Assembly: GCA_963796275.1 (NCBI GenBank)
Contig: CAWCKY010000002.1
Coordinates: 672,001 to 736,000, forward strand
From: an uncultured Acidobacteriota bacterium
GTDB lineage: Bacteria > Acidobacteriota > Blastocatellia > RBC074
DNA length: 64,000 nt
Direction: 5' to 3'
This document shows, piece by piece, positions 1 to 64,000 of the stretch (the stretch's first letter is position 1; each line of letters begins with the position of its first letter). The notes under the pieces were generated by a model, which was not told the DNA's origin, did no database searches, and saw only the letters and a program-made list of their open reading frames with translations. Position numbers and translations under genes: made by a program.

Positions 1-646
1 ATTCGCTTCGATCAGTGACCTCGATCTTGCTCAACCAGCGAGGCTGCTTCATCCCATAAATATTGGGCAGCAGCACGCGCGCCGGGAACCCATGTTCGCC
101 CGGCAAGGGTTCGCCATTCATCTCATAGGCGATGAAAGATTGGTCGCTCATGGCGACCTCGAGCGGAACGCTGGAATAGAAGCCATCAAGCGCGTGGAAG
201 ACCACTCTCAACCCATCCTTTTTCTGTGTTATGACTTTGGCGATTACGGGAGCGAGCGGTGTCACCGTCCATTCGGCATTACCGATCGATGATCCGCCGA
301 CCGCATTTCCGACGCACTCGAAAGTCTTAAAAACGCGCCGTTTCTCGAGATTCAACAATTCTGCATAGTTGAGTTTGTAGTTGCGCGACTCGAGCCCTAC
401 TACTTCCAGTCGCCAGATATCCCGATTGGTTTTTGCCGTATACCCGGGATATATGCAGATCGTGTAAAAATCATCGTTCTCCGTAACGTATTTCGTTTCC
501 CGCTGAGCTATCGGGCGCGGGCGGTCGCGCCACCATCGATACCCGAAGTAAGAGCCGGTCATGCCGATGGCGCCCAATAGAAATCTGCGACGCCCGGACT
601 TCTTTCGGCTTTCCTCTAACTGTTTGATCGAATCGAAGAGTGCCAT
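1..646 (-). CDS. Molybdopterin-dependent oxidoreductase (sulfite oxidase/MsrP-like), Tat-exported; 3' end runs off the window
   Basis: Manual minus-strand translation: MALFDSIKQLEESRKKSGRRRFLLGAIG (twin-arginine-like signal) ... IAYEMNGEPLPGEHGFPARVLLPNIYGMKQPRWL, the Oxidored_molyb signature. Not in the ORF track because it is partial. Confidence 0.85.
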   Translation of the reverse strand, partial: MALFDSIKQLEESRKKSGRRRFLLGAIGMTGSYFGYRWWRDRPRPIAQRETKYVTENDDFYTICIYPGYTAKTNRDIWRLEVVGLESRNYKLNYAELLNLEKRRVFKTFECVGNAVGGSSIGNAEWTVTPLAPVIAKVITQKKDGLRVVFHALDGFYSSVPLEVAMSDQSFIAYEMNGEPLPGEHGFPARVLLPNIYGMKQPRWLSKIEVTDRSE

Positions 647-769
647 ATCATTTTTCCTATGAATATTCCGAAGAAGGTAGACAGAATTCCCGGACTGGAA
701 TTACAAGATACATCACCAATCGGTCCACCAAACATTCCGGTAAAATTCTGCCTGTTAATCCATCAAAAT

Positions 770-3289
770 TTATCGTCCCATCGGATTTTCCGGCCAGGCG
801 TGGCGCGGATACTTCCGGCTCAACTCGCGGCGCACCTGCGGATACATCCGCTCCCAGAAGCCGGCTAAATCTGTTGTCACCTGAACGGGTCTTCGATTAG
901 GGGCGAGTAGATGCAACACGAGCGGAACTCGTCCGCCCGCGATCCTTGGGCCTTCTGTCATGCCGAAAAAATCCTGTAGGCGTGACTCAATCCACGGAGG
1001 TTTTCCACGCTCGTAGTTTACGCGTACCTGGCGGCGTCCTGCAATCGCGACGTCCTCCGGCGCATCCCGAGAGAGCAATCGCTTCTGTTCCGGATTCAAT
1101 TTTCGCCGCATTGATTCGATCAGGCCGCCGCGACCTGCAGCCTCCCGCAATTGAGCGAAACTGTTCAACCCGGCACATAAGGCGATCAAGGCTTCACGCA
1201 CAACGGAATCATCAATTATCGGCAGCCCGGCTTCGGGAAATGTGCGGGCGACGAAATCTATCCGAGCGATAAATTTTTCAACTACATCCGAATCCACGAA
1301 TCTCTGCAGTCCGGCGGCCAGCGCCGCTTCGGCGAGAATTTTCGCGGCCTCATCGCTGTCCGTTTGACTCGCCCTGGCCTCATCGACGACGAGTTGGTCG
1401 TAGAGCAATCGTTTGACGATCTCGACGCGTTCGGTTTGCGCATTCCACTGACAATCGGTCGTCTCGCGCATTTGATCGGAGAAAAGATCGATCAGCCATT
1501 CGGGCTCGATCGCGCTCGCAATGCGCACCAGCTTGCCCGCTTCCCGCCGCTCTTCGGCGTCGACCGCAACCATGAATTCGGATTTCATCACGACACTAGA
1601 TGAAGAGAGCGAAGCAGCCCCGCCGTTCGATAAGAGCAAATCGGCGTTGCCCGATTTCAATGACCTGCGCCTCGCCACGCGGTCGGGATACCCCGCGAGT
1701 ATCGAGATCAGGATATCTGACTCCTCCTCCGTTGAAACAGCCGCATCGTTTTTTTCGACCAACCTCTGAAGCTGTTTTCGCACTCTCTCAACTGCCATCA
1801 CAGCTCCAGCTTCTAAATCATGCAACCCCGAGAAATTCGAACTGGCGGCTCGTTCAAACAGGTCCAAACGATCAAGCAGATCGCTCGGGCCGGCGGTCTG
1901 AGCCCGTCGCCGTTCATCTTTGAAAAGATCCGTCGCGACTATATCTCTTTCGCCGATCAAGGCCGCAATGATCGAAACCTGTTGGCCCACGCCTCGCGAT
2001 CGCGCCTCATCGATCATGCGTGACTGGCGGGGATGTAACGGAAAGCGGAGCATACGGGCGCCGGCTGGGGTGACGTCACCGCTCTCATCGATCGCGCCGA
2101 GCCTCTTCAACAAATTATCCGCGGCATCTATGGCGCGCTGCGGCGGTTGTTCGAACCATTCAAAGACGCGAACATCGGAAATCCCGGCAGCGTGCAGTTC
2201 GAGCGCGGGCTCAGCCAGATCGAGTCGGTGAATTTCCGCAGTTTCGTAATCCGGGCGGGCGTTAAAATCCTGCGCGGTATATAGTCTCAGACATCTTCCC
2301 GGACGCGTACGTCCGGCCCTTCCGGCTCGCTGCTCCGCCGAAGCCCTGCTGATCCGTGACACATTCAAAGTCGGAAGGCCCGACCACGGCGAATGCCCGG
2401 CAATTCGCGCCAGACCTGAATCGATCACGGCCGCCACGCCATCGATGGTCACCGAACTTTCGGCAACATTTGTCGAAAGGATCAACTTGCGTTGCGCGGC
2501 TGGCCGTACCGCCATGTCCTGTTGGGCAGCGGACAGCTCGCCGTGGAGCGGCAGCATCAGCAGGTCGTGGCCTTCTGCAACCGTGGAACACGCCTTCTGT
2601 GCCTTCCTGATCTCCGCCGCTCCCGGCAGAAATACGAGGATGTCGCCATCGATTTTCTCGTCCGCCAACCGCTTTACCGCCGCTGCTATCTGTGCCGCCA
2701 CCGGTCGATCGTCCGGTCGCATCAGATGTTCGATCGCAACCTCGAACTGCTTCCCTTCCGATCTCAGCGTAGGGGCGTTCCCCAGGTATGCGGCGATGGG
2801 GGCGGCCGCGAGAGTCGCGGACATCACGACCAATTTAAGATCAGGCCTTTTGCCATTCTGTAACCGGCGCAAAAGTGCGAGCGCCAGGTCGGCGTGCAGA
2901 TGGCGTTCGTGGAACTCATCTAGCACGACGAGCCCGACATTTGCGAGGTGCGGATTAGAAAGCAATCTTCGGGTCAATACTCCCTCGGTTAAAAACCGCA
3001 GGCGCGTGCGCGGCCCGGCGACCTCTTCAAATCGCACCTGATATCCGATCGTTTCGCCCAATTTTTCTCCTCGCTCCTCGGCGACCCGGCGAGCGGCCAG
3101 ACGGGCAGCCAGTCTCCTGGGTTCGAGCACCCAGACCTCGCCGTCACCGGCCAGTCCGGCATCGAGCAATGCCGTTGGCACACGAGTCGTTTTTCCCGCG
3201 CCCGGCGGAGCTTCAATAACGAGATGCGGATTTCGGCTCAATTGCTGGATGATGTCGGGAAGGAGCGAATCGATGGGTAGGGACTGCAT
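770..3289 (-). CDS. hrpB: ATP-dependent helicase HrpB
   Basis: APPGAGKTT Walker A, LDEFHER DExH box, MSAT, QRAGRAGR motif VI, and HrpB C-terminus (LHLLAPNRRPVQVTTDLAGFW...YPRHAWPENP). Confidence 0.95.
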   Translation of the reverse strand: MQSLPIDSLLPDIIQQLSRNPHLVIEAPPGAGKTTRVPTALLDAGLAGDGEVWVLEPRRLAARLAARRVAEERGEKLGETIGYQVRFEEVAGPRTRLRFLTEGVLTRRLLSNPHLANVGLVVLDEFHERHLHADLALALLRRLQNGKRPDLKLVVMSATLAAAPIAAYLGNAPTLRSEGKQFEVAIEHLMRPDDRPVAAQIAAAVKRLADEKIDGDILVFLPGAAEIRKAQKACSTVAEGHDLLMLPLHGELSAAQQDMAVRPAAQRKLILSTNVAESSVTIDGVAAVIDSGLARIAGHSPWSGLPTLNVSRISRASAEQRAGRAGRTRPGRCLRLYTAQDFNARPDYETAEIHRLDLAEPALELHAAGISDVRVFEWFEQPPQRAIDAADNLLKRLGAIDESGDVTPAGARMLRFPLHPRQSRMIDEARSRGVGQQVSIIAALIGERDIVATDLFKDERRRAQTAGPSDLLDRLDLFERAASSNFSGLHDLEAGAVMAVERVRKQLQRLVEKNDAAVSTEEESDILISILAGYPDRVARRRSLKSGNADLLLSNGGAASLSSSSVVMKSEFMVAVDAEERREAGKLVRIASAIEPEWLIDLFSDQMRETTDCQWNAQTERVEIVKRLLYDQLVVDEARASQTDSDEAAKILAEAALAAGLQRFVDSDVVEKFIARIDFVARTFPEAGLPIIDDSVVREALIALCAGLNSFAQLREAAGRGGLIESMRRKLNPEQKRLLSRDAPEDVAIAGRRQVRVNYERGKPPWIESRLQDFFGMTEGPRIAGGRVPLVLHLLAPNRRPVQVTTDLAGFWERMYPQVRRELSRKYPRHAWPENPMGR

Positions 3290-3320
3290 TCGACTTGAAT
3301 TCAGTTTGAGACGTGCTAAT

Positions 3321-3403
3321 CATTTTTCATCGTTCATTCGTCATTTGTCATCTGGTTTTTTTGTAAACCTTCAATGACAAATGACAGATGAACGATGAAA
3401 ATG
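3321..3403. repeat. Long inverted repeat built from 7-bp units (REP-like or terminator)
   Basis: CATTTTTCATCGTTCATTCGTCATTTGTCAT (3321-3351) pairs almost perfectly with ATGACAAATGACAGATGAACGATGAAAATG (3374-3403). Confidence 0.75.
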
Positions 3404-3406
3404 AAA

Positions 3407-4462
3407 TCACTTATGTGACGTGTTCTGATAGTGCGCGCGCAGCAGGTCCTCACCGAAATCGCCGTTGAAATCGCGCCAGGTCGTATGAATATGGTTGGCG
3501 TTGTTCTGCGTGTCGTCGTATTCGATGAGAAATGTCGGGCCCTGGATGCGATAGTAATGCGGCTCGCCGCGATTGGTGCCGCCGGCCCAGGCGAAATGGA
3601 CCTTATCCGTTCCCGCCTCACGAACCTTTTTCCTCCGCTCATCCGCGATATCTTGCGGCATACGCGAGAAGTATTCTTCCATCAGTTTGTTGAGCAGGTC
3701 TTTCTGCTGCTTTGTCATCTGGGCCGCCGCCACGCCTTCCGGTTTGAGCGGATCGGCTTTCTTCGAATTGCCCGTGATGACATCGCGCGGCGCGGTTTTA
3801 TCGAAGATCGCCGTCGAGCGCTGTTTTTCATCGAGCGCCAGGATCAACTCGCGTCCTCGGTCCTCTTCGGCGGCAAGCGCGCGCAGCCCCTGGCGCGGCC
3901 CCTGTTTCACCTCAGCCGGATTCGCGCCGAAAAAGAACGGCGTATTCGCGATCAGTTCGCCTTTAACAACCGTGAAATTGAGCGCGAGGTGGTGGCCTTC
4001 GAAGCGCCAACCCCAGACGTTTTTAGTCGAAGGTTCGCCGAAGATCGAGAAAAAATAGAGCTCCGGATCACGTACCGGACCGCTTCCCTTCTCCAGCTCT
4101 TTCAGGATCGGCTCGAGACTCATGATCGTGGTGGCTTTCTGATAACCGTTGGCGCTCAGCCCGCTCTTCATGAATTCGATGGCGGCCTTGCGCTGCTCCG
4201 CACTCAACTCCTTGATGGGCAGGCCCTGACGAGCGCGGGGGATGAAATGCCAATCGTACCGCTGCTGGTCATCGAAACGGAAAACAGCTTTTGCCTTTTG
4301 TTCCGGTGATAGTACGGAGAGAAATTTATTCGCGCTATCCGCCATAGCGGCAGCCGAGCGAAGGCGGGCTATCCCGTCGACGATCGAGTATGAGATGAGC
4401 AAAACTGCGCCCATGCAGGAGAGTGTGAGTGAGATGATCCTCAGGGTTTTCAGCGTTTTCAT
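3407..4462 (-). CDS. DUF3500 domain protein
   Basis: WHFIPR, WGWRFEGHHLALNFT, YYRIQGPTFLIEYDDTQNNANHIH and WRDFNGDFGEDLLRAHY motifs; N-terminal hydrophobic anchor. Confidence 0.9.
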   Translation of the reverse strand: MKTLKTLRIISLTLSCMGAVLLISYSIVDGIARLRSAAAMADSANKFLSVLSPEQKAKAVFRFDDQQRYDWHFIPRARQGLPIKELSAEQRKAAIEFMKSGLSANGYQKATTIMSLEPILKELEKGSGPVRDPELYFFSIFGEPSTKNVWGWRFEGHHLALNFTVVKGELIANTPFFFGANPAEVKQGPRQGLRALAAEEDRGRELILALDEKQRSTAIFDKTAPRDVITGNSKKADPLKPEGVAAAQMTKQQKDLLNKLMEEYFSRMPQDIADERRKKVREAGTDKVHFAWAGGTNRGEPHYYRIQGPTFLIEYDDTQNNANHIHTTWRDFNGDFGEDLLRAHYQNTSHK

Positions 4463-4634
4463 CTTTGTCCTCCGGGCTTGTTCAATATTCGAGATATGGT
4501 ATGCCGCAAATCTAAGCTGACTCTATACGCAAGTCAATAAGCGCCGAAGAATAAATCGCTCTTGCCAAGCCAGGACATCTCACTTATCGTTTTCGCATCA
4601 AATCTCAACATCAGATCACAAGGAGAAAATATAA

Positions 4635-5567
4635 ATGCTAAAGCAGAATCTCATTGCCTCTTTCTTCCTCGTCTTCGCCGGCATTATTACATACGCGCAG
4701 GACAATCCATTTCTAGGGAAATGGGATATCACAGGCACGGCACCAAATAACAACCATGTCTACTGGTTGGAAGTGAAATTGGAAGGAGGTAAGCTGGTCG
4801 GCTATTTCCTCAATCGCGGCGGAAGTGTGACGAAGTTGCCCGAGATAGCCATCGATAATGGCGAACTCGTCTTCTCACCCTCGGCCAAGGCTGATCCGGC
4901 GAAGCCCGTCCATCGCGCAAAAGTCGAGGATGGACGGCTGCTCGGCATGCTGACGGCCGGTGACCGCGAGATCGCATGGATCGGAGTACGCCCGCCCAAG
5001 TGGGGAGATTTCAACGCGAACGCGAAACACAAATTGGGGACACCGGTGCCGCTCTTTGACGGCAAGACGATGGATAGCTGGGATGTTCAACATAAAGATC
5101 GTCCCTCCGGCTGGAGCATCGTCGATGGTGCCATGACGAACGAACCGCACGCCAACAATCTGGTCTCCAAACACCGTTTCCAGGATTTCAAAATCCATTG
5201 CGAATACAAACTCGAAAATAAGAGCAACAGTGGAATCTACCTGCGCGGGCGCTATGAGCTGCAGGTATTCGATGATGCCGGTAAGGAACCTGAAAGCCAT
5301 GGCCATATGGCGCTTTACAGCCGCGTCGCTCCGCTCGTCAATGCCAGCTTGCCCGCCGGCCAATGGCAGGTGATGGATGCGACGATCGTAGGCAACCGGT
5401 TGACCGTATTCCTCAACGGAAAAAAGGTGCAAGACAACATCGCCATTGATGGCATCACGGGTGGCGCGCTCGACAGCAATGAAGGGGACCCCGGGCCGAT
5501 CATGCTGCAAGGAGATCACGAAAAAATATGGTACCGCAAAGTTATTGTAACGCCGATTGTGAAGTGA
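4635..5567 (+). CDS. DUF1080 (3-keto-disaccharide hydrolase-like) secreted protein
   Basis: Signal peptide; LFDGKTMDSW, NSGIYLRGRYELQV and GPIMLQGDH motifs. Confidence 0.9.
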   Translation: MLKQNLIASFFLVFAGIITYAQDNPFLGKWDITGTAPNNNHVYWLEVKLEGGKLVGYFLNRGGSVTKLPEIAIDNGELVFSPSAKADPAKPVHRAKVEDGRLLGMLTAGDREIAWIGVRPPKWGDFNANAKHKLGTPVPLFDGKTMDSWDVQHKDRPSGWSIVDGAMTNEPHANNLVSKHRFQDFKIHCEYKLENKSNSGIYLRGRYELQVFDDAGKEPESHGHMALYSRVAPLVNASLPAGQWQVMDATIVGNRLTVFLNGKKVQDNIAIDGITGGALDSNEGDPGPIMLQGDHEKIWYRKVIVTPIVK

Positions 5568-5800
5568 ACAATTGAATAAGTCGGTCGGCCAATGAAATCC
5601 GGCTCACCGAAACGAGCGGAGAGGGTAGAAGAGGATAGATGATGTCGGCAGAGTGAGCGGTATTGAGGATGCATCTGATTCACATCGCGATCTCTGCCCC
5701 ATCTGAAATGAGCCGGGTGTCTCCTTGCGGACGGTTATCCATGCTATGTACGATGAACAAACGAGCTTGACTCAGGCGATAAGTTTTTCACGATCATCCT

Positions 5801-7096
5801 TTGCGGTATAATCCCGATATGTCTAACTTCAGTCTTTTACGAAATGCTTTCAGTCTCTTGTTACTTGGCGTCACATTCACTTTTCCTTCCTTCGGTCAAT
5901 CAGCGCTCAATATACAAGCAGAATCCGGTTTGAGGACCCAGAATCCGGTCGGCCGACCCAACCAACAGCCGATCACGATCTCCAACCCGAGTCTCCCTCC
6001 CAAACAGATCACTCCGCAGGCTCGCCGCAACATCGGCGTCTTTTTCGACAAGCTGCGCGCAGGTAAGGCCGTCACAGTCGCATATCTCGGCGGGTCGATA
6101 GCTGCGGGCATAGGCGCAAGCAATCCGGAAAAAAGTTCTTACCGCGCGCTCGTCACCGACTGGCTGAAAAAGCAGTATCCGAAATCTCAGATAACCGAGA
6201 TCAACGCGGCAGTCGTCGGGACGGGATCGCTATACGGCGCCCTGCGCGCGCGGCGCGACGTGATCGCTTTCAAACCCGATCTCGTCTTCATCGATTTCAC
6301 GATCGACGACGCAAGCGAGGAAGAAGGCTCGGCGAAGAAAGCCATAGAGGGTCTGCTGCGGCAGCTCCTGATAATCCCCCAGCCGCCGGAAATCCTGATG
6401 CTCTACACTACGACGGCGAAACGCGACGTGTCCAACGACTGGCATGAATCGATAGCCGGATATTACCAGGTCCCAGCGATCGACCTACAAACCGAGATAA
6501 ACGCCGTGATCGATGCCGGTAAGATCAAGCCGTCGGAATTCTGGCTGAAAGATGGCGTCAACCCTACTGACTCGGGGCATAGATTCTATGCCGAGCAGAT
6601 TACGAAGTTCCTGGCCGGTCAGGAGACGCTGAAGCCCACGCCGATCGCGCGCAACCTTCCCTCGCCGTTCGTGAGTGACGAAATGAATTACGGCGAGTTC
6701 AAAGCGCTGGCTGAAATCAGACATGATTCGAGTTGGCGCAAGGAACAGAACGCTGATCGCAAGCTGCCGACGATACTGCTGGCGAGCGTCAAGGCGGGAG
6801 CCCAGCTCGATTACTATTTCGAGGGCACGGTCATCGGGATTTCGTTTCGCATGGGGCCAGATTGCGGGATCGTCGAGGTTATGATTGACGGCAAACCTGC
6901 GCCCTTCCCAGTAGGTAGGATCGACTGTTACGACAGCGTAATGCATATCGGCACACGCATAATAGCCGGCGGGCTCAGCCCGGGCGAACATAAACTTACG
7001 ATTCGCGTAACCGGCGAAAAGAACGCCAAGAGCGCGGGCAATGCCGTGCGGCTCGGTTATTTGCTGGTCGGCGGGACGAGGCCGGAGAGGCTGTGA
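5801..7096 (+). CDS. SGNH/GDSL-family hydrolase
   Basis: AYLGGSI block I, PDLVFIDFTIDD, DGVNPTDSGH (block V DxxH appears as DGVN); signal peptide. Confidence 0.8.
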   Translation: MRYNPDMSNFSLLRNAFSLLLLGVTFTFPSFGQSALNIQAESGLRTQNPVGRPNQQPITISNPSLPPKQITPQARRNIGVFFDKLRAGKAVTVAYLGGSIAAGIGASNPEKSSYRALVTDWLKKQYPKSQITEINAAVVGTGSLYGALRARRDVIAFKPDLVFIDFTIDDASEEEGSAKKAIEGLLRQLLIIPQPPEILMLYTTTAKRDVSNDWHESIAGYYQVPAIDLQTEINAVIDAGKIKPSEFWLKDGVNPTDSGHRFYAEQITKFLAGQETLKPTPIARNLPSPFVSDEMNYGEFKALAEIRHDSSWRKEQNADRKLPTILLASVKAGAQLDYYFEGTVIGISFRMGPDCGIVEVMIDGKPAPFPVGRIDCYDSVMHIGTRIIAGGLSPGEHKLTIRVTGEKNAKSAGNAVRLGYLLVGGTRPERL

Positions 7097-7178
7097 AGGC
7101 GAAATCGAAAAGCAAAAAGCGCGAAAGTATTTTTATCTGAGTTTGCCCTTTAGCTGGCTGCTGACCTTTTGTTTCCGC

Positions 7179-8546
7179 TTAACTCATGTAGCGAGAGTCG
7201 CCGCGTAGAATGGGTTCCGGCATCATTTCCATTCTGACTCTCGTAATGCGCCGGCGGACAACGCGTTCGACCGTGAATTTGGTGTCGTTGTACTCGACGA
7301 TGTCGCCCTGAGCGAGGAGACGCCCCGCGCGCGCCATCAAAAACCCGGCGACGGTCATATAGTCATCGGATTCAGGCAGGTTGAGGTTAAATTTCCGATT
7401 CGCATCGCGCACGGAAAGGCTGGCGTCGATAATGAAAACACCCTCGCCGCTTTGCTTCAGTTTATCTGCCGATACTTCATCGTGTTCGTCCTGAATCTCA
7501 CCGACAATCTCCTCCAGTAAATCTTCGAGCGTCAGCATGCCTTCAACACCGCTGTGCTCATCGACGACGATCGCCAGATGCACGTTGCTGCGCTGTAAAC
7601 TCTTGAGTGCGTCACCCAAACGCGCCTTGTCTGGAATGAAGACCGGTTGGCGCATGATCTTCTTGAGGTTGAACTCCTGTGCTCTCAGCAGGTATGGCAT
7701 GACATCTTTTCCGTGGAGCACGCCGACGATGTGGTCGAAGTTGCCGCGGTAAACGGGCAGGCGTGAATAACCGGAGATATGGAATTGATGGACGACTTCG
7801 GCGAACTGCGCTCGATCGTCGATCGCCACAATCTCGGTGCGCGGGACCATGATTTCACGCACCGTCAGTTCGGAGAATTCAAAGACGTTGTGGATCAGTT
7901 CCTTTTCATCTTTCTCTAAATGGCCCGATTGATGGCTGAGATTTATCAGATGGCGGAGCTCCTCTTCGGTATAGACCGTGTGATGACCGGGTCTGAAATT
8001 AACGCCGAAGAGCCTGAGGAATCTGATGCCTGAGACATTGATGAACCAGATGAACGGTTTAAAAGTGCGATAGAACAGGTCCATCCAGCGCGCCGTCGCC
8101 AGAGAGATCGCTTCGGCTTTTTCGATGGCGAACGCCTTGGGCGCGTATTCGCCGAGGACCAGATGGAGATAAGTTATGACAGCCAGAGCGACCGTGATGG
8201 CGATGGAATGTGCGATGAGAGACGAAGCGTCGGGCGGCAGAAACCTGAGGATGATCGGCTCGATGAGACTTGCGATTGTCGATTCGCCGACCGCGCCGAG
8301 CGCGAGGCTGGCGAGCGTGATCCCGAACTGGCTCGCCGAGAGCATGGCGTCGAGTTGATCGAGCGCGCGCAATACGGACGCCGCTCCTTTATGGCCGGAT
8401 GCCACCATAGTTTCGATCCGGGCGCGCCGGACGCTGACCAGCGCGAACTCGACGGCGACGAAGAAGGCGTTCGCCATCACCAGCACTAATACGACAAAAA
8501 TTTTGAAGAGAGCCCATACCATAGGAGGGACTGGATTATAACGCAC
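7179..8546 (-). CDS. Hemolysin/CNNM-family protein (DUF21-CBS-CorC_HlyC)
   Basis: [57 protein letters not shown]. Confidence 0.93.
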
Positions 8547-8576
8547 GTTTTCTCTGTTCGACTAATGACAATTTGA

Positions 8577-9383
8577 TTGAGACGATCGATGATCAATGAG
8601 ATAATACATGTCGTCATGGAACAGGGTTGTCCAGGTTGCGGATTCGTTTCAGATCGTCCATCTCGATATTGCCGCCAATGCGGAAAACAGCTCGTTGTCG
8701 AAAATGAGCTGACATCGGCGGAGACTAGAAATTATGACTCGATCCGAGCAGCACAAGCTGCAGGCGTTTCATATCCTTCGCATCCCGGAATGCAAGCCGA
8801 AAATGTGAAGGAGGTTCAAGAAACGGCCCGATTTTATACCCCTCCTCTTACATCCGACTATGACCTCCCTGAGAAGAAAAAATCCAGGACGGGTTTGTGG
8901 CTCATACTCGCCTTGCTCTGTATCCTGCTGGTTGGCGGTGGTTTGGTCACTCTCGTCGTCCATGCATTACGTCCGCCGCGGCAAGTCGCTTCAGCAGGCG
9001 AGGAGAGGCGGTTTCCGTTTCCGCCTCCGCCACCACCTCCCCAATCTCCGGATACATCCCAGGCGGGCATGCCGGCGATATTCGATAAGTACAAATACCC
9101 TAACGCTAATGTCGATCAAACGGTGAGCGGAATAGGGATAGGCGATTTTATCAAGATGAGCACAACCGATACCGTCGGCGTTGTGAGTGATTTTTACAAG
9201 CGGGTAACAAAAGCCCCGCCGATAACCGAGAGCAGAGATAATGATGAGGGGCAGATTATATTTCAGGCTTCCAACTCTCCTCCGATTTTAGTTATCATTG
9301 GCCCCGATGATGAACTCCCCGGCAAGACTCAGATAGTGCTTATCCACTCCAGTTTCCAGATACCCAAAATAGGAAGATACTGA
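8577..9383 (+). CDS. Zinc-ribbon single-pass membrane protein
   Basis: CPGCG...YCRQCG zinc ribbon, one transmembrane helix, proline-rich linker. Confidence 0.7.
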   Translation: MRRSMINEIIHVVMEQGCPGCGFVSDRPSRYCRQCGKQLVVENELTSAETRNYDSIRAAQAAGVSYPSHPGMQAENVKEVQETARFYTPPLTSDYDLPEKKKSRTGLWLILALLCILLVGGGLVTLVVHALRPPRQVASAGEERRFPFPPPPPPPQSPDTSQAGMPAIFDKYKYPNANVDQTVSGIGIGDFIKMSTTDTVGVVSDFYKRVTKAPPITESRDNDEGQIIFQASNSPPILVIIGPDDELPGKTQIVLIHSSFQIPKIGRY

Positions 9384-9499
9384 GTCGTATTTTTGGGAAT
9401 CTAGAAAAAAATGGATAGTTGACTCCTCCTCGCGAAAAGGCGTAACATTAATATCTAAAAAAAAATCAACGCGCAAAGTAATTTGCGAGGGAGTTGGCG

Positions 9500-9769
9500 A
9501 TGACCAAGGCCGATCTAGCAAGAGCAGTATATGAGCGGCATGGAGGGATCTCGCTTCAGGATGCGCAACGCATCGTTGATGGAATCTTCACCATCATCAA
9601 GCAACAATTGCTTGATGGCGACCGGGTTCACATAGTAGGGTTTGGGACACTGGAGATAGTCACACGCCGGCCGCGGCGGGGGCGTAATCCGGCGACCGGT
9701 GAAACGATTGAGCTACCAGCGAAACGCGCGCTCGTTTTTCGTCCATCTCGTGCGATGAGATCAGTTTGA
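9500..9769 (+). CDS. ihfA: Integration host factor alpha / HU-family DNA-binding protein
   Basis: MTKADL...GFGTL...GRNPATGE...FRPS HU/IHF signature; sits in the conserved ihfA-merR-tRNA-Pro order. Confidence 0.85.
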
Positions 9770-9794
9770 GTCGATCAAGTAAATATTTGATGAT

Positions 9795-10244
9795 ATGCAG
9801 CAATCAGCACTAGTAATCCCAGACAAACTTTTTTTCAAGATCGGAGAGGTCTGCGACATAGTAGGTGTCCAACCACACGTGCTCCGCTACTGGGAATCAG
9901 AATTTCCAATGCTGCAACCGCAGAAGAACCGCGCCGGGCAGCGAACTTACCGGCGGAAGGATGTGGAGATGGCGCTGCGGATCAGAGAACTTCTCTATGA
10001 AGAGGGGTTCACTATCGCGGGAGCGAAACGAAAATTATTGGGAGAAGGTCGTAGCGGAGGATCATCACGATTACAAATCGTGCCGCCAGGAGGGATACCT
10101 AGCGATGAGCCGGAAGCTCCGCCCGAACCCACCACACCCGAGCCGACACCTCAAATATCGCGTCTCTCGCGGGATACCATCAAACGATTGAAACTGATGG
10201 CGGAGGAATTGTTGACATCACTCAAGGCCGATGTTAAAAAGTAG
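9795..10244 (+). CDS. MerR-family transcriptional regulator
   Basis: [12 protein letters not shown]...[11 protein letters not shown]...[13 protein letters not shown], typical of the MerR gene downstream of ihfA. Confidence 0.92.
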
Positions 10245-10274
10245 CCCGTTTCAACATCGGGGTTGAGCGAAAAA

Positions 10275-10351
<77 letters not shown>

Positions 10352-10358
10352 CTTTTAG

Positions 10359-10424
10359 AATCAATAGTTTACGGGCGCTGAGGAGGCGCCCGTTTTCATT
10401 GTGTTACACATTGAGTTACACATT
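10359..10424 (+). promoter_or_regulatory. att-junction signals: IHF site, hairpin and arm-type direct repeats
   Basis: AATCAATAGTTTA (10359-10371) matches the IHF consensus WATCAANNNNTTR; GTTACACATT is repeated at 10403 and 10415. Confidence 0.65.
10371..10397 (+). terminator. Rho-independent terminator-like hairpin after the tRNA
   Basis: ACGGGCGC-tgaggag-GCGCCCGT followed by TTTC. Confidence 0.65.
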
Positions 10425-10642
10425 CGCCCCGAAAAATATTTTCGAATTAGCCATATCGCATTGGTCTTTTCCACAGTAATCCGGCTCAGTCAGCAGAAGG
10501 ATCACTCTCTTATAAAGATTCAAATGATCGCTCAGTCCCCGGGCGACTTTCTCCAATCTACTGGACAGGTATCGGAAGAAAACATAGCAATCGAATCCAG
10601 CCCACGCATCGTTTCTACAACAGTACTGGGACTGCGGTAATA

Positions 10643-11242
10643 ATGCGTGGCAAGAAGATATTGGTGATCATCATCGCGCTGGCGTTGCTGCTTGCCTGTA
10701 TCGTCGCGCTGAGACTGCGAAGGGACAAGCCGATTGGCCCGAGTGTGTCGGAAACTTCGCGATTAATCGGAGGCCCGGCCTTCGAGGTTCAGGTCGAGAT
10801 GCCTGCCTTCAATTCAGGCCGCGCACCTTGGGAGATCCCTGGCGTCATCTTGGGTTACGATCATGGACCGCGGTTCGATCAGGCAAGTCCCGGCGCCCAG
10901 GTCGGGAAGATAGCAGCGGATCATATCGAGCTTAGCGCCGACGGCGGCTGGGACATTTTGATCGAGACCGACGGCGAAGGACGGCTCACTCAAGGAACAC
11001 ACGTCGCATTTCCGGTAAAACTCGGGGGCAGACCGTTGAAATTCAACTGTCGACCCGCAGATCCGACCGTTGGCTATCTTCACACCACCGCGCGCACGGG
11101 CTCGGATGAACTCGAAGGGAGCTTCCAACTGGAAGTCGCTATCTGCAAGAATGCTGTCTCAGGAAAAACTGCCGCGTGGCCCTACCAACCGCTCAAGGTT
11201 CGTGGGAACTTTGCAGGGTTGAAAAAGCAAGGAGAAAGATGA
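10643..11242 (+). CDS. Hypothetical membrane-anchored protein (gene-cassette-like ORF)
   Basis: 199-aa ORF with an N-terminal hydrophobic helix, followed within a few bp by an attC-like site. Confidence 0.65.
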   Translation: MRGKKILVIIIALALLLACIVALRLRRDKPIGPSVSETSRLIGGPAFEVQVEMPAFNSGRAPWEIPGVILGYDHGPRFDQASPGAQVGKIAADHIELSADGGWDILIETDGEGRLTQGTHVAFPVKLGGRPLKFNCRPADPTVGYLHTTARTGSDELEGSFQLEVAICKNAVSGKTAAWPYQPLKVRGNFAGLKKQGER

Positions 11243-11248
11243 GTCGCC

Positions 11249-11353
11249 GTCGAACAAATCGTTGGACGCGAGCGGCGGCCAAAAGCAGTGACAAGTGACG
11301 CGTGACAAGTGACAAGTGATAGGCCGCCGCCGCGTCAACTCAACCGGTTAGGC
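11249..11353 (+). mobile_element. Integron attC-like recombination site
   Basis: GTCGAAC (R'') ... TTGGACGCGAGCGGCGGCC pairs with GGCCGCCGCCGCGTCAA leaving extrahelical G and A ... GTTAGGC (R', GTTRRRY). Confidence 0.75.
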
Positions 11354-11362
11354 GCCGATCGG

Positions 11363-11641
11363 CCAAATAGATTCAACTACCGTTAGAATCATCGCGGTAC
11401 CGAGTACATGGGGCACCGCCTAACCTGCGGGCTCACAACGTCGCGCACGGAGGCGGAGAGCCTGGTCGAGCGCTTTGCGGTGGGCACGCGCTGGGAAGTA
11501 CGGATATGCGAAGCTCGGCCCCAGCTGTCGGTCCTGCATCCTGGTGTAACCCCTCGCCTATGGTCCAGCTTGGCATTCTTCGTCGTGTTCTCGATAGGTT
11601 CGGTTTACATCTTGATCAGCGTCCTGGCCACCCTTCAGTAG
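11363..11641 (+). pseudogene. Remnant of a DUF3592-like membrane protein
   Basis: Frame reads FNYR*NHRGTEYMGHRL...ERFAVGTRWEVR...SVLHPG then a TM helix; in-frame stop and no N-terminus. Confidence 0.45.
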
Positions 11642-11746
11642 TAGCTCCTAAGGTGTGCCTTTGGTGATCAGGTTTGACATACTGCAATGCGCCAAACCGG
11701 CCCACCGAAGGCACAAACAACAGCGCCCCGCGCCAATATTTCACGG

Positions 11747-13079
11747 TTATTTTTCCTTCGTGAAAACCCTCGCCCCACCGCCCCGTTTTAAGATCATCTG
11801 GTTTTTCGCGGCGTCGAACTCAAAAACGACCCGCCCGCCGAAGATTTGAAATTTATCCTGCGCCGTCGCTTCGAGCGGGGCAGCGCTTTCACTGCCCGGC
11901 TGAAAGAAAAGCGTCGCGCCGTCTCTGGTGATCGTAAATTTCACGGGGGCGTCGGGGCTCGAATAAACTCCGACGTATTTGTCCAGAACTTCCGGGCTGA
12001 CGGCGATCGATTCGAAGGCGGGAATCTCAAACGGTTTATTGTAGTAGATGTCGATAACGCCGCTCACAATATCCTTTACCGGGTAAACCTTCGCGTTCGT
12101 AGTGTAGGCGACCGCCAGCTTTTCTTCCGGCAGGTAAGCCAGCCACGCTCCGTAGTTGTCGCCCCCGCCCGTGTGCCCGTAGAAGGTCTTGCCGGCGAAC
12201 GTGAAGGTCACCATTCCGAGCCCCTCGCCGTCCCTCATCGTTTTCATCTGATCGAGGCTCTCCTGAGAGATCAATTTCCCGTCGAACAGCGCCTGGATGA
12301 ATTTGGCCAGGTCGTCCGGTGTCGAAACAATCGCCTGCCGAAGAGGATGCTCGGATGGGTTTCGGAACCCTGTTTCCAGTCGCTGCCGGTATTGATATAG
12401 GTAAGAGCTTCGTTTTTGTTCACATCGATGTTTCCGGTCGCGATGTATGTATCCTTGAGCCCGATCTTGGAGGTGATTCTTTCCTCGAGAGCTTCCTCGT
12501 AGGGTTTGCCGGTTAGCTTTTCAAGGATAAGACCTAAAAGGAAATAGCCGGAATTGCTGTAGGAATGCTTTGTGTCCGGCTCGAAATCAGGCGTGCCTTT
12601 GACGATCAGGGCGAGCATTTCATCCTTCGTTACTGGTCGTCTCCAGGTTTCCAGATTGCCTGATCGCGCCTTACGTTCGGGATACCGCTGCGATGCGAGA
12701 GGATTTGCACGATGGTAATTTTCTGGGCGTTCGGAACCTGCGGGAAGAATTTGTCGAGCGTGTCGGTCAGCTTCAGTTTTCCTTCCTCGACGAGCTGCAG
12801 GATCATCGCGGCGGTGAACATTTTTGTGATCGAACCGATCCGGAATCTGCTCGCCGCGGTCAAAGGTTTCTTTTCGGTTCCGTTGATCTGGCTGTAGCCG
12901 ATGGCGCGGGTGTAAAGAACGTTGCCGTCTTTGGCGATGGTCAGGCTCCCCATCGCCTTATTCTTTTCGGCGAGCCGGTCAAAAAACTGGTCGAGTTTGG
13001 CTTTGTCCAGCGTCTGTGCGTAGCCTGCGGTGAACAACGCCAGTGTCAGTAAAGTTGCGAATAATATTTTAATTTTCAT
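11747..13079 (-). pseudogene. Serine hydrolase / beta-lactamase (AmpC-PBP family), split by two frameshifts
   Basis: Three consecutive ORF pieces carry a signal peptide plus FRIGSITK (SxxK) and LSHRSGI; YSNSGY (YxN); and YGHTGG. Breaks near 12630 and 12330. Confidence 0.85.
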
Positions 13080-13220
13080 AGTTGCGCTCCCCTTCTGCCA
13101 ACGTTTTGCGCTTCCGCGCTACGGCAGCAGGAAGACTTTTAAAACACCTCCTTGGGCTTGTCAAGGACTTTGCATCACAAAGCTCTTTTATTTTTTCAGT
13201 TTTTAGAAATAACGCCTCTT

Positions 13221-13466
13221 TCAATCACGTCCCCTCTTTCCATCGCCATTTTCATCTCCCTGCAACCATTTCAATAAATCAGCCCCAAGATAATATCGCC
13301 GTCTCCCAATGTTACGTCCTCTGAGTTCACCGGATTTCTCTGCGCGAATGAGAGTAGATAAGGAAAATCCGGTAATCGCGATAGCCTCCTCACGCTCGTA
13401 AACCGCATTCTCGATGATTGGCTGTTTTTTGATCGTGGCTTGAATCAGATTTTGTTCTATTTCCAT
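13221..13466 (-). CDS. Excisionase-like helix-turn-helix DNA-binding protein
   Basis: 81 aa, YEREEAIAITGFSLSTLIRAEKSGELRGRNIGRRRYYLGADLLKWL, an HTH_17/Xis-like pattern, near the att end. Confidence 0.7.
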   Translation of the reverse strand: MEIEQNLIQATIKKQPIIENAVYEREEAIAITGFSLSTLIRAEKSGELRGRNIGRRRYYLGADLLKWLQGDENGDGKRGRD

Positions 13467-14252
13467 AATAATTCGGAATTACTCCTCTCCAGAGATTAGG
13501 TTTCTTCTGATCAGTACCGCAGCGCGAGCCCTTGTTCCATACTGGTGGCGTACTTTCTGATTTCTCCCTCAATTTCTGTGTTGATCCGATCCATATCGAT
13601 TTCGCTCATAGTTCCACACTCCTTTGCGTAGTACCACTGCTGCGATTCCATAGTCGCAATCAAATACAGCTCAAGAGCATTTTCTCGAAGACGGCAATGT
13701 TTTCCACCTGATTTGCATCATACGTTATCAACTTGAATCCTCTGTATTCCCGTGACTCGACCATTTGACGGTGAATCAGCCGTTTACGGAGGTAAACCCG
13801 GCGCCTTCCATTAAGGTGAACAAGACGCTGAATCCTCTTGCGTATTTGAGACTGTTCTCCATTCCCCCGTGGTTCTTTCGATCCCCGTTCTTACGGTCAT
13901 CCTCTTGTCCCTCAAGATGGGTGCGAGTTCCCAAGATAAAGCCGATTCCAGTGTTCGGACGCCTAGCGAGGCTTGCCCCTTCGGAATGATCCTCATGAGC
14001 GCTTGAACTTTCACAGAGCGGACATTCAGGGCCGGTCGAAAATTGACCGGGATTTCGTCGCAAAAACGGGAATTCGCGCTGAACCACCTGCAGGATGCGA
14101 CCACAGCCGCAAAGCAACCTGAGGCGCCCGCGATATAGACGATCCAATTCTTTGATCGCCGCGTCCGACCAAGGCCGGGATATCTGAATCCAGAATGGCG
14201 CTTTCCATATCTATTACCTCACTATCCCGACACTCTATCCAGAAGGCCATGC

Positions 14253-16224
14253 TCAATACCGCAGCGCCATGCCCTGCTCAGCACTACGCGCGATGTTATG
14301 GCCCATAGCGCTCATCAGGGCTGCGACTGCGCGCAACTGGGCTGCCTGGAGCGATGCATCCCGCACTTCCTTAGCCGCCCCGACCGCGCCTTCGTAGGTG
14401 ACGAGGTTTGCCTGTCTCTCGAGCGCTGCCCCCAGCAGTTTGATTCGCGTACGCTTTGGCCGTATCGATCTGGGTGGTTGCTAAACCGCCGTGAAGACCA
14501 TACATATTTTCGGTGTAGGTACCCCAGCTTTTATTCAGATCATTGTAATATTCCTCGATGTTCTTGGTGCGCCCTCCGGCGCCTTTGATAACCGCATCTC
14601 CCTGCCCCGCCCACCTGATGAGATTGCCGCCATGTTGAAGAGTAAGGCCTATAAAGGCTCCATCCCCCATTTTGTTCCTACCCATGCCGAAGGGGCTCAT
14701 GTTTCTTCCACCGATAGTTAATGCCTCGCTGATCGCGCCCCACTTCTGCATTTCGCGTTGCTGGTGGCCCGCGACCCTATTGTCATTGTTCTCTTTGGTG
14801 CGACCGGTCATCATGGTGCGATAGGTGTGCATGTATTGCTGATAAGCGGCGTTATTCTGGAAGTCGCGCCCTGCCTTGGCGAGGCCGATCTGCTGGTCTC
14901 GCTGTGCGAAGAGCTGAGCGAGTTTCTCACTCTGCCTGGCGCGAATCCCCAGATTGCCCGCCTCCTTCCCCGCTTCGGCGCGCATCATCTCGGCCCCAAA
15001 ACCACCCAGCGCCTGCATTTGGTCGGCCATGTTAGTGATCTGTGCCGCAGCTGACGCGCTGTAGAATTCAACTCCAGCCCCGACAATCGCCCCCATCCAT
15101 CCCGAGATGGTCGACGATACGCTTTCGTAGATCTGGCCGCTCGCTACTTTGTAGGCGATCATCGGCGATGCCCAGAGCGACAGCCCGGCGATGGCCATAA
15201 TCAAGACTGCCAAAATGACAGTGTGATAAGGCTCCGCGCCGGAAGACATGATTTCCTGCATCGTCTGCGGATTCCATTGATAGACGGCATCGCTTCTACC
15301 CAGACTCATCGCGAGGTTTCCTCCCATATAGGCGAGCCCCCTGATCAATTGAGAGACAACCGGCCACACCAATGTCAGAACGATAACGCCCCAGGCGAAT
15401 GGGTAGGATATCTTTTGGGCCAAGTTCCGATCGATCGCCAGGGCAATCATCACCGGCGCCGCAAGCCTGACGGCGATCATCAGAAAGCCTCCGAGCAACA
15501 GAAGCCATAGATCCCCGAAGGCCAGTATCCCGCGTGCGAAGCTCAGCAACGAAAAGAGGAACGGCATATTGTGCGAGAGGCTCTCGAACTTGTTATTGAT
15601 CCCCTGAGGCGAAGAGACCACGTCGAGGAGCACTCCCAGAACTGCCTCTTCCCCACCTGGAGGCGGTTTGAGATTTTCGCCAGTTGGCTCAACAGTGAAA
15701 TGCCCTTTGGTGAATCTGCGGTAGCCTTCTTCGAAGCTTTTACGCTGGTTGTCGTAGAACCTATGGAGAACGGCGGTATCGCCGTTTCTGTTGCTCCCGC
15801 CCCAGGCGATCTCCTGACCGATGGTATCGAGAGTGTTGATGATGGTCGGGCCGGTTCCCATCAACGCGAAAATGATCCCAACTCTCCCGAACCACCAGAA
15901 AACATCCACACCGGCTCCTGCGTTTTCGCGCCACAGCCTGGCGAAGCCGAACATGATGACGAGCGCGGCCAGTGTCCAGGACACTTTCTCCAGCCACGGC
16001 ATGAGAGGGCCTTCGATCTCGCTTTGTAGGAGCGGTATGAGGGCGCCGGCATGGCCGATTAACGCCCGGAAGATATCCGATAAGCCACTACCTGCAGGAT
16101 TCGCAGGTGCGGGGGATGGTGTAGGCGTGGGCGTCTGAGCGAGCATGGGCAGGCTCACGCAAACAATTACCGCAGTAATGTGCAGGATGGACAGTGTTGA
16201 TAGCCTGAGTTTGCTTGCACGCAT
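14253..16224 (-). CDS. VirB6/TrbL/TraG-like inner-membrane T4SS protein with long C-terminal extension (frameshift near 14430)
   Basis: Multiple TM helices; follows virB5. Another frame continues AALERQANLVTYEGAVGAAKEVRDASLQAAQLRAVAALMSAMGHNIARSAEQGMALRY* to 14253, probably the true C-terminus. Confidence 0.7.
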
Positions 16225-16256
16225 GATTGCTCCTTGATCCTATCTTCTTATAAACA

Positions 16257-17108
16257 CTAATCGATTTTGCTGAGCGTCCTTTGAAGCTCGTCGAGCGCAT
16301 TATTGAATTCCGACCATGCCTTATTCATCGACTGTACCTGCTCCCCGAACTTGACGCGCTCTTCCATACGAATGTTGTATTGCTTCATGCGATTCTCGAT
16401 TTGGCATCGGAGATCTAATATCTCCACCTCAAGCTGTGCAATCAGTATCTCGTAACTGGCCAGTTCATCCTTCAGGCTGGCGATACACGAAGCACATTTC
16501 TGCGCGTCAGGCTTCCGTTCCTCCATATAAAGTAGGTCTGCCGTCATCTTCTGCTTCCCCTGTGCCCAGGCTTTCTTCTGCTCCTTGAGACTCATTTCGC
16601 GCTGCCACATCGCGATCTGGTTGTCCATCCGCACAAGCCGTTCGCGATTTGCGATCGTATCTTGACTGCTCCTGCCGATAGATTCTCTTAAATACTCATC
16701 AAGGTCTCGCAGATCGGCTTCAGGATCAAAGATACCGTTGCGAAGGCGGTCGTCGATCCTTTTGATCATGTTCAGGCGTGTGGTAACAATCGCTTCAAGC
16801 TGATCCTTCAACTGGAAGGAGGCGCGCACTGTCCTTCCAATGTTGCTCATCGTGGCGATTGCATTGTTCTGTTTCGCTACGAGGTCATCGGCGGCTTTGA
16901 GCACCCCGCCCAGTGTTGTGAGCTGCTCTACCAGCTTCTGGTAGTGCTCCATCCATCGAGCCGCCTCTTCGACTTTCTTTTCGGCTTGAAGCACGTATTG
17001 CGCTGGATCATAGACGGTCCATTGTGCCTGCGCTTCTTCCGGGGGAATGATCAGAATGCCGATGAACAACCCAAGTATGAGTTGACGAAGCAAAGATGCC
17101 TTTTTCAT
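16257..17108 (-). CDS. VirB5/TrbJ-like minor pilin
   Basis: Signal peptide ending AQA-QWTVYDPAQY (the V.DP.N/Q motif of VirB5/TrbJ/DUF4141), helical coiled-coil body. Confidence 0.7.
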   Translation of the reverse strand: MKKASLLRQLILGLFIGILIIPPEEAQAQWTVYDPAQYVLQAEKKVEEAARWMEHYQKLVEQLTTLGGVLKAADDLVAKQNNAIATMSNIGRTVRASFQLKDQLEAIVTTRLNMIKRIDDRLRNGIFDPEADLRDLDEYLRESIGRSSQDTIANRERLVRMDNQIAMWQREMSLKEQKKAWAQGKQKMTADLLYMEERKPDAQKCASCIASLKDELASYEILIAQLEVEILDLRCQIENRMKQYNIRMEERVKFGEQVQSMNKAWSEFNNALDELQRTLSKID

Positions 17109-19969
17109 TGCTCCCCTCCTCTGACGGTTTCGTGTTGAAAGTCTAAAAGCGATTCATCCACTTCAATCAATCCTGCAGCGGCTAGTCCTCTCGGATAGAC
17201 AGCGGCGAGCCATCCGATCACATCAGCCAGCGGCCAGCCGGTGAGCGACTGCACCCGCGCCCTGGCGTTGCGTTCATCCGGGTTTGTGGCGAATGTCCAT
17301 AGCTCAGCCGGTGAGAGGTCCATCTGAATCATTTCGACGATCTGGTCGAAGCCCGATCCCAGCACCAATACATACTGGGCGTACTCGCCTCGAACATTCC
17401 TGATAGTGCCTATCGCGGCAGCAGCGTTGTCCGACAGCCCGGCGTCATCAATGAGCTTCGAGCAATCGCCTATTTGTTTGCCGATGATCTTTATCCCGGC
17501 GGTCCTGGTAATATCGTGCAGTTCCTCGAAATCCTCATAAGCTTGCGTCGCCAGCATCGTCACCGCGTTCTCTTTGCGCCCTTGTCGTGCACCTCGTTTG
17601 ATGACAGCTAGAATGTGGGGGTACTTGTCCCTGATCTTCCAGACCTCATCGAAGACGAGTAACACCGGCGCGCGCGTCCCGTCTTCTTTCAGCCGCCCGA
17701 TAGAGCGAACTACACGAGCTGCAACCCGTCCGGCCAGAGTCTCCCTCACGTCCTGTTGGAAGTTATCCAGGCTATCGAGCTCATACACGTCATATGGAGA
17801 ATCAGTGGCGAAATCGGGATGCGTGGGCGCATCGATCCAGGGATGGGCGCGGTACTTCTCAAGCGCCACTGCAAGCGTCGCGGCGCGGTCTCTCACTGCC
17901 GGCGCCTGGAAAGGATAGCTATCGAGCATCGCCAGCAGGTGCGAATGGGTCGGCTCATGTTTCGGCTTCCCGTGGCCGTTGCGAGGAACCTCATTCCGGT
18001 AGACCTCAGTCACCACATTGGTCAGGATGTCCTCGGCGATGTTGTCATCTGGCTTGACTCTCGCCAAACGCATCGCATCACCTACCACGAAAGCGATCTG
18101 AGTCTCATCGGGCGGCTCGCCCAACTCTAGCCCCGGATAATCCCAGATATTGATCGTGCGAGGCTCTCCGGCGATGAAACGCAGATGACGGCTCCCCACC
18201 ACATCTACGTGCGGGCCGAGCGATTCGCCGAAATCGACCGCTCGGACTCTCGCTTCTGGCAAGGTTGCCAGCACATCATTGATGATCCGTGCCATTAGCA
18301 CTGATTTGCCGGCGCCCGGTTGCCCTAACACTACGGCAAGCGGAGAAGCGATCTCTCCGCGGTCGAAGAAGTCCAGACCGATCAACCTCCCGGACGGTGT
18401 TGAACACAATGTGTGAGGTCTCCTGGCCCCGCTCCAGCTCGATTCGGTCGGAATGAGCGCGGCGAGTGAGCCGGCGACCTCTGTAATCTCCCTCCCTGTG
18501 GGCCGCCGGTCCGCTTCACCCGCCAGCCCCCGGTGATAGATGGCGCGTATACTGTCCGGGTCTTCACGCGCCGCCTCCACACCGGGGATAGCCTTCATCG
18601 CCGTCACCATCTGTTCGCAATAGTTGTCGAGAATCCTGAGCGACTCCCTCTTCTCTTCCCGCGTCCGCGCCGACGGGCTGTAGATAAGAGCGTAGAAACG
18701 AATTTGCACCAAAGCCTCGCGTGATCCGGTAACGTGCTCACGCACGTTCTCGAGGTCAGCGAGGGCCACCCTGGATTCCGGTGTCTGTTTCACTCTCCCA
18801 TCAGGGCGAATTGACGAACGGCGTAATTGCTTAATGCGCCGGTCGAGGAGCCTTGTCGCCTTATTCTGGTCAGGGTAGATGAACTCCGCGACGAGGGTAT
18901 GACGAAAATTGAGCGACGGATTGAGAGTCAGCGCTCGTAATGCGTCGGCGGCGACCGATGGCTGTGGAGGCGTGAACATCGAGACGACGGCCGCCGGATA
19001 CAAACCATGCATAACGTAATCTCCCTCGGCTCGGATCGACTCGCTGCACAAATAATCCCGCACGTCGAAGCCGTGGACATCGGGCAGGACTGGAATAGCG
19101 CGAGCATTCTGCTTGTGCCCGAGGTAGACGGCATCCCACAACTCTTCTCGACCAAAGCGCTGCAGCGACAACGGACATTCCCGTTCGATCAATCGGAAGA
19201 CCTTCTCGACGTTTCTTCTCGCTTCGCGTTCATCGGCAATGAGCCGCCGCACCACGCCGTCATCGGCCGTCTCCGTCCACTTTCTGTGGAGCAGCCGGGG
19301 AATGTCTGTGAGGCGTTGCCTGCGTAACTCCACCCAGACGGCGGGAATAAAGGCGCTCAGGCCACTGTTGGTGTCGTCGCCTTTGTGCTTGACCGGCACT
19401 CGCACCCAAAGCGAAAGTGTCTGATGCCGGTAGGCTCCCACCGCTGCCGCGCCTTGATAGAACTCTACATTATTCATATGCAGTCCCGAGGCCTCCGGGT
19501 GGGTTAATTCCCCATCTCCCCGCACCCGGAGATGGGCGAGGATCGCATGCCCCGGATCGGGGCCGGATGAATAACGGAATTGGATCACGGTACCCGGCGG
19601 TTTCCCAACCGCCAGCAGCCGCGCTAGTGCGTCACAGTTGGATTCGACAGTATGGTCGTGCGCGAGCATCGTCGGAGCGAGTTGTGATTTCCAGGCACAC
19701 GTATATGAGCCGTCGGCGTGCCGCAGAGCGTCTTCGCTGATGCCGACTATTGAAGAGTCCCGCTTTCGCCCCGGAGGCTTTGCCAGCCTCTTCCTCGCTT
19801 CTTCATCCCTTGCGATGCGCTCCTGCAGGCGACCATCGTCGCTCAGCTTCCAGACTGTCAGGTCCCGGCGCGTCTGACGGAGCAGAGGCAATAAGCGCAG
19901 CGCGGCGCCGATGCCGAATCCGATACCCGCGCCGGCGGAGATACCGCTGATGATCAATGAAGGATCCAT
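17105..19969 (-). CDS. VirB4-like T4SS ATPase
   Basis: 954 aa; Walker A GQPGAGKS, LVFDEVW Walker B, GARQGRKENAVTMLATQ; between virB3-like and virB5-like genes. Confidence 0.85.
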   Translation of the reverse strand: MDPSLIISGISAGAGIGFGIGAALRLLPLLRQTRRDLTVWKLSDDGRLQERIARDEEARKRLAKPPGRKRDSSIVGISEDALRHADGSYTCAWKSQLAPTMLAHDHTVESNCDALARLLAVGKPPGTVIQFRYSSGPDPGHAILAHLRVRGDGELTHPEASGLHMNNVEFYQGAAAVGAYRHQTLSLWVRVPVKHKGDDTNSGLSAFIPAVWVELRRQRLTDIPRLLHRKWTETADDGVVRRLIADEREARRNVEKVFRLIERECPLSLQRFGREELWDAVYLGHKQNARAIPVLPDVHGFDVRDYLCSESIRAEGDYVMHGLYPAAVVSMFTPPQPSVAADALRALTLNPSLNFRHTLVAEFIYPDQNKATRLLDRRIKQLRRSSIRPDGRVKQTPESRVALADLENVREHVTGSREALVQIRFYALIYSPSARTREEKRESLRILDNYCEQMVTAMKAIPGVEAAREDPDSIRAIYHRGLAGEADRRPTGREITEVAGSLAALIPTESSWSGARRPHTLCSTPSGRLIGLDFFDRGEIASPLAVVLGQPGAGKSVLMARIINDVLATLPEARVRAVDFGESLGPHVDVVGSRHLRFIAGEPRTINIWDYPGLELGEPPDETQIAFVVGDAMRLARVKPDDNIAEDILTNVVTEVYRNEVPRNGHGKPKHEPTHSHLLAMLDSYPFQAPAVRDRAATLAVALEKYRAHPWIDAPTHPDFATDSPYDVYELDSLDNFQQDVRETLAGRVAARVVRSIGRLKEDGTRAPVLLVFDEVWKIRDKYPHILAVIKRGARQGRKENAVTMLATQAYEDFEELHDITRTAGIKIIGKQIGDCSKLIDDAGLSDNAAAAIGTIRNVRGEYAQYVLVLGSGFDQIVEMIQMDLSPAELWTFATNPDERNARARVQSLTGWPLADVIGWLAAVYPRGLAAAGLIEVDESLLDFQHETVRGGEQ

Positions 19970-19970
19970 T

Positions 19971-20315
19971 TCAATTCTCTTTGACGTTGACGACCCAGGC
20001 TCGCCTCGGCTGTCCCTCTATATCTCCGGGAAGTGAGTGTCGCTGGATCGGGTTAGTGAAGGCGGCGCGCAAACGGTGCTGCAGCCAGAAAGGGCGGCGA
20101 CCGATTCGCGCGTAGTTGAAAAACGCTATGGAGAATGCCCCGGCACCAAGTCCGCACCACAACTCCAGCGGCACTCCCCACAGCTTCAAGTTGAGTAAGA
20201 AAGGCACCGTATAGCTGACGAGCGCAGCGGCGAAGACGAACTTCCAGTCCTCGACACGGACGCCTAGTCGCGCTACCGGTAAATAGATGTTCGGCCTGAT
20301 GGGTCTTGGCCTCAT
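19971..20315 (-). CDS. VirB3-like membrane protein
   Basis: About 114 aa from MRPRPIRPNIYLP, two TM helices, immediately upstream of virB4. Confidence 0.6.
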   Translation of the reverse strand: MRPRPIRPNIYLPVARLGVRVEDWKFVFAAALVSYTVPFLLNLKLWGVPLELWCGLGAGAFSIAFFNYARIGRRPFWLQHRLRAAFTNPIQRHSLPGDIEGQPRRAWVVNVKEN

Positions 20316-20332
20316 GATTCTTATTCCTTCAA

Positions 20333-20800
20333 TTACCAAGATACCGTATCGAGGTTGACGGCATTGCCCTGTGAGAAGCTGTAGATTAACGACAGGATCC
20401 CACCGATTCCCATTGCAAGACCGCCCCCGACCATCTGCCTTCCCCAGCTCTTCTCCATCATGTAGTTGACGGCTCCCCAACCGATCCCGGCCACGCCGAG
20501 CAAGAACAGTAGATTCCGCCCCCACCTGATGGCCTCGCGGACTCCGGAGCCCACCGCCTGATCGTTTTGACCGAAGATGCTTCCGCCCTGTACCTGCGCG
20601 AACGCCGGTTGCGCCAACGTCATGCCCACCAGCAGCGCCGAGGCGATCAGTGCCAGCGCCGGCTCGATCGATCGAACCAGCACGGCGAGCTGAATCACCC
20701 ACCGGCCCGCTCTGGCGGCCATCGAGCGTTCGAGCAGCTCGTCATCCACTTCACAGGCCGCAACGCGCGGACGAATCCCTCTCAAGCCTTCTCCGTTCAT
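20333..20800 (-). CDS. VirB2/TrbC-like pilin
   Basis: Leader ending AQPAFA-Q followed by two hydrophobic helices; first gene of the virB2-3-4 order. Confidence 0.7.
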   Translation of the reverse strand: MNGEGLRGIRPRVAACEVDDELLERSMAARAGRWVIQLAVLVRSIEPALALIASALLVGMTLAQPAFAQVQGGSIFGQNDQAVGSGVREAIRWGRNLLFLLGVAGIGWGAVNYMMEKSWGRQMVGGGLAMGIGGILSLIYSFSQGNAVNLDTVSW

Positions 20801-20986
20801 GGCTCTACTCCTTCGTTGAACTAAGTTGTTGTTGTTAAGTAACCCACCTCTTGCTTCGGACCGCTGAACACATCCCAGAAGCGTTGGGAAGCTTCGAATC
20901 CACGGCGGGTCGTTTCGCCGAAGCTATCAATCAACTTCCGTGCCGTAGTTCTCATGCGGCATTGCGGTTGCTGAAGTGACCTGTCG

Positions 20987-21769
20987 ATGAACGATAGAAA
21001 CCGGGTGAGAAGATTGAGATCGATCGGTGTGGCGCTGGCTCTGATCTTGGCGGCGGCACAGGCAAAAGCCCAAGGCAAGCAGCAGGATGACCACACGCGG
21101 CGAATGGCGGCCCGCATTGAGGCGAAGCATCTACGCTCGCGGCAAAACCTCGTTAAGCTGCTCCGCGAGCATCCTCAGTTCTGGCAGGAATTACTGGCAG
21201 TTGCGGAACGGCTGAAGACTGAACCTGCATGGCTGCTCAACGTGCTGGCGACAGAATCTCTGTTTGATCCGGCGACGCGCAACTCCCTTCCTGGACAGAC
21301 CGCCAGCGGCCTGATGCAATGGATCGAGAGCACGGCACGGAGCCTCGGGACGACAACCAGGGCCATCAGGCGCATGAGCCCGGTCGAGCAGTTGTCCTTG
21401 ATAGAAAAGTATTTCGCCCCGTTCCACGGCCGCCTCAACAGCATGGCCGACGTTTATATGGCCGTCTTTCGGGGCTTTATTCTTGATGGGAAAGACGAAA
21501 CCGTTATCGCCCCACTCAACAACTCGCGAAAAGAACAACGGATTTACAGGCTCAATAAATGGCTTGATTTAGATAAAGATCGGAAGATCACCAGGGGTGA
21601 GCTGGCTCTGGCGGCAACGCTGATAGGCAGGTTCCAACCTCAAGAGCCCACATCATCACTCCCCGGCAGGAATCTCAGCCCAACGCTGCTTGCACCCTCA
21701 GCCCCTCCTGACAGGAAGCCCGCGCCAACGCGATCGATCTATATTCGTCCAACCAAGCCCGTGGAATAA
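20987..21769 (+). CDS. VirB1-like lytic transglycosylase (SLT domain)
   Basis: Signal peptide; ATESLFDPATRN (catalytic ES) and ASGLMQW SLT motifs; EF-hand-like DLDKDRKITRGE. Confidence 0.8.
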   Translation: MNDRNRVRRLRSIGVALALILAAAQAKAQGKQQDDHTRRMAARIEAKHLRSRQNLVKLLREHPQFWQELLAVAERLKTEPAWLLNVLATESLFDPATRNSLPGQTASGLMQWIESTARSLGTTTRAIRRMSPVEQLSLIEKYFAPFHGRLNSMADVYMAVFRGFILDGKDETVIAPLNNSRKEQRIYRLNKWLDLDKDRKITRGELALAATLIGRFQPQEPTSSLPGRNLSPTLLAPSAPPDRKPAPTRSIYIRPTKPVE

Positions 21770-21916
21770 GAATTCCTGGGAACCCTCCGGTAATCATCCT
21801 TTTATCTCTCTCAATCCAGGCTCGATTCGCTGACAGGAGAACCGCGAGCGGCGAACGATGTTCGGCGTCAGAGGCACGGTCATTCGCGACCAGGCATTTA
21901 CAAAACATAAACGGGG

Positions 21917-22212
21917 CGTTTCCGTTTCGTAAACCGCATTCCAAGGAATGGAGTTATCGAGGCAGGAAATTTACGTTTCGTAAACGCCCAAGGTCTTGCG
22001 CTAAAGATCGAAGCCGCACTCCTGCCAATTAGCCATGAGCTGTCGTCCTGTCTTCCGGCATGGATGGAATGGCCCGGCGTTTACAGAACGGAAACGCCTC
22101 GTTTCCGTTTCGTAAACCGCATTCCAAGGAATGGACTTATCGAGGCAGGAAATTTACGTTTTGTAAACGCCCAAGTTATTGCGCAAAGATCGAAGCCGCG
22201 CTCCTGCTGATT
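21917..22212. repeat. Two ~110-bp direct repeats (21917-22030, 22100-22212) with internal palindromes
   Basis: Both copies read CGTTTCCGTTTCGTAAACCGCATTCCAAGGAATGGA..TATCGAGGCAGGAAATTTACGTTT.GTAAACGCCCAAG...AAAGATCGAAGCCGC.CTCCTGC. Confidence 0.9.
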
Positions 22213-22549
22213 TGCTCCATAAAATTCGATCATATCTCTTCACCGATGAGCGGCTTTTTCTCTTGGCTCACTGTCCCCAACGTTCCGGGCTTTGAGCGCT
22301 CGGTGGCAACGGTCTATCAGGCATAAGCTGTCGCTCTCTCTTCCCAGTATCGCCTGGAGCGCGGTCAGATCGAGGTAGGGCGACAGCCTCTCCGCCGAAT
22401 AAATTTGAGGCGGAATCTCCGACATGATTACTCTACCAATCATCGATGATCGAAGCGTCTGCTGTCTGGGAATAATGGCAATGAATTGTCTGGCACGCTG
22501 ATTGTTAATTGTGGCGTGTACAAAATGATAGCACTTAAGGGAGCATTCT

Positions 22550-22882
22550 ATGATGGCAGAAAAAGTGATGGAGGAGAACGAAGATACTTTCAACGCCGAG
22601 GATTTACTCGACCTTCTGGATGAATTTATGGGCCGCCGCGCAAGGTGGGGAGGAGATACGCTCGAGCTTGACTCGGGACAAACCATAGCGGCAATCGGCC
22701 TCTTCGTTATCAATGTGGGTTGGATATTGCGGCTGGACGAGCATCGGTACATTCGCCTCCCGGATGAGGCGGTCTTGAGGGGAGAGCCAATCGGCGCGGA
22801 ACTTGGGAGGATATGTTCCAATGAAACAGCTGGAGATGGGCGGAGGAAAAGCAAGCGTCATCGAGGCGATCGTAAGCGTTGA
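22550..22882 (+). CDS. Hypothetical protein
   Basis: 110-aa ORF with an AAGGGAG ribosome-binding site upstream; no recognisable motif. Confidence 0.45.
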   Translation: MMAEKVMEENEDTFNAEDLLDLLDEFMGRRARWGGDTLELDSGQTIAAIGLFVINVGWILRLDEHRYIRLPDEAVLRGEPIGAELGRICSNETAGDGRRKSKRHRGDRKR

Positions 22883-23121
22883 GCCGGCCGCGCTTCCGCA
22901 AGCCCGGCCTTGTGGCACACGGATTGTTGATCGTCACATCGACAGCGGAGGTCAACGCGGCAAAGCAATCGGGGAAAGAACCCGGAGCCAAACGCAATGG
23001 AATCCCATGCTCGATTCATAGGAATTGCAGCGCCCGTGGCGGGATGGAAAGAGCCGCCAGGCTTCCTGTAGTTCGCATTTTGTGGATCGACGCCGCTGAG
23101 ACAGCAACAAAGAGAATTCGT

Positions 23122-23904
23122 ATGAGAGCAAAGGTAAATACTCGCAACCTGCCGGCAACTCTCGATGGAGCCTCCGATGGAACGAAGCAGTCGTCAAGTC
23201 GGAGTGAGGTTCCGGAGGCGGTTGTCGCGCACTCGATTCCTCACGTCCTGCACCGCGACCCCGTAGACGTAAGGACGATCTTGAGTCTGACCTGGATGGG
23301 AATATTCTTCGCATTGCTCTTGCTCGCGAGTGTCGGCCTGAACGTCTTCCAATATATTCGCCGTCCCGATCGCATAATCATCGATCGATCGTCGGGCCAG
23401 GTCCTCATGATCAACGACCGGGAGTACGGGGAGACCGGAGCCGTCTCGGTCGGCCCGGACAGGCCCGGGGCGAAGGAGAAAGAATACATCAGTAATCAGT
23501 TCATCAAGGCGGTCTACGGTATCGACCCCGCCACACGGGCTAAAGACATGGAGAGGGCGATACGCATGATGGTTCCGGAATCCGCTGGTAAATTCGCCGC
23601 GTGGCTAAAGCAGACCGGGATACTGGACAAACAGCGAACCGAAAGCTGGCAGGTCGTGTGGACCCCACAACAAACAGAGATCGATCGGACCGACCCCTAC
23701 ACGGTGCGGATACTGGGGAGACAGCAGATCACCAAAGTGGTGGCCAACGCCGCTCAGCAGGAGGCTCGCCAACTCTCTTTAACGCTCAAGCTCGTGGCCG
23801 ATAAGCAAGGCCGCGCCGAGCACAACCTGATGTCAGGATTTCTCGTCGCCTGGTTCGACGAGAAGGAAGTGGTGCCGGACGGTAAGACGCCTGCTTCTCC
23901 GTAG
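23122..23904 (+). CDS. VirB8/TrbF-like protein
   Basis: Single TM helix then RPDRIIIDRSSGQV and an NTF2-like alpha/beta domain ending GFLVAWF; precedes virB9 and virB10. Start codon uncertain. Confidence 0.65.
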   Translation: MRAKVNTRNLPATLDGASDGTKQSSSRSEVPEAVVAHSIPHVLHRDPVDVRTILSLTWMGIFFALLLLASVGLNVFQYIRRPDRIIIDRSSGQVLMINDREYGETGAVSVGPDRPGAKEKEYISNQFIKAVYGIDPATRAKDMERAIRMMVPESAGKFAAWLKQTGILDKQRTESWQVVWTPQQTEIDRTDPYTVRILGRQQITKVVANAAQQEARQLSLTLKLVADKQGRAEHNLMSGFLVAWFDEKEVVPDGKTPASP

Positions 23905-23948
23905 CTATCAACGGTTCCAATTTGTTTCTCGATTTTAGGAGTAAAGAC

Positions 23949-25175
23949 ATGCTGCCTAGCAGTCGTAGTGTCGTTATTTTCGTCTCTACTATCGCCATGA
24001 CGCTGGCTCTAAGCCTGGTTGCCACCGCGCAAGAGAGGCGGGAGAGGCGAAGCACGGTCGATGAAGCGAAATCCCCGCCGATGCCTGAGCACACAGCCAC
24101 TCCCACGCCCGTCAAACTCATCGAGCCACCCGGAGTCGACTATTTCTCTGGCGAAGCGAAGGTGGCCGTCAGCGGAAATCAGGTTCCTGTTATCCGCCTG
24201 GGATTATCGCAGTATGCGGCGACGATCATCGAATTCCCATCATCCGACCGGCTGTTCAATCTGATACCAGGCGACTCGAACCTGGTGACCATCGAGGAAT
24301 CGCCGACCAAGGAGACGGACCATTTCCTTATCGTTCGCCCCGGTGATGGGTTCGCCTCTCCGGCGACCATGTCCAAAGCCCGGCGCGAGCCGGCGACCTC
24401 GGTCATCGTGCAAATGCAGTCCGGACTGGTGGTCACGTTTCTCTTCTATCCCGTCAGGCAACTGAATGAACACGCCCACCGTGTCGTCGTGACATACGAC
24501 CGTAGCGAAGTAGTCGCGGTCAGGCGCGCCGCAGGACTTGCCGTCAATCTCGATAGCACAAACCGCGTACCCAGGCCACGCACTAATTCCCTGCGAATCG
24601 CCACGCCATCCGAATCGCCCGCTCCGGACGAAACAACTCCCGCGCAGGCCCCGGCCCCCCAGGCCCCCAGGGCTGTGGCCGATCTGGCCGAGATCGATAC
24701 TTCCGAGCCTCCAGCCAAGCGCCTCGGGAAGAGCCGAGATCCGGCCCGCACCGCCAGCCTCGCCCTGACCGAGGCAACCAAAACTCCCGAAATTTTTAAA
24801 AAGTGGAGCGAGACGGTCCACGGCCTGTCCCTCTCGGTCTCACCCATTCGCGAAGTGGACAAACACTCACAGCTCGTGGTCGTCGCCGTCAAGAACACGA
24901 GAAAGAGGGATGCGCGCATCGTGCCGGGTCAACCATCAATCTCGCTTGAAACGGTCGACAGCAAGAAACGTCCGATTCAGATAGAAGCGATCAGGACGCT
25001 CGCAGTGGACACGACGGTCGTGGATGAGGTGATCCGAGGCGGAGAGACTCAGTACTACGCGGTCGTTTACGAAACTCCCATTATGGGAGCCAGGCAGCGG
25101 TTGCGCGTATCCGTCGGACATATCACGGCAGCTGACGAACCGGCGACCGTGAATCTGACCTCATCGAATCGCTGA
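23949..25175 (+). CDS. VirB9/TrbG/TraK-like outer-membrane core protein
   Basis: AGGAG RBS, signal peptide, beta-rich N-domain (IRLGLSQYAATIIEFP), linker and second beta domain. Confidence 0.6.
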   Translation: MLPSSRSVVIFVSTIAMTLALSLVATAQERRERRSTVDEAKSPPMPEHTATPTPVKLIEPPGVDYFSGEAKVAVSGNQVPVIRLGLSQYAATIIEFPSSDRLFNLIPGDSNLVTIEESPTKETDHFLIVRPGDGFASPATMSKARREPATSVIVQMQSGLVVTFLFYPVRQLNEHAHRVVVTYDRSEVVAVRRAAGLAVNLDSTNRVPRPRTNSLRIATPSESPAPDETTPAQAPAPQAPRAVADLAEIDTSEPPAKRLGKSRDPARTASLALTEATKTPEIFKKWSETVHGLSLSVSPIREVDKHSQLVVVAVKNTRKRDARIVPGQPSISLETVDSKKRPIQIEAIRTLAVDTTVVDEVIRGGETQYYAVVYETPIMGARQRLRVSVGHITAADEPATVNLTSSNR

Positions 25176-25205
25176 TCTCCAACCTACCGGAGAAAGGACT
25201 AGCAG

Positions 25206-26625
25206 ATGGACTCGAACGAATCCAACGACCTTTATCACAACGGCGCCGCCGGCGTCACCGAAGGAGCTCCGGGCGCACAAGACAATGACCTTGACCACCT
25301 GGACATCGAGGATGACGAGGATGATAGGCCGGGGGGTGAAGGGAGAGAGCCCGCCCGCAAAGGCAAGAGTAAGCGGCTCGTGGGCGGAATATTCATCCTC
25401 CTGATTCTCGTCGCTGCGGGAGCCGGCTTGTGGGTGATCTCCAACAGCCGGAAAACGAAGATCCAGATTCCGGTGCGGGACAATGCCAGGAAAACCGATC
25501 AATCAACTGCCCGCGGCAATGACGACTCCAATAGTATGACGGCGCAAGCTATTGAATCTGTCCGCAATTCGATTGCGACCCCGACGCCTGTGGCATCAGG
25601 ATCACCCATTCCCCCATCCGGAGTGAAAGGGACAACCGTGACCTCGAACACCCCTGTCACGGATGTTATTGGAGCCGGGAACACCGTCCGGTCACCCACG
25701 AACGATACAGCCGCCGGGCAAAGCGGCGTATCTTCGGGCGCGGGGGCGTCAAGGCGTGATGAAATCGCCTTCCAGCGCAATCCCGAGCGATCGATCCGGT
25801 GTGCCCCGACTCCCACTCCGGTCCCGGTGCGTCAATCACTCAGAGGAGAACCCGCTACTCAGCCAATACTTGAGCCTGCCGCACTCAAGCGCGTACTCGA
25901 CTCGGGTGTTGTGCTGCCTCCGTTCGGCGCGTTTCTCCCGGTCAGGACATTAGGGGCGATCTACACCCTGCGCCAGAGCATGGCCCGCTTCGAATTGACT
26001 CGAGACGTGCGTGGACAGGGATGGGAGCTGCAGAAAGGCACGCTTCTCATCGGACAACTACAAGGAAGCGAGCAGGACCGCGCATACATCAGCATGACGG
26101 GATTCATAGATCCATCCTCAGGAAAACTGGTAAAGGTGGATGGTGATCTCTTAGGAACCGACGGCGCGCCGGGCATCAAAGGCAAGCGGCACAAAGTGAG
26201 CAGCACCTGGAAGCGGGTCCTCGACCGCGCGGTGACCAGCGGCGTCGCCCTGGGACAGGCGGCGCTCTCAAGAGGGAATTCAACCACGATAGTTCTGCCT
26301 GGCGCGGTAGCTCCAGAGCTTACAGCCCTTACCTCGACCAGTAACCGTGAGTTCGTGGAGGTACCGGCAGCTACGCCCGCTTACCTTCTGATCACCCGCT
26401 TGCCGGAACAGGCGCCAGGCGTCGATGCGCCGCAGGTGGCTGCGGGAATGGCAGAGAACTCAACCTCTGCTTCTAACAACAATGGCGACAAGCTGCTCTC
26501 CGATGAAGAGGTGGCCCGGCTGATGGAATCCGGTTCGCCGGAAGAGATTCGCGCGGCGATGCCTCGCATGAGCTCTCGAGTTGCGGCAGCTCGCCGAGAC
26601 AGTGTTGAAGGAGACGAACAAGTAA
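25206..26625 (+). CDS. VirB10/TrbI-like protein (one-base indel near 26575 fuses it to the next ORF in this sequence)
   Basis: Acidic N-terminus, TM helix, Pro/Thr-rich stalk, LPPFG...KGTLLIG...DGAPGIKG TrbI-like domain; alternative frame ends ELRQLAETVLKETNK-TAA overlapping the next ATG. Confidence 0.7.
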
Positions 26626-27653
26626 TGCAACCGAAAGATCATTCAAGACCAAGCGTCAATCCGCGCCGCCTGCTCGAACAAAAAGGGATCGACGAGCTGG
26701 CTCAAACACTCGCCGATACCGGCTACCTGATCCAGCGACAGCTGCTCGTTGACCTTGCGCACACGCTGCGAAGCCGCAAGCCGCTGCTGATCGAAGGGCC
26801 TCGGGGCGGGGGGAAGACGGCGCTCGCCGAAGCCCTGGCCGAAGCCTGCAATCTGTCGACCTTCTACCTGCAGGGAATGGAGGGGCTGACCCTGGCCGAC
26901 GTCTTGTATGACTGGGACCGCGAGGGACAGACGCAGATGGTCCGGCAGGAGCTGGCCGCGGGAACTAAACTCAAAGACGCTCAGGACAAGCAATTCACGC
27001 GTGAATACTTGATTCTGGGTGAAGCCTTAGGGGCGTTCAATTACGCCGGTTCGCACGACGACGTGCCGGTGTTGATCGTCGACGAAGCTGACAAGCTTCA
27101 AGAGAAGGTCGAGGACATGCTCCTGCAATTGCTCGGCCGCGGTTATGCCCATGTGCCGCGCTTCGGCGACATCGGCGTGAGAGATCCCGCGCGGTGGCCG
27201 GTGGTGATCCTGCTTTCGAACGATATCCGGCACGACCTGTCGGCCCCACTGCGCTCGCGCTGTCTCTATACCTGGCTCGATCCGCCTTCCCCCCGCGAAG
27301 AAGTGCGAATCCTTAGGGCGCGAGCCCCGCTGGCTGGCCGGGAATTGGTGACCGGCGTTACCAAGCTCATCAACTGCATCAGGCGGGACATGCCTGGGGT
27401 CAGGGACAAGCCCGGGATCCGTGAGTCCATCGACCTGATCAGGGCCCTGACCCTGGCCGGAGTGAAGAAACTGACGGGGGACGTGATCGGCGAACACTTG
27501 TGCTACCTGGGCAAACGGCACAAGGAGCTGCTCAATCTGCGGCAGGGCCTCGCAAGACTTGAATTCGCCGTGCATCAGCCGGATGTAGAGATTGATGAGT
27601 GGGTGGCATGGGCCTTCGAGGATAAGGCCAGTGTGCTCGAACAGGCGGCCTGA
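26625..27653 (+). CDS. MoxR/CoxD-family AAA+ ATPase
   Basis: AAGGAG RBS then MQPKDH; KPLLIEGPRGGGKT Walker A, LYDWD, LIVDEADK Walker B, LLSNDIRHDLSAPLRSRCLY sensor/Arg finger, KPGIRESID. Confidence 0.85.
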   Translation: MQPKDHSRPSVNPRRLLEQKGIDELAQTLADTGYLIQRQLLVDLAHTLRSRKPLLIEGPRGGGKTALAEALAEACNLSTFYLQGMEGLTLADVLYDWDREGQTQMVRQELAAGTKLKDAQDKQFTREYLILGEALGAFNYAGSHDDVPVLIVDEADKLQEKVEDMLLQLLGRGYAHVPRFGDIGVRDPARWPVVILLSNDIRHDLSAPLRSRCLYTWLDPPSPREEVRILRARAPLAGRELVTGVTKLINCIRRDMPGVRDKPGIRESIDLIRALTLAGVKKLTGDVIGEHLCYLGKRHKELLNLRQGLARLEFAVHQPDVEIDEWVAWAFEDKASVLEQAA

Positions 27654-27663
27654 ACTGGAGAAG

Positions 27664-28332
27664 ATGATGGCTCTGAAGGCGCCGGCGCTATCGCCCATGA
27701 CCATAGTTTGCACGACGGCCTTGATCGTCATCGCGGCGTTTGTCGCCGCGAACTACTTCGGGCTGGGCGCAAAAGTGGTTGATCCCCAAGTCACGATGGA
27801 GCCCGGCCGGAGCGCGGCGGGGAAACAAGGATCCGTGCGGCAGGCCGCTATTCCAACAGTGATCGACGGCGAGGTGGTGCGGACTGCGGAGCGCATCACC
27901 GAGGCCACGGCGCTCACTTTTTCGGCCGCCCTTTACGCGGCAAACGAACAGCTCCGGGGGCGCACTCCGCGTACGGTGCGGGACTTGTTGGACGGAGTGG
28001 CCAGGCAAAACCTGATGCCGCCGGGTCTTGCGTTTACTCAGGTCGAAGGTGTGCTCGCTTCATCCTGCCCTCTGCAGTCGGCCGGCTGCGGAACCCTATC
28101 GGTTCGCTATCGCCCCGTCCCTTTGGGCATCGAGGTCGTCTCGATCGGAAGCAAACCCCAGGACGGCCCCGCGCTGATCGTGCGCCTGCCGGATGAGACG
28201 TCGGACCAGGGCGAAGCCAAATTGTTCATCGCCGATAGCCTGAACGTTGTGAAAGTGCCGGATCCGTTTGCGCCGGCGGCAGTGGTGATCGCATCCGGTT
28301 GGAGTCCTGAACGCTGGCGCTCGCTCAAATAA
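27664..28332 (+). CDS. Membrane-anchored hypothetical protein, weakly pilin/pseudopilin-like
   Basis: N-terminal TM helix; AALYAANEQLRGRTPRTVRDLL segment; co-directional within the transfer operon. Confidence 0.55.
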   Translation: MMALKAPALSPMTIVCTTALIVIAAFVAANYFGLGAKVVDPQVTMEPGRSAAGKQGSVRQAAIPTVIDGEVVRTAERITEATALTFSAALYAANEQLRGRTPRTVRDLLDGVARQNLMPPGLAFTQVEGVLASSCPLQSAGCGTLSVRYRPVPLGIEVVSIGSKPQDGPALIVRLPDETSDQGEAKLFIADSLNVVKVPDPFAPAAVVIASGWSPERWRSLK

Positions 28333-28349
28333 TCCCTGACGAGGTTTTC

Positions 28350-30503
28350 ATGGCCCTGGATCAATTCCTCAAGCGAATAGACGCCCGCTACCGGATACCA
28401 CGCCCCGCAAACGCCCTCTATCTGGACTCCTACCAGGCCGGATTTCGTCTCATGCGCGATGTGGGCGAAGGGATGCTGCTCGTCGCCTGCGGAGTGGGCA
28501 CCGCCTGCATTCTCTGGCAGATCGCGAATGTGCTGCTGCGGATCGGCGTCGAGATCCACGAATACATGCTCGCCGCTATGCCCGTCGCTCTGCTGATCAG
28601 TGTGGCCGAAGCCTTGTCGCTGGTGATTCCCTATTACCGAATCACACAGCGCTTGACCCACGGTTCGGCGCGATGGGCTGATGTGGAAAATCTGAAAGCG
28701 CTCGGACTGGCTCATGATAATCGGCGATTGTTGCCGCCCGGAGCACTGCGGATCGGGAGGCTCACGCGCCGGTATGAACTCGTCCTGCCGTTCGGCCAGG
28801 CCCTCCGCCATGTGGCGATCTTCGGCCCCCCCGGTTCCGGCAAATCGTCGAGCTTTTTTATGCCCATGGCCCGCGATTGGGCGAATCAGGGTTCCGCCAT
28901 CTTTCTGGATCCGAAAGGCGAGCTCTTCAAGCACACCGCCTGCCATTTCAGAAGAAGATACCGGGTCGACCTCTCCGATCCGAGATTGTCGGATCGATGG
29001 AACTTCGTCTCCGCCTGCAAGGGCGACGCGGAGACGGCACACGAGATCGCATCGATCATCGTCGGATTCGACCCGAACAAAGAATCGCACTTCGATCCGT
29101 TCTGGGCGCAGGCGGAGACCGCGCTGCTGACCGCGGTCCTGTTGCACCTGCCACAAATCGCGGTTAGCCCCACTCCGGCGATGATCGCCGAATACATTGC
29201 CAGCTCCGACCTGGCCTGGATCGATCGAGAGATGTCGCAATCGCCCGACCAGGAAGCCCGAGTCTATTGGGGGCTTTTCCAAAAAGCCGATAAGGAGAAG
29301 ACACAGGGAGGCGTCTTCACCGGGCTTGGAGTGAAACTCGCTCCATTCAGGTCGCCGCATGCCATGGCCGTCCTTCAATCTATAAGCCCGGAGGAACGCG
29401 CGCGGGGGCTGCGCGAGATCGATCTGTCCGACCTTCGCCAGCCCGGAACCGCCATCTATGTCGTCATTCCCGAGGGCGATGCGACTCGTTATCAGGTTGT
29501 GCTCTCGATCCTCTTCGGCCTGGCGGCATCCATGACGCGGAAGACGAGCCACGACGAGAACGGCGCTCTGGTGCTGCTGGCGCTCGACGAAGCAGGAAAC
29601 ATACCGCTGCATGGTTTGAGCGAAATGCTCGGCGTGGGCCGTGGGAGGCGTGTCAGCATCGTCCTGGGTTACCAGAACATCGGGCAACTCTACAAGCAAC
29701 ACGGACTCAACGGCGCACACGCGATCTTAGGCTCCGTCGGGACGATGATCTTTCTTCCGGGGCTCGACTCCGAGACGGCGCAGTATGCCGTCAAACGGAT
29801 CGGGCGCACCACGGTCCTGCAACATACTACTGTCGATTCGCCGGGGACCTCGCTGGACAACGAGCGGTGGGCCGAGACCGGGCGAGACCTGATCGACGCC
29901 GCGGAACTGCGGCAGATGGCGGAGTATCTGCAAGCCGTGGCAATCACCACCACAGCTCCGCCGATCAAGTTCGGGTTTCCCGAATATGAGAGGAGCGGTC
30001 GGCTGGCTCGGGCGCTCCCCCGCGAGTTGGGGCAACCGATTTCGCTGAAGGAGGCCATCAAGGCGGCAATGCCGCCGCGGGTGGAGGCGACGGCGGTGGC
30101 GGTGGACACGTATCCCGCCGACTTCCCCTCATCGGGATTCGGTGACGTCCCTTCGCGCCCACAGGAAAAGCGAGCGCCTGAGAGGCTGGCGAATAAGAAT
30201 CAGCTCTCGCTCTTCGACGGCGGCGGCGCGGGAAACGGCAAGCGCGCCACGCAAGATAAGCTCAAGCCCGGCGATCAAGATGACGCAATTTATTTCGGCG
30301 GCAAGCACCAAACCAGGAATTCACTCCCCGGCCTTTCGGAGATTGCCGATGAGAACGACGACAAACAGCGGGCGAGCCGGTTAGATCCGGATCCCGCGCC
30401 GCCCACGGAGCCCGCCCAGGCGACGAGGTCCCGGATCAGTGCGGCCAGGAAGCGCTCCAACCGGCGCGGATTCGGAGAAGCGCCGCCGCAGGAGGAGACG
30501 TGA
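28350..30503 (+). CDS. VirD4/TraG-TraD type IV coupling protein
   Basis: Two N-terminal TM helices, THGSARWA, GPPGSGKS Walker A, DPKGEL, DPFW, LALDEAGN Walker B, YQNIGQL. Confidence 0.93.
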   Translation: MALDQFLKRIDARYRIPRPANALYLDSYQAGFRLMRDVGEGMLLVACGVGTACILWQIANVLLRIGVEIHEYMLAAMPVALLISVAEALSLVIPYYRITQRLTHGSARWADVENLKALGLAHDNRRLLPPGALRIGRLTRRYELVLPFGQALRHVAIFGPPGSGKSSSFFMPMARDWANQGSAIFLDPKGELFKHTACHFRRRYRVDLSDPRLSDRWNFVSACKGDAETAHEIASIIVGFDPNKESHFDPFWAQAETALLTAVLLHLPQIAVSPTPAMIAEYIASSDLAWIDREMSQSPDQEARVYWGLFQKADKEKTQGGVFTGLGVKLAPFRSPHAMAVLQSISPEERARGLREIDLSDLRQPGTAIYVVIPEGDATRYQVVLSILFGLAASMTRKTSHDENGALVLLALDEAGNIPLHGLSEMLGVGRGRRVSIVLGYQNIGQLYKQHGLNGAHAILGSVGTMIFLPGLDSETAQYAVKRIGRTTVLQHTTVDSPGTSLDNERWAETGRDLIDAAELRQMAEYLQAVAITTTAPPIKFGFPEYERSGRLARALPRELGQPISLKEAIKAAMPPRVEATAVAVDTYPADFPSSGFGDVPSRPQEKRAPERLANKNQLSLFDGGGAGNGKRATQDKLKPGDQDDAIYFGGKHQTRNSLPGLSEIADENDDKQRASRLDPDPAPPTEPAQATRSRISAARKRSNRRGFGEAPPQEET

Positions 30504-31033
30504 ATCAGGCCGCGAGCAAAAGGCGGGTTCGAATGTCTCTCGTGATGTTCGGCGCATCGGCGGCTTCGCTCATTATCGCCTACGCGGCCGCGACCATCCT
30601 GGAGGTTTGGCAGCTGCGCGAGCAGACACCCCGACTCGCCGCCGACAGCATGGTGAAAACCCTCCGCGCCCATCACCGGCAAACGGGGCGATTCCCGAAC
30701 GATTTCCGTGAGTTGGAGGCGAGAGTCTGGAAACACAAAACCATGCCTGATTTCGGAGCTGACGGACGCAGTCTCTCGATAGCCAACTATTACTACCTTT
30801 ATCACCCGGTCAATGCAGGCGCCTGTACGATCTGGATCATCCCGGTGGGTCCGCGACGCGAAGAGGGCTCGACACACTTTTTGCTGCTCTATCCGGATAG
30901 CCTGCGACGATGGAAAGGCCCGCCGCTCTCGCTCGACGAGATCGGAAAACTTCGCAGCGTGCCGCAGTACGGCGAGATGAACATCCTGGGAATGACCGAG
31001 CAACGGCCGATCGATCTGGTTAAGAGGAAGTAG
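30500..31033 (+). CDS. Membrane-anchored hypothetical protein, pseudopilin (GspG)-like
   Basis: N-terminal TM helix then MVKTLRAHHRQTGRFPNDFREL and NYYYLY; overlaps the virD4 stop (GTGA). Confidence 0.55.
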   Translation: MNQAASKRRVRMSLVMFGASAASLIIAYAAATILEVWQLREQTPRLAADSMVKTLRAHHRQTGRFPNDFRELEARVWKHKTMPDFGADGRSLSIANYYYLYHPVNAGACTIWIIPVGPRREEGSTHFLLLYPDSLRRWKGPPLSLDEIGKLRSVPQYGEMNILGMTEQRPIDLVKRK

Positions 31034-31044
31034 CGAGGTGAGCG

Positions 31045-34000
31045 ATGCGCGCGGTGGTCAGGGCGGTACAATCCGGGGGAAAAGGCGTCTCTTACCAGGC
31101 GCGCTATATCGCCGAGTCCGAGCTCAACCGCGAGCGTGAAGGGGAGAAGACGCGCCCGCTATTTAGCAACCGAGGCCATGACAGCCTCACCTATCGCGCA
31201 GCCAACCAGTTCCTGACCGGTGGAGAAGGAGATCCTCTGAAGAAGGACCTGATTCACCTAATCGTCAGCTTTGAAGAGAAGGATTTCGAGGCCCTCAGAG
31301 CGCACGATGATGAGCGCATAGCAGCGTTGCGGGAGGTCGCCCGCGAGGCGATGGAAGGTACGAAGGCCGATCTCCGCGTCCGCGACTGGAGATGGGTCGC
31401 CGGCATTCACCTCAATACGGATAATCCTCATATTCACTTTTTGATTCACAAGGAGATCGCAAGCGACGACCCGGAGCGCCTCCGGTTGGGCAATATCCCG
31501 AAACGGCTGCTGCCAAGCCAAGTGACGGGCCAGGATGGAGAGACTCACCCCACCGAGGGTGTAATCGGTGAGAATTTCGTCCGGGCGTTGGAGAGCGGGA
31601 TCAGCCTGCAAGCTCTGCGCCAGGGAAAGCTCGCGCCGTCACCGGCGCTCGCCTCGCTGCTAAAGGAGCTGGAGGTCAGCCGGACCGGACGCCAGGTGCT
31701 CAATTTTGAAGCCTCGTTGTACGAGGTCTCACTCCACAAAACCCAGGTGAACAAACAGAGGCGGACAAGCTACGAATCGCTTACCGCCCACGAACGCCGC
31801 TATCTCTCGGAGAGGATCGAGGAGCAAACACGGTCTCTCGCCCGCGAACGCGGTTCCGACGAGTCTGTTCTGCTCGAAGCGAATCGGAAACGTCCTTCGC
31901 TCGACGGACGCGGCCTGACTCGAGAGATCATCGCCAGAGGACAGGAGACCGCCTCCGGAGAGCCGCCCGACGTTCTTCACGACCCGAGGGCCGTCTTCAA
32001 AGATCGGGATCAAAACGACCCATACCACGAGCCGCCGCATGGCAAGGCGGGCTGGCTCTCGAAATACAGCCAATGGCTGCGTGATGACTACGAACGGGGG
32101 ACCGTCATCAAGGAACAGGTCCTGGTCATTCCCGCCGAAGGGCATGAGCTGAATCCGGATATCCATGACCGCGGGCTTTTTATTCATGAGCTTCGTTACG
32201 CTCTCAAGGAGATTCAAGATCCGGAGAAAGCGTCCGAGTTTCATCGACTCGCAACAATAATCGCCGGAAGAAACGCCGGCGCCGATGGACGGGCCGGATT
32301 CTTCTCCTCCTATTACGGGCTGCTTAAGAGGGAGGGAGGAGACGAGATGGGGCGCGAGCTCGCCCCCCACGAAACCGAGGCCCGCGCCGAAGCCCTGGAG
32401 ATAACTCTCGGCAAAATGCGTGAGTTGGCCCCACTGATGGAAGAACTGGAGACAGAGGTGAGTATCGAGACCCACAGACCCGATATGCTCGTCTCCCTGG
32501 AACAGGTTCGAGAGTCGAAACTGGCGTCCATCTCCGCCGAGCCGGCCTTTGGCGACCATGAAGACGGAGAAAAAGAGCTTGAAAACAGGCCAAAGGACGG
32601 CTCTTATGTCTTCAATACCGCCGCGCGCAAAGTGAATTTGCGAGACGAGAGCCTGCGCTTTCCGGCAGGACTCAGCCAGGAGACCAGGGAGCGGCTCGTG
32701 GCTAATACCCTGCCCTGGATCGACCAACAGATCGAGAGCGGCGTTAATCGGTCCGAGATATTGGTAGAGATCAACCGGTTCTACTATGAGTGGGCCGACT
32801 CCTCCAGGCTCACACTCACCGAAGGATTGAAGAAGGAGAAGGACGCCTATCATCGGATCGGATACTTCATCAAGGCCTACGCCGATGAGCGCATCAAGGC
32901 GCTGGACCAAAGCGGCAGGGGGGAGACACCGCGCTCCTTCCGCATCATAGCCGATGAGCCGCCTCCAGGACTGACCAAAGAAGCCCGGGCGCGGTTGGCG
33001 GAGGAGATACTGCCCTGGATCGATAAACAGATCGAGTCCGGCGCCAGCCGAACGGAGATATACAGGCGGGTCAAGCAGCAATTTCATCAAGTCGAAGTGA
33101 CGGTGGAGGATCTCGTCCGCCGTCCGGTGGCGGTTCCCGGCCTCTCTCGAGAGGCGGCTGCGGAGCGCTCCGGGATAGTTCGCTTCTGCCGTGAATATCT
33201 CTACGAGCGGCTCAAAGACCTGGAGACGCGGGAGATCAATCGCTCTGAAACTTTCCGTGAGGTCCATCGACGAATGATGGAGGCCAACTCCGTCAAGGAG
33301 ATGAACCAGGCGGCAGGATATGCCTTCAAGGAGGGACACTTCGATTGGGATAGGCGGACGCTGATCTTCTCCGGACTTGCCCCGGATCACCATACGCCGG
33401 AGATGCGGATACTGCGGACCTCCTTCGCACTCAGCCGTGAGGACCGGGCCAAATACGTGAAACAGATCGAAGCCGGAAAGCGCGAGCCTTCCCCGGTTCT
33501 CCAGCAGTTGCTCGTTGAGTTGAATAGCCGGAATAAACCGGAGAGCATCGCTCACTACCGGGCCTCAATCAAAAACGAAAAGATGAGAAACCCCGGCAAG
33601 CTCAAGATCTACGAGCTGCATAAGCAATTGCCGACCTGGGAACGGGACTACCTGTATCTCAAGATCGGAGAGCAGGAAGAAAGAGTTTTAAGCAGACGGG
33701 CCGCCCTGAGTGAGCCCCCAGCCGCCGTCGAGGTTTCCAGCAGGTTCCCTGCCCCGCACGACAACGAGTCGCTTCGGCAATACCTGGAGGAACGAAAAGT
33801 AAAAGAAGCGGAGCTGATCAAAGCCGCTGCCTCGCGTTCGCTGGGAAAGCGCGATGAGATCGCGCAGCCGGAAGGAACAGAGAAAGAGCTGTTCAAGGCC
33901 TCCGACTCTCTCTCGCCGGAAGAGCTCGCCGCGATCCGCGAACGGGCTCGTCTTCAGGCCTGGGACTCGCTCGTGGCGGAGGAGGTGTTTGATGAGAACC

Positions 34001-37000
34001 CGAGCAGGGAGGCACAGGAACTGAGCGACGCCATCGCAGAGATGCAGGAGGAGATACAGCCTGAAGCCCGGCGCGCCGTCACGATGCTTGATGAGTTCAG
34101 CCTGAGGACGACCGGTCATCCGTACCACGAAATCCCCCAGAAGGCGTTTAACGAACTCTCTCCCGAGAATACCAGTTGGCTGGAAGAGCACAAGCAATTC
34201 GCCGATCGGAATCTGAAGCGCCTTTATGACGGCTTTGAGAAGATCGACGGTCTACGGCAGGAGATCGAACGCGCACGTGGTGGTAGCGCACAGATGGCCG
34301 CGGAGATATCCGGCATTCCGGCCGAGGCTCAAACGCTCGTTCAGCCATTGCCGCCTGGGAGAGAACCGGAGGCCGCCGCTCCCGTTGCTTCCGTCGAGAA
34401 GGGGACGGGCGAACCACAGAAACCGCATCCTGTCCGCCGCACATTCGGCGAGCCTTCACGCGAAAGCCGGTCCTACCGTGAATACACGGCGGCGGCGGCG
34501 GAGATCGAGCGGCAGTTGATCGAAGAAGCAATTCGGGAAAAACGGACCATGACGAAAGACCAGCCGGAGATCACGACGGCCGATATTCTGCTCGCCCGCG
34601 AAGAGAAGCTCAGGATCCGCGCCGCCGCCACCAGGCGTGCCCTGACGCGCCTGGAGCCGCAAAGGATCCTGGGAAACGACCCGGCGGCGATACCGCTTCT
34701 CAAACTGCAAGGGACGGTGATACTCCTGCGGGACGAGGCGCAATCACGAGCGCGGGAGTCTGCACGAGAAGTCGACGCATTCATTCGGTCGCGGGGGCTT
34801 GAGCGTTTCATTGAGAAAAAGACCGATTACTACTATCGCGGCGACCACTTGCCGGAGAGTGCGCTTAAAGAATTGACGGCCGATGAGAAGCAGGCTTTCG
34901 CGACTCTTGAAAAACAGGCGAGCGCGACCTTTCGGGAGTTCAAAGCCGGGTTCTGGACCATCGATCGGCTCAGGACGGAGATCGACCAGTCCCGCAATGG
35001 ACATGCAACTCCGGCGGTGTCGAAGAGCCGGGGAGAGCCGGGCGCGCCGGGAAGCAACAGACCGCCGGAAACGCGAAGCAGCCTGAACGGATTCTGGAGA
35101 GGGTCTTCGCCGCGACACGCCGGACAAGCGAACGCGGAGATCGCCGTCAAAGTGACTGAAGCGCCAACCCCGGCGCAAACGATGAAAGAGACCGGCGGGA
35201 GACAGATACCGCCCGCTTTTCCCCTTGGTGAGTCTCCAGGGGAAAGCCGGTCCTACCGCGAATATGTGACGGCGGTTGCGGAGACCGAGCAGCGGCTCCT
35301 CGGGGAGCTTGAGCGGCAGTCGATCGAAGCGGCTGCTCGGGGCAGACATGGCATCGATCAAGCCGGGCCGGAAGCCGCGTCGACCGATATATCCCTCGAT
35401 CGCGAAGAGATGCTCAGGATCCGCTCCCACGCCAGCCATCTCGCCTGGGAGCAGTTGGAGCCGCGACCGATGTCGGCCAATGATCCGGCGAAGGCGCCGG
35501 TTCGATCCCTGCGGGAGGCTATTGCGCATCTCCGCGATGAGGCGCAGCCGCGGGCGTGGATGGAGGCCTGGAAGCTGGACGTCTTCATCAGGACAAAGGG
35601 CCTGGACGAATCAGCCGCGGAAAAAACCGACTATTTCTATCGCGCCGATCAGATACCCAAAGGCAAGCTGGCGAAACTAACTCCCGCCGAGCGACAAGAA
35701 TTTGCAAACCGTGAAAATAACGCGGCCGCGGCTCTCCGAGAGTTCAAAACTGGCTTCGACGCAATCGATCGGCTCAGGGAAGAGATCGAGCGGATAGATG
35801 ATCGCGTCATTCTGGGCAGGGACATCATTGCACATGCGCATTCGGACGCCGCCACCCTCGATTTCGAGATCGCCGACCGCTTTGGACACACATTCCGCTT
35901 CGAGATCAAGGATGCGAGTGTGGGAACCAAGCGCAGGATATCCGACCTCGACATCAGGCGGCGGGCCAATGCTCACGGCGACCGCGCCGCCGATGAGGGC
36001 GGTCTTGAGCGTTATGACGAGCGCCTCGAAATACGCACCCGGGTATCCGGAGCGGATATCCTTGACCATTCAACGACCCTCGACGAACACGGCAGAAAAC
36101 TCGATCGGCTCACCGGGGAGCTGAAGGCCGAGACCAGGCAGGCATTGGCTTCTCATCTCCACGCTCAGAGCCTGGCAAGAGAGGTGGCGGAGAAGTACCG
36201 GATACTGGGAAAACCGCTCCCGACGCCGCTGGTTGAGCGCGGAGTTCTGGTCGAGGCCCAGGACGAAGCCATCGAGCACCGCCTCGCCGGTCACACGGAA
36301 AAGCTCGAATGGCTGCGCGGCGCGCTCGTTGAGGAGCATGGCCAACCGATGCGTTCGGATACTGAAATGGCGCGGCTCTCGGCGCAGGTCTTCACTGCCC
36401 GGACGGAGTTGCGGGCACAGGAGACCCACGCAAGGCGATTCGACGAGACGCGCCATCTCAGGCAGTGGGAGATCGTGATTGACCGGCAAGGGCAGATCGT
36501 AACGGACAGGCAAGAGGAGATTGCGGCTGATAAGCAGGAGGAGACCAGGGTTGAAAAGTATTCCCTGGCCCACATCGACCGTGAGATGAAGCGCCTCAAA
36601 GATGAGGCGCGGATAGGTGGGGACCGCGTGCTTCATCTCGATCCTGTCCAATGCAGAAACGCGAAGGCGGAGCTCGAACGCTTCGGCCGGATCAGAGACG
36701 CGGTGATCGAGAAGATCGAGGAACGGCAGGGAGAGCTTCGGGAAAGAGTAGCCGAAGCCCGCCAGCTTCACGATACGCTCGTTCGCGCCTACGAACGCGA
36801 AGCCATATTCCGTGAGCAGATGGGCCTCGAAATGCCTGCGCGCCAGTTCACCCGCAGTGAGTTGGAGCGCGCCGCCAAAAACATCGAGACGGCCCGCGAT
36901 GCCGAGGGATTGCGGGACCTCACTCGGGAAGAGCGGCGATTCAATGAATACGCCGATCCCAAGGAGCGGTTTAAGCCGGTCGAGGAGTGGGGCCGAGCTC

Positions 37001-37578
37001 CGGGCCGTGCACTGATGGCGGTGATGTTCTACCGCGAAAGCGCCGGGAGGCTCGAGGCATCAGAGCAACGTGGCGAGCGGCAACCGATGTTGATTGAGAA
37101 ACCCGGCGGCGCTCTACAGGTTGAGAGATTGAGCGATACATACCCGAAGTCGGCGGCCGAGTGGGCGCTGCGCCCGCTCCTCGTGTTGGTGAGCGCAAAG
37201 GCGAAGGCAGACCGTGACGCCCGGGTGAGCGTGCAGGAGGCATATGCCCAACATGAGGCCCGGCTGCAAGGTGACGTCGAACTGCATCGAGATTACCTGG
37301 AGACGGCGAGGGGGATCGCTTCCGAACAAGTTGCTGAAAGGGCGCGAATCCCTGGATTGGAGTTGCCGGAGTCTCCGCTGTCTCTGACCGCGGAGCAGGC
37401 CATGAAGCTTGAGATATACGCGACTAGACAGACCGATCCTGAGGTGAGAAGAGAGCTGCTGAGCCTGGCGCGAGGAAGCGCCCAGAGCCACTTCGATCCT
37501 TATTCACAGTCGCAGACGCATCCGGACGAATCGGAACGAGTACACGAAAAGACGCCCGAAGTGGGGCGCATGCGATGA
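31045..37578 (+). CDS. Giant relaxase (MobL/MOBP-type HUH domain) with repeat-rich helical C-terminal region
   Basis: ARYIA (catalytic Tyr), HLIVSF, WVAGIHLNTDNPHIHFLI (HUH); tail ends ..PEVGRMR; 2177 aa. Confidence 0.88.
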   Translation: MRAVVRAVQSGGKGVSYQARYIAESELNREREGEKTRPLFSNRGHDSLTYRAANQFLTGGEGDPLKKDLIHLIVSFEEKDFEALRAHDDERIAALREVAREAMEGTKADLRVRDWRWVAGIHLNTDNPHIHFLIHKEIASDDPERLRLGNIPKRLLPSQVTGQDGETHPTEGVIGENFVRALESGISLQALRQGKLAPSPALASLLKELEVSRTGRQVLNFEASLYEVSLHKTQVNKQRRTSYESLTAHERRYLSERIEEQTRSLARERGSDESVLLEANRKRPSLDGRGLTREIIARGQETASGEPPDVLHDPRAVFKDRDQNDPYHEPPHGKAGWLSKYSQWLRDDYERGTVIKEQVLVIPAEGHELNPDIHDRGLFIHELRYALKEIQDPEKASEFHRLATIIAGRNAGADGRAGFFSSYYGLLKREGGDEMGRELAPHETEARAEALEITLGKMRELAPLMEELETEVSIETHRPDMLVSLEQVRESKLASISAEPAFGDHEDGEKELENRPKDGSYVFNTAARKVNLRDESLRFPAGLSQETRERLVANTLPWIDQQIESGVNRSEILVEINRFYYEWADSSRLTLTEGLKKEKDAYHRIGYFIKAYADERIKALDQSGRGETPRSFRIIADEPPPGLTKEARARLAEEILPWIDKQIESGASRTEIYRRVKQQFHQVEVTVEDLVRRPVAVPGLSREAAAERSGIVRFCREYLYERLKDLETREINRSETFREVHRRMMEANSVKEMNQAAGYAFKEGHFDWDRRTLIFSGLAPDHHTPEMRILRTSFALSREDRAKYVKQIEAGKREPSPVLQQLLVELNSRNKPESIAHYRASIKNEKMRNPGKLKIYELHKQLPTWERDYLYLKIGEQEERVLSRRAALSEPPAAVEVSSRFPAPHDNESLRQYLEERKVKEAELIKAAASRSLGKRDEIAQPEGTEKELFKASDSLSPEELAAIRERARLQAWDSLVAEEVFDENPSREAQELSDAIAEMQEEIQPEARRAVTMLDEFSLRTTGHPYHEIPQKAFNELSPENTSWLEEHKQFADRNLKRLYDGFEKIDGLRQEIERARGGSAQMAAEISGIPAEAQTLVQPLPPGREPEAAAPVASVEKGTGEPQKPHPVRRTFGEPSRESRSYREYTAAAAEIERQLIEEAIREKRTMTKDQPEITTADILLAREEKLRIRAAATRRALTRLEPQRILGNDPAAIPLLKLQGTVILLRDEAQSRARESAREVDAFIRSRGLERFIEKKTDYYYRGDHLPESALKELTADEKQAFATLEKQASATFREFKAGFWTIDRLRTEIDQSRNGHATPAVSKSRGEPGAPGSNRPPETRSSLNGFWRGSSPRHAGQANAEIAVKVTEAPTPAQTMKETGGRQIPPAFPLGESPGESRSYREYVTAVAETEQRLLGELERQSIEAAARGRHGIDQAGPEAASTDISLDREEMLRIRSHASHLAWEQLEPRPMSANDPAKAPVRSLREAIAHLRDEAQPRAWMEAWKLDVFIRTKGLDESAAEKTDYFYRADQIPKGKLAKLTPAERQEFANRENNAAAALREFKTGFDAIDRLREEIERIDDRVILGRDIIAHAHSDAATLDFEIADRFGHTFRFEIKDASVGTKRRISDLDIRRRANAHGDRAADEGGLERYDERLEIRTRVSGADILDHSTTLDEHGRKLDRLTGELKAETRQALASHLHAQSLAREVAEKYRILGKPLPTPLVERGVLVEAQDEAIEHRLAGHTEKLEWLRGALVEEHGQPMRSDTEMARLSAQVFTARTELRAQETHARRFDETRHLRQWEIVIDRQGQIVTDRQEEIAADKQEETRVEKYSLAHIDREMKRLKDEARIGGDRVLHLDPVQCRNAKAELERFGRIRDAVIEKIEERQGELRERVAEARQLHDTLVRAYEREAIFREQMGLEMPARQFTRSELERAAKNIETARDAEGLRDLTREERRFNEYADPKERFKPVEEWGRAPGRALMAVMFYRESAGRLEASEQRGERQPMLIEKPGGALQVERLSDTYPKSAAEWALRPLLVLVSAKAKADRDARVSVQEAYAQHEARLQGDVELHRDYLETARGIASEQVAERARIPGLELPESPLSLTAEQAMKLEIYATRQTDPEVRRELLSLARGSAQSHFDPYSQSQTHPDESERVHEKTPEVGRMR

Positions 37579-37629
37579 CCTGCAAACTGCAAGGATCATC
37601 GATGATGACGTTTAACCTGAGGAAATAGA

Positions 37630-38184
37630 ATGAAAAAAAACAATTCACTCAATCGCCCACTGGCCGCGCATTCGTCTTCGCTACGTCTTTATGAAGACAA
37701 TTATGAAGAGATTACGAAAATGATCCAGAACACAGACCGCACACATGCTGAGGAGGTTCGAGATCTGGTCGACGAAGGACTGCGCGCTCGTCGAATGGGA
37801 TTCGGGGGCGGCATTGGAGAGATCATCGGCAGATATGAGCAGTTGCTCGACCGGAATACCAGGGAGAAACAGTCCCTCACGCTAAACATGCGCGAGTTCT
37901 ACGGCTTGCTGCTCGAAACGCTTGCAGCATCGATCAGCGCGCGGCGAATGTCCTGGAACTACGTCGCGCGCACGGTGCTCAATCAGTCCGGATACTCCGA
38001 TAAACAGATCAAGGAACGGTACGAAGCAGAGATGCAGGCGTGTATCGACGAGCGCAATTTGATAGCCGACGAGTTGGAGCAAGAGATTGATGGACTACCG
38101 TCCGGCGATCAACAACCTGGTGACGCCCGGACTGCCTCGCCGGCGACGCCGGAACTTACGATTCGAGAAGAGAAGAAATCATGA
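37630..38184 (+). CDS. Hypothetical protein, possible ribbon-helix-helix relaxosome accessory
   Basis: SSLRLYEDNYEEITKM...THAEEVRDLVDEGL resembles an RHH pattern; directly after the relaxase. Confidence 0.5.
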   Translation: MKKNNSLNRPLAAHSSSLRLYEDNYEEITKMIQNTDRTHAEEVRDLVDEGLRARRMGFGGGIGEIIGRYEQLLDRNTREKQSLTLNMREFYGLLLETLAASISARRMSWNYVARTVLNQSGYSDKQIKERYEAEMQACIDERNLIADELEQEIDGLPSGDQQPGDARTASPATPELTIREEKKS

Positions 38185-38972
38185 TCAGACTCGACCTCGA
38201 CCGGCGCGACGATCAGTCCGGCATCCGCTCCCATATGGTCAATCTTTATCGCCGGATCGCCGGCGGCGGCAATGATTACGAACACAACGAGAGGAGCCTG
38301 GGGCAGATCCAACTTTGCGTAATCACGCTCTCGGCCATCGCCACGGGAGGGGTGAACGCCTTTGCACACCATCGTAGGATCGGTTGGATTGGTGCTAGTG
38401 TGTTGGCGATCCTCATTACAGGATTCGTCGAAAGGTTCTATTTTGCCCTCAGGCATGGACTGATGACAGTCTACAAATCAAGAGGGCAACGATTCGCAGC
38501 CAGGCTATGCTATAGAACAATACAGGGGTCGATGTGCATGAACGCCATGATCCTCTGCGCCTGGTTGACCGGGATTGCGATGCCGGAGTTCTTGAAACTC
38601 TGGAACCACTGGGCCCTTGCCGTCCACTTCGGTCTGGCTCTCGTGGGAGTTTCGGCGGTGCGGGATAAAGACGCATTAGCAGCCAGTCGTATCCGGGAAA
38701 TGCAGGCGGATGCCGCCGAACATGATATCCTTTCCATCCGGAGAGCCGCCGCCGGCAACCATCCGCTTCTGCTCCTGGCAGCCCGAATCAGAGGCTGGCT
38801 CGACGGAATGGAACTCGCCTACAATTTGCTCCGGGATAAACCAGGGTTCTCCGGCAAATATACAAATGAAATCACCGGCAGTCCACGAAATCTTTATTTG
38901 CCGGAAGGCGTCGAAGATGCTCCTCCACTTAATAGAGTGACAGACATCTCGGGAAAACGTCCGCGCCGGTGA
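38181..38972 (+). CDS. Multi-pass membrane protein of unknown function
   Basis: About four hydrophobic segments; ATGA overlap with the previous gene. Confidence 0.6.
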   Translation: MIRLDLDRRDDQSGIRSHMVNLYRRIAGGGNDYEHNERSLGQIQLCVITLSAIATGGVNAFAHHRRIGWIGASVLAILITGFVERFYFALRHGLMTVYKSRGQRFAARLCYRTIQGSMCMNAMILCAWLTGIAMPEFLKLWNHWALAVHFGLALVGVSAVRDKDALAASRIREMQADAAEHDILSIRRAAAGNHPLLLLAARIRGWLDGMELAYNLLRDKPGFSGKYTNEITGSPRNLYLPEGVEDAPPLNRVTDISGKRPRR

Positions 38973-39862
38973 AAGGGGAGCCTGAGCTTGAGGCCAACCT
39001 TCAGTCTCAACTCAGTTCACTGGCGCAAGGAAATCAATCTGAAGGAAGAGCGCGGGATGGTATCGAGCCGGGGAGACCTTCGACACGGGTTCTTCATGAT
39101 GAGGATGAGGAGTCAGACAGTGTGAATGAGACAGAAAGGCCGAAGGAACCTGGAAGATGGGATGAGGATACTGTGACAGTAACCGGAGAACAGAACCTGG
39201 AACACGGTGATGGCTATGAGACGTCCGGACAAACCGCTCAACATCCACTCTTGGATGGCGTCATCAATGATTGTGTCTGGCCTGGAGGAGCGAAACCGGA
39301 AGCACAACAGGCTGTGACGAAGTTGAGACACCGCGGCCGAGGGAAAGGGGCGCAAGAGATGGAGATTGGGGACGCACTCTCTCAGGAGGTGCACTCTCTC
39401 AGTGGGCGCATCTCTTCAGGAGCGCAGGAAACAGATTCTGCAGTTAAGCCGGGGCGCGATGACGGACAATCGGGGGCGCAGGAAACGGAGATTGGGGGCG
39501 CATTCTCTCAGGGAGCGCAACCGATTCGGGAAAACGGCCAGGTCGGGCAATGGCTTAAACTCAAGGACATTTTGCCCAAGGCGTCGAGCGCCTGGTGGAA
39601 TGCGCGTATTGGTCACGAGGGATTTACCATTAAATTGCGCTGGCGGGAAACCGACGGACAAAATCCAACTCTGACCTTCCCTCGGTTCATGTGGGAGCAA
39701 TTCGACATCAATAATAGAAGCGACGAAGAGGCAAAGAGAATTATCCTGGAGTGGATCGCCGGACACCTTAATGAACTCGTTTTGGATCCGGAAAAGCGCA
39801 CCAAAGCCCTGATTGCTGCAGAAAAACTTGGGATCGATCTTAATAACCGTCCGCCTGACTAG
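38969..39862 (+). CDS. Hypothetical protein with GAQE repeats
   Basis: GTGA overlap; disordered acidic N-half with GAQEMEIGDALSQ / GAQETDS / GAQETEIGGAFSQ; compact C-domain. Confidence 0.55.
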   Translation: MKGEPELEANLQSQLSSLAQGNQSEGRARDGIEPGRPSTRVLHDEDEESDSVNETERPKEPGRWDEDTVTVTGEQNLEHGDGYETSGQTAQHPLLDGVINDCVWPGGAKPEAQQAVTKLRHRGRGKGAQEMEIGDALSQEVHSLSGRISSGAQETDSAVKPGRDDGQSGAQETEIGGAFSQGAQPIRENGQVGQWLKLKDILPKASSAWWNARIGHEGFTIKLRWRETDGQNPTLTFPRFMWEQFDINNRSDEEAKRIILEWIAGHLNELVLDPEKRTKALIAAEKLGIDLNNRPPD

Positions 39863-40640
39863 CCATAACCCCTTTCATACTAACCAGTAACACAAAACCG
39901 GAATTAACATCGGAAGAGTCCTGCTACTTTTCCTTTGTTATCGGACCCACCTTTTTTCTTCATCCACAAATCAGCTTCAATCAAAAAGACATCGATTCCA
40001 TCTACTGTCTAGCCATAACCCCTTGCTTTTCAAATAATAACATAACATAACATCTGCCGGTATCTGAGATAGGCGGTCTTAGTCTGTCTGGCGGTTTGTT
40101 GTTGATTCCATAATTGAATGAGACTGTCCAAAAGCTGATGAGACTATACAGAAGTATATAAGCCCGAAGTAGGGGAGGGCTATTCGAGGGCAGCGCTGGA
40201 GTTACTGTCAATCCAGTCGCACCGACTTCTGTAAAAACGTCACCCAGTCTCTCTCACTTCTGTGAATAGTCGCGCCCACTTCTGTGTATAAAGGCGAAAA
40301 TCTGCCGATACCGTCTCATTATCTTTTGGAAGTCACACCTGTTCCCTCGTTCACCCTCTTCAACCTATAAACTTCTTATTCGCAATACGATAGCATTTTA
40401 CGCATTCTTCCTGTCTGCCCATAACCTCTTGTCTATCATCTACCAACACACAATTGGCGGGGTATAAAATCAATTTCCTCAAAACCGCGATCCTCTCGAT
40501 TCAATAAATAGCCTAAATTCAGTCACATACACAAACACCGGGTTTCTGTCGGGCCATAAGCCATCTGCTGTCAACTACATACACAAGTGCATCAGGTGCC
40601 CCCATTTTCCCGTCTGTCCTGTAAGTCATTATTGCTCAAT
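39859..40640. other. AT-rich non-coding region with iteron-like and IHF-like repeats (candidate oriT/oriV)
   Basis: CTAGCCATAACCCCTT at 39859 and 40009, variants at 40411, 40546, 40614; 18-bp AGTC-N6-ACTTCTGT at 40215, 40246, 40268. Confidence 0.5.
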
Positions 40641-41091
40641 ACGAAACACGTATATATCGGTCAACAGACGTCCCTATCCTGTGTGCTCAAAATTTTGCTT
40701 TTTGTCTGGCAATTAGGCCGTTTTGTCTGGGGGTAATTTTGAGCGCTAGAGCCGTAATGTCACCGCGCTTCTGAAACGTAGGAATCTGGATAGGCGCCGC
40801 ACATTAGAGACATCATCATCATCGCCGCAGGCGCGTATGTATCGAGTAAATAAAGTTGTGACTGCCAGTCGTCTCAGAGATCTGCCAAGCGGCATCAATC
40901 AAGCGCATCGGGTGAGTCTTTTCTCGCTGAAAAACATCTTGGCAATCGTCGTAGAGGACGTCCGCCGTCTCCACCTTTTCTCTTAAAACACCGGTTAAAG
41001 CGCTCAAGTTCTAAGATCGTGATGCCGCGCGAAGGTAAGATGGCAGTCTCGATCATGTCCAGCAGCCCGGCGATTTTTCAGCCGAGATAAT

Positions 41092-41439
41092 CTACGAACC
41101 CCGACCTTTCCCGTACCACCGTTCGGCGATCCGGTCGAGTTCGATCATCACGCCGTCTAACTCCAGCACCTTTTTTGTAATGGCATAAGTAACCTCCGGC
41201 GGGATAGTAGGCTTGTAGTCCCGTGACACCCATCCCTCGGCTTCGAGCATCCGTAGCCGCTCGGTCAGCGTTTTGGTCGAGATTGCCCCGAGCCGCCGCT
41301 TGAGTTCGCCAAATCGCATCGGGCCTTCCGTGTGCAGCCGGTGCAGAAGCAGCATCGTCCACGGACTCGACAAGATCCCAAGCAGCTTCGCGAGAGGTTG
41401 GTGAGTGTTTTCGTCTTCGGTCTGTCTCCTACGTGCCAT
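41092..41439 (-). CDS. HxlR-family winged-helix regulator
   Basis: PWTMLLL...MRFGELKRRLGAISTKTLTERLRMLEAEG...PTIPPEVTYAIT. Confidence 0.9.
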   Translation of the reverse strand: MARRRQTEDENTHQPLAKLLGILSSPWTMLLLHRLHTEGPMRFGELKRRLGAISTKTLTERLRMLEAEGWVSRDYKPTIPPEVTYAITKKVLELDGVMIELDRIAERWYGKGRGS

Positions 41440-41584
41440 GGTTTCCTTATGTGAAGTAGCTTTAGAATAAGAACTTACTTTACTTTAGAAAGCATGCCGT
41501 GTAAAGTGCAATCCGGTGGTCGGAAGTCTGATGCCACCCGAAGAGCATTTTACAAGTGAATTACCCGATACAAAGGAGCTGAAC

Positions 41585-41912
41585 ATGCAACTCGATCTGC
41601 CAGAACCCATCGCCGCCTACTTCACTGCTGACAAGGAGGACGAGCGAGGCCGTTTCTCAGTGCTTTACCGAAACTGCCGTCGTGAAGGACGAGGGGCACA
41701 CCTACCACGGCCGGGCCGCCATCAAGCAATGGAAGGCGGAGGCCTCGGCCAAGTACCAGTACACGAGCGAGCCTTTCGCGTGCGAGCGGAAGGACGGAAA
41801 GATCGTCGTCACCAGCCGGCTCACCGGCAACTTTCCCGGCAGCCCCGTGAATCTTCGGTTCTGCTTCGGACTGGAAGGGGACAAGATCGCGTCGTTGGAA
41901 ATCATCCCGTGA
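41585..41912 (+). pseudogene. SnoaL/NTF2-like protein, frameshifted near 41640
   Basis: MQLDLPEPIAAYFTAD continues in another frame as CFTETAVVKDEGHTYHGRAAIKQW...GNFPGSPVNLRFCF. Confidence 0.8.
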
Positions 41913-41944
41913 GTAACAGTTTCCGGTGAAAGGAGTCAAAGCAG

Positions 41945-42918
41945 ATGTTCGCAGTTTACGCCACGCACGCTGCTCCCGACGATCCACTTTCGGCGCTGAA
42001 GATCGGCGAGCGGCCCGAGCCGGACAGTGCCCGAAGGATGGGTCCGCGTGAAGGTCAGCCATGCCAGCCTGAATCGCCACGACCTTTTCACGCTGCTCGG
42101 GATAAGTGGGCATCCCGAAGGCATCACCTACCCCATCATCCTGGGCAACGACGCCGCCGGCACCCTGGACGACGGCACGCCCGTCGTCATTTACCCGTTG
42201 ATGGGGAGCGACGATTGGCGCGGTGACGAGACGCTCGATCCCGGGTGGCACATCCCCAGCGAATTTATCCACGGCACGTTTGCGGACTACGTCGTCGTGC
42301 CGAGGCGAAACGCGATCCCTTTGCCCGAGAACTTGTCGCCCCTTCACGCCTCGGTCCTCGGCACGGCCTGGCTGACCGCCTACCGCACGCTCTTTACCAA
42401 GTCGGGACTTCAGGCTGGCGAGACAGTGCTGGTCCAAGGTGCGACAGGGGGCATGGCGACTGCGCTCATCCAGCTTGGCCGGGCGGCCGGCTTCGAGGTC
42501 TGGGCGACAAGCCGCTCGGAAGAAGGCCGAGCGCAGGCCATAGCGCTTGGCGCCCATCAGAGCTTTCCTTCCAATGAGCCTCTGCCACGAAAGGTGCCGG
42601 CAATTATTGATAACGTCGGGTCGGACTCTTGGGCACACAGCATGTCGTCGCTTGCCCGCGGCGGTACGCTGGTGACGGTCGGAGGCACAACGGGGCTTGA
42701 AGTGGCGCTGAATCTTCTTCCGGTGATTGCTGACCAACTCACCATCACAGGTTCGATCATGGGCACGCTTAAAGATATGGAGAACATGATACGACCTGAT
42801 TGCCCAGACCGGGATCGCGCCAGAGATCGGTGTCGTTCTGCCGATGGATAGGGCCGAAGAAGGATTCCGTGCGATGTGGCAAGGCAAGACGCGCGGCAAG
42901 ACGGTATTCACCCGCTGA
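41945..42918 (+). pseudogene. Zinc-binding alcohol dehydrogenase / quinone oxidoreductase family, frameshifts near 42025 and 42795
   Basis: IGERPEP | VPEGWVRVKVSHASLNRHD, VLVQGATGGMA Rossmann motif, C-terminus ..MWQGKTRGKTVFTR* in another frame. Confidence 0.85.
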
Positions 42919-43140
42919 AACGCCGAACTTCAGATTGATGTGAAACGCAGCCGGACAGTTCATGGAACGATGAGGTGCTGATAAGGGTGCCGCGATTTCC
43001 AAGATAGCAGGCTATTGAAGCTGGGAAGGAATCAGAAGTGGTGGCATGAACGAAGGGAGCAGAGGGATGTTCCAGACAGAGGCAAGGAATGATCTGGCGG
43101 GAGCGATGATGAAAACCTGGAACAATGGAACAAAGGGCCG

Positions 43141-43260
43141 CTCACGCAATTCGAATGGCTGGAATCACACGGCAAGATTGATCATTTGCTGGCGGGTCTG
43201 CCCCCGCTCAAGCTGAAGCACTTCGCCGCCGAAGCCTGGGCGCTCGATGCCGTGCCGGAC
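43141..43260 (+). pseudogene. Tn3-family transposase fragment
   Basis: LTQFEWLESHGKIDHLLAGLPPLKLKHFAAEAWALDA resembles the 'IPPAKIKHFAAEARALDA' segment of Tn3 TnpA. Confidence 0.55.
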
Positions 43261-43300
43261 TGGATAGCTTCACCTGCGATCCGTTCGACTTGGCCTCCCA

Positions 43301-44740
43301 CTAGAATTTATAAGTCACCCATGCCGCCGCATATTCTACTGATCGCCTCGGCAGCGTCGCCTTAACCAGGAATGGGCCCGCGAAGAAATGGTTATATGCG
43401 GCAGACACTGAAAGATGACGATTGATCCGCCAATAGACGCCCACCGATGGCTGAGTGCCCACGTAGCGTTCGAGGTTCCCTTGCCCGGAGACTAATAAGT
43501 TACTGGCCAATCCATAAACGCCGTCGCGCAGGCTTGTCCGCCAGAAGACATCGTTATCAACGATGACCCCAACCGATTTCGTAACCTGCAACCCCACGCG
43601 CGAACCGAACTGGATAAGATTAGTAGGCCCATTCAGATTTATCGCTCCCTGGCCATAGTAGAGACTGGTCGGGAACAGCGGACTGAAAGTCCCCAACGGC
43701 GACTTTGGATCACCACCATCACCGCTCGTGACAGAGATCGTCGTTCCGATTCGAGGCTGAAAACGCGCGGATCGAAAAGTGTATCCCGTGGTGTGGGCAG
43801 TGCCCCAGGCGAGTAGCCCGCGATCGCCGAAGGCCCCAAATTGAAGCGCCGCCTCACTGTTATAATCCCATCCTCCCCGTCTGCCCCAGAAACGCGTTCC
43901 TACCGTATGGCGCAACTCGCGGCCCACGCCTTTGTCAAATATTGCCTGCTTTCGGTCCAAGCCAAGATAATAAAGGTCGACGTTCCCTCCCTCGGTCTTG
44001 GGCAACGACCGAACGGCGTATATCCCCCAGAAGGTCGTGCCAGGCTCGGGCGGCGCGTCGAAAAAACCGGTTCCATTCCGCACGGGCTTCGTGGCGATCC
44101 CGGTCACGTCCCACGGAGCCTTTTTCCACCTGAGAGCGATTCCATCGAATGACCGGTGAACATTGGGCCCTTCTCTGAAGTCCACAAACCGGCCCGATCC
44201 GAAGCGGAACTGTTGCCGCCCAAGCCGGACGACGAGCGGGGGGTCTTTCCCCTCGGCGCCTTCCACCAATGCCCAATCCGCGAACGCCTGCTCGAACCAA
44301 AGCTTGGACTCATCAATGACAGGCCGCGGGCCGCCGTTTCTCCCTGCTTCGATATCGCTCGTGAGTTGCGCAAAGAACCGAATGCGACTGTTCACATGAA
44401 AATCGCCAAAAGCTGAGAGCCGCTGTAAGAGATATCCATTGTCATCCTGGGGACCCACGCCCCAATTGGCATTGCGGAATCCTTCATACCACTCCCGCGC
44501 TTCACCGCCGATTGTCAGAAAGCTGTCGCCGCTCGATCCGAGTCGCACATATTTCAGAGAGTCCCAGCGATCCCGTTTGCAGGCGCCGTCGCGAAGGTAG
44601 ATGTAATCTTCGTCTTGCCGGAGTGGCTTATAGTCCGGTGGATTGGGGCATGTCGGCTGGGCTTGCAAACTCATCCGGCCCGGTCCCCCTAGAAACATGG
44701 AAAGCCAAAGCGCCGTTGTAACCAGTCGCCTTGCAGTCAT
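43301..44740 (-). CDS. Alginate export (AlgE-like) outer-membrane beta-barrel
   Basis: PLRQDEDY, GRQQFRFGSGR, REGPNVHRSFDG, terminal YKF aromatic motif. Confidence 0.85.
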   Translation of the reverse strand: MTARRLVTTALWLSMFLGGPGRMSLQAQPTCPNPPDYKPLRQDEDYIYLRDGACKRDRWDSLKYVRLGSSGDSFLTIGGEAREWYEGFRNANWGVGPQDDNGYLLQRLSAFGDFHVNSRIRFFAQLTSDIEAGRNGGPRPVIDESKLWFEQAFADWALVEGAEGKDPPLVVRLGRQQFRFGSGRFVDFREGPNVHRSFDGIALRWKKAPWDVTGIATKPVRNGTGFFDAPPEPGTTFWGIYAVRSLPKTEGGNVDLYYLGLDRKQAIFDKGVGRELRHTVGTRFWGRRGGWDYNSEAALQFGAFGDRGLLAWGTAHTTGYTFRSARFQPRIGTTISVTSGDGGDPKSPLGTFSPLFPTSLYYGQGAINLNGPTNLIQFGSRVGLQVTKSVGVIVDNDVFWRTSLRDGVYGLASNLLVSGQGNLERYVGTQPSVGVYWRINRHLSVSAAYNHFFAGPFLVKATLPRRSVEYAAAWVTYKF

Positions 44741-44751
44741 CTCATGCACTA

Positions 44752-46134
44752 CTACTCGACAACGGTAAGCTTGTCGGGCGCCCATCCCCCGTGGAAGGTG
44801 AACGGCACGCGAACAGGCAGGTGGATTGTCGCGATTGGATCCCCGGTGAAGTCCTGGGCATCGAGGATGACGATGTCGCTGAGATCACGTTCCGGATCGT
44901 AGACAGAAGAAATTATCCAGCCTTCGTCTTCGGCGACGGCTCCCGGCTTCCGCACGAAGACCGGCTCCGTTGTCATATGGCCCCGCCCATAATCGTGAAC
45001 CTCGGTCGTCTGGCGTTGCACGTCGTGTTTCATTGCCGGACCGAAAGTCACATCGTCGCCCCAGTGCGCAGTGTAGATATAGCGATGCGCTTGCCCGCCG
45101 TGGCGACCATTGATCCGCGGAAATTCGTTTCCACGGTCGTCCAGCGCCGTCTCCGTCAGTTTTCCGGTCGGGCGATGGAGCGTCCACCGGACAAGGACGG
45201 GCGCGCCTTCGTTGGGACCGTTCTGATCGGTGAAAAACATTCGCCGATGCTTAGGCAGGTCGATGATGGTGAGATCGCCGTCGTCGTAGGCGTTAGCGAA
45301 GTGAAAAGCGAAGCAGCGCGGCGCTTCGAACCACTGGATGCTAGACACATCGCCGTTGCGCGGCAGCAGGCCGATGCGTGAGTCCCGGCGCTCGTCCCAG
45401 AGCCACGGGAAGTCCGTGTGAGCAAGTTCCGGCTGAAACGTCACCGGAAAGTCGGGGACGATGATGAAGGACTGCGTGAACGCCATGTCGTGGATCATCG
45501 GAATGTGCGGCAGGTCGATCCGCGCCTTGGTCGTGGCGCGCCCGTCGCGGTCGACCGAGATGTAGCGGACTGGCTGGAACGGTTCATAGGCCAGGGCGTG
45601 GTATTCGCCCGTAATCGGATCGAGATGCGCGTGACCCGTGAACCCAGCTTCGAGCGTGCCGTCGAAATCGGTCCGGCGGACGTTCGTCAACTCGTAGTCA
45701 AGCTCGACCGGAAGGGGTCCCGCTTCGACGATGGCGCACAACTTCCCACCGACGTTTATGAGGTTCGTATTGACGTTGGCGTCGCGGACGCCTTCGCCCG
45801 GCCCAGGGAGCGGTTTGCGGTTCAAGACTCTGGCGGCGTTCCGATCGAGAATGAAGCGGCTGCGGAACCATTCCGCCTTGCCCTCATGCAACCGCAAGCC
45901 GTGCGCCATGCCCGTGCCCGCGAACCAGTGATAGCGCATCAGGCGCCCCCGATCCAGATCTTCGACCGGATTTGGACCGATTCGAAGAAAGCGGCCGGTC
46001 AGTTCCTCCGGAACTCGGCCGATCACCTCTAAATCGAAGGCCGTGACCTCGTTCTTGAGAGGTGCAAAGTTCCCGGCGACATACGGCGCGCCGGTACTGT
46101 TCGCCGAAGGGATTTTTTCCGTTGTCGGGTTCAT
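44752..46134 (-). CDS. Carotenoid cleavage oxygenase / lignostilbene dioxygenase family
   Basis: GNFAP, GRFLRIGPNP, HWFAGTGMAH, MIHDMA, FHFANAY, EFPRIN, EPVFV, VPFTFHGGW; the four Fe-binding His are present. Confidence 0.92.
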   Translation of the reverse strand: MNPTTEKIPSANSTGAPYVAGNFAPLKNEVTAFDLEVIGRVPEELTGRFLRIGPNPVEDLDRGRLMRYHWFAGTGMAHGLRLHEGKAEWFRSRFILDRNAARVLNRKPLPGPGEGVRDANVNTNLINVGGKLCAIVEAGPLPVELDYELTNVRRTDFDGTLEAGFTGHAHLDPITGEYHALAYEPFQPVRYISVDRDGRATTKARIDLPHIPMIHDMAFTQSFIIVPDFPVTFQPELAHTDFPWLWDERRDSRIGLLPRNGDVSSIQWFEAPRCFAFHFANAYDDGDLTIIDLPKHRRMFFTDQNGPNEGAPVLVRWTLHRPTGKLTETALDDRGNEFPRINGRHGGQAHRYIYTAHWGDDVTFGPAMKHDVQRQTTEVHDYGRGHMTTEPVFVRKPGAVAEDEGWIISSVYDPERDLSDIVILDAQDFTGDPIATIHLPVRVPFTFHGGWAPDKLTVVE

Positions 46135-46226
46135 GATCATCTCCTTTGTGTTATAGGTAGACCTTGCGATCTCCCTGTTGTCGGAAGTGGGGGGCGCCAT
46201 GCTTAGAGCGTGCCGACCGTCTCTCT

Positions 46227-46275
46227 CATGACCGGGCGAAAGCCAGCAGGTCGGCCTTGAGTTGATCCTTTTGAG
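46227..46275 (-). pseudogene. C-terminal remnant of an alpha/beta hydrolase (non-heme haloperoxidase-like)
   Basis: Minus strand reads KDQLKADLLAFARS*, matching the typical 'KDQLNADLLAF' terminus; the rest of the gene is missing. Confidence 0.45.
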
Positions 46276-46530
46276 CGTTGTAGCTGACTGCTGCAGTACT
46301 CGCCCACGGGTTTCCTACGCATTGGTTGCCGCCTTTCATTGGCCTCGCGACGCTCGCACTATGCAGGATCGCCGCAAGAGATACATCACGAGATCAAGTA
46401 GTTTGTGCTACCACATTTTAGCGGTCTATGAAATATCTCTAATGTAGTATACTGGAGGATGTTAGCAGGGAGCAAACCTGGGGTCTCGCTGGCTTATCGT
46501 CATAACGATCGCTATCGGTCGACCGGCGAA

Positions 46531-46881
46531 TCAAGGCAGAATCAGCATGACGTGGCGCATAATTCTTTGTAGCTGGGGCTCTTTTGCTCCGAGTCTGACG
46601 GCCATGGCTCCAAGAGCGCCGATTCGTTCTTTGTCAATGAATTCGATTTCAAGCCTCGCCAATTCACCGTTCACCTCATGCATAATCCAGATCAGCCCCG
46701 AGTTGTTGCCGAATAGTTCCAGGTCTTGCTCCATCTGGGCGATACATGACGCGATCATCCCCATCTCTGGTTCCCCTTTCAGATAGACCGATTTCGGATC
46801 GTTGCCGAAAAAGGCTATGTCTTCCTCCATCTGGCGAGTCAACATAGCCCCCAATTCAACGCGTTCCTGTTGAGATATCAT
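46531..46881 (-). CDS. Hypothetical protein
   Basis: 116 aa with a strong AAAGGAG RBS; internal similarity MEEDIAFFGND / MEQDLELFGNN. Confidence 0.6.
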   Translation of the reverse strand: MISQQERVELGAMLTRQMEEDIAFFGNDPKSVYLKGEPEMGMIASCIAQMEQDLELFGNNSGLIWIMHEVNGELARLEIEFIDKERIGALGAMAVRLGAKEPQLQRIMRHVMLILP

Positions 46882-47014
46882 GTTCTCTCGATCTCCTTTC
46901 GTGGAGTTTTAGGCGGGCCAACTGCGTTGGGCCAGTTATCGCGTTGTTACGGCCCGCCTAAATCTTGGACCTGCGATGAACGGGGAGTTGGAAAACAGAA
47001 GAGGCACTATCAAG

Positions 47015-47470
47015 CTAGGAAAGCGGGAGGGCTTCGGTGTAACTGATGGTATGGAAGGACTGATCGGGAGAGAAAAAGACCACGACCGGTTTGCTTCGGT
47101 GCGCTAAATTGCGGATGTTGTTCAAGGTTCCCCGGCTCTTCCCGTCCCAGAGCATCAGGCCATAATCCGCCTCTTCAGCCATCGCAGCATCTTTTACCGA
47201 ATAGAACTCGACCCCTCTCAGGCCGGGGCTCGCCGGCACAGGCATGGGTTGCCATCCACCGAGATTGTTTCGGCAGCGTGTGCCGGTATGAAAGACGAGG
47301 ACCCGCCGATACCGCTTCTCAGACAGATAGCGCTGGACGCACCTGTCGGCTCCATCTGCGTCACCGATCAACACGGTGAGATCGCCTTCAATGATCCTGT
47401 CGATCCTGGCGGCTACCGACGACGGTAGTTTTGCGATCGATCTCGATCCACCGATAAATACCTTGCTCAT
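47015..47470 (-). CDS. SLOG-superfamily (DprA/YspA-like Rossmann) protein
   Basis: KVFIGGSR, IGDADGAD, KDAAMAEEADYGLMLWDGKSRGT motifs; GAGGAGG RBS. Confidence 0.7.
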   Translation of the reverse strand: MSKVFIGGSRSIAKLPSSVAARIDRIIEGDLTVLIGDADGADRCVQRYLSEKRYRRVLVFHTGTRCRNNLGGWQPMPVPASPGLRGVEFYSVKDAAMAEEADYGLMLWDGKSRGTLNNIRNLAHRSKPVVVFFSPDQSFHTISYTEALPLS

Positions 47471-47833
47471 TAAGCGATCCTCCTCATCAATATTTGCCTA
47501 TATCCGCAGCGCCCGTCATTGTTTGATTGGGAAGAGGTGTCTGGCAGAGATGCAGACCTGGAATTCCCGCTTAAGACAGTAGTCATCATCTCTACCCACT
47601 TTTTCAGGCAGCCCAAATCTTGGACCCGAAGAGGGCGAGTGATTGAGAACAGGCAGCGGGGAAGATAGAAGCGGTGAGATGAGATTAGTGCGAAGAATGC
47701 CGGTGAGATGCGTATGACGAGATGGGCGAGATCGACGGGGGACTGTTGGGCTATGGCTAAAATTGTGTGAGAGGAGACCTCGTAGTAAGTGGCCTCCCCT
47801 CGCTATGCAAACGGTCGAATATCCATTCCAAGC

Positions 47834-48502
47834 TTAAAACGCCAGATCATCGTCCGCCAGTGTGTGAATGATCTCTTCGTCCGGCACACTGAGCAAATCT
47901 TCGAGGCCCGACTCGGCAGGCTTTTTCCTCGACCTGCGAGTTGAAGGCGGATTCCTGTTTGCCCTAGCTGCTTTTTCGGTCCCTGTCGCCACTTCGGCTG
48001 GGACGTTATTTTGTATCTCGGCTTCACCCTGGTGTGAAGAGCGATTGCGGTCGTCGCCGCTGTTACCAAAAGACTGGAGATCGGCCGCTATTTCGGTCCC
48101 TGCCGCCATTTTAGCCAGGCCGTTATCCTGTACATCGGCTTCAACGTAGCGTGAAGAAACATTATGGTTGTTGCCGTTATTGCCCACAAACTGGAGATCG
48201 GTGGCTGTGACCTCGGGGCTATACCGTGTGCGGCCTTCACGATCGGTATACTCTTCGAGGCGGAACCTTCCCTCGAGATAGATCTGGCGGCCTTTGGCCA
48301 GATACTCATTCGCCAGCTCGCCCTGCCGCCCCCAAATCGTTACGCGAAACCATGTAGTATGCTCTTCGCGTTGTCCGGCCGCGTTCTTGCGCCTCTCCGT
48401 GGTCGCAACCGACAACTTGCAAACCGCAGTTCCCTGCGGCGTGTACCTGAGCTCTGGATCCCTTCCAAGGTATCCGATGATGGTGATCTTGTTAAAAGAC
48501 AT
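47834..48502 (-). CDS. ssb: Single-stranded DNA-binding protein
   Basis: MSFNKITIIGYLGRDPELRYTPQG, TTWFRVTIWG, YLAKGRQIYLEGR; acidic tail DDDLAF. Confidence 0.93.
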   Translation of the reverse strand: MSFNKITIIGYLGRDPELRYTPQGTAVCKLSVATTERRKNAAGQREEHTTWFRVTIWGRQGELANEYLAKGRQIYLEGRFRLEEYTDREGRTRYSPEVTATDLQFVGNNGNNHNVSSRYVEADVQDNGLAKMAAGTEIAADLQSFGNSGDDRNRSSHQGEAEIQNNVPAEVATGTEKAARANRNPPSTRRSRKKPAESGLEDLLSVPDEEIIHTLADDDLAF

Positions 48503-48573
48503 GGTTGTCTCCTTTGATTGAAATTGAAATTGAAGGAATGTACAGAGCGCAGTGCTCCGTACTGTCACGATAT

Positions 48574-49167
48574 CTACTGTCCGCCCCAACCTTTGAATCT
48601 CTTCACTCGTCGGACAAAGAGTTTTCGGAACTCCCGGAAGATGAAATGGATACCGCCAGCACTGACAGAGATTGGTCGTGCTTCCGCCGGGATCGTTTCT
48701 TCCTCGGATGTATCGACCTCCTCCGCCCACTTTTCGATGCGTTGGAGGACCACCATTTTTCTCTCTTCTCCCGTCCGACTGTTGCGATAGGATTCTCTCT
48801 CCGCTTTCGGCCAATACTCGAGATAGAAGAGATATCGACAAGCTGCCCTGGCCTTCTTCACGCCTTTGGCCCCATCGATCAGCAATGCCGATGCGATGGT
48901 AAACGCATCGTCCACTTCAGCACCCGACAGCCCGTAGGTATTGATCGCACGCGCCATATCCTTTGGAGTAGCCAGAAAGCAAATCCATCCGCCTGGGCAG
49001 GCGAATGCGTCGTTATTCCAAAATAGAGGAAGGCTTCGGATTTCTCCGACCCAGGTAGCTGCGACTGGGGCCTGCGCATATGCCCAGGACCACATATCGA
49101 CACGGCCGGTGGCGTTAATGATCTCCGCTACGCGACTGAGTAAACCGCGGTTCACTTTGAGCGGCAT
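48574..49167 (-). CDS. Hypothetical protein
   Basis: GGAGG RBS before MPLKVNRG; FACPGGWICFL segment; co-directional with ssb. Confidence 0.55.
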   Translation of the reverse strand: MPLKVNRGLLSRVAEIINATGRVDMWSWAYAQAPVAATWVGEIRSLPLFWNNDAFACPGGWICFLATPKDMARAINTYGLSGAEVDDAFTIASALLIDGAKGVKKARAACRYLFYLEYWPKAERESYRNSRTGEERKMVVLQRIEKWAEEVDTSEEETIPAEARPISVSAGGIHFIFREFRKLFVRRVKRFKGWGGQ

Positions 49168-49360
49168 AGATATCCTCCCGAGCGGTTGAACTGAAATCGG
49201 AGTTGCGCGTTGGGGCTTCCCATCCGCCGTCACGTTCCCGCTTACAGCATTAATCTTCGATCCACGACCGGGAGAGTGCCGGCGCCGGACGCGCCGAGGC
49301 GGGAACGGGTCGCAATCACGAAGGCAAGCCACCATGAACGCGACCCGGCGCAATCGAGTA

Positions 49361-51334
49361 TTATCTCGGGTTGCGTGGATTTGACGGGAACTTCCTCGGC
49401 AACCTCGAAGCGCGATGGTAGATGGCGGACAAAGTGAACAGGGCGAGCAGATTCGTGAGCGCTTCGGACTTTGTGATAAGGTGGTTCGTCATAACGAGTG
49501 CGGCCCCTTTCTCCGCAAAGAACTGCTTGCGCTCCTTGAGTGCATCCCACAAACGCGATTGCTCCTGCGTCGAGAGGCTATGGATCTGATGACCCGGCTC
49601 GTTATCACCATAGAATGCCCAGGAAAGAGATCTCAGATCGCGGAGGGACGCGGTCCGGATCTGCTGCATGAGCCTATAGGCTTCCGGCGAAAGCCTCGCA
49701 TTCATCAGCCTCCCACGCTTGAGCTCCGAGACCGTGTTTAGCAGCGTGAAGTATTTGAGAGGCAGTTCACCTGACTCTTTGGCAGCGTATGCCGCCTGCA
49801 TTACTCCTCCGACGACCTTCGTATCTTCTGCTTTTTGGACGGCCGTGTAGAAACGGCGATAAGTGCGATTGTGACGCATCGCCATCAGATGAACGTCCTG
49901 ATAACAGTCGTCGAGCATCGCTTTGAGTACCTGGCGGGTAAGGATTTGAAGCTCGATGTTGGCCTTAGAGGTGAACCTTGGCCGGCGTTCGATCGCCTCC
50001 AGATCAACGCGGCCGGTCGTCCGATTGGACGGGAAGTAGTCTTTAGGCAGGCTGGATTCGACGCTGACCGGGAAGATGGTCTTGAGCTCGGCATCGATCT
50101 CTTCCCACATTTCATTGAGGTCCAAGCCGCCGGCATAAGCGCGGCGCAGGTAACCGGCGAGGTGGCGCGCCTCTTCGGGGAGGTCGTCGGCTGCGAACTC
50201 GGGATCCAGGCTGCCGCAGGCGATGGTGCGGTCGTAACTCGACATTGTAATGTCTGACCCACTTTCATCATACTGAGCCGTTGCTTCGAAGCGGTTAAAG
50301 GCAGCACACAACTCTTTGATTGTCGCGCCGTTCGATTTGAGCTCGTTCAACGATTCAACAAATTCAGCGGTTATCGTGATGGGCGCCGCCGAAGAAGCAT
50401 CATAAGCAAAGCCCGCAACCTTACGGCAGCCGCGGAGTCTCCTCTTAACCGACGCCAATTCCTCGTCAAAAAGTGAGCGCCTCATTTTTGGATCAGGGCC
50501 GTGATTCGAAATGAGGACGGACCCCGAGTTTGAATGATCGCCGTCAACCGGCTCCTCGCCGGCCGCTTTCACCTTGACTTCGGAATTGAGTCTGGCGAGT
50601 CGCGTCGCAAGCAGCATCATTTCCTTGAGCACTACGCCTTCGCCGCGATACTCCATTTCGTTGTAGTAAAAAGCGGCAGACCTTTGAATATCGCGACCAC
50701 TGCAATCTCTCCCACAAATCGTTTCCAAACACAGAATAAATGCGATAGCGTCATCGTCGTTACCAAGTCTCTTCCTCGCATAGGACAGTGTCGCGAACTC
50801 CACGTCTTCGCTCTGAAGGCCGACCTCCATTATGTGGTCTTCGATTTCGGTCTCCGTCTCTTCGACTACTGGGTTGAGACTGGCGAGTTGCATCGATAGT
50901 AACGCCATCTCCTTGAGCACTTCCCTGATGCCGCGGCGCGCGATTTCCCTGTACCAATAAGAGGCAACCATTTTCCGACCGAAAGAGTCACAGTCTTCCC
51001 CGCAGATCGTGTCCAAACACACGATGAACTCGACGGCATCTTCAACGGCGCCCAATCTCTTGATCCCATAGGCCAGTGTCCCCAGGCGGGCTTCTTCATC
51101 CTGCTGGCTGACTGGTGTTGAATCGCCATCAATCTTGTAAAGGACCTTGCCTATGACCGAGAAAAATTCAAAATCGAGGCGATTTAAGCCGAGGCCTCCG
51201 TCTCGATCCTTCGGCTTATCAGACAGGAGGCGGCCAGAGATGTGGTGAATCAGGTCGTGCGTGGGCGAGCCGGTGCTGGAATACGTGAATAGCGCGCGGT
51301 TTGAACGGGCGGCGTTCTCAAATCCAGTTAACAT
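49361..51334 (-). CDS. Hypothetical 657-aa protein with an internal duplication
   Basis: AAAGGAG RBS; two copies of KRLG..DA..FI.CL.TICG.DC...A..Y.E...RG...VLKEM. Confidence 0.75.
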   Translation of the reverse strand: MLTGFENAARSNRALFTYSSTGSPTHDLIHHISGRLLSDKPKDRDGGLGLNRLDFEFFSVIGKVLYKIDGDSTPVSQQDEEARLGTLAYGIKRLGAVEDAVEFIVCLDTICGEDCDSFGRKMVASYWYREIARRGIREVLKEMALLSMQLASLNPVVEETETEIEDHIMEVGLQSEDVEFATLSYARKRLGNDDDAIAFILCLETICGRDCSGRDIQRSAAFYYNEMEYRGEGVVLKEMMLLATRLARLNSEVKVKAAGEEPVDGDHSNSGSVLISNHGPDPKMRRSLFDEELASVKRRLRGCRKVAGFAYDASSAAPITITAEFVESLNELKSNGATIKELCAAFNRFEATAQYDESGSDITMSSYDRTIACGSLDPEFAADDLPEEARHLAGYLRRAYAGGLDLNEMWEEIDAELKTIFPVSVESSLPKDYFPSNRTTGRVDLEAIERRPRFTSKANIELQILTRQVLKAMLDDCYQDVHLMAMRHNRTYRRFYTAVQKAEDTKVVGGVMQAAYAAKESGELPLKYFTLLNTVSELKRGRLMNARLSPEAYRLMQQIRTASLRDLRSLSWAFYGDNEPGHQIHSLSTQEQSRLWDALKERKQFFAEKGAALVMTNHLITKSEALTNLLALFTLSAIYHRASRLPRKFPSNPRNPR

Positions 51335-51817
51335 GTGTTATTCTCCTTTTGTAGTTTTTGTATTTCGAATATGAGCGCGGCAAGGTGGCCTACCTACGCG
51401 CTCATTTTTCTTTACCGCCAGCTCAAACCTCTGACCGGCAACAAGAACTGACGCAGGAAAGCTGGGAAGATGCGGAAGGGAGTTCGTTGTTCTTTCAGGC
51501 GATTAGGAAAGCCCTGAAATCACGGATTGCGGGAAAGATCGTGGATAAGGCTCTGCAAGCAATTCGAAAAATGGATCGAGGAGAGGATGGCGAGATGATC
51601 CGCCCCGGCGGCAATAGAAACCAGACAACGTGCTTGATTTCATCTTGAACAGCGCTCTCACCGGGCGGCTGTTTTCTTTTCGAAGGATCATGGCGCCGGC
51701 GCAAAGATCGAATAGAATGCCGCTGACCTACTATCTCCTGTGATTTCGGGCCGCGGGCGCGGGCGTAAAATCGATCATTCCCGGAGGCACCCGCACCGGT
51801 CCGGATGTGGACACAGG

Positions 51818-52135
51818 TCAATCCAGTGGGATAGTTCGCGAGACGACGCTTATAAGCTCATCCACGAATTTCAGCCCTTTCTTGATAACTCCCTGAGCGC
51901 CTGCCCTCTTAATTTCTTTTATCGTGATTGAATAAGTGGATGTACAGAAGAAGATGGGAGTATCAGGATCGAACGTGCGGATCAGAAGACAGAGTTCAAG
52001 TCCGGTGCCGTCTGGCAAATGATAGTCGAGTAAATAAAGATCGAAGCTTCCACTCATGGCCTTCGTAAGAGCATCAGCCTTACTGTAAGTCCCAACCACC
52101 TCATAACCCTTCAGAAGGTCAACTCTTCGACACAC
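51818..52135 (-). pseudogene. Response-regulator receiver domain, N-terminally truncated
   Basis: FDLYLLDYHLPDGTGLELC, TPIFFCT, AGAQGVIKK; first strand with the acidic pair is missing. Confidence 0.7.
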
Positions 52136-52222
52136 AAGATTTTCTTTTTTGACTCAGGCATAAGTTTCCGCCGTGACGAACTCAATCAGGCTGGTTGTGG
52201 AGCCAGGGCAATTTAGCGGTAA

Positions 52223-52420
52223 AAGTTCGCGAGACGACGCCCCTAAGTTCATCCACGAAATCTTGATAAGTGCTTGAGCGTCTGCTGCCTTAATTTCATT
52301 CATCGTGATTGAATAAGTGCACGTACAAAAGAAAATGGGTGTATTAAGGTCAACGTGCGGATCAGAAGACAGAGTTCAAGCCCGGTGCCGTCTGGCAAAT
52401 GATGGTCGAGTAAATAAAGG
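52223..52420 (-). pseudogene. Second, degenerate copy of the receiver-domain gene
   Basis: Shares GTGCCGTCTGGCAAATGAT, AACGTGCGGATCAGAAGACAGAGTTCAAG and AGTTCGCGAGACGACGC blocks with 51833-52045. Confidence 0.75.
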
Positions 52421-52971
52421 TCGAATTCTTGCGCGTCTGTTGCAGTTTGAAATCATCTGCTCACACAAGCGTTCGGGAAATTCTTGGCACTCTGTCTTAG
52501 TTGGTGCTTCTCCCATAACAACAGATCGATGCTAGGTCAAAAGCCATAAAAATGACGTAAAGGGTCCATAAAAAATTCATAAATGCCAGCCGCCGCCACA
52601 CAAAAGAACCAGAGACTTCGGGCCGGAAGTATTGATGAAATGAACAACGGGTTCCGCTTCATCTGGACTGCTTTCGTCAAACTTCATCGAGCAATCTCCC
52701 GTTTGGTAGAAAAATCCATGGGAGCAGCGGAATATTCCTCGCCGGTATCGCCAAAATCCTCATCCTCAGCCTAAAGGGTCTTGGTATGTGTGATCCGCAC
52801 CGCTCTTTACTTGCAAAATAGAGTCCTAAGAAAACAGGGGGATCCCCGTAATAGATGGGGAAATCCCGATAACCGTATGCTTCTATAACAAAACAGTGGG
52901 TATTTATTTGATCCGTACTACTGCGGATCATTGGCTGAATCGCTAGTGGATTCAAATGGTTTAAATGAACT

Positions 52972-53300
52972 TCAGACTTTCAACTGCAGGTATATTCGCA
53001 CAGCCCCACTACTCATTGGATAAATTGGAAACGCGCGCACCACGACGTCGCCTGCAGCGTGGCTCGGGTAAAGGATGGGGAATTCTTCGAAGAGGCCGGG
53101 CGTGTCGTCGAGAACGACTATGCCGTCGGATTCGCGGTGCCCGGCGCGGGCGACTTGAACATAGCGAATACCATGAGCGCGCAGCCGAGGCAGGATGTGT
53201 TTCTCCACCTGGATTCTTACATCGATCGGTTCGTCACCGGTTTGAGCTGTGAACACAATCAGGTCTTCGGCCAGATCGAAATCAAGTCGCGCACCTGGTT
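52972..53300 (-). pseudogene. Fragment of a PP-loop / PAPS-reductase-like protein of mobile elements
   Basis: DFDLAEDLIVFTAQTGDE...VEKHILPRLRAHGIRYVQVARAG..DGIVVLDD; lacks start and C-terminal part. Confidence 0.4.
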
Positions 53301-53433
53301 GACTCCATGCTGCTAGAACGGCAGTTATGTGGAATTAAAAGTCAACAGATGTACCACATTGCCTTCACCTGCATGGTAATTGAATCTCATGCAATCAAAC
53401 TTGGCTAGTATACTACTTAGTGGGATACTTCTT

Positions 53434-53812
53434 GTGGGCGATGAGGCGCAAAAACTATACACATTCATTGAACTGCCAGTATTCACGCGGCAGCTCGAGG
53501 CGTTGGCCTCATTCGAGACGCTCTATGCTATCCAGGCTGATCTATTTGGCCGACCCGGAGCGATAGCCAGTGATCAAAGGCACGGGCGGCGCACGCAAAG
53601 GGCGCGTCGGCGACCCACAGGATTCACGCGGTAAGAGCGGAAGCTTTCGCTACATCTATCTCTATCTGGAGCACCGCGGCAGAATTTTCCTGCTGCTATT
53701 CTTCAGCAAGAATCAACAGGCCAATCTCTCACCGGAGCAGGTCAAACAGGTCGCGGTTGCGGTTGAGAGGGTAAAAGAAGCAAACAAAGGCAACGAGGAG
53801 GAGAGGTCATGA
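53434..53812 (+). pseudogene. RelE/HigB-family toxin, disrupted
   Basis: YTFIELPVFTRQ...IQADL then a frameshift to LADPER*PVIKGTGGARKGR...RGKSGSFRYIY...FSKNQQANLS; one frameshift plus one in-frame TAG. Confidence 0.8.
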
Positions 53813-54147
53813 AGACCGGCAAGAAGAAACAAAAAAAGCAGAAGTACATGAGTGATGAACTATTCGGCGAGTTGACGCTGTCTCTTGACCAAGCTCTGCA
53901 GTACTCACACGGCGGACAGGTCAATGCGCGCACGACCGTGCTTCCGGCTCCGCCGAAGCCGATGTCGCAGAAAGAAATCATCAAGCTCCGCGAGCAGTTC
54001 AATTGCTCGCAAGCAGTTTTCGCGCGGCTGCTCAACGTCAGTGTCAAAACCTTACAGGCCTGGGTGCAAGGTGTGCGAGTACCAAGCGACGCCGCGTTGA
54101 AATTGCTGACATTGCCAAAGCATCACCCTAAGGTCTTGCTTTTCTGA
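53809..54147 (+). CDS. HigA-like XRE/HTH antitoxin
   Basis: [45 protein letters not shown]; overlaps the toxin stop. Confidence 0.88.
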
Positions 54148-54601
54148 CGAGGTTGCCGGATAGAAGTATTGGGGCGAATGAATCGCCCTGGCCAAGGAGA
54201 TGATGGACACCAAGGGATCATTTTCCAATGAGTGGATGCTCACAGACGACCGTAATAAATTGTAGCCGTCCCCCGCCCACCTGACTTGAGGTGGGCTCAC
54301 TGTAATGGACCTGAGTCTGATCCGTGCTGTGGTGCAAAGCTGCGATTGATACCCATAATCTCGGCCCCCCAAATAACACTCATTCCATCTGGTTTCGTGC
54401 TATACTCCCGTTGTCTCAGTTCTCCTACTCTCCAGCATCAACGGTGATGCCTTGTTCGTCGGTTCGGACTTACGTGGTCGGTTGCTTCGAGAGCAGGTAA
54501 ATGATAATGCTACGAAGCCGCTCTGTAGTCTGAGTGCCGCTGCCGCCAGCCGAGAACCGTTCCCGCCTCGCGCCCGCCTGCTTCACTTTCTTAAAGAAAA
54601 C

Positions 54602-54889
54602 ATGCCAATTAAATTGTATGTCGGAAATCTGTCGTTCAGCACGACAGCACAACAGCTAGAAGATTTGTTCGCACAATCAGGACAGGTTGAGTCCGCAAGA
54701 ATCGCAACTAATCGTGACAGAGGTCGCTCACGCGGGTTTGCCTTTGTTGAGATGACGACCTCGGAGGAGGCACTAGCGGCGATTCAGGCGCTGGACGGAC
54801 AAGATGTCGATGGCCATATGCTCAAAGTCAACCAGGTCAGGCCCAAAGAGGACAGCAGAGGCCATACAGCACACAAACGCAACATCTGA
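54602..54889 (+). CDS. RRM (RNP-1) RNA-binding protein
   Basis: KLYVGNL (RNP2) and RGFAFVEM (RNP1). Confidence 0.92.
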   Translation: MPIKLYVGNLSFSTTAQQLEDLFAQSGQVESARIATNRDRGRSRGFAFVEMTTSEEALAAIQALDGQDVDGHMLKVNQVRPKEDSRGHTAHKRNI

Positions 54890-54927
54890 TGCGAAATCTG
54901 TTTTCCGCAGAATGTGGTTCGCCTTCG

Positions 54928-56163
54928 CTATGGGAGCCTAACTAAATTAGATAGGAGTGACGGCGCGTGTATGAACGACTCTGAGATATAGTCCGTGCAG
55001 TTAAGAATGTCATTGACGAGTTCCGTTACCGCAGATTCATCAATTCGCTCGGCACTGACATCGATGATGAGAGATGCCGGTTGCAGCAACGGATCACTGT
55101 GCCGCGTGATTGCAATCACACTGGCCTGACATTCGAACCATTCCGCGATCGCTCGAGCAATGGTCTTCGTGAAGTAAGCGTAAACTTTTCCGGCATGATA
55201 AACCGGATTCTTACCGAAGGCGGCTTCCATCGAATGCGGGCGGTAGACTGAGATCACGCCGCTGACCGGGTTCCCGCGCCCGACCAAGCCCTCCTCGCCG
55301 CACTCGATACAACTCCCCGTGCCGAGTAGATAAATCTTTTTCGGACCGTACGGATTGCCGGAACTGGTGTTGACATTCAATCGAACCCGATGAGTGTCGC
55401 CGATCAGTTCGTCCGCGCGGCGTTGAAGTTCGAGCGACAACCAGGCCAGACTTTCGTCATAGGCACTCCGCGTTGCGATTTGTCTCGACAGCAGGGGCAC
55501 ATTCATCGTGATCTCGACTTCTGCGCCGCGGCGCATCGCCAGAATCTTGAGGTCTTCACCGAAACAAGCGCCCGCCGGCGATCTGTCCGAACAACGCTCG
55601 ACCTGGCGCTCCAATTCAATGGCCAGATTCTCGAGCGGAGAGAGCGGCCAATATCCGACGGCGATCATTGAGTCGCTTGCCGTGGCCGAGGCGTATTCCG
55701 GCAGGTCGTCCATCGTTCGTGGTTTGAACCAGGCATCGTATTTCGAATAATTGCTGGTCATGCGAGAAAAGCGAAGCCAGGAGTCCGGATCGAAATTCCG
55801 GAGCCGGTCACGCAGCACTCTCCGAACGGCCTCCTCCTGAATGGCCCAGATGTCTATCTCCTGATCTCCGAAGGATGTGCTCATCCGGCCCGACAAGCTG
55901 ACAGTGACGGGCTTTCTGAATTCAGAGACCCCGAAATCGGTCCTAAAATGCCCGCCGATAATCGCAAGCTTGTCGACATTATGATGGAGAACTGCGCGAA
56001 AGTTTTGCAGGCAATAGCTGGCGTATGTACATGAGATTTCTTCGGCCATCGCGTCGGCCAGGGAATCAGGATGCCCTTTCCCCTTTCGCTCAACGACCTC
56101 AAACTCTGAGGCGTTCGGAAAGCTGATGTTCGTCCGCACATTAAGAGATTGATAGTAGTCCAT
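54928..56163 (-). CDS. Archaeal-type S-adenosylmethionine synthetase (methionine adenosyltransferase)
   Basis: EVVERKGKGHPDSLAD, LHHNVDK, GEDLKILAMR, GEEGLVGRGN, SMEAAFGKNPVYHAGKVY: archaeal-class MAT motifs, not MetK. Confidence 0.9.
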   Translation of the reverse strand: MDYYQSLNVRTNISFPNASEFEVVERKGKGHPDSLADAMAEEISCTYASYCLQNFRAVLHHNVDKLAIIGGHFRTDFGVSEFRKPVTVSLSGRMSTSFGDQEIDIWAIQEEAVRRVLRDRLRNFDPDSWLRFSRMTSNYSKYDAWFKPRTMDDLPEYASATASDSMIAVGYWPLSPLENLAIELERQVERCSDRSPAGACFGEDLKILAMRRGAEVEITMNVPLLSRQIATRSAYDESLAWLSLELQRRADELIGDTHRVRLNVNTSSGNPYGPKKIYLLGTGSCIECGEEGLVGRGNPVSGVISVYRPHSMEAAFGKNPVYHAGKVYAYFTKTIARAIAEWFECQASVIAITRHSDPLLQPASLIIDVSAERIDESAVTELVNDILNCTDYISESFIHAPSLLSNLVRLP

Positions 56164-56367
56164 GCGATCTCCTCAATCGTTCAAGAACAGGTTGACGCCC
56201 AAACTAAAACAGCCCCTCGCCTGAGCAAGGAGCTGGATTTAGCGTTTCTATGAAAATGGCGCTTGCCGCCAGCCGCGCGGAAAACCCGAGCACTTGTGGT
56301 AGCAATGCAGGACTCTACGGCCGCGCCGCCACGAAGTAAGATTTCCGCCGCCTCAGCGACGTGAGTG

Positions 56368-57138
56368 TCATTCAATTAACAACCGCTTGATTGAGGCATC
56401 CTCGTCCTGGGTATATTCGATACCACGGACGACCACCACCGGACGGCTCTCGTTCGCCTGCCCCATGATCAGAGAAGCGGCGGCCGCCAGTTCGTCGACC
56501 AGCGCAATCGATGAATTCGCTTGGTTCCCGAAGAGGTCATGCTGCCGTCGTTCTTCGAGATGTCTGATGCCCGCGATTCCGATGGCGATCCCGATGGAGC
56601 CCTCCCGGTCCGGTTTTCCGAAACTGTCCGAGATGATAACGCCCACATCGGCCCGGATCATTTCTTTGATCTTCTGACGGATTTGTCTTGCGCTGCGATC
56701 CGGGTCGCGCGGGAGAAGGACCACCACTCCTTCATCATGCAGAGCGATATTCGATCTATCGACGCCTGCCCCGGTGCAGATGAACCCAAGGCGATGTCGG
56801 GTGATCACCATTCGTCCTTTCGTCCCCAGTATTTCATCGCTCTCCCGGAGATAGACTTCACAAAGTCGCGGGTCACGGCCGGTCGACTCGGCCAGTTCGA
56901 CGGCCCGCGGAGAAGGCTCCACATCCGCTAGACGGACAACCGCGCCCTCGGCTTTACTGACTATCTTCTGGGCAACGACAAGAACGTCTCGCTCGGCAAT
57001 GGTGAATCCGTCCTTCAGGGCAGCCTCGACGATCAGTTCGCCAAGATCAGCGCCCCGAGTAATCAACGGCAGGTTCGGAACCCCATACAGCCCCGCGGAC
57101 CAACGTCCGAGGTTATGTGGACTGCCTTCGCTCGTCAT
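56368..57138 (-). CDS. cofE: Coenzyme F420-0:L-glutamate ligase (CofE)-like protein
   Basis: LPLITRGADL, DVLVVAQKIVSKAEG, AGVDRSN, LLPRDPDRSA, IISDSFG, DELAAAASLIMGQ, PVVVVRG. Confidence 0.88.
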   Translation of the reverse strand: MTSEGSPHNLGRWSAGLYGVPNLPLITRGADLGELIVEAALKDGFTIAERDVLVVAQKIVSKAEGAVVRLADVEPSPRAVELAESTGRDPRLCEVYLRESDEILGTKGRMVITRHRLGFICTGAGVDRSNIALHDEGVVVLLPRDPDRSARQIRQKIKEMIRADVGVIISDSFGKPDREGSIGIAIGIAGIRHLEERRQHDLFGNQANSSIALVDELAAAASLIMGQANESRPVVVVRGIEYTQDEDASIKRLLIE

Positions 57139-57194
57139 AGATACCTCCTCACGCACTTTCAAACTAAAGATCGGTCGAAATCTGCCCGAAAGAC

Positions 57195-58151
57195 TCATCT
57201 GGCAACCTGATCCGAAATGTGCGCGGCCACATCTTCCAGGGTTCCGGAGATATATTTGATCTTGAGATCGCCAAGCAGGTAGCGGATAAGTTCGCGCCGC
57301 GCAAAATATGCCTCCGGACAGTCTAGAGGAGGCATATAATCACCGAAATCGAACTTCGCGCCAAGGAGCATCGGCGTGGTCGTCGCTCGAATATACCGAG
57401 AGAAATTTTCATTGAGATAGAGCCGGGGAATCAACCCATCATAATCTTCGATGTAGAACCTCTGTTGTGCCTGGTCGATATGAACAAAGAACGCGCCAGC
57501 TACATTTAAGGGCAGCGATGCCTCCTCTATTCCCAAGCGACGAGGAGAAACATTCACTTTCTGCAGCCAGGCGTCCCGCTGCGGCTCAGGGAAATGACAG
57601 AGCAAGTCCTGGCAGTTTCGTTCAATCGATGCGCGACGTAAAAGCACGTTTCTCGAACCGGCGATGACTGACGCCGATCGCTTCTGAGACGAGACACCGC
57701 CGAAGACGCAAAGATCGTTGGCGGCAAGTCGAAAACCGTGCCGGAGACAGAGGCGGATCGCCGTTGTGGTCTTCCCAGCCCCGACGTTTCCTAACAAAAG
57801 CGCCGCTTTATCGTCACGCGCGACGGCGGCGCAATGCGCGGTGACATATCCCTGCAATTGCATTTCTCGCTCAAGCAGGAGATGGGCGAAATGGAGCAAA
57901 CTGGCTCCGTCATCCAGCGATTCTGATGGACATTCAATCTGCAAATGTCTCCGGTCGGCCGAAAGACGGAGAGCGCAGGATCCTGACGTCGCGGTATGCT
58001 CGAGCAGCGGCTCGGCAATCGCTTCCGACCGCGTGATGCTGATCAATGGCGGAGCGACGGATATACCGAGCCGCTCATACCTGGCTGACAAATCTGCCGG
58101 CGAGACCACAGACACGGAAAATCGACCGATGCTTGCGGTGAAAATACCCAT
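57195..58151 (-). CDS. HPr kinase-like P-loop kinase
   Basis: AHCAAV, LLLGNVGAGKTT Walker A, LAANDLC (D at the Walker-B-like position). Confidence 0.7.
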   Translation of the reverse strand: MGIFTASIGRFSVSVVSPADLSARYERLGISVAPPLISITRSEAIAEPLLEHTATSGSCALRLSADRRHLQIECPSESLDDGASLLHFAHLLLEREMQLQGYVTAHCAAVARDDKAALLLGNVGAGKTTTAIRLCLRHGFRLAANDLCVFGGVSSQKRSASVIAGSRNVLLRRASIERNCQDLLCHFPEPQRDAWLQKVNVSPRRLGIEEASLPLNVAGAFFVHIDQAQQRFYIEDYDGLIPRLYLNENFSRYIRATTTPMLLGAKFDFGDYMPPLDCPEAYFARRELIRYLLGDLKIKYISGTLEDVAAHISDQVAR

Positions 58152-58170
58152 ATTAATTATCCCACTTCTT

Positions 58171-59487
58171 TCAGTCCATGCCGGCGGTGGTGGATTCGGC
58201 ATCCCAAGGCCCTGGGCGCAGTTCGAAAGGTATGGACTCCCACTCGTAGATGCGGCCAAGAGGCCGTCGCCTGAGGAAGGACTCGCGCAGCAGCGAAGCC
58301 TGGAGATAGAGAGATTGTTCGATTTCAGCGGGAGTCGCAGCATTGATCTCTCCCCAATAAGTCATGACTCGGCACAAGTAGATCGCGACTAACTGGTCTC
58401 GGACCTGGAAGAAGTTTCCGGGCGTCAACATTCCGAGTGCGGAGATTAAGGCGTTGCACCATGTCTCGGCGTCGATCGCCGGCAGATTCGGAGCGGAAGG
58501 GTTGCCAATGTAACCTGGCGTACCGGTAACGATTCCCGGAATGATCGCAGCCATACTGTCATGCTGAGTTAAATACCGACGCACTCTTTCAAGAACCTCG
58601 TTGACGGCTTGCTCTTTCGGCGTCTCCGCAACGGCGTCGATGGAAGTATGATCGGCCAGCCGAAAATCCTGACTTCCCGATTGTGATTCCTCGCCGCCGA
58701 CCCGGCCGGCTTGTGAGGTGAGAAGTATTCGCATCAAGGTGTCGAGGACCTGCTGCGACATATGTAATATTTTGGGGAATCCCGGGTTGTGGAGTTTTCG
58801 TGACAGCCGGACTTCGGCGACGTTCAAGCCCCGCGCGAGCGCGTTCGCTGTCAGAAAAATGTCGATCCCATAGAGGAGAGCGCTCTCGGCGGACGGCCAG
58901 TCGAGAGCCATTCTTATGAATTCCCGATTCATGGCGAATTCTCCGGCAATCGGCTGCCGGATGTGCCGGCCGAAGACGGCGTAGAGCAACGGCACGACGA
59001 TGTGGTTGGTGGTATTGCCTTCGTATTTGTTGCGCGTGTAAATCGGAGAGATCAAAGCGGGCCTGGATTCGCCCAGAGCAGGAGATAACAGCTTATCCAC
59101 CCAATCAGGAGAGATCGTTCGCACATCCGCGTCAAAAAGGCACGCGGCTTTTGCGAGCGTCGCCCTCGCGAATCGCAGAACGGCGAAGATATTCCTTCCC
59201 TTCCCCTTCTTGAGGCTGCCCGTATCTATTGCGATCTTTTCGGCCGTTGTCGGAGTCGATAGAAAACAGGCGGAGGTTCCGTCATCGCTGCCACTGTCGG
59301 CATTGACGATCGCTGCGGTCAGATGCGGGAAGAATGTTCGCAAACCGGCGTCTATAGTCTCCACTACCTGCCGGATTGTGCGAGCTTCATTGTATGAGGG
59401 AATGCCCACTACGATGTCTCGAACTCGCCCGGCATTATCGATGGTCGCGACGTCTATGCTCTCGAAGCCTTTAGTCATGCTATCCAT
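58171..59487 (-). CDS. GT-A glycosyltransferase, glucosyl/mannosyl-glycerate synthase-like
   Basis: VGIPSYNEARTI, NADSGSDDGT, GKG, FDADV (DxD), Y.RNKYEGNTTNH, IRQPIAGEF, YGIDIFLT. Confidence 0.8.
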   Translation of the reverse strand: MDSMTKGFESIDVATIDNAGRVRDIVVGIPSYNEARTIRQVVETIDAGLRTFFPHLTAAIVNADSGSDDGTSACFLSTPTTAEKIAIDTGSLKKGKGRNIFAVLRFARATLAKAACLFDADVRTISPDWVDKLLSPALGESRPALISPIYTRNKYEGNTTNHIVVPLLYAVFGRHIRQPIAGEFAMNREFIRMALDWPSAESALLYGIDIFLTANALARGLNVAEVRLSRKLHNPGFPKILHMSQQVLDTLMRILLTSQAGRVGGEESQSGSQDFRLADHTSIDAVAETPKEQAVNEVLERVRRYLTQHDSMAAIIPGIVTGTPGYIGNPSAPNLPAIDAETWCNALISALGMLTPGNFFQVRDQLVAIYLCRVMTYWGEINAATPAEIEQSLYLQASLLRESFLRRRPLGRIYEWESIPFELRPGPWDAESTTAGMD

Positions 59488-59696
59488 ACTCAATCTCCTG
59501 AAATTCGAGTTATCTGCAGCCCTGATCGATAAACCGCGCAATGAACGGATCGGTCACAAATCGCTCCCCGCACCAATAGATTGTCCGATCGCTTATTTGT
59601 TGAAAGGCGAGGCGTGATCATCCGGCGGCCACCTGACTTATGTTTCGACCCGGACCCGGCGTTCTCATCTGGCTGTCGAGTTGCAGGCTTGCTGGC

Positions 59697-60167
59697 TTAT
59701 GGAATGATCGGTAAATTGACGAGGATGAATCGCCCCTCCAATTCCACATATCTGCTGATCACTTCATAACCTTGACAGGCCTGGCGCATGGCATCCTGCG
59801 CGTTTTCCCCGGTTCTGATGCGAAACACATTTCCGACTCCGTGGCCGCTTCCGGCGTCACGGACACGAACCGTTACCAGGAACTTGACAGGCATCCCGAG
59901 TATTTCCCGGCGCATCTTCTTGAACTGTCTCGCAGACACGATCTTGACCGGCTGAGACGTGGTCCCTATCGATGGATACAAGGCCAGGGCAGACCTACGG
60001 TTTCCTGTGTCCCCCTTATATTCTTCAGGAATCCCTTTCCACTGTTTTAAAGTCATCGGGATATAGCCGTACTTCTCGACGTATTCCCACTTTTGCGGCT
60101 CCTTGCTCGATCTACATAACTTCCGGCGCGGTTTCCCGCCTCGAACTTTTTCCATGCTCTCCTCCAT
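59697..60167 (-). CDS. Hypothetical basic protein
   Basis: 156-aa ORF; GGAGGAG inside the 5' end suggests a start at the second Met. Confidence 0.45.
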   Translation of the reverse strand: MEESMEKVRGGKPRRKLCRSSKEPQKWEYVEKYGYIPMTLKQWKGIPEEYKGDTGNRRSALALYPSIGTTSQPVKIVSARQFKKMRREILGMPVKFLVTVRVRDAGSGHGVGNVFRIRTGENAQDAMRQACQGYEVISRYVELEGRFILVNLPIIP

Positions 60168-60369
60168 CGATCAGTTATGCGCAAAATGATTTCTACAAAT
60201 GAACGATCATGAAGCTGTCCGGAAGCGCCGCCAGTGACCGCCCGGCATGGGTTGGAAGAAGACGTAATCCGCCGGCTGATATCAGGATTCGTGTGAAATG
60301 GTGAGGGACCGAGAATCGTAGCTGTTCCGACCGAGTGGAGAGCGATCGGCGTATCTGGACTCCGAGCAA

Positions 60370-60930
60370 CTAACTTCCGTTGATCCAGCCTTCCGGAATA
60401 TGCGCCAACTGATTTCGAAGAAGCGTCTGTTCCACCAAGCCGACGAGCGGTGGTGGAGATTCCCGCTCGCCCCTCTTCATCAGAGTCCAGACGCCATGTA
60501 ACTCATTACGGGTCCCCCAGACTCTGTCTCGTAAACACTCGAGCAGATCGATCCTGTTATACAAAGCAAGTACGTCTGAGTTGACCAGTAAAAGAGTCTT
60601 GTCCGACCGCGAAAACTCTCGTTCAACCCCAGGCATTGAACGTCCTACCAGGATCATCAAATTTTTCCAGTCGGGACCGCCGTGCTGAGCGTTGTGAGCT
60701 TCAAGCACGACATTCCAGTCAGCGTTAGCTATGTTCGCCTGCTCGCGCATGATGCGGATGAATACCTCACTGAGATCTCGGCGCTCCAGGTCAAAGCGGT
60801 TGAGCAGTTTCGATTCCGCCGCTTCCAGATGCGTCTCCGGGGCAGTCAGGATCAAGAATGCGCCTTCGCGCGTAGCTCGCCGCAATCGATCGTCTAAAAT
60901 TCGGGCATCCACTTCTTCTGGTGTAAGCAT
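60370..60930 (-). CDS. Stand-alone domain resembling the C-terminus of BREX/Pgl kinase PglW
   Basis: AAAGGAG RBS before MLTPEEVDAR; RLRRATREGAFLIL, WNVVL...DWKNLMILVGRSMP, TLLLV...LALY..IDLLECLRDRV, HGVW, AHIPEGWI. Confidence 0.65.
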   Translation of the reverse strand: MLTPEEVDARILDDRLRRATREGAFLILTAPETHLEAAESKLLNRFDLERRDLSEVFIRIMREQANIANADWNVVLEAHNAQHGGPDWKNLMILVGRSMPGVEREFSRSDKTLLLVNSDVLALYNRIDLLECLRDRVWGTRNELHGVWTLMKRGERESPPPLVGLVEQTLLRNQLAHIPEGWINGS

Positions 60931-61149
60931 TGCTATCTCCTTTCGACGCATTTCCGCCCGCCTTGTTTTAGTCCGGCGCCGGATTCAAGCTGATTTATCG
61001 GTTCAAATCCTTTTTCGAGAACCAGGATTAGTAGGCAATGCTCAAAATCGGCAGTTCTGGTCAAGAAATGACTCCACAAATGGCTATTTTTCTGGAGCTG
61101 TAGTCTAAGCTGGCTTCCCCATCCACCAAACCATTGTTTTCGTCGGTTC

Positions 61150-61500
61150 GGCCTCAGCAGCACCTCGTCGATGCGGTATCGATCCAGATCAAGGACTTCA
61201 AGGTAGAACCCACTCTACTCAAAGTGTTCTCCTGGTACCGGAATTCTACTTATTCGCATCAGGATCAAACCGGCAAACGTGTGGTAATTGTCTCGCTCTA
61301 CTCCGGACAATTTCAGATGTCCAGCAGTTGTTTGAACTCATCAATCGGTAATACGTAATACTCCATCGATCCGCCACAGTCTGTCCTCACGCTGCACAGC
61401 AGGAGGTTCTTCTGACAAATCGGAAGACCGGATGTCACCGACAATCGGTTCTATGATGTTGTGATGTGTGAGCATCCCTTGGGTGCCGTAGATACTCTTC
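61150..61500 (-). pseudogene. Hemolysin/CorC_HlyC C-terminal remnant
   Basis: IIEPIVGDI...AVQRED..WRIDG, PIDEFKQLLDI*, YHTFAGLIL, LEVLDLDRYRIDEVLL with stops and frameshifts. Confidence 0.65.
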
Positions 61501-61536
61501 CTCCCTACTCGCATTGAACGCGGCGGGATCGAGCCT

Positions 61537-62302
<766 letters not shown>

Positions 62303-62359
62303 AACTGCTGGCCTTATTCTCCAGAAAAGAAAACCACTACCAAAAATCCTTACGGACTC

Positions 62360-62413
62360 GGTAGGAGTCATCAACTGCACTCAAGCAGTGGTTGCGGGGA
62401 ACCCCATCCCCAC
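62360..62413 (-). ncRNA. Fluoride (crcB) riboswitch
   Basis: Minus strand GGGGATGGGGTTCCCC-GCAACC-ACTGCTTGAGTGCAGT-TGATGACTCCTAC matches the fluoride riboswitch consensus and lies directly upstream of crcB. Confidence 0.9.
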
Positions 62414-62519
62414 GATTTAAGCATACAAGTTTTTTTTAGGGCAAAAGACGGAGCAGCAGCAAACAAGTAATACTCAAATACGCTTTGCGATTGCGGTCAT
62501 AACGAATGACAGGGTTTCA

Positions 62520-62651
62520 GGGTGTTGGCGAGTAACGCGATAGCCATATTACCGCCGGCCAGCCGTTCGCCCATAATCCCGGAACCGATCACCGTCGACA
62601 GTAGCAGTGCCGCCCCACAGCCTCGGCGACACTTCGTCGAATAAGACTCAT
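62520..62651 (-). pseudogene. Truncated MIP/aquaporin (arsenic-operon AqpS-like)
   Basis: MSLIRRSVAEAV | ALLLSTVIGSGIMGERLAGGNMAIALLANTL, then homology stops. Confidence 0.75.
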
Positions 62652-63124
62652 CGCTCGATCCTGTGCGCCTCAGGCTGAATATCAATCTTCATCAAAACCG
62701 CCGTGGAGCAACGCGGCAGCCGCCATTCCGGCGATTGCGCGAGGCGTTCATCATAGCCCTCACGAACCGCTACTGTGAAGCCGAATTTCTTCTCGAAGAA
62801 ATCTCTCGCGGTAGTCGTCAGCAGTAGCGCTTCGCTAATGCCTTGCCGCGCAGCATCCTGAAGAATCGCCTCTGTCAGTCGAGTTCCGAGCCCAGACCGC
62901 TGAAGCTCTGGCGTGACGGCGGCCGACCGCAGCAGGCCAAGCCTGCCATGCCGCTCCATCCCGACGCAGCCGACCAGACGACCCGTATCGTCCCTGGCGA
63001 CGAGGAAGCCGTCGAGGTGCTCGGCTACTCCGTCAGAAGGCAGATCGACGGTATTAAGCAGCGAAAGAATTTCCTCCAAAGCTGAAGATTCAGCCCTGGA
63101 GATCACGACTTGTGGTGATTCCAT
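62648..63124 (-). CDS. Arsenic-resistance GNAT N-acetyltransferase (ArsN2-like)
   Basis: GCVGME, LLRSAAV, QRSGLG, LLTTTARDFF, CSTAVLM; between arsC-like and aquaporin genes. Confidence 0.85.
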   Translation of the reverse strand: MESPQVVISRAESSALEEILSLLNTVDLPSDGVAEHLDGFLVARDDTGRLVGCVGMERHGRLGLLRSAAVTPELQRSGLGTRLTEAILQDAARQGISEALLLTTTARDFFEKKFGFTVAVREGYDERLAQSPEWRLPRCSTAVLMKIDIQPEAHRIER

Positions 63125-63202
63125 TGCATTAAGTGGCTAACCAGCGATCTGTACGCGCGCCTGGCCGCATCCTGCCGGTTTCTTTCTCGAGTGCGAGGGC
63201 GT

Positions 63203-64000
63203 TTACTTTAGCTTGTTGTCCAAATCCAGACGACGACGAGCCTGCATCAAGACACTGAGCATGAAGCGTCCGATGTCATCGCGCCTCTCAGCATATTTCG
63301 CAGCTTCAAATGCAGCGCCGTCATACTCCTTCGGGTCAGCGTATGGCGCCGAGATTCGCTTGCCAGCTCCCTTGACCACTGGACATTCGGCGTCCGCTTG
63401 AGTGCAAACCATAATGGCCGCGAAACCACTCTGGGGGTTATGAGGGTCGGAGTAAGACTTGGAGAACTCCAAGGTCTCCAGTCCCATCCCCCAACGTACC
63501 CGGTAGATCGGATTTGCATCGCCGGAACTACCACGGGGAGCTTCCTTCCCTGATGGCTCTATCTCGACGCCGATCTCCTTGAGGGTCGCAATCGTCCTCG
63601 AATTGAAGGCGCTGGGCGTCGTGCCGCCGCTGTAGAAGCGAATGTCCGGCAGCCCATAATAGGCGGCGGCGATGTTGCCCATCGTCGAGCCCAGGATGCT
63701 TCGCCGCGAGTTGCCGGTGCAGACGACAATGACAGCCAGGGGCTTGCCGGGCTGGTAGTTCGTGCTGATCCAGGTCACCAATTCATCGGCGGCTACGCGA
63801 TGTGGCTCTTCGATCAGGTCGAACTGAGTGGTGAGCAGGTCGGCATGACGACGGACCTTGGGAAACATGTCGTCGCGGGAGCGAGGTTTTTTTTCATCTA
63901 ACATACGTTCCATCTCCAGCAGGCTGATGTAGTCATTGGCGCCGGCGAGGGGTTGGAAAACACGTTTCTCGAACACCCCGCTGACCAGATTCCATGGCAG
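63203..64000 (-). CDS. Low-molecular-weight PTP-fold arsenate reductase-like protein; 5' end beyond the window
   Basis: VCTGNSRRS P-loop, YSGGT, AFNSR, FSKSY, MVCTQADAECP, YADPKEYD; frame stays open to the window edge. Confidence 0.85.
   Translation of the reverse strand: MPWNLVSGVFEKRVFQPLAGANDYISLLEMERMLDEKKPRSRDDMFPKVRRHADLLTTQFDLIEEPHRVAADELVTWISTNYQPGKPLAVIVVCTGNSRRSILGSTMGNIAAAYYGLPDIRFYSGGTTPSAFNSRTIATLKEIGVEIEPSGKEAPRGSSGDANPIYRVRWGMGLETLEFSKSYSDPHNPQSGFAAIMVCTQADAECPVVKGAGKRISAPYADPKEYDGAAFEAAKYAERRDDIGRFMLSVLMQARRRLDLDNKLK

Follow-up and report, generated by a model that had tools for sequence, protein, structure and literature searches.

In the MPF_T systems (Agrobacterium VirB, R388 Trw and IncP Trb), the genes are found in the order virB2-3-4-5-6 and virB8-9-10 together with a VirB1-like SLT protein, and the components include a VirB9 with a two-domain fold, as in TrwF, as well as VirB8, VirB10/TrbI and a VirD4-type coupling protein (T4CP). 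PMC3548315 describes the conserved virB order and one acidobacterial system that is basal in the MPF_T tree. The locus described below shares the above features, but its VirB4 is found outside the MPF_T reference clade and far under the TIGR00929 cut-off, neither VirB11/TrbB nor VirB7 was recognised in the gene cluster, and a MoxR-class ATPase and two proteins with a predicted pilin fold are inserted around virD4.

Plasmids of Thermus and Deinococcus, as well as Bdellovibrionales, harbor "TraC family" T4SSs that, to our knowledge, fall outside the eight named MPF types. These Deinococcota and Bdellovibrionota systems, rather than any classical prototype tested, encode the nearest VirB4 relatives outside the present family (family HMM scores of 152 bits for Thermus TraC and 119 bits for Deinococcus). 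The Thermus and Deinococcus plasmids are also the best plasmid tblastn matches, and one neighbouring cluster is named from Bdellovibrionales. However, their VirB4s branch as a group apart in both trees discussed below, the ATPase encoded in the Thermus cluster belongs to the T2SS/T4P/T4SS family and that of the Deinococcus cluster is SpoIIIAA-like, not AAA_5, and neither cluster contains B8, B9 or B10 family matches. Another system with similar organization is the pCC7120alpha cluster of Nostoc PCC 7120, which we take to be the MPF_C prototype. It harbors the best-scoring prototype T4CP (78.6 bits), shares with the present locus the layout VirB10, two genes, T4CP, small gene and very large protein, and has no annotated VirB11. 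In contrast to the locus described here, its VirB4 (29 bits) is outside the family clade, the two genes 3' of VirB10 lack an AAA_5 domain and the small gene after the T4CP is a relaxase domain. The MoxR-class AAA+ ATPases (MoxR, NorQ/CbbQ, RavA, GvpN and midasin) are usually paired with a VWA partner, and a literature search identified none associated with a T4SS operon.

The locus is composed of two divergent blocks at positions 14252-39862 of the window, i.e., the whole 64-kb stretch of DNA analysed (Table 1). This layout had been proposed in a preliminary description, and the ORF listing reproduces it, including the complete minus-strand block of VirB6-, B5-, B4-, B3- and B2-like genes. The plus-strand block likewise contains the SLT protein, the VirB8-, B9- and B10-like proteins, the pilin-fold protein, VirD4, a second bitopic protein, the relaxase and three genes without assigned family, except that the MoxR ATPase, listed as a gene of its own, shares a single ORF with virB10 in this assembly. 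Because two additional copies in this genome and related loci elsewhere preserve the gene order, the arrangement is not a product of chance; DNA homology to one of these paralogous copies (on contig C3) starts at 14252, which coincides with the block start at 14253. We consider it likely that an integrated conjugative element has its transfer module here, and that its T4SS lineage is largely restricted to Acidobacteriota (mainly Blastocatellia), defines a separate MPF-level clade and utilizes a MoxR-class ATPase in the place of VirB11.

Table 1. Features of the locus, with positions in the window, strand and basis of assignment.
Feature	Positions	Strand	Basis
VirB6-like polytopic membrane protein, 617 aa	14371-16224	-	topology and position only
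VirB5/TrbJ-like secreted coiled-coil protein, 283 aa	16257-17108	-	signal peptide, coiled coil
VirB4 ATPase, 954 aa (P0002)	17105-19969	-	family matches, Walker motifs
VirB3-like small membrane protein	~19971-20321	-	hydrophobic segment; directly upstream of virB4
VirB2-like putative pilin, longest ORF 155 aa	20333-20800	-	topology and position
Lytic transglycosylase, VirB1-like SLT	20987-21769	+	PF01464 1.6e-6, 28.1 bits (cut-off 21.3)
VirB8-like bitopic protein	22879-23904	+	TM at residues 134-152; ESM Atlas features
VirB9/TraK/DotH-family outer-membrane core protein, 417 aa	23922-25175	+	fold
VirB10-like protein	25206-26625	+	TM at residues 60-78; Pfam; ancestral stop 26623-26625 out of frame here
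Extra-base site joining virB10 to ATPase frame	26573-26577	+	comparison with 89%-identical, 470-aa homologue P0123
MoxR-class AAA+ ATPase, 342 aa from own ATG	26625-27653	+	PF07728 AAA_5 2.5e-12, above Pfam cut-off
orf246, bitopic protein	27592-28332	+	type IV pilin-like fold (predicted model)
VirD4-type coupling protein, 717 aa	28350-30503	+	PF02534 3.5e-36, PF12696 4.6e-19, PF10412 8.6e-18
orf177, small bitopic protein, weakly pilin-like	30500-31033	+	N-terminal TM
Relaxase, 2177 aa	31045-37578	+	N-terminal family matches, under curated cut-offs
Three ORFs, 184, 263 and 297 aa	37630-39862	+	no family matches
SSB	47834-48841	-	PF00436 6.2e-35; kept in C3 and C4 copies, G354 and G378
Conserved ORF, 657 aa	49361-51334	-	kept in C3 and C4 copies, G354 and G378

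In the minus-strand block, VirB4 is identified by its invariant Walker A (G554/K555) and Walker B (D774/E775) residues (n=8 sequences) and by the family profile, for which the best PDB match is the VirB4 C-terminal domain (4AG5, 1e-13); the matches to TIGR02746 (4.3e-20) and TIGR00929 (8.5e-18) are partial and far below cut-off. The assignment of the VirB5-like protein is supported by weak N-terminal matches to TrbJ (E 0.0029) and DUF4141 and, for the protein of one relative, by a match to PF07996 T4SS (E 0.0082), all under the curated cut-offs. The remaining three proteins, for which no family match was found (Pfam and NCBIfam for the VirB6-like protein), would correspond to VirB6, VirB3 and VirB2 on the basis of topology and position. 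The first has 5-6 hydrophobic segments and its gene always follows the B5-like gene in relatives. The VirB3-like gene, whose start is uncertain (the open frame extends to 20702), is kept in 75 of 80 related loci (blastp), and the VirB2-like candidate, with a leader and two hydrophobic segments, in 69 of the 80.

Apart from VirB1, VirB4 and VirD4, the components had been called mainly by position and topology, a limitation that no longer applies to VirB8, VirB9 and VirB10. The VirB8-like protein has no Pfam match itself, but PF04335 VirB8 is found in 20 of its 30 nearest clusters (scores 0.94-0.96, ESM Atlas features), which supports the assignment; its true start is probably further downstream, relatives aligning from about aa 100-127. 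The AlphaFold model of VirB9 (pLDDT 73) displays two beta domains, and its ten top-ranking Foldseek matches in the PDB are without exception VirB9-family chains from T4SS core complexes; matches include F TraK (1.6e-9) and R388 TrwF (4e-7). Residues 241-388 of VirB10 match PF12508 TraM (25.2 bits, cut-off 25.1) and, below cut-off, PF03743 TrbI (23.9 bits, cut-off 35). The SLT domain of the VirB1-like protein scores above cut-off; only 6 of the 80 related loci have such a gene at the corresponding position.

One extra base in virB10 has the consequence that virB10 and the ATPase gene form one continuous 815-aa ORF (25206-27653), in which the last ~17 VirB10 residues are swapped out. This fusion is seen in none of the related loci that hold B10. 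In five other genomes each has a gene of its own, the two overlapping by 4 bases in most cases, and the ATPase gene directly follows B10 in all 46 testable loci (49 hold B10, three of which are cut by the locus end). The ATPase matches the MadB family NF047784 (1.3e-35, under cut-off) and, as a profile against the PDB, midasin (4.8e-21) and NorQ (1.6e-9). As in other MoxR-class ATPases, the AAA_5 domain and all ATPase motifs are kept, i.e., Walker A, Walker B, the sensor and the Arg positions are invariant (n=20 sequences), but the protein differs from these in being embedded and translationally coupled within a T4SS operon; Pfam and NCBIfam matches revealed no VWA/MIDAS partner gene adjoining it. 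In a sister group, with VirB4 only 25% identical, the ATPase is found 6-8 kb from VirB4. In agreement with the preliminary description, which recognised no VirB11/TrbB, none of the three elements in this genome contains a VirB11-family gene. A genome-wide search with PF00437 found a single locus, on contig C6, and in five of five relatives the nearest VirB11-family match lies either on a different contig or ~35 kb or more away from VirB4.

The protein encoded directly 3' of the ATPase gene, also in relatives, is orf246. Its model (pLDDT 83.4) yielded nothing in Foldseek at E 1e-3 or better, but the top six chains in VIA-align are type IV pilins with middling Z values of 6.8-7.9. In VirD4, Walker A and B are invariant (n=23 sequences) and, among the NCBIfam models, conju_CD1115 scores highest (186 bits, cut-off 250). 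The orf177 gene is kept 3' of virD4 in relatives; the nearest Atlas clusters of its product are unnamed and acidobacterial and the nearest named ones are pilin families (0.84-0.85), which is a lead only. The relaxase, 2177 aa in the window compared to ~800 aa in relatives, matches MobL, PF03432 (24.1 bits, cut-off 24.6), MobP3 and MobP2 at its N-terminus, its family HMM finds R64 NikB (8.4e-4) and a histidine-rich motif is conserved (n=5 aligned sequences); beyond the N-terminus the protein is E/R/A-rich with no domain match. The three ORFs at the end of the block are also present in the C3 and C4 copies (29-65% identity).

These components suggest a machinery in which the VirB2/3/4/5/6-like and VirB8/9/10-like proteins would form an envelope-spanning channel, while VirD4 and the MOBP-like relaxase would process and recruit DNA. 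The cytoplasmic MoxR-class ATPase, encoded between virB10 and the gene of the pilin-fold bitopic protein, upstream of virD4, would replace the VirB11-type traffic ATPase. It may form a hexamer that remodels or helps assemble the inner-membrane and coupling part, where it could aid complex assembly or gating, or ready the large relaxase for transfer.

The genome harbors three paralogous elements with VirB4 identities of 100, 88 and 72%, and the gene order is the same in the five other genomes. Among public species genomes 164 relatives were confirmed, of which 80 loci were kept; 71 of these 80 best loci carry the label Acidobacteriota (including 52 assigned to Blastocatellia), consistent with the earlier suggestion of a lineage-specific apparatus. 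The lineage is found almost only in soil Acidobacteria. In a sample of the phylum, 20 of 401 genomes match (G000 included), while only 65 of 72,556 plasmid records do; the best 40 of these 65 matches show 22-25% identity, each spanning less than 80% of the query. B2-B6, B8-B10 and the ATPase occur together in 42 of the 80 loci, most others being cut by contig or flank ends, and all 12 families in 22. The C3 copy is bordered on its B6 side by a tyrosine integrase, as are two MAG loci (45-47% identity); a search of the contig for repeats of the tRNA-Pro 3' end was negative.

The conserved gene order, the VirB1-like SLT protein and the basal acidobacterial system mentioned in PMC3548315 could also indicate a deep-branching, divergent MPF_T member that lost VirB11 and gained an accessory ATPase, i.e., the "Acidobacteria basal to MPF_T" of Guglielmini et al. 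The family HMM of the VirB5-like protein, which finds R388 VirB5 (E 0.0025, under the curated cut-off), and TrwK, which ranks second among the solved structures matched by the VirB4 profile (4e-5), point in the same direction. We regard this explanation as unlikely. The VirB4 family HMM scores only 21 bits with R388 TrwK, below the F (30), Bacteroides p5482 (30) and Nostoc (29) prototypes (ICEHin1056, pCF10 and R64 yield 18, 16 and 11 bits, respectively, and pCW3 none), and VirB4 itself scores 64 bits with the VirB4/CagE model TIGR00929 (cut-off 643) and 71 bits with the F-type model (cut-off 567). In two trees the window VirB4 is located in a clade of its own (support 100), within a 17-row clade that also takes in the sister group (support 99), while the three MPF_T references (100) and the MPF_F references (98-99) are each monophyletic and placed elsewhere, MPF_T on the far side of both trees. 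Holding the family together with MPF_T, a grouping chosen once the first tree was known, costs 9.6 lnL and is rejected in the AU test (p-AU 0.0196). Furthermore, among the prototype T4CPs, the nearest to that of the family are those of Nostoc and pCF10 rather than that of R388. The claimed misfit to MPF-T and MPF-F is thereby upheld, and VirB4 nests in neither. For MPF-I and MPF-G the low prototype scores agree with the claim, with I, G, B, C, FA and FATA represented by one long-branched prototype each; TraU and PrgJ are found on the family's side of the midpoint in both trees, without support. From these sequence data the system is probably a new MPF-level variant.

Even if the lineage is a separate one, the copy in the window could be a defective, immobilised remnant of a genuine family, which we consider possible but doubtful. 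The extra base behind the joint virB10-ATPase ORF is missing from both near-identical metagenome contigs that span the site, and from 119 of the 120 best homologues, which are VirB10-only proteins of 448-480 aa. In addition, no tyrosine or serine recombinase (PF00589, PF00239) was found within the window, and the C3 and C4 copies display several frame breaks and stops, which could point to decay of these copies or to indel errors in the assembly. On the other hand, every other core gene in the window has an open, full-length frame, the ATPase retains its own ATG and an upstream GGAG, the extra base could itself be an assembly error and a recombinase may be unrecognised or located beyond the window. 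The window copy is the most intact of the three. It is very improbable that the apparatus is a T4SS for protein secretion or DNA release/uptake, even though two pilin-fold proteins and an AAA+ ATPase are unusual accessories, because the relaxase gene and virD4 are neighbours in the window, both paralogues and four other genomes, the element retains an SSB gene, three related copies are flanked by an integrase and the occurrence of several diverged copies per genome is in keeping with a mobile element. Conjugative transfer would be the presumed activity of the system.

As a further sign of a mobile element, the GC content of the plus-strand block is 0.58-0.62, compared to 0.53-0.55 for the contigs. 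The conserved element continues past 39862, at least through the SSB gene and the 657-aa ORF, which are more of the same element outside 14253-39862.

The region at positions 14253-39862 of the window is a real and conserved conjugative T4SS gene cluster that is largely restricted to Acidobacteriota. The ORF map agrees with the two divergent gene blocks outlined in the preliminary description and puts the divergence point at ~20.9 kb (see the table). The core order virB2-3-4 and virB8-9-10 is present and is common to this locus and MPF_T systems, where we infer the assignments of the VirB2-, VirB3- and VirB6-like proteins from topology and position. The GC content of the plus-strand block is 0.58-0.62, compared to 0.53-0.55 for the contigs of the genome.

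Features of the divergent gene cluster (positions in the window; empty cells, no entry)
Feature	Position	Strand	Basis or remark
VirB6-like protein, 617 aa, 5-6 hydrophobic segments	14371-16224	-	topology and position
VirB5/TrbJ-like secreted coiled-coil protein, 283 aa	16257-17108	-	VirB5/TrbJ signals weak
VirB4, 954 aa	17105-19969	-	Walker A and B invariant
VirB3-like small membrane protein	~19971-20321	-	topology and position
VirB2-like small pilin-like protein	20333-20800	-	topology and position
SLT lytic transglycosylase	20987-21769	+	PF01464, 1.6e-6
VirB8-like bitopic ORF, 341 aa	22879-23904	+	Atlas neighbours
VirB9-like secreted protein, 417 aa	23922-25175	+	fold match
815-aa ORF: TrbI/TraM domain (residues 241-388), AAA_5 ATPase domain (526-686)	25206-27653	+	
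orf246	27592-28332	+	modelled pilin-like domain
VirD4	28350-30503	+	PF02534, 3.5e-36
orf177	30500-31033	+	nearest pilin families in the Atlas only weak neighbours
2177-aa protein, N-terminus weakly MOBP-type relaxase	31045-37578	+	
Three ORFs without family match	downstream of the 2177-aa relaxase gene, to 39862	+	

One genome per species was scanned, which confirmed 164 relatives; the best 80 of these were kept for locus analysis. The apparatus had been described as lineage-specific, which fits the labels of these best 80: 71 are Acidobacteriota (52 Blastocatellia), 7 are labelled as other phyla and 2 have no label. Synteny is also retained, i.e., HMMs built from the window and its relatives identified virB2-B6, virB8-B10 and the ATPase gene in 42 of the 80 loci, and all twelve families in 22, while most of the remaining loci are cut by contig or flank ends. 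Among 401 sampled genomes of the phylum, 20 (including the present one) match VirB4 at E 1e-10 or better, concentrated in the class of the window, and six further VirB4 matches (~25% identity) belong to a distant sister group referred to as f31. Among the candidates scored, protein searches detected 275 relatives (E 1e-5 or better); the few with names come from Blastocatellia or Acidobacteria. In a profile search, 395, 2410 and 6057 of 1.84 billion cluster representatives matched at E 1e-30, 1e-10 and 1e-3 or better, respectively; ~65 clusters scored >330 bits, after which the scores drop to 237 bits or less.

At seven loci (L052, L053, L055, L063, L095, L112 and L119) a VirB4 that is 36-71% identical to that of the window is found in MAGs labelled as Gammaproteobacteria, Clostridia, Actinomycetota, Bdellovibrionales or Ignavibacteriaceae, in one case on a 727-kb contig. 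These labels could be wrong, through mis-binning or mislabelling, or could point to real transfer beyond the phylum.

The Walker A and B residues are invariant in the VirB4 as well as the VirD4 alignments. The VirB9-like protein gave no match in sequence-profile searches, and its predicted model is composed of two beta domains. Every one of the best 10 Foldseek matches of the model in the PDB is a VirB9-family chain from a T4SS outer-membrane core complex (E 1.6e-9 to 1.4e-4); the matches include TraK of F and pED208, TrwF of R388, DotH, Xanthomonas VirB9 and CagX. The model thus predicts a member of the VirB9/TraK/DotH family with two beta-sandwich domains like those of core-complex VirB9. 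For the VirB8-like ORF, 20 of the 30 nearest Atlas neighbours are VirB8-annotated clusters (scores 0.94-0.96), and an hhalign alignment with R388 VirB8 gave a probability of 0.1, single-sequence templates being too weak. A phmmer search of PDB sequences gave no match at E 0.01 for VirB4 or the 815-aa ORF. The model of orf246 (pLDDT 83), which together with orf177 flanks VirD4, displays a TM helix followed by a linker and an alpha/beta domain. Type IV pilins are the top six structural matches of this domain, with middling Z scores of 6.8-7.9, and Foldseek against the PDB returned none at E 1e-3 or better.

The relaxase scored under the cut-off with every model that it matched, including PF03432 (24.1 vs 24.6) and MobP3 (23.8 vs 150), and its family HMM matches NikB at 8.4e-4. 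In five aligned sequences the N-terminus has a conserved Tyr and a His-rich motif, the latter possibly motif III of MOBP/Q. No internal repeats were detected by blastp of the protein against itself, and earlier overlapping tblastn matches probably reflect its E/R/A-rich composition.

A separate MoxR gene had been placed after virB10 in the preliminary description, which holds for the relatives; in the present assembly the two form one ORF. A genuine VirB10-ATPase fusion is ruled out by the lengths of the homologues, the HMM scan of the loci and metagenome contigs. Among the best 120 homologues of the 815-aa ORF, 119 are VirB10-only proteins of 448-480 aa (in the remaining one, part of an AAA_5 ATPase is joined to a T4CP), and none of the ORFs in the 80 loci is matched by the VirB10 and the ATPase HMMs at once. 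Comparison with an 89%-identical homologue revealed one extra base near 26573-26577, which carries VirB10 beyond its old stop at 26623-26625; this stop overlaps the ATG of the ATPase gene (26625). Both soil-metagenome contigs that cover the site (~98% identical, from two studies) are without that base. Because, in addition, VirB10 and the ATPase are encoded by separate genes in five other genomes, the joined ORF is attributed to a private frameshift or an assembly error rather than to a designed fusion.

What marks the system out is that, instead of VirB11, it has an obligatory MoxR-class AAA+ ATPase. In 46 of the 49 loci with a virB10 gene, the ATPase gene comes after it, the other three being cut by the locus end, and the usual spacing of the two genes is a 4-base overlap; in the f31 systems the ATPase gene is found 6-8 kb from VirB4. 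The AAA_5 domain scores 47.4 bits against a Pfam cut-off of 22, while the best NCBIfam model is that of the "MadB family" (NF047784, 1.3e-35, under the cut-off), a name for which no relevant paper was found in the literature. Among solved structures, its closest relatives are midasin modules (4.8e-21) and NorQ (1.6e-9). An alignment of 20 sequences, including those of the distant f31 group, shows no variation at the Walker A, Walker B, sensor and Arg positions. Judged from sequence, the protein is predicted to be a MoxR-class AAA+ ATPase (Pfam AAA_5) with intact motifs. An adjacent VWA/MIDAS partner gene is typical of MoxR systems; no VWA match was obtained for any of the ORFs neighbouring the ATPase gene, and the next gene is orf246, the model of which is pilin-like. 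The VirB11/TrbB traffic ATPase is common, though not universal, in MPF_T. Its absence, noted at the outset, is corroborated at the level of the genome, where the only PF00437 locus is on another contig (C6) and none is found in the three paralogous copies of the element; in five of five relatives no VirB11/T2SSE-family gene was found within ~35 kb of VirB4.

In an 803-aa metagenomic protein (P0228), a full VirD4 follows directly, without orf246, on the C-terminal two-thirds of the T4SS-associated AAA_5 ATPase; this protein could be either a Rosetta-stone hint of a link between the ATPase and the T4CP or a gene-calling artefact. The recruited ATPase may derive from the family of an AAA_5 paralogue, 38% identical to the T4SS ATPase, that is encoded at positions 803400-804089 of contig C4.

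Sequence models of known systems matched VirB4 partially, with 71 bits for the F-type TraC model TIGR02746 (cut-off 567) and 64 bits for the VirB4/CagE model TIGR00929 (cut-off 643). The Bacteroides TraG model TIGR03783 did not match VirB4 at E 0.05, nor any protein genome-wide at 1e-5. The best solved VirB4 relative (4AG5) and the best T4CP model (conju_CD1115) were both under the cut-off. A tblastn search of 72,556 plasmid records found only 65 that match; among the matches listed, which are led by Thermus and Deinococcus plasmids, the identity is 22-25%. With the VirB4 family HMM the scores were 152 bits for Thermus TraC, 30 for F, 30 for p5482 TraG, 29 for Nostoc, 21 for R388, 18 for ICEHin1056, 16 for pCF10 PrgJ and 11 for R64 TraU, with no score for pCW3 TcpF; with the T4CP HMM they were 79 (Nostoc), 56 (pCF10), 42 (Thermus), 23 (R388), 23 (ICEHin1056), 17 (F) and 16 (p5482). 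Here, p5482, Nostoc, pCW3 and pCF10 are presumed to represent MPF_B, MPF_C, MPF_FA and MPF_FATA, respectively. The Nostoc cluster was located from annotation, as PF12846 found no VirB4 on pCC7120alpha. Type labels of F, R388, R64 and ICEHin1056 are from PLSDB typing and PMC3548315.

Two VirB4 trees were calculated, a quick one with 68 rows (LG+G4) and one with 38 rows and a mixture model. In the former the window is found in a 26-row clade (support 100); the latter contains an 11-row core clade (100), which together with the f31 group and one further cluster forms a 17-row clade (99). The suspicion that the apparatus does not fit the known types cleanly is supported by these trees with respect to MPF_T and MPF_F: the window VirB4 is outside the MPF_T clade (3 references; 100) and outside that of the F and Burkholderia TraC proteins (98-99), each of which is monophyletic and lies across the midpoint from the window's clade. 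The prototypes of G, C and FA reside on the same side as these references, as does the B prototype in the 38-row tree (in the 68-row tree it has no resolved place), while TraU and PrgJ are long branches without a resolved place. PMC3548315 names eight MPF types and describes one acidobacterial system as basal in MPF_T. Forcing the 17 rows together with MPF_T changed the log-likelihood by -9.6 units (p-AU 0.0196), for a grouping that was chosen once the first tree was known, although it was prompted by that statement. As to MPF_F, the reported lack of F-type genes is consistent with the absence of Pfam/NCBIfam matches to TraH, TraN, TraU, TraW, TraF and TrbC among the 18 ORFs at 14371-39862, where very divergent homologues are possible. 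For MPF_I and MPF_G the one reference each, TraU (R64) and ICEHin1056, respectively, is outside the supported family clade. The Nostoc VirB4 (MPF_C) is outside the 17-row clade, where one long-branched reference cannot define a clade, and its T4CP shows the greatest similarity of all the prototypes. The expectation for MPF_FA and MPF_FATA, i.e., no outer-membrane core complex, disagrees with the presence of VirB9-fold and VirB10 proteins. By the VirB4 criterion, the system is not a member of MPF_T or MPF_F, and it is distant from the sole prototype that represents each of the other six MPF types.

The nearest VirB4s outside the family, those of Thermus pAA2-2c (L038), Deinococcus pDEIPR02 (L048) and Bdellovibrionales "TraC family" proteins (P0322-P0392), compose a large separate group, which likewise does not fall with any of the eight prototypes; MOB-suite labels the plasmids of this group "MPF_T, non-mobilizable". 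This group may be another unclassified T4SS group; Thermus and Deinococcus are not mentioned in the accessible text of PMC3548315. Both systems harbor their own ATPases, which are unlike the AAA_5 protein of the window, i.e., a T2SS/T4P/T4SS-family protein in Thermus and a SpoIIIAA-like protein in Deinococcus, while the Nostoc cluster, unlike the window locus, is without an AAA_5 gene. A term search of the accessible text of a 2025 review (PMC12857230) gave no mention of Acidobacter, MoxR, Thermus or AAA+. Literature searches returned nothing relevant on a MoxR/AAA+ ATPase in VirB10-type conjugative T4SSs, or on Blastocatellia VirB4 or the T4SS of Acidobacteriota integrative and conjugative elements (ICEs).

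The ATPase would act as an assembly or remodelling factor at the cytoplasmic and coupling side. It is conceivable, if rather doubtful, that the cluster represents a ninth, Acidobacteriota-specific MPF class, in which a MoxR-class AAA+ remodeller in the VirB11 slot and two bitopic proteins with a type-IV-pilin fold that bracket the coupling protein make up a new substrate-recruitment or gating module. If so, a non-RecA-type motor and pilin-like parts would have been taken into this T4SS as obligatory core components. An invariable MoxR-class ATPase would represent a type of energising or assembly component that is new to T4SSs.

Few soil bacteria are as abundant as Acidobacteriota, and yet we know of no experimental work on DNA exchange in this phylum. 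Standard MPF typing, and tools based on the MPF types, would mislabel or miss the window system; MOB-suite, for instance, assigns "MPF_T" even to the reference plasmids of Thermus and Nostoc. A conserved lineage-specific conjugation system offers a way to recognize ICEs and to follow gene flow in soil metagenomes, and it may be of use for genetic tools in Blastocatellia.

The 9.46-Mb genome harbors three paralogous elements, in the window, on contig C3 (~44-77 kb) and on contig C4 (~1503-1545 kb), with VirB4 identities to that of the window of 100, 88 and 72%. The gene order is shared by all three over the stretch that runs from the B6-like gene, via the relaxase gene, to SSB and the 657-aa ORF, and DNA homology with the C3 copy starts at window position 14252, 1 base from the start in the preliminary description. 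The C3 and C4 copies have several frame breaks and stops. In the C4 copy (~1503000-1545600) a ~10-kb insert separates the SLT gene from the B8-like gene, and stops are found inside VirB4; in the C3 copy (~44000-78900) the B10/ATPase region is spread over four frames, and a second integrase is found within the copy (C3:46615-48063).

In the C3 copy, a 370-aa tyrosine integrase is encoded next to the B6 end, and homologues (45-47% identity) occupy the same place in two MAG loci (L056 and L088), i.e., these three present the integrase part of an ICE as defined by a recombinase and flanking repeats. The window copy falls outside this definition: PF00589 and PF00239 had no match within the 64-kb window, and no repeat of the 3' end of the adjacent tRNA-Pro was found on its contig (C2), which suggests that this copy may not be able to excise. 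A search of sequencing runs listed no RNA run and no run with half or more of the words of the stretch.

Beyond the 657-aa ORF, six small ORFs (92-108 aa) are found on one strand at 51495-54372 (-), with none of at least 120 aa across 3 kb. Between the tRNA-Pro and the element, two adjacent ORFs at 11747-13079 (-) that each match a portion of Pfam Beta-lactamase (PF00144) resemble the two pieces of a single, split serine-hydrolase gene. Cargo within the element includes an alginate-export-family porin and an RPE65-family carotenoid oxygenase (43301-46200, -), and a 95%-identical copy of the porin is found at C6:2650429-2651883.

Follow-up and report, generated by a model that had tools for sequence, protein, structure and literature searches.

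A MoxR-class AAA+ ATPase at the VirB11 position of a putatively conjugative type IV secretion gene cluster in Blastocatellia

The gene at 26625..27653 on the plus strand raises the question of what a MoxR-class AAA+ ATPase does at the place in a type IV secretion system (T4SS) operon where VirB11 would be expected. Current understanding of T4SS energetics is built on three families of ATPases, namely VirB4, VirD4, and VirB11; VirB11 belongs to the PilT/RecA-like secretion ATPase superfamily, in contrast to the AAA+ protein found here, and the MoxR ATPases studied so far work through a VWA adaptor. From the window, by which we mean the whole 64,000-nt stretch of DNA that was analyzed, and from its relatives, we lean toward a joint reading in which a CoxD-derived clade of MoxR-class ATPases is fixed in the T4SS cluster and would remodel or assemble a T4SS component, the 815-aa open frame that joins the ATPase to the upstream gene being an artifact.

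The gene (ATG 26625, TGA 27651-27653) encodes a protein of 342 aa in which the motifs EGPRGGGKT, LYDWD, DEADK, SNDIRHDLSAPLRSRCLY, and KPGIRE are all present, and from these the original prediction had placed it in the MoxR/CoxD class as opposed to the PilT/VirB11 class. That assignment was borne out when the two families were compared by HMM: Pfam AAA_5 matches at 49.6 bits against a cut-off of 22, whereas T2SSE (PF00437) gives no Pfam match to the protein. AAA_5 is also matched by all 62 aligned homologs. The best NCBIfam match is the MadB family AAA-type ATPase (NF047784), at 126 bits against a cut-off of 475; on the meaning of the MadB label, the literature gave nothing concerning an AAA ATPase. 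The landmarks of the protein are Walker A (G58-T65), Walker B (D153 and E154), sensor-1 (N199), and R212, which we assign ourselves as a putative arginine finger, and G58, G61, G63, K64, D153, E154, N199, and R212 are invariant across the 62 homologs. An AlphaFold (AF2) model has a pLDDT of 95.7, and its top Foldseek matches are subunits of the NorQ hexamer and CbbQ2 (TMt 0.74-0.81), the best being NorQ (9qh4/9qh8; E 7e-12 to 5e-11, TMt 0.77-0.81), with CbbQ2 (6l1q) at E 1.8e-10. Sequence identity to NorQ and CbbQ is only 16-19%, and a sequence search against PDB sequences gave P-loop-level matches only. We found 641 homologous proteins at E<=1e-3; the 120 of these listed are 69-88% identical and nearly all 342 aa long, and the named ones among the 120 are MoxR-like ATPases of Acidobacteria or Blastocatellia. 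The number of homologs and a dN/dS of 0.06-0.16 (8 pairs, dS being saturated in some) argue that the gene is not a chance ORF. Judged from its sequence, the product is a cytoplasmic, catalytically competent-looking MoxR-class AAA+ ATPase.

The further claim that the protein is not VirB11 also stood up. A six-frame search of the whole genome for T2SSE/VirB11 returned one locus only, on another contig (C6:1118604-1119774), and tblastn with the T2SSE protein of that locus against the window and 18 related loci gave nothing better than E 1.5. The ATPase resembles VirB11/TrbB in its slot after a VirB10-like gene and before VirD4, in being cytoplasmic and probably hexameric, and in being a third ATPase beside VirB4 and VirD4, but it differs in having no homology to them, PF00437 matching neither the protein nor the window nor the related loci. 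Since VirB11 is absent or dispensable in several T4SS classes, including the F-type, Bacteroides-type, and Gram-positive types, a position in the VirB11 slot is no proof of replacement. The T4SS of Bacteroides-type conjugative transposons, in which TraM is the VirB10 analogue, lacks VirB11, and it offers a second comparison: the protein upstream of the ATPase reaches the Transposon_TraM cut-off, and VirB11 is absent here. We know of no MoxR-type ATPase in a Bacteroides-type T4SS. As the existence of T4SS classes without VirB11 indicates, a third ATPase is not obligatory.

The surrounding genes are those of a T4SS, although most of the components beyond the few recognizable ones have no family match. 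On the minus strand, a divergent four-gene operon (14371..20702) encodes 243-aa, VirB4-family, 283-aa, and 617-aa proteins. The second of these (954 aa, 17105..19969) scores 71 bits against TIGR02746 (E 4e-20) and 64 bits against TIGR00929 (E 8.5e-18), below the equivalog cut-offs, and by these scores it is VirB4 at the family level only; the 283-aa protein is a coiled-coil with a weak TrbJ match. The order on the plus strand is SLT transglycosylase, 341 aa, 417 aa, VirB10-like, ATPase, X, VirD4, 177 aa, and 2177 aa. The VirB1-like SLT lytic transglycosylase was identified by Pfam (20987..21769), and the two conserved genes between it and the VirB10-like gene (22879..25175) have no family match; their products, a 341-aa protein (longest ORF) with a TM helix and a 417-aa protein with a signal-peptide-like N-terminus, could by position be candidates for VirB8-/VirB9-like components. 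The VirB10/TraM-like protein (25206..26625) begins with an acidic cytoplasmic N-tail; a TM helix (about residues 58-78) and a linker rich in Pro and Thr then lead to a TrbI/TraM-like domain at 241-388. Its identity rests on marginal Pfam scores, Transposon_TraM at 25.2-25.9 bits against a cut-off of 25.1 and TrbI at 24 against 35; TraM is matched by 5 of 12 members of its family and TrbI by 3, and a profile of the family returned nothing meaningful from PDB sequences. The ATPase gene had been predicted to lie ahead of virD4, and a VirD4-type coupling protein is indeed encoded at 28350..30503 (PF02534 125.5 bits, PF12696 69 bits, PF10412 64.8 bits), with X between the two. It is followed by a gene for a 177-aa protein (30500..31033) that has an N-terminal TM helix, is kept after VirD4 and bears weak similarity to X, and by one for a 2177-aa protein (31045..37578) with a weak N-terminal relaxase match, both scores of which are just under the cut-off (MobL 25.6 against 28.5, Relaxase 24.1 against 24.6). 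In a search for the borders of the element, no repeats of the tRNA-Pro region of at least 14 nt were found elsewhere in the window, and there is no tyrosine integrase in the window's stretch of contig C2.

The prediction that no VWA partner is visible raises the possibility that one is hidden among the neighbors, since an adjoining VWA gene is typical of MoxR-class ATPases, though not universal. Pfam detected no VWA domain in any neighbor of the ATPase, and the 17 matches to VWA_CoxE (PF05762) in the genome include none on the window's contig. The next gene downstream of the ATPase, here and in relatives, encodes X (222 aa, 27664..28332, plus strand), a conserved protein (an alignment of 15 sequences has 23 invariant columns) with no match in Pfam, NCBIfam, or PADLOC. 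In its model (pLDDT 80), a disordered linker joins the N-terminal TM helix to an alpha/beta domain made up of a long helix and a beta sheet, and from the distribution of charges the globular part is probably periplasmic. Foldseek with this model gave no match in PDB at E<=0.001, and the ESM Atlas returned only unnamed clusters scoring <0.9. A wide structural search placed PilA4 (Z 8.1), PilX (8.0), PilE (7.7), ComP (7.0), and PilV (6.9) at the top; the Z values are middling, and all of these are type IV pilins or minor pilins. We take the pilin-like fold as a lead, and the predicted fold is clearly not that of a VWA domain, so that on the modeled structure, too, the absence of a visible VWA partner holds. 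NorQ and CbbQ, the closest structures to the ATPase, each have a VWA adaptor (NorD and CbbO), whereas the ATPase is without one, and its client is presumably part of the T4SS.

Whether the arrangement is a peculiarity of one contig can be judged from its relatives, in which the predicted succession virB10-moxR-X-virD4 proved to be conserved. We see VirB10-like, ATPase, X, and VirD4 in this order at 28 related loci, 18 of them public and 10 from a class-level set, and the named loci among the 28 are all Blastocatellia except for three oddly labeled MAGs. In the 18 public loci, where the counterparts of the window's proteins were placed by tblastn, a VirB10-like gene is upstream in 15, X is downstream in 16, and VirD4 is present in 15, the missing cases being mostly those in which the locus ends before the gene is reached. 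Two loci depart from the pattern: in L021, VirD4 directly follows the ATPase with no X, and in L024, the VirB10-like gene and the N-terminus of the ATPase are deleted. Across 401 genomes of the phylum, full-length matches of at least 165 bits are confined to the own genome and 10 others from its class or family, and ATPase matches of about 110-137 bits are spread across the phylum. The flanks of the 10 strong class-level loci contain the VirB10-like gene in 9, X in 9, VirD4 in 8, and a VWA gene in none. The position of the ATPase in the mating-pore operon is kept down to 35% protein identity, and 3 of 10 distant representatives are named, all as Pyrinomonadaceae or "MoxR-like ATPase." In a plasmid database, the 61 records found all have <60% identity; no member of the T4SS clade is among those listed, which are of CoxD type and lie beside CO/xanthine dehydrogenase or VWA genes. 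On this conservation of gene order, the ATPase is a fixed component of a Blastocatellia-type T4SS gene cluster that is putatively conjugative.

The weaker matches belong to a different context. Of 19 weaker loci at the phylum level (one of which, L046, comes from genome G049, flagged unpublished), 17 have an adjoining CoxE-like VWA gene and none has T4SS genes. A quick IQ-TREE maximum-likelihood tree of 45 rows separates 26 ATPases in T4SS context from 19 in VWA context by a single branch with SH-aLRT 100; L016 and L021 were counted as T4SS context on tblastn evidence, the L023 row is only 87 aa long, and L020, L024, L025, and the CoxD-type paralog of the own genome were left out. That paralog, on another contig, is the genome's top scorer with the NCBIfam MadB family (280 bits) and lies in the cluster XdhC_C - MobA-like - AAA_5 - VWA_CoxE, the classical CoxD/CoxE arrangement. 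It is 37% identical to the T4SS-linked ATPase, and CoxD-type paralogs overall are 33-37% identical to it. CoxD-type ATPases act with a CoxE-type VWA partner in the maturation of molybdenum enzymes. The ATPase shares the AAA_5 class and the catalytic motifs with the CoxD/CoxE type, and the catalytic residues are the same in both clades, but it differs in scoring far below the MadB cut-off, in its separate clade, in its T4SS context, and in having no VWA neighbor. The T4SS-linked clade also has residues of its own, such as R266, where the CoxD type has A. By the tree and the genomic contexts, the T4SS-linked ATPases are a clade apart from their CoxD-type paralogs. At E<=1e-30, 81 representative clusters are matched, the top CoxD types included, so that the clade itself would number roughly 60-80 clusters. 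CoxD is described as an AAA+ ATPase in metal-cluster assembly (PMC3471820).

The junction with the VirB10-like gene was originally read as translational coupling through a TAATG overlap with an AAGGAG ribosome-binding site, and this description survives only in part. The Shine-Dalgarno-like hexamer AAGGAG is present at 26608..26613 on the plus strand, with 11 nt spacing to ATG 26625, and the string TAATG lies at 26623-27. As assembled, however, its TAA is not in the reading frame of the upstream gene, whereas ATG 26625 is, and 25206..27653 is a single open frame of 815 aa in which the VirB10-like gene reads into the ATPase. The TAA belongs to a short frame, open only past TGA 26569-71, that reads ALELRQLAETVLKETNK and then stop; this is the conserved C-terminus of the VirB10-like protein. 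The related loci, 14 of 14, have a matching tail on the VirB10-like ORF (...PRMTPELRRIAEAVLKEQ..), the stop of which lies between -4 and +13 nt from the ATG of the ATPase. Compared with all relatives, the window has one extra base (26573..26577, plus strand), just after the conserved PRM codons, which moves the VirB10-like frame into that of the ATPase; the ancestral stop would be TAA 26623-26625. Two contigs from different studies, both about 98% identical to the window, each have one letter fewer, at 26573 in the contig of run X2 (83 nt) and at 26577 in that of run X4 (386 nt, with 8 other differences). In the same assembly, rpoB is scattered over different open frames as 7 pieces, of which 4 contain stops, and rpoC is in 5 pieces, of which 2 contain stops; because essential genes cannot be pseudogenes, the assembly carries indel errors.

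With the relatives and two near-identical contigs unfused and rpoB and rpoC broken by frameshifts in the same assembly, the 815-aa ORF is very probably an assembly artifact, and the natural state is most likely two genes that are translationally coupled via TAATG. It is quite improbable that the 815-aa ORF is real, whether as a functional fusion of the VirB10-like protein to the ATPase or as a pseudogenizing mutation of the VirB10-like gene. The assembled sequence does form one frame, and the best-matching sequencing run, X1, does not span the junction, but against a genuine fusion stand the 14 of 14 relatives, the two contigs, and the frame-broken polymerase genes; moreover, a search of longer homologs found no VirB10-ATPase fusion, and topology suggests that fusion to the periplasmic portion of a VirB10-like protein would carry the ATPase across the membrane, away from ATP. 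No RNA sequencing runs matching the region are listed. The VirB10-ATPase fusion of this assembly should be kept out of databases.

From the separate clade and the fixed position, we infer a T4SS-dedicated remodeling ATPase. The clade would have split from the CoxD-type ATPases, lost the VWA partner, and become embedded between the VirB10/TraM-like gene and the X-VirD4 pair. Most likely, the ATPase would assemble into a hexameric ring on the cytoplasmic side of the inner membrane, where the energy of ATP would go into remodeling or assembling a part of the T4SS; VirD4, VirB4, and the VirB10-like protein (through its cytoplasmic tail) are candidate clients, and the relaxase is a further possible one. 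Its position thus suggests a T4SS motor or assembly chaperone, and it may serve as the third ATPase alongside VirB4 and VirD4, in the role that VirB11 plays in VirB/D4 systems. That it replaces VirB11 is a hypothesis. We are doubtful of the most specific form of this idea, namely that a MoxR-class clade-7 AAA+ ring was recruited as a third T4SS motor in place of the PilT-class VirB11, with X in place of the VWA adaptor.

Two other accounts of the ATPase deserve to be weighed against a role at the secretion channel. It might be a substrate-side chaperone whose target is not the channel: it would unfold or remodel the 2177-aa relaxase-like protein, or the relaxosome, for delivery to VirD4. T4SS protein substrates need unfolding for transfer, the ATPase shares its operon with VirD4 and the relaxase-like gene, and its closest folds, NorQ and CbbQ, act on client proteins; yet its tightest coupling is to the VirB10-like gene and not to the relaxase gene, and relatives keep the ATPase while the matched length of the relaxase-like protein varies greatly, so that we find this account improbable. 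Very unlikely, in our view, is that the ATPase is a passenger gene with no role in secretion, concerned with regulation, element maintenance, or anti-defense, whose position is a historical accident. The link to secretion is indeed drawn from position, and in PADLOC the defense-related families gave P-loop-level matches to the ATPase, but these were only of that level, with no full-length match. The retention of the mating-pore operon position down to 35% identity, the translational coupling, and the strong purifying selection seen in the dN/dS values also speak against a passenger.

The occurrence of a MoxR-type ATPase inside a T4SS operon suggests that this machinery may be powered or assembled in a way not described before. 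A literature search, at the level of titles and abstracts, on MoxR with type IV secretion, VirD4, or conjugative elements, and on ICEs or T4SSs of Acidobacteriota, found nothing relevant. If the preferred reading of a T4SS-dedicated remodeling ATPase is true, MoxR-class AAA+ proteins would be a fourth kind of ATPase in T4SS machines across a lineage of acidobacterial elements, and MoxR proteins would gain a client other than a metal enzyme and with no VWA link. Were the third-motor proposal to be true, this would be the first case of a T4SS that a MoxR-type ATPase energizes or assembles, and of a MoxR module that serves a secretion machine exclusively and has an adaptor other than a VWA protein. 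The cluster also defines a type of T4SS with poor annotation, found in bacteria that are abundant in soil, and bears on the study of soil gene flow.

As to where on the machinery the ATPase might dock, a complex prediction of the ATPase with VirD4 residues 100-545 returned a score of 0.00, which is no answer and weighs neither way. The only fusions among the longer homologs were two between ATPase and VirD4, and these were set aside as evidence of interaction because they are decayed, Walker A being lost in one and the other carrying an internal deletion. As a docking site, the cytoplasmic N-tail of the VirB10-like protein is a weak candidate because its conservation is poor, with a mean column identity of 37%.

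The 342-aa MoxR-class ATPase of the cluster (window 26625..27653, +) is separated from VirD4 (28350..30503, +) by X, a 222-aa protein with an N-terminal transmembrane helix and a putative pilin-like fold (27664..28332, +). On the 3′ side of VirD4, a 177-aa protein (30500..31033) also begins with a hydrophobic helix and bears weak similarity to X (23% identity over 108 aa, with an E value of 0.019 for the single comparison). VirD4 may be flanked on both sides by pilin-like membrane proteins.

In three contigs, the ATPase reads straight into VirD4 (locus L021:3840-6190, and proteins P0276 and P0277 from a search for longer ATPase homologues). X and the membrane part of VirD4 are deleted in these contigs, and the ATPase itself is damaged, one copy lacking Walker A and another carrying an internal deletion; the contigs look like decaying elements rather than functional fusions. 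Other structural variants are seen among the relatives. In one, a gap of ~700 nt separates the ATPase from X (L015:11026-11741); in another, a deletion has joined the conserved 417-aa gene, which lies upstream of the VirB10-like gene, with the ATPase's C-terminal third (L024:516-1994).

The source genome holds two more copies of the cluster, on contigs C3 (~58000-70000, −) and C4 (~1517000-1529000, +), whose ATPases are 87-89% and 69-77% identical, respectively. In both, the ATPase and several neighbors are split by frame changes, reflecting either decay of the copies or further assembly errors. Outside the window, rpoB and rpoC (C6:1266086-1274032) are likewise broken across several reading frames, and some of the matched pieces contain in-frame stops. 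Indel errors are frequent in this assembly, and thus each frameshift, gene fusion or gene split that it shows should be verified in the reads.

Near-identical clusters reside on metagenome-assembled contigs labeled Gammaproteobacteria, Clostridia and Heliobacteriaceae (L009, L012 and L018), while every other named match is to Blastocatellia or Acidobacteria. The odd labels represent either mis-binning or mislabeling, or else transfer across phyla.

A tRNA-Pro (GGG) gene (window 10278..10352), followed by a GC-rich hairpin, lies ~4 kb ahead of the first conserved gene of the cluster. Neither a repeat of the tRNA region elsewhere in the window nor a nearby tyrosine integrase was found. An SSB-domain protein of 335 aa is encoded downstream of the cluster (47834..48841, −) and possibly belongs to the same element.
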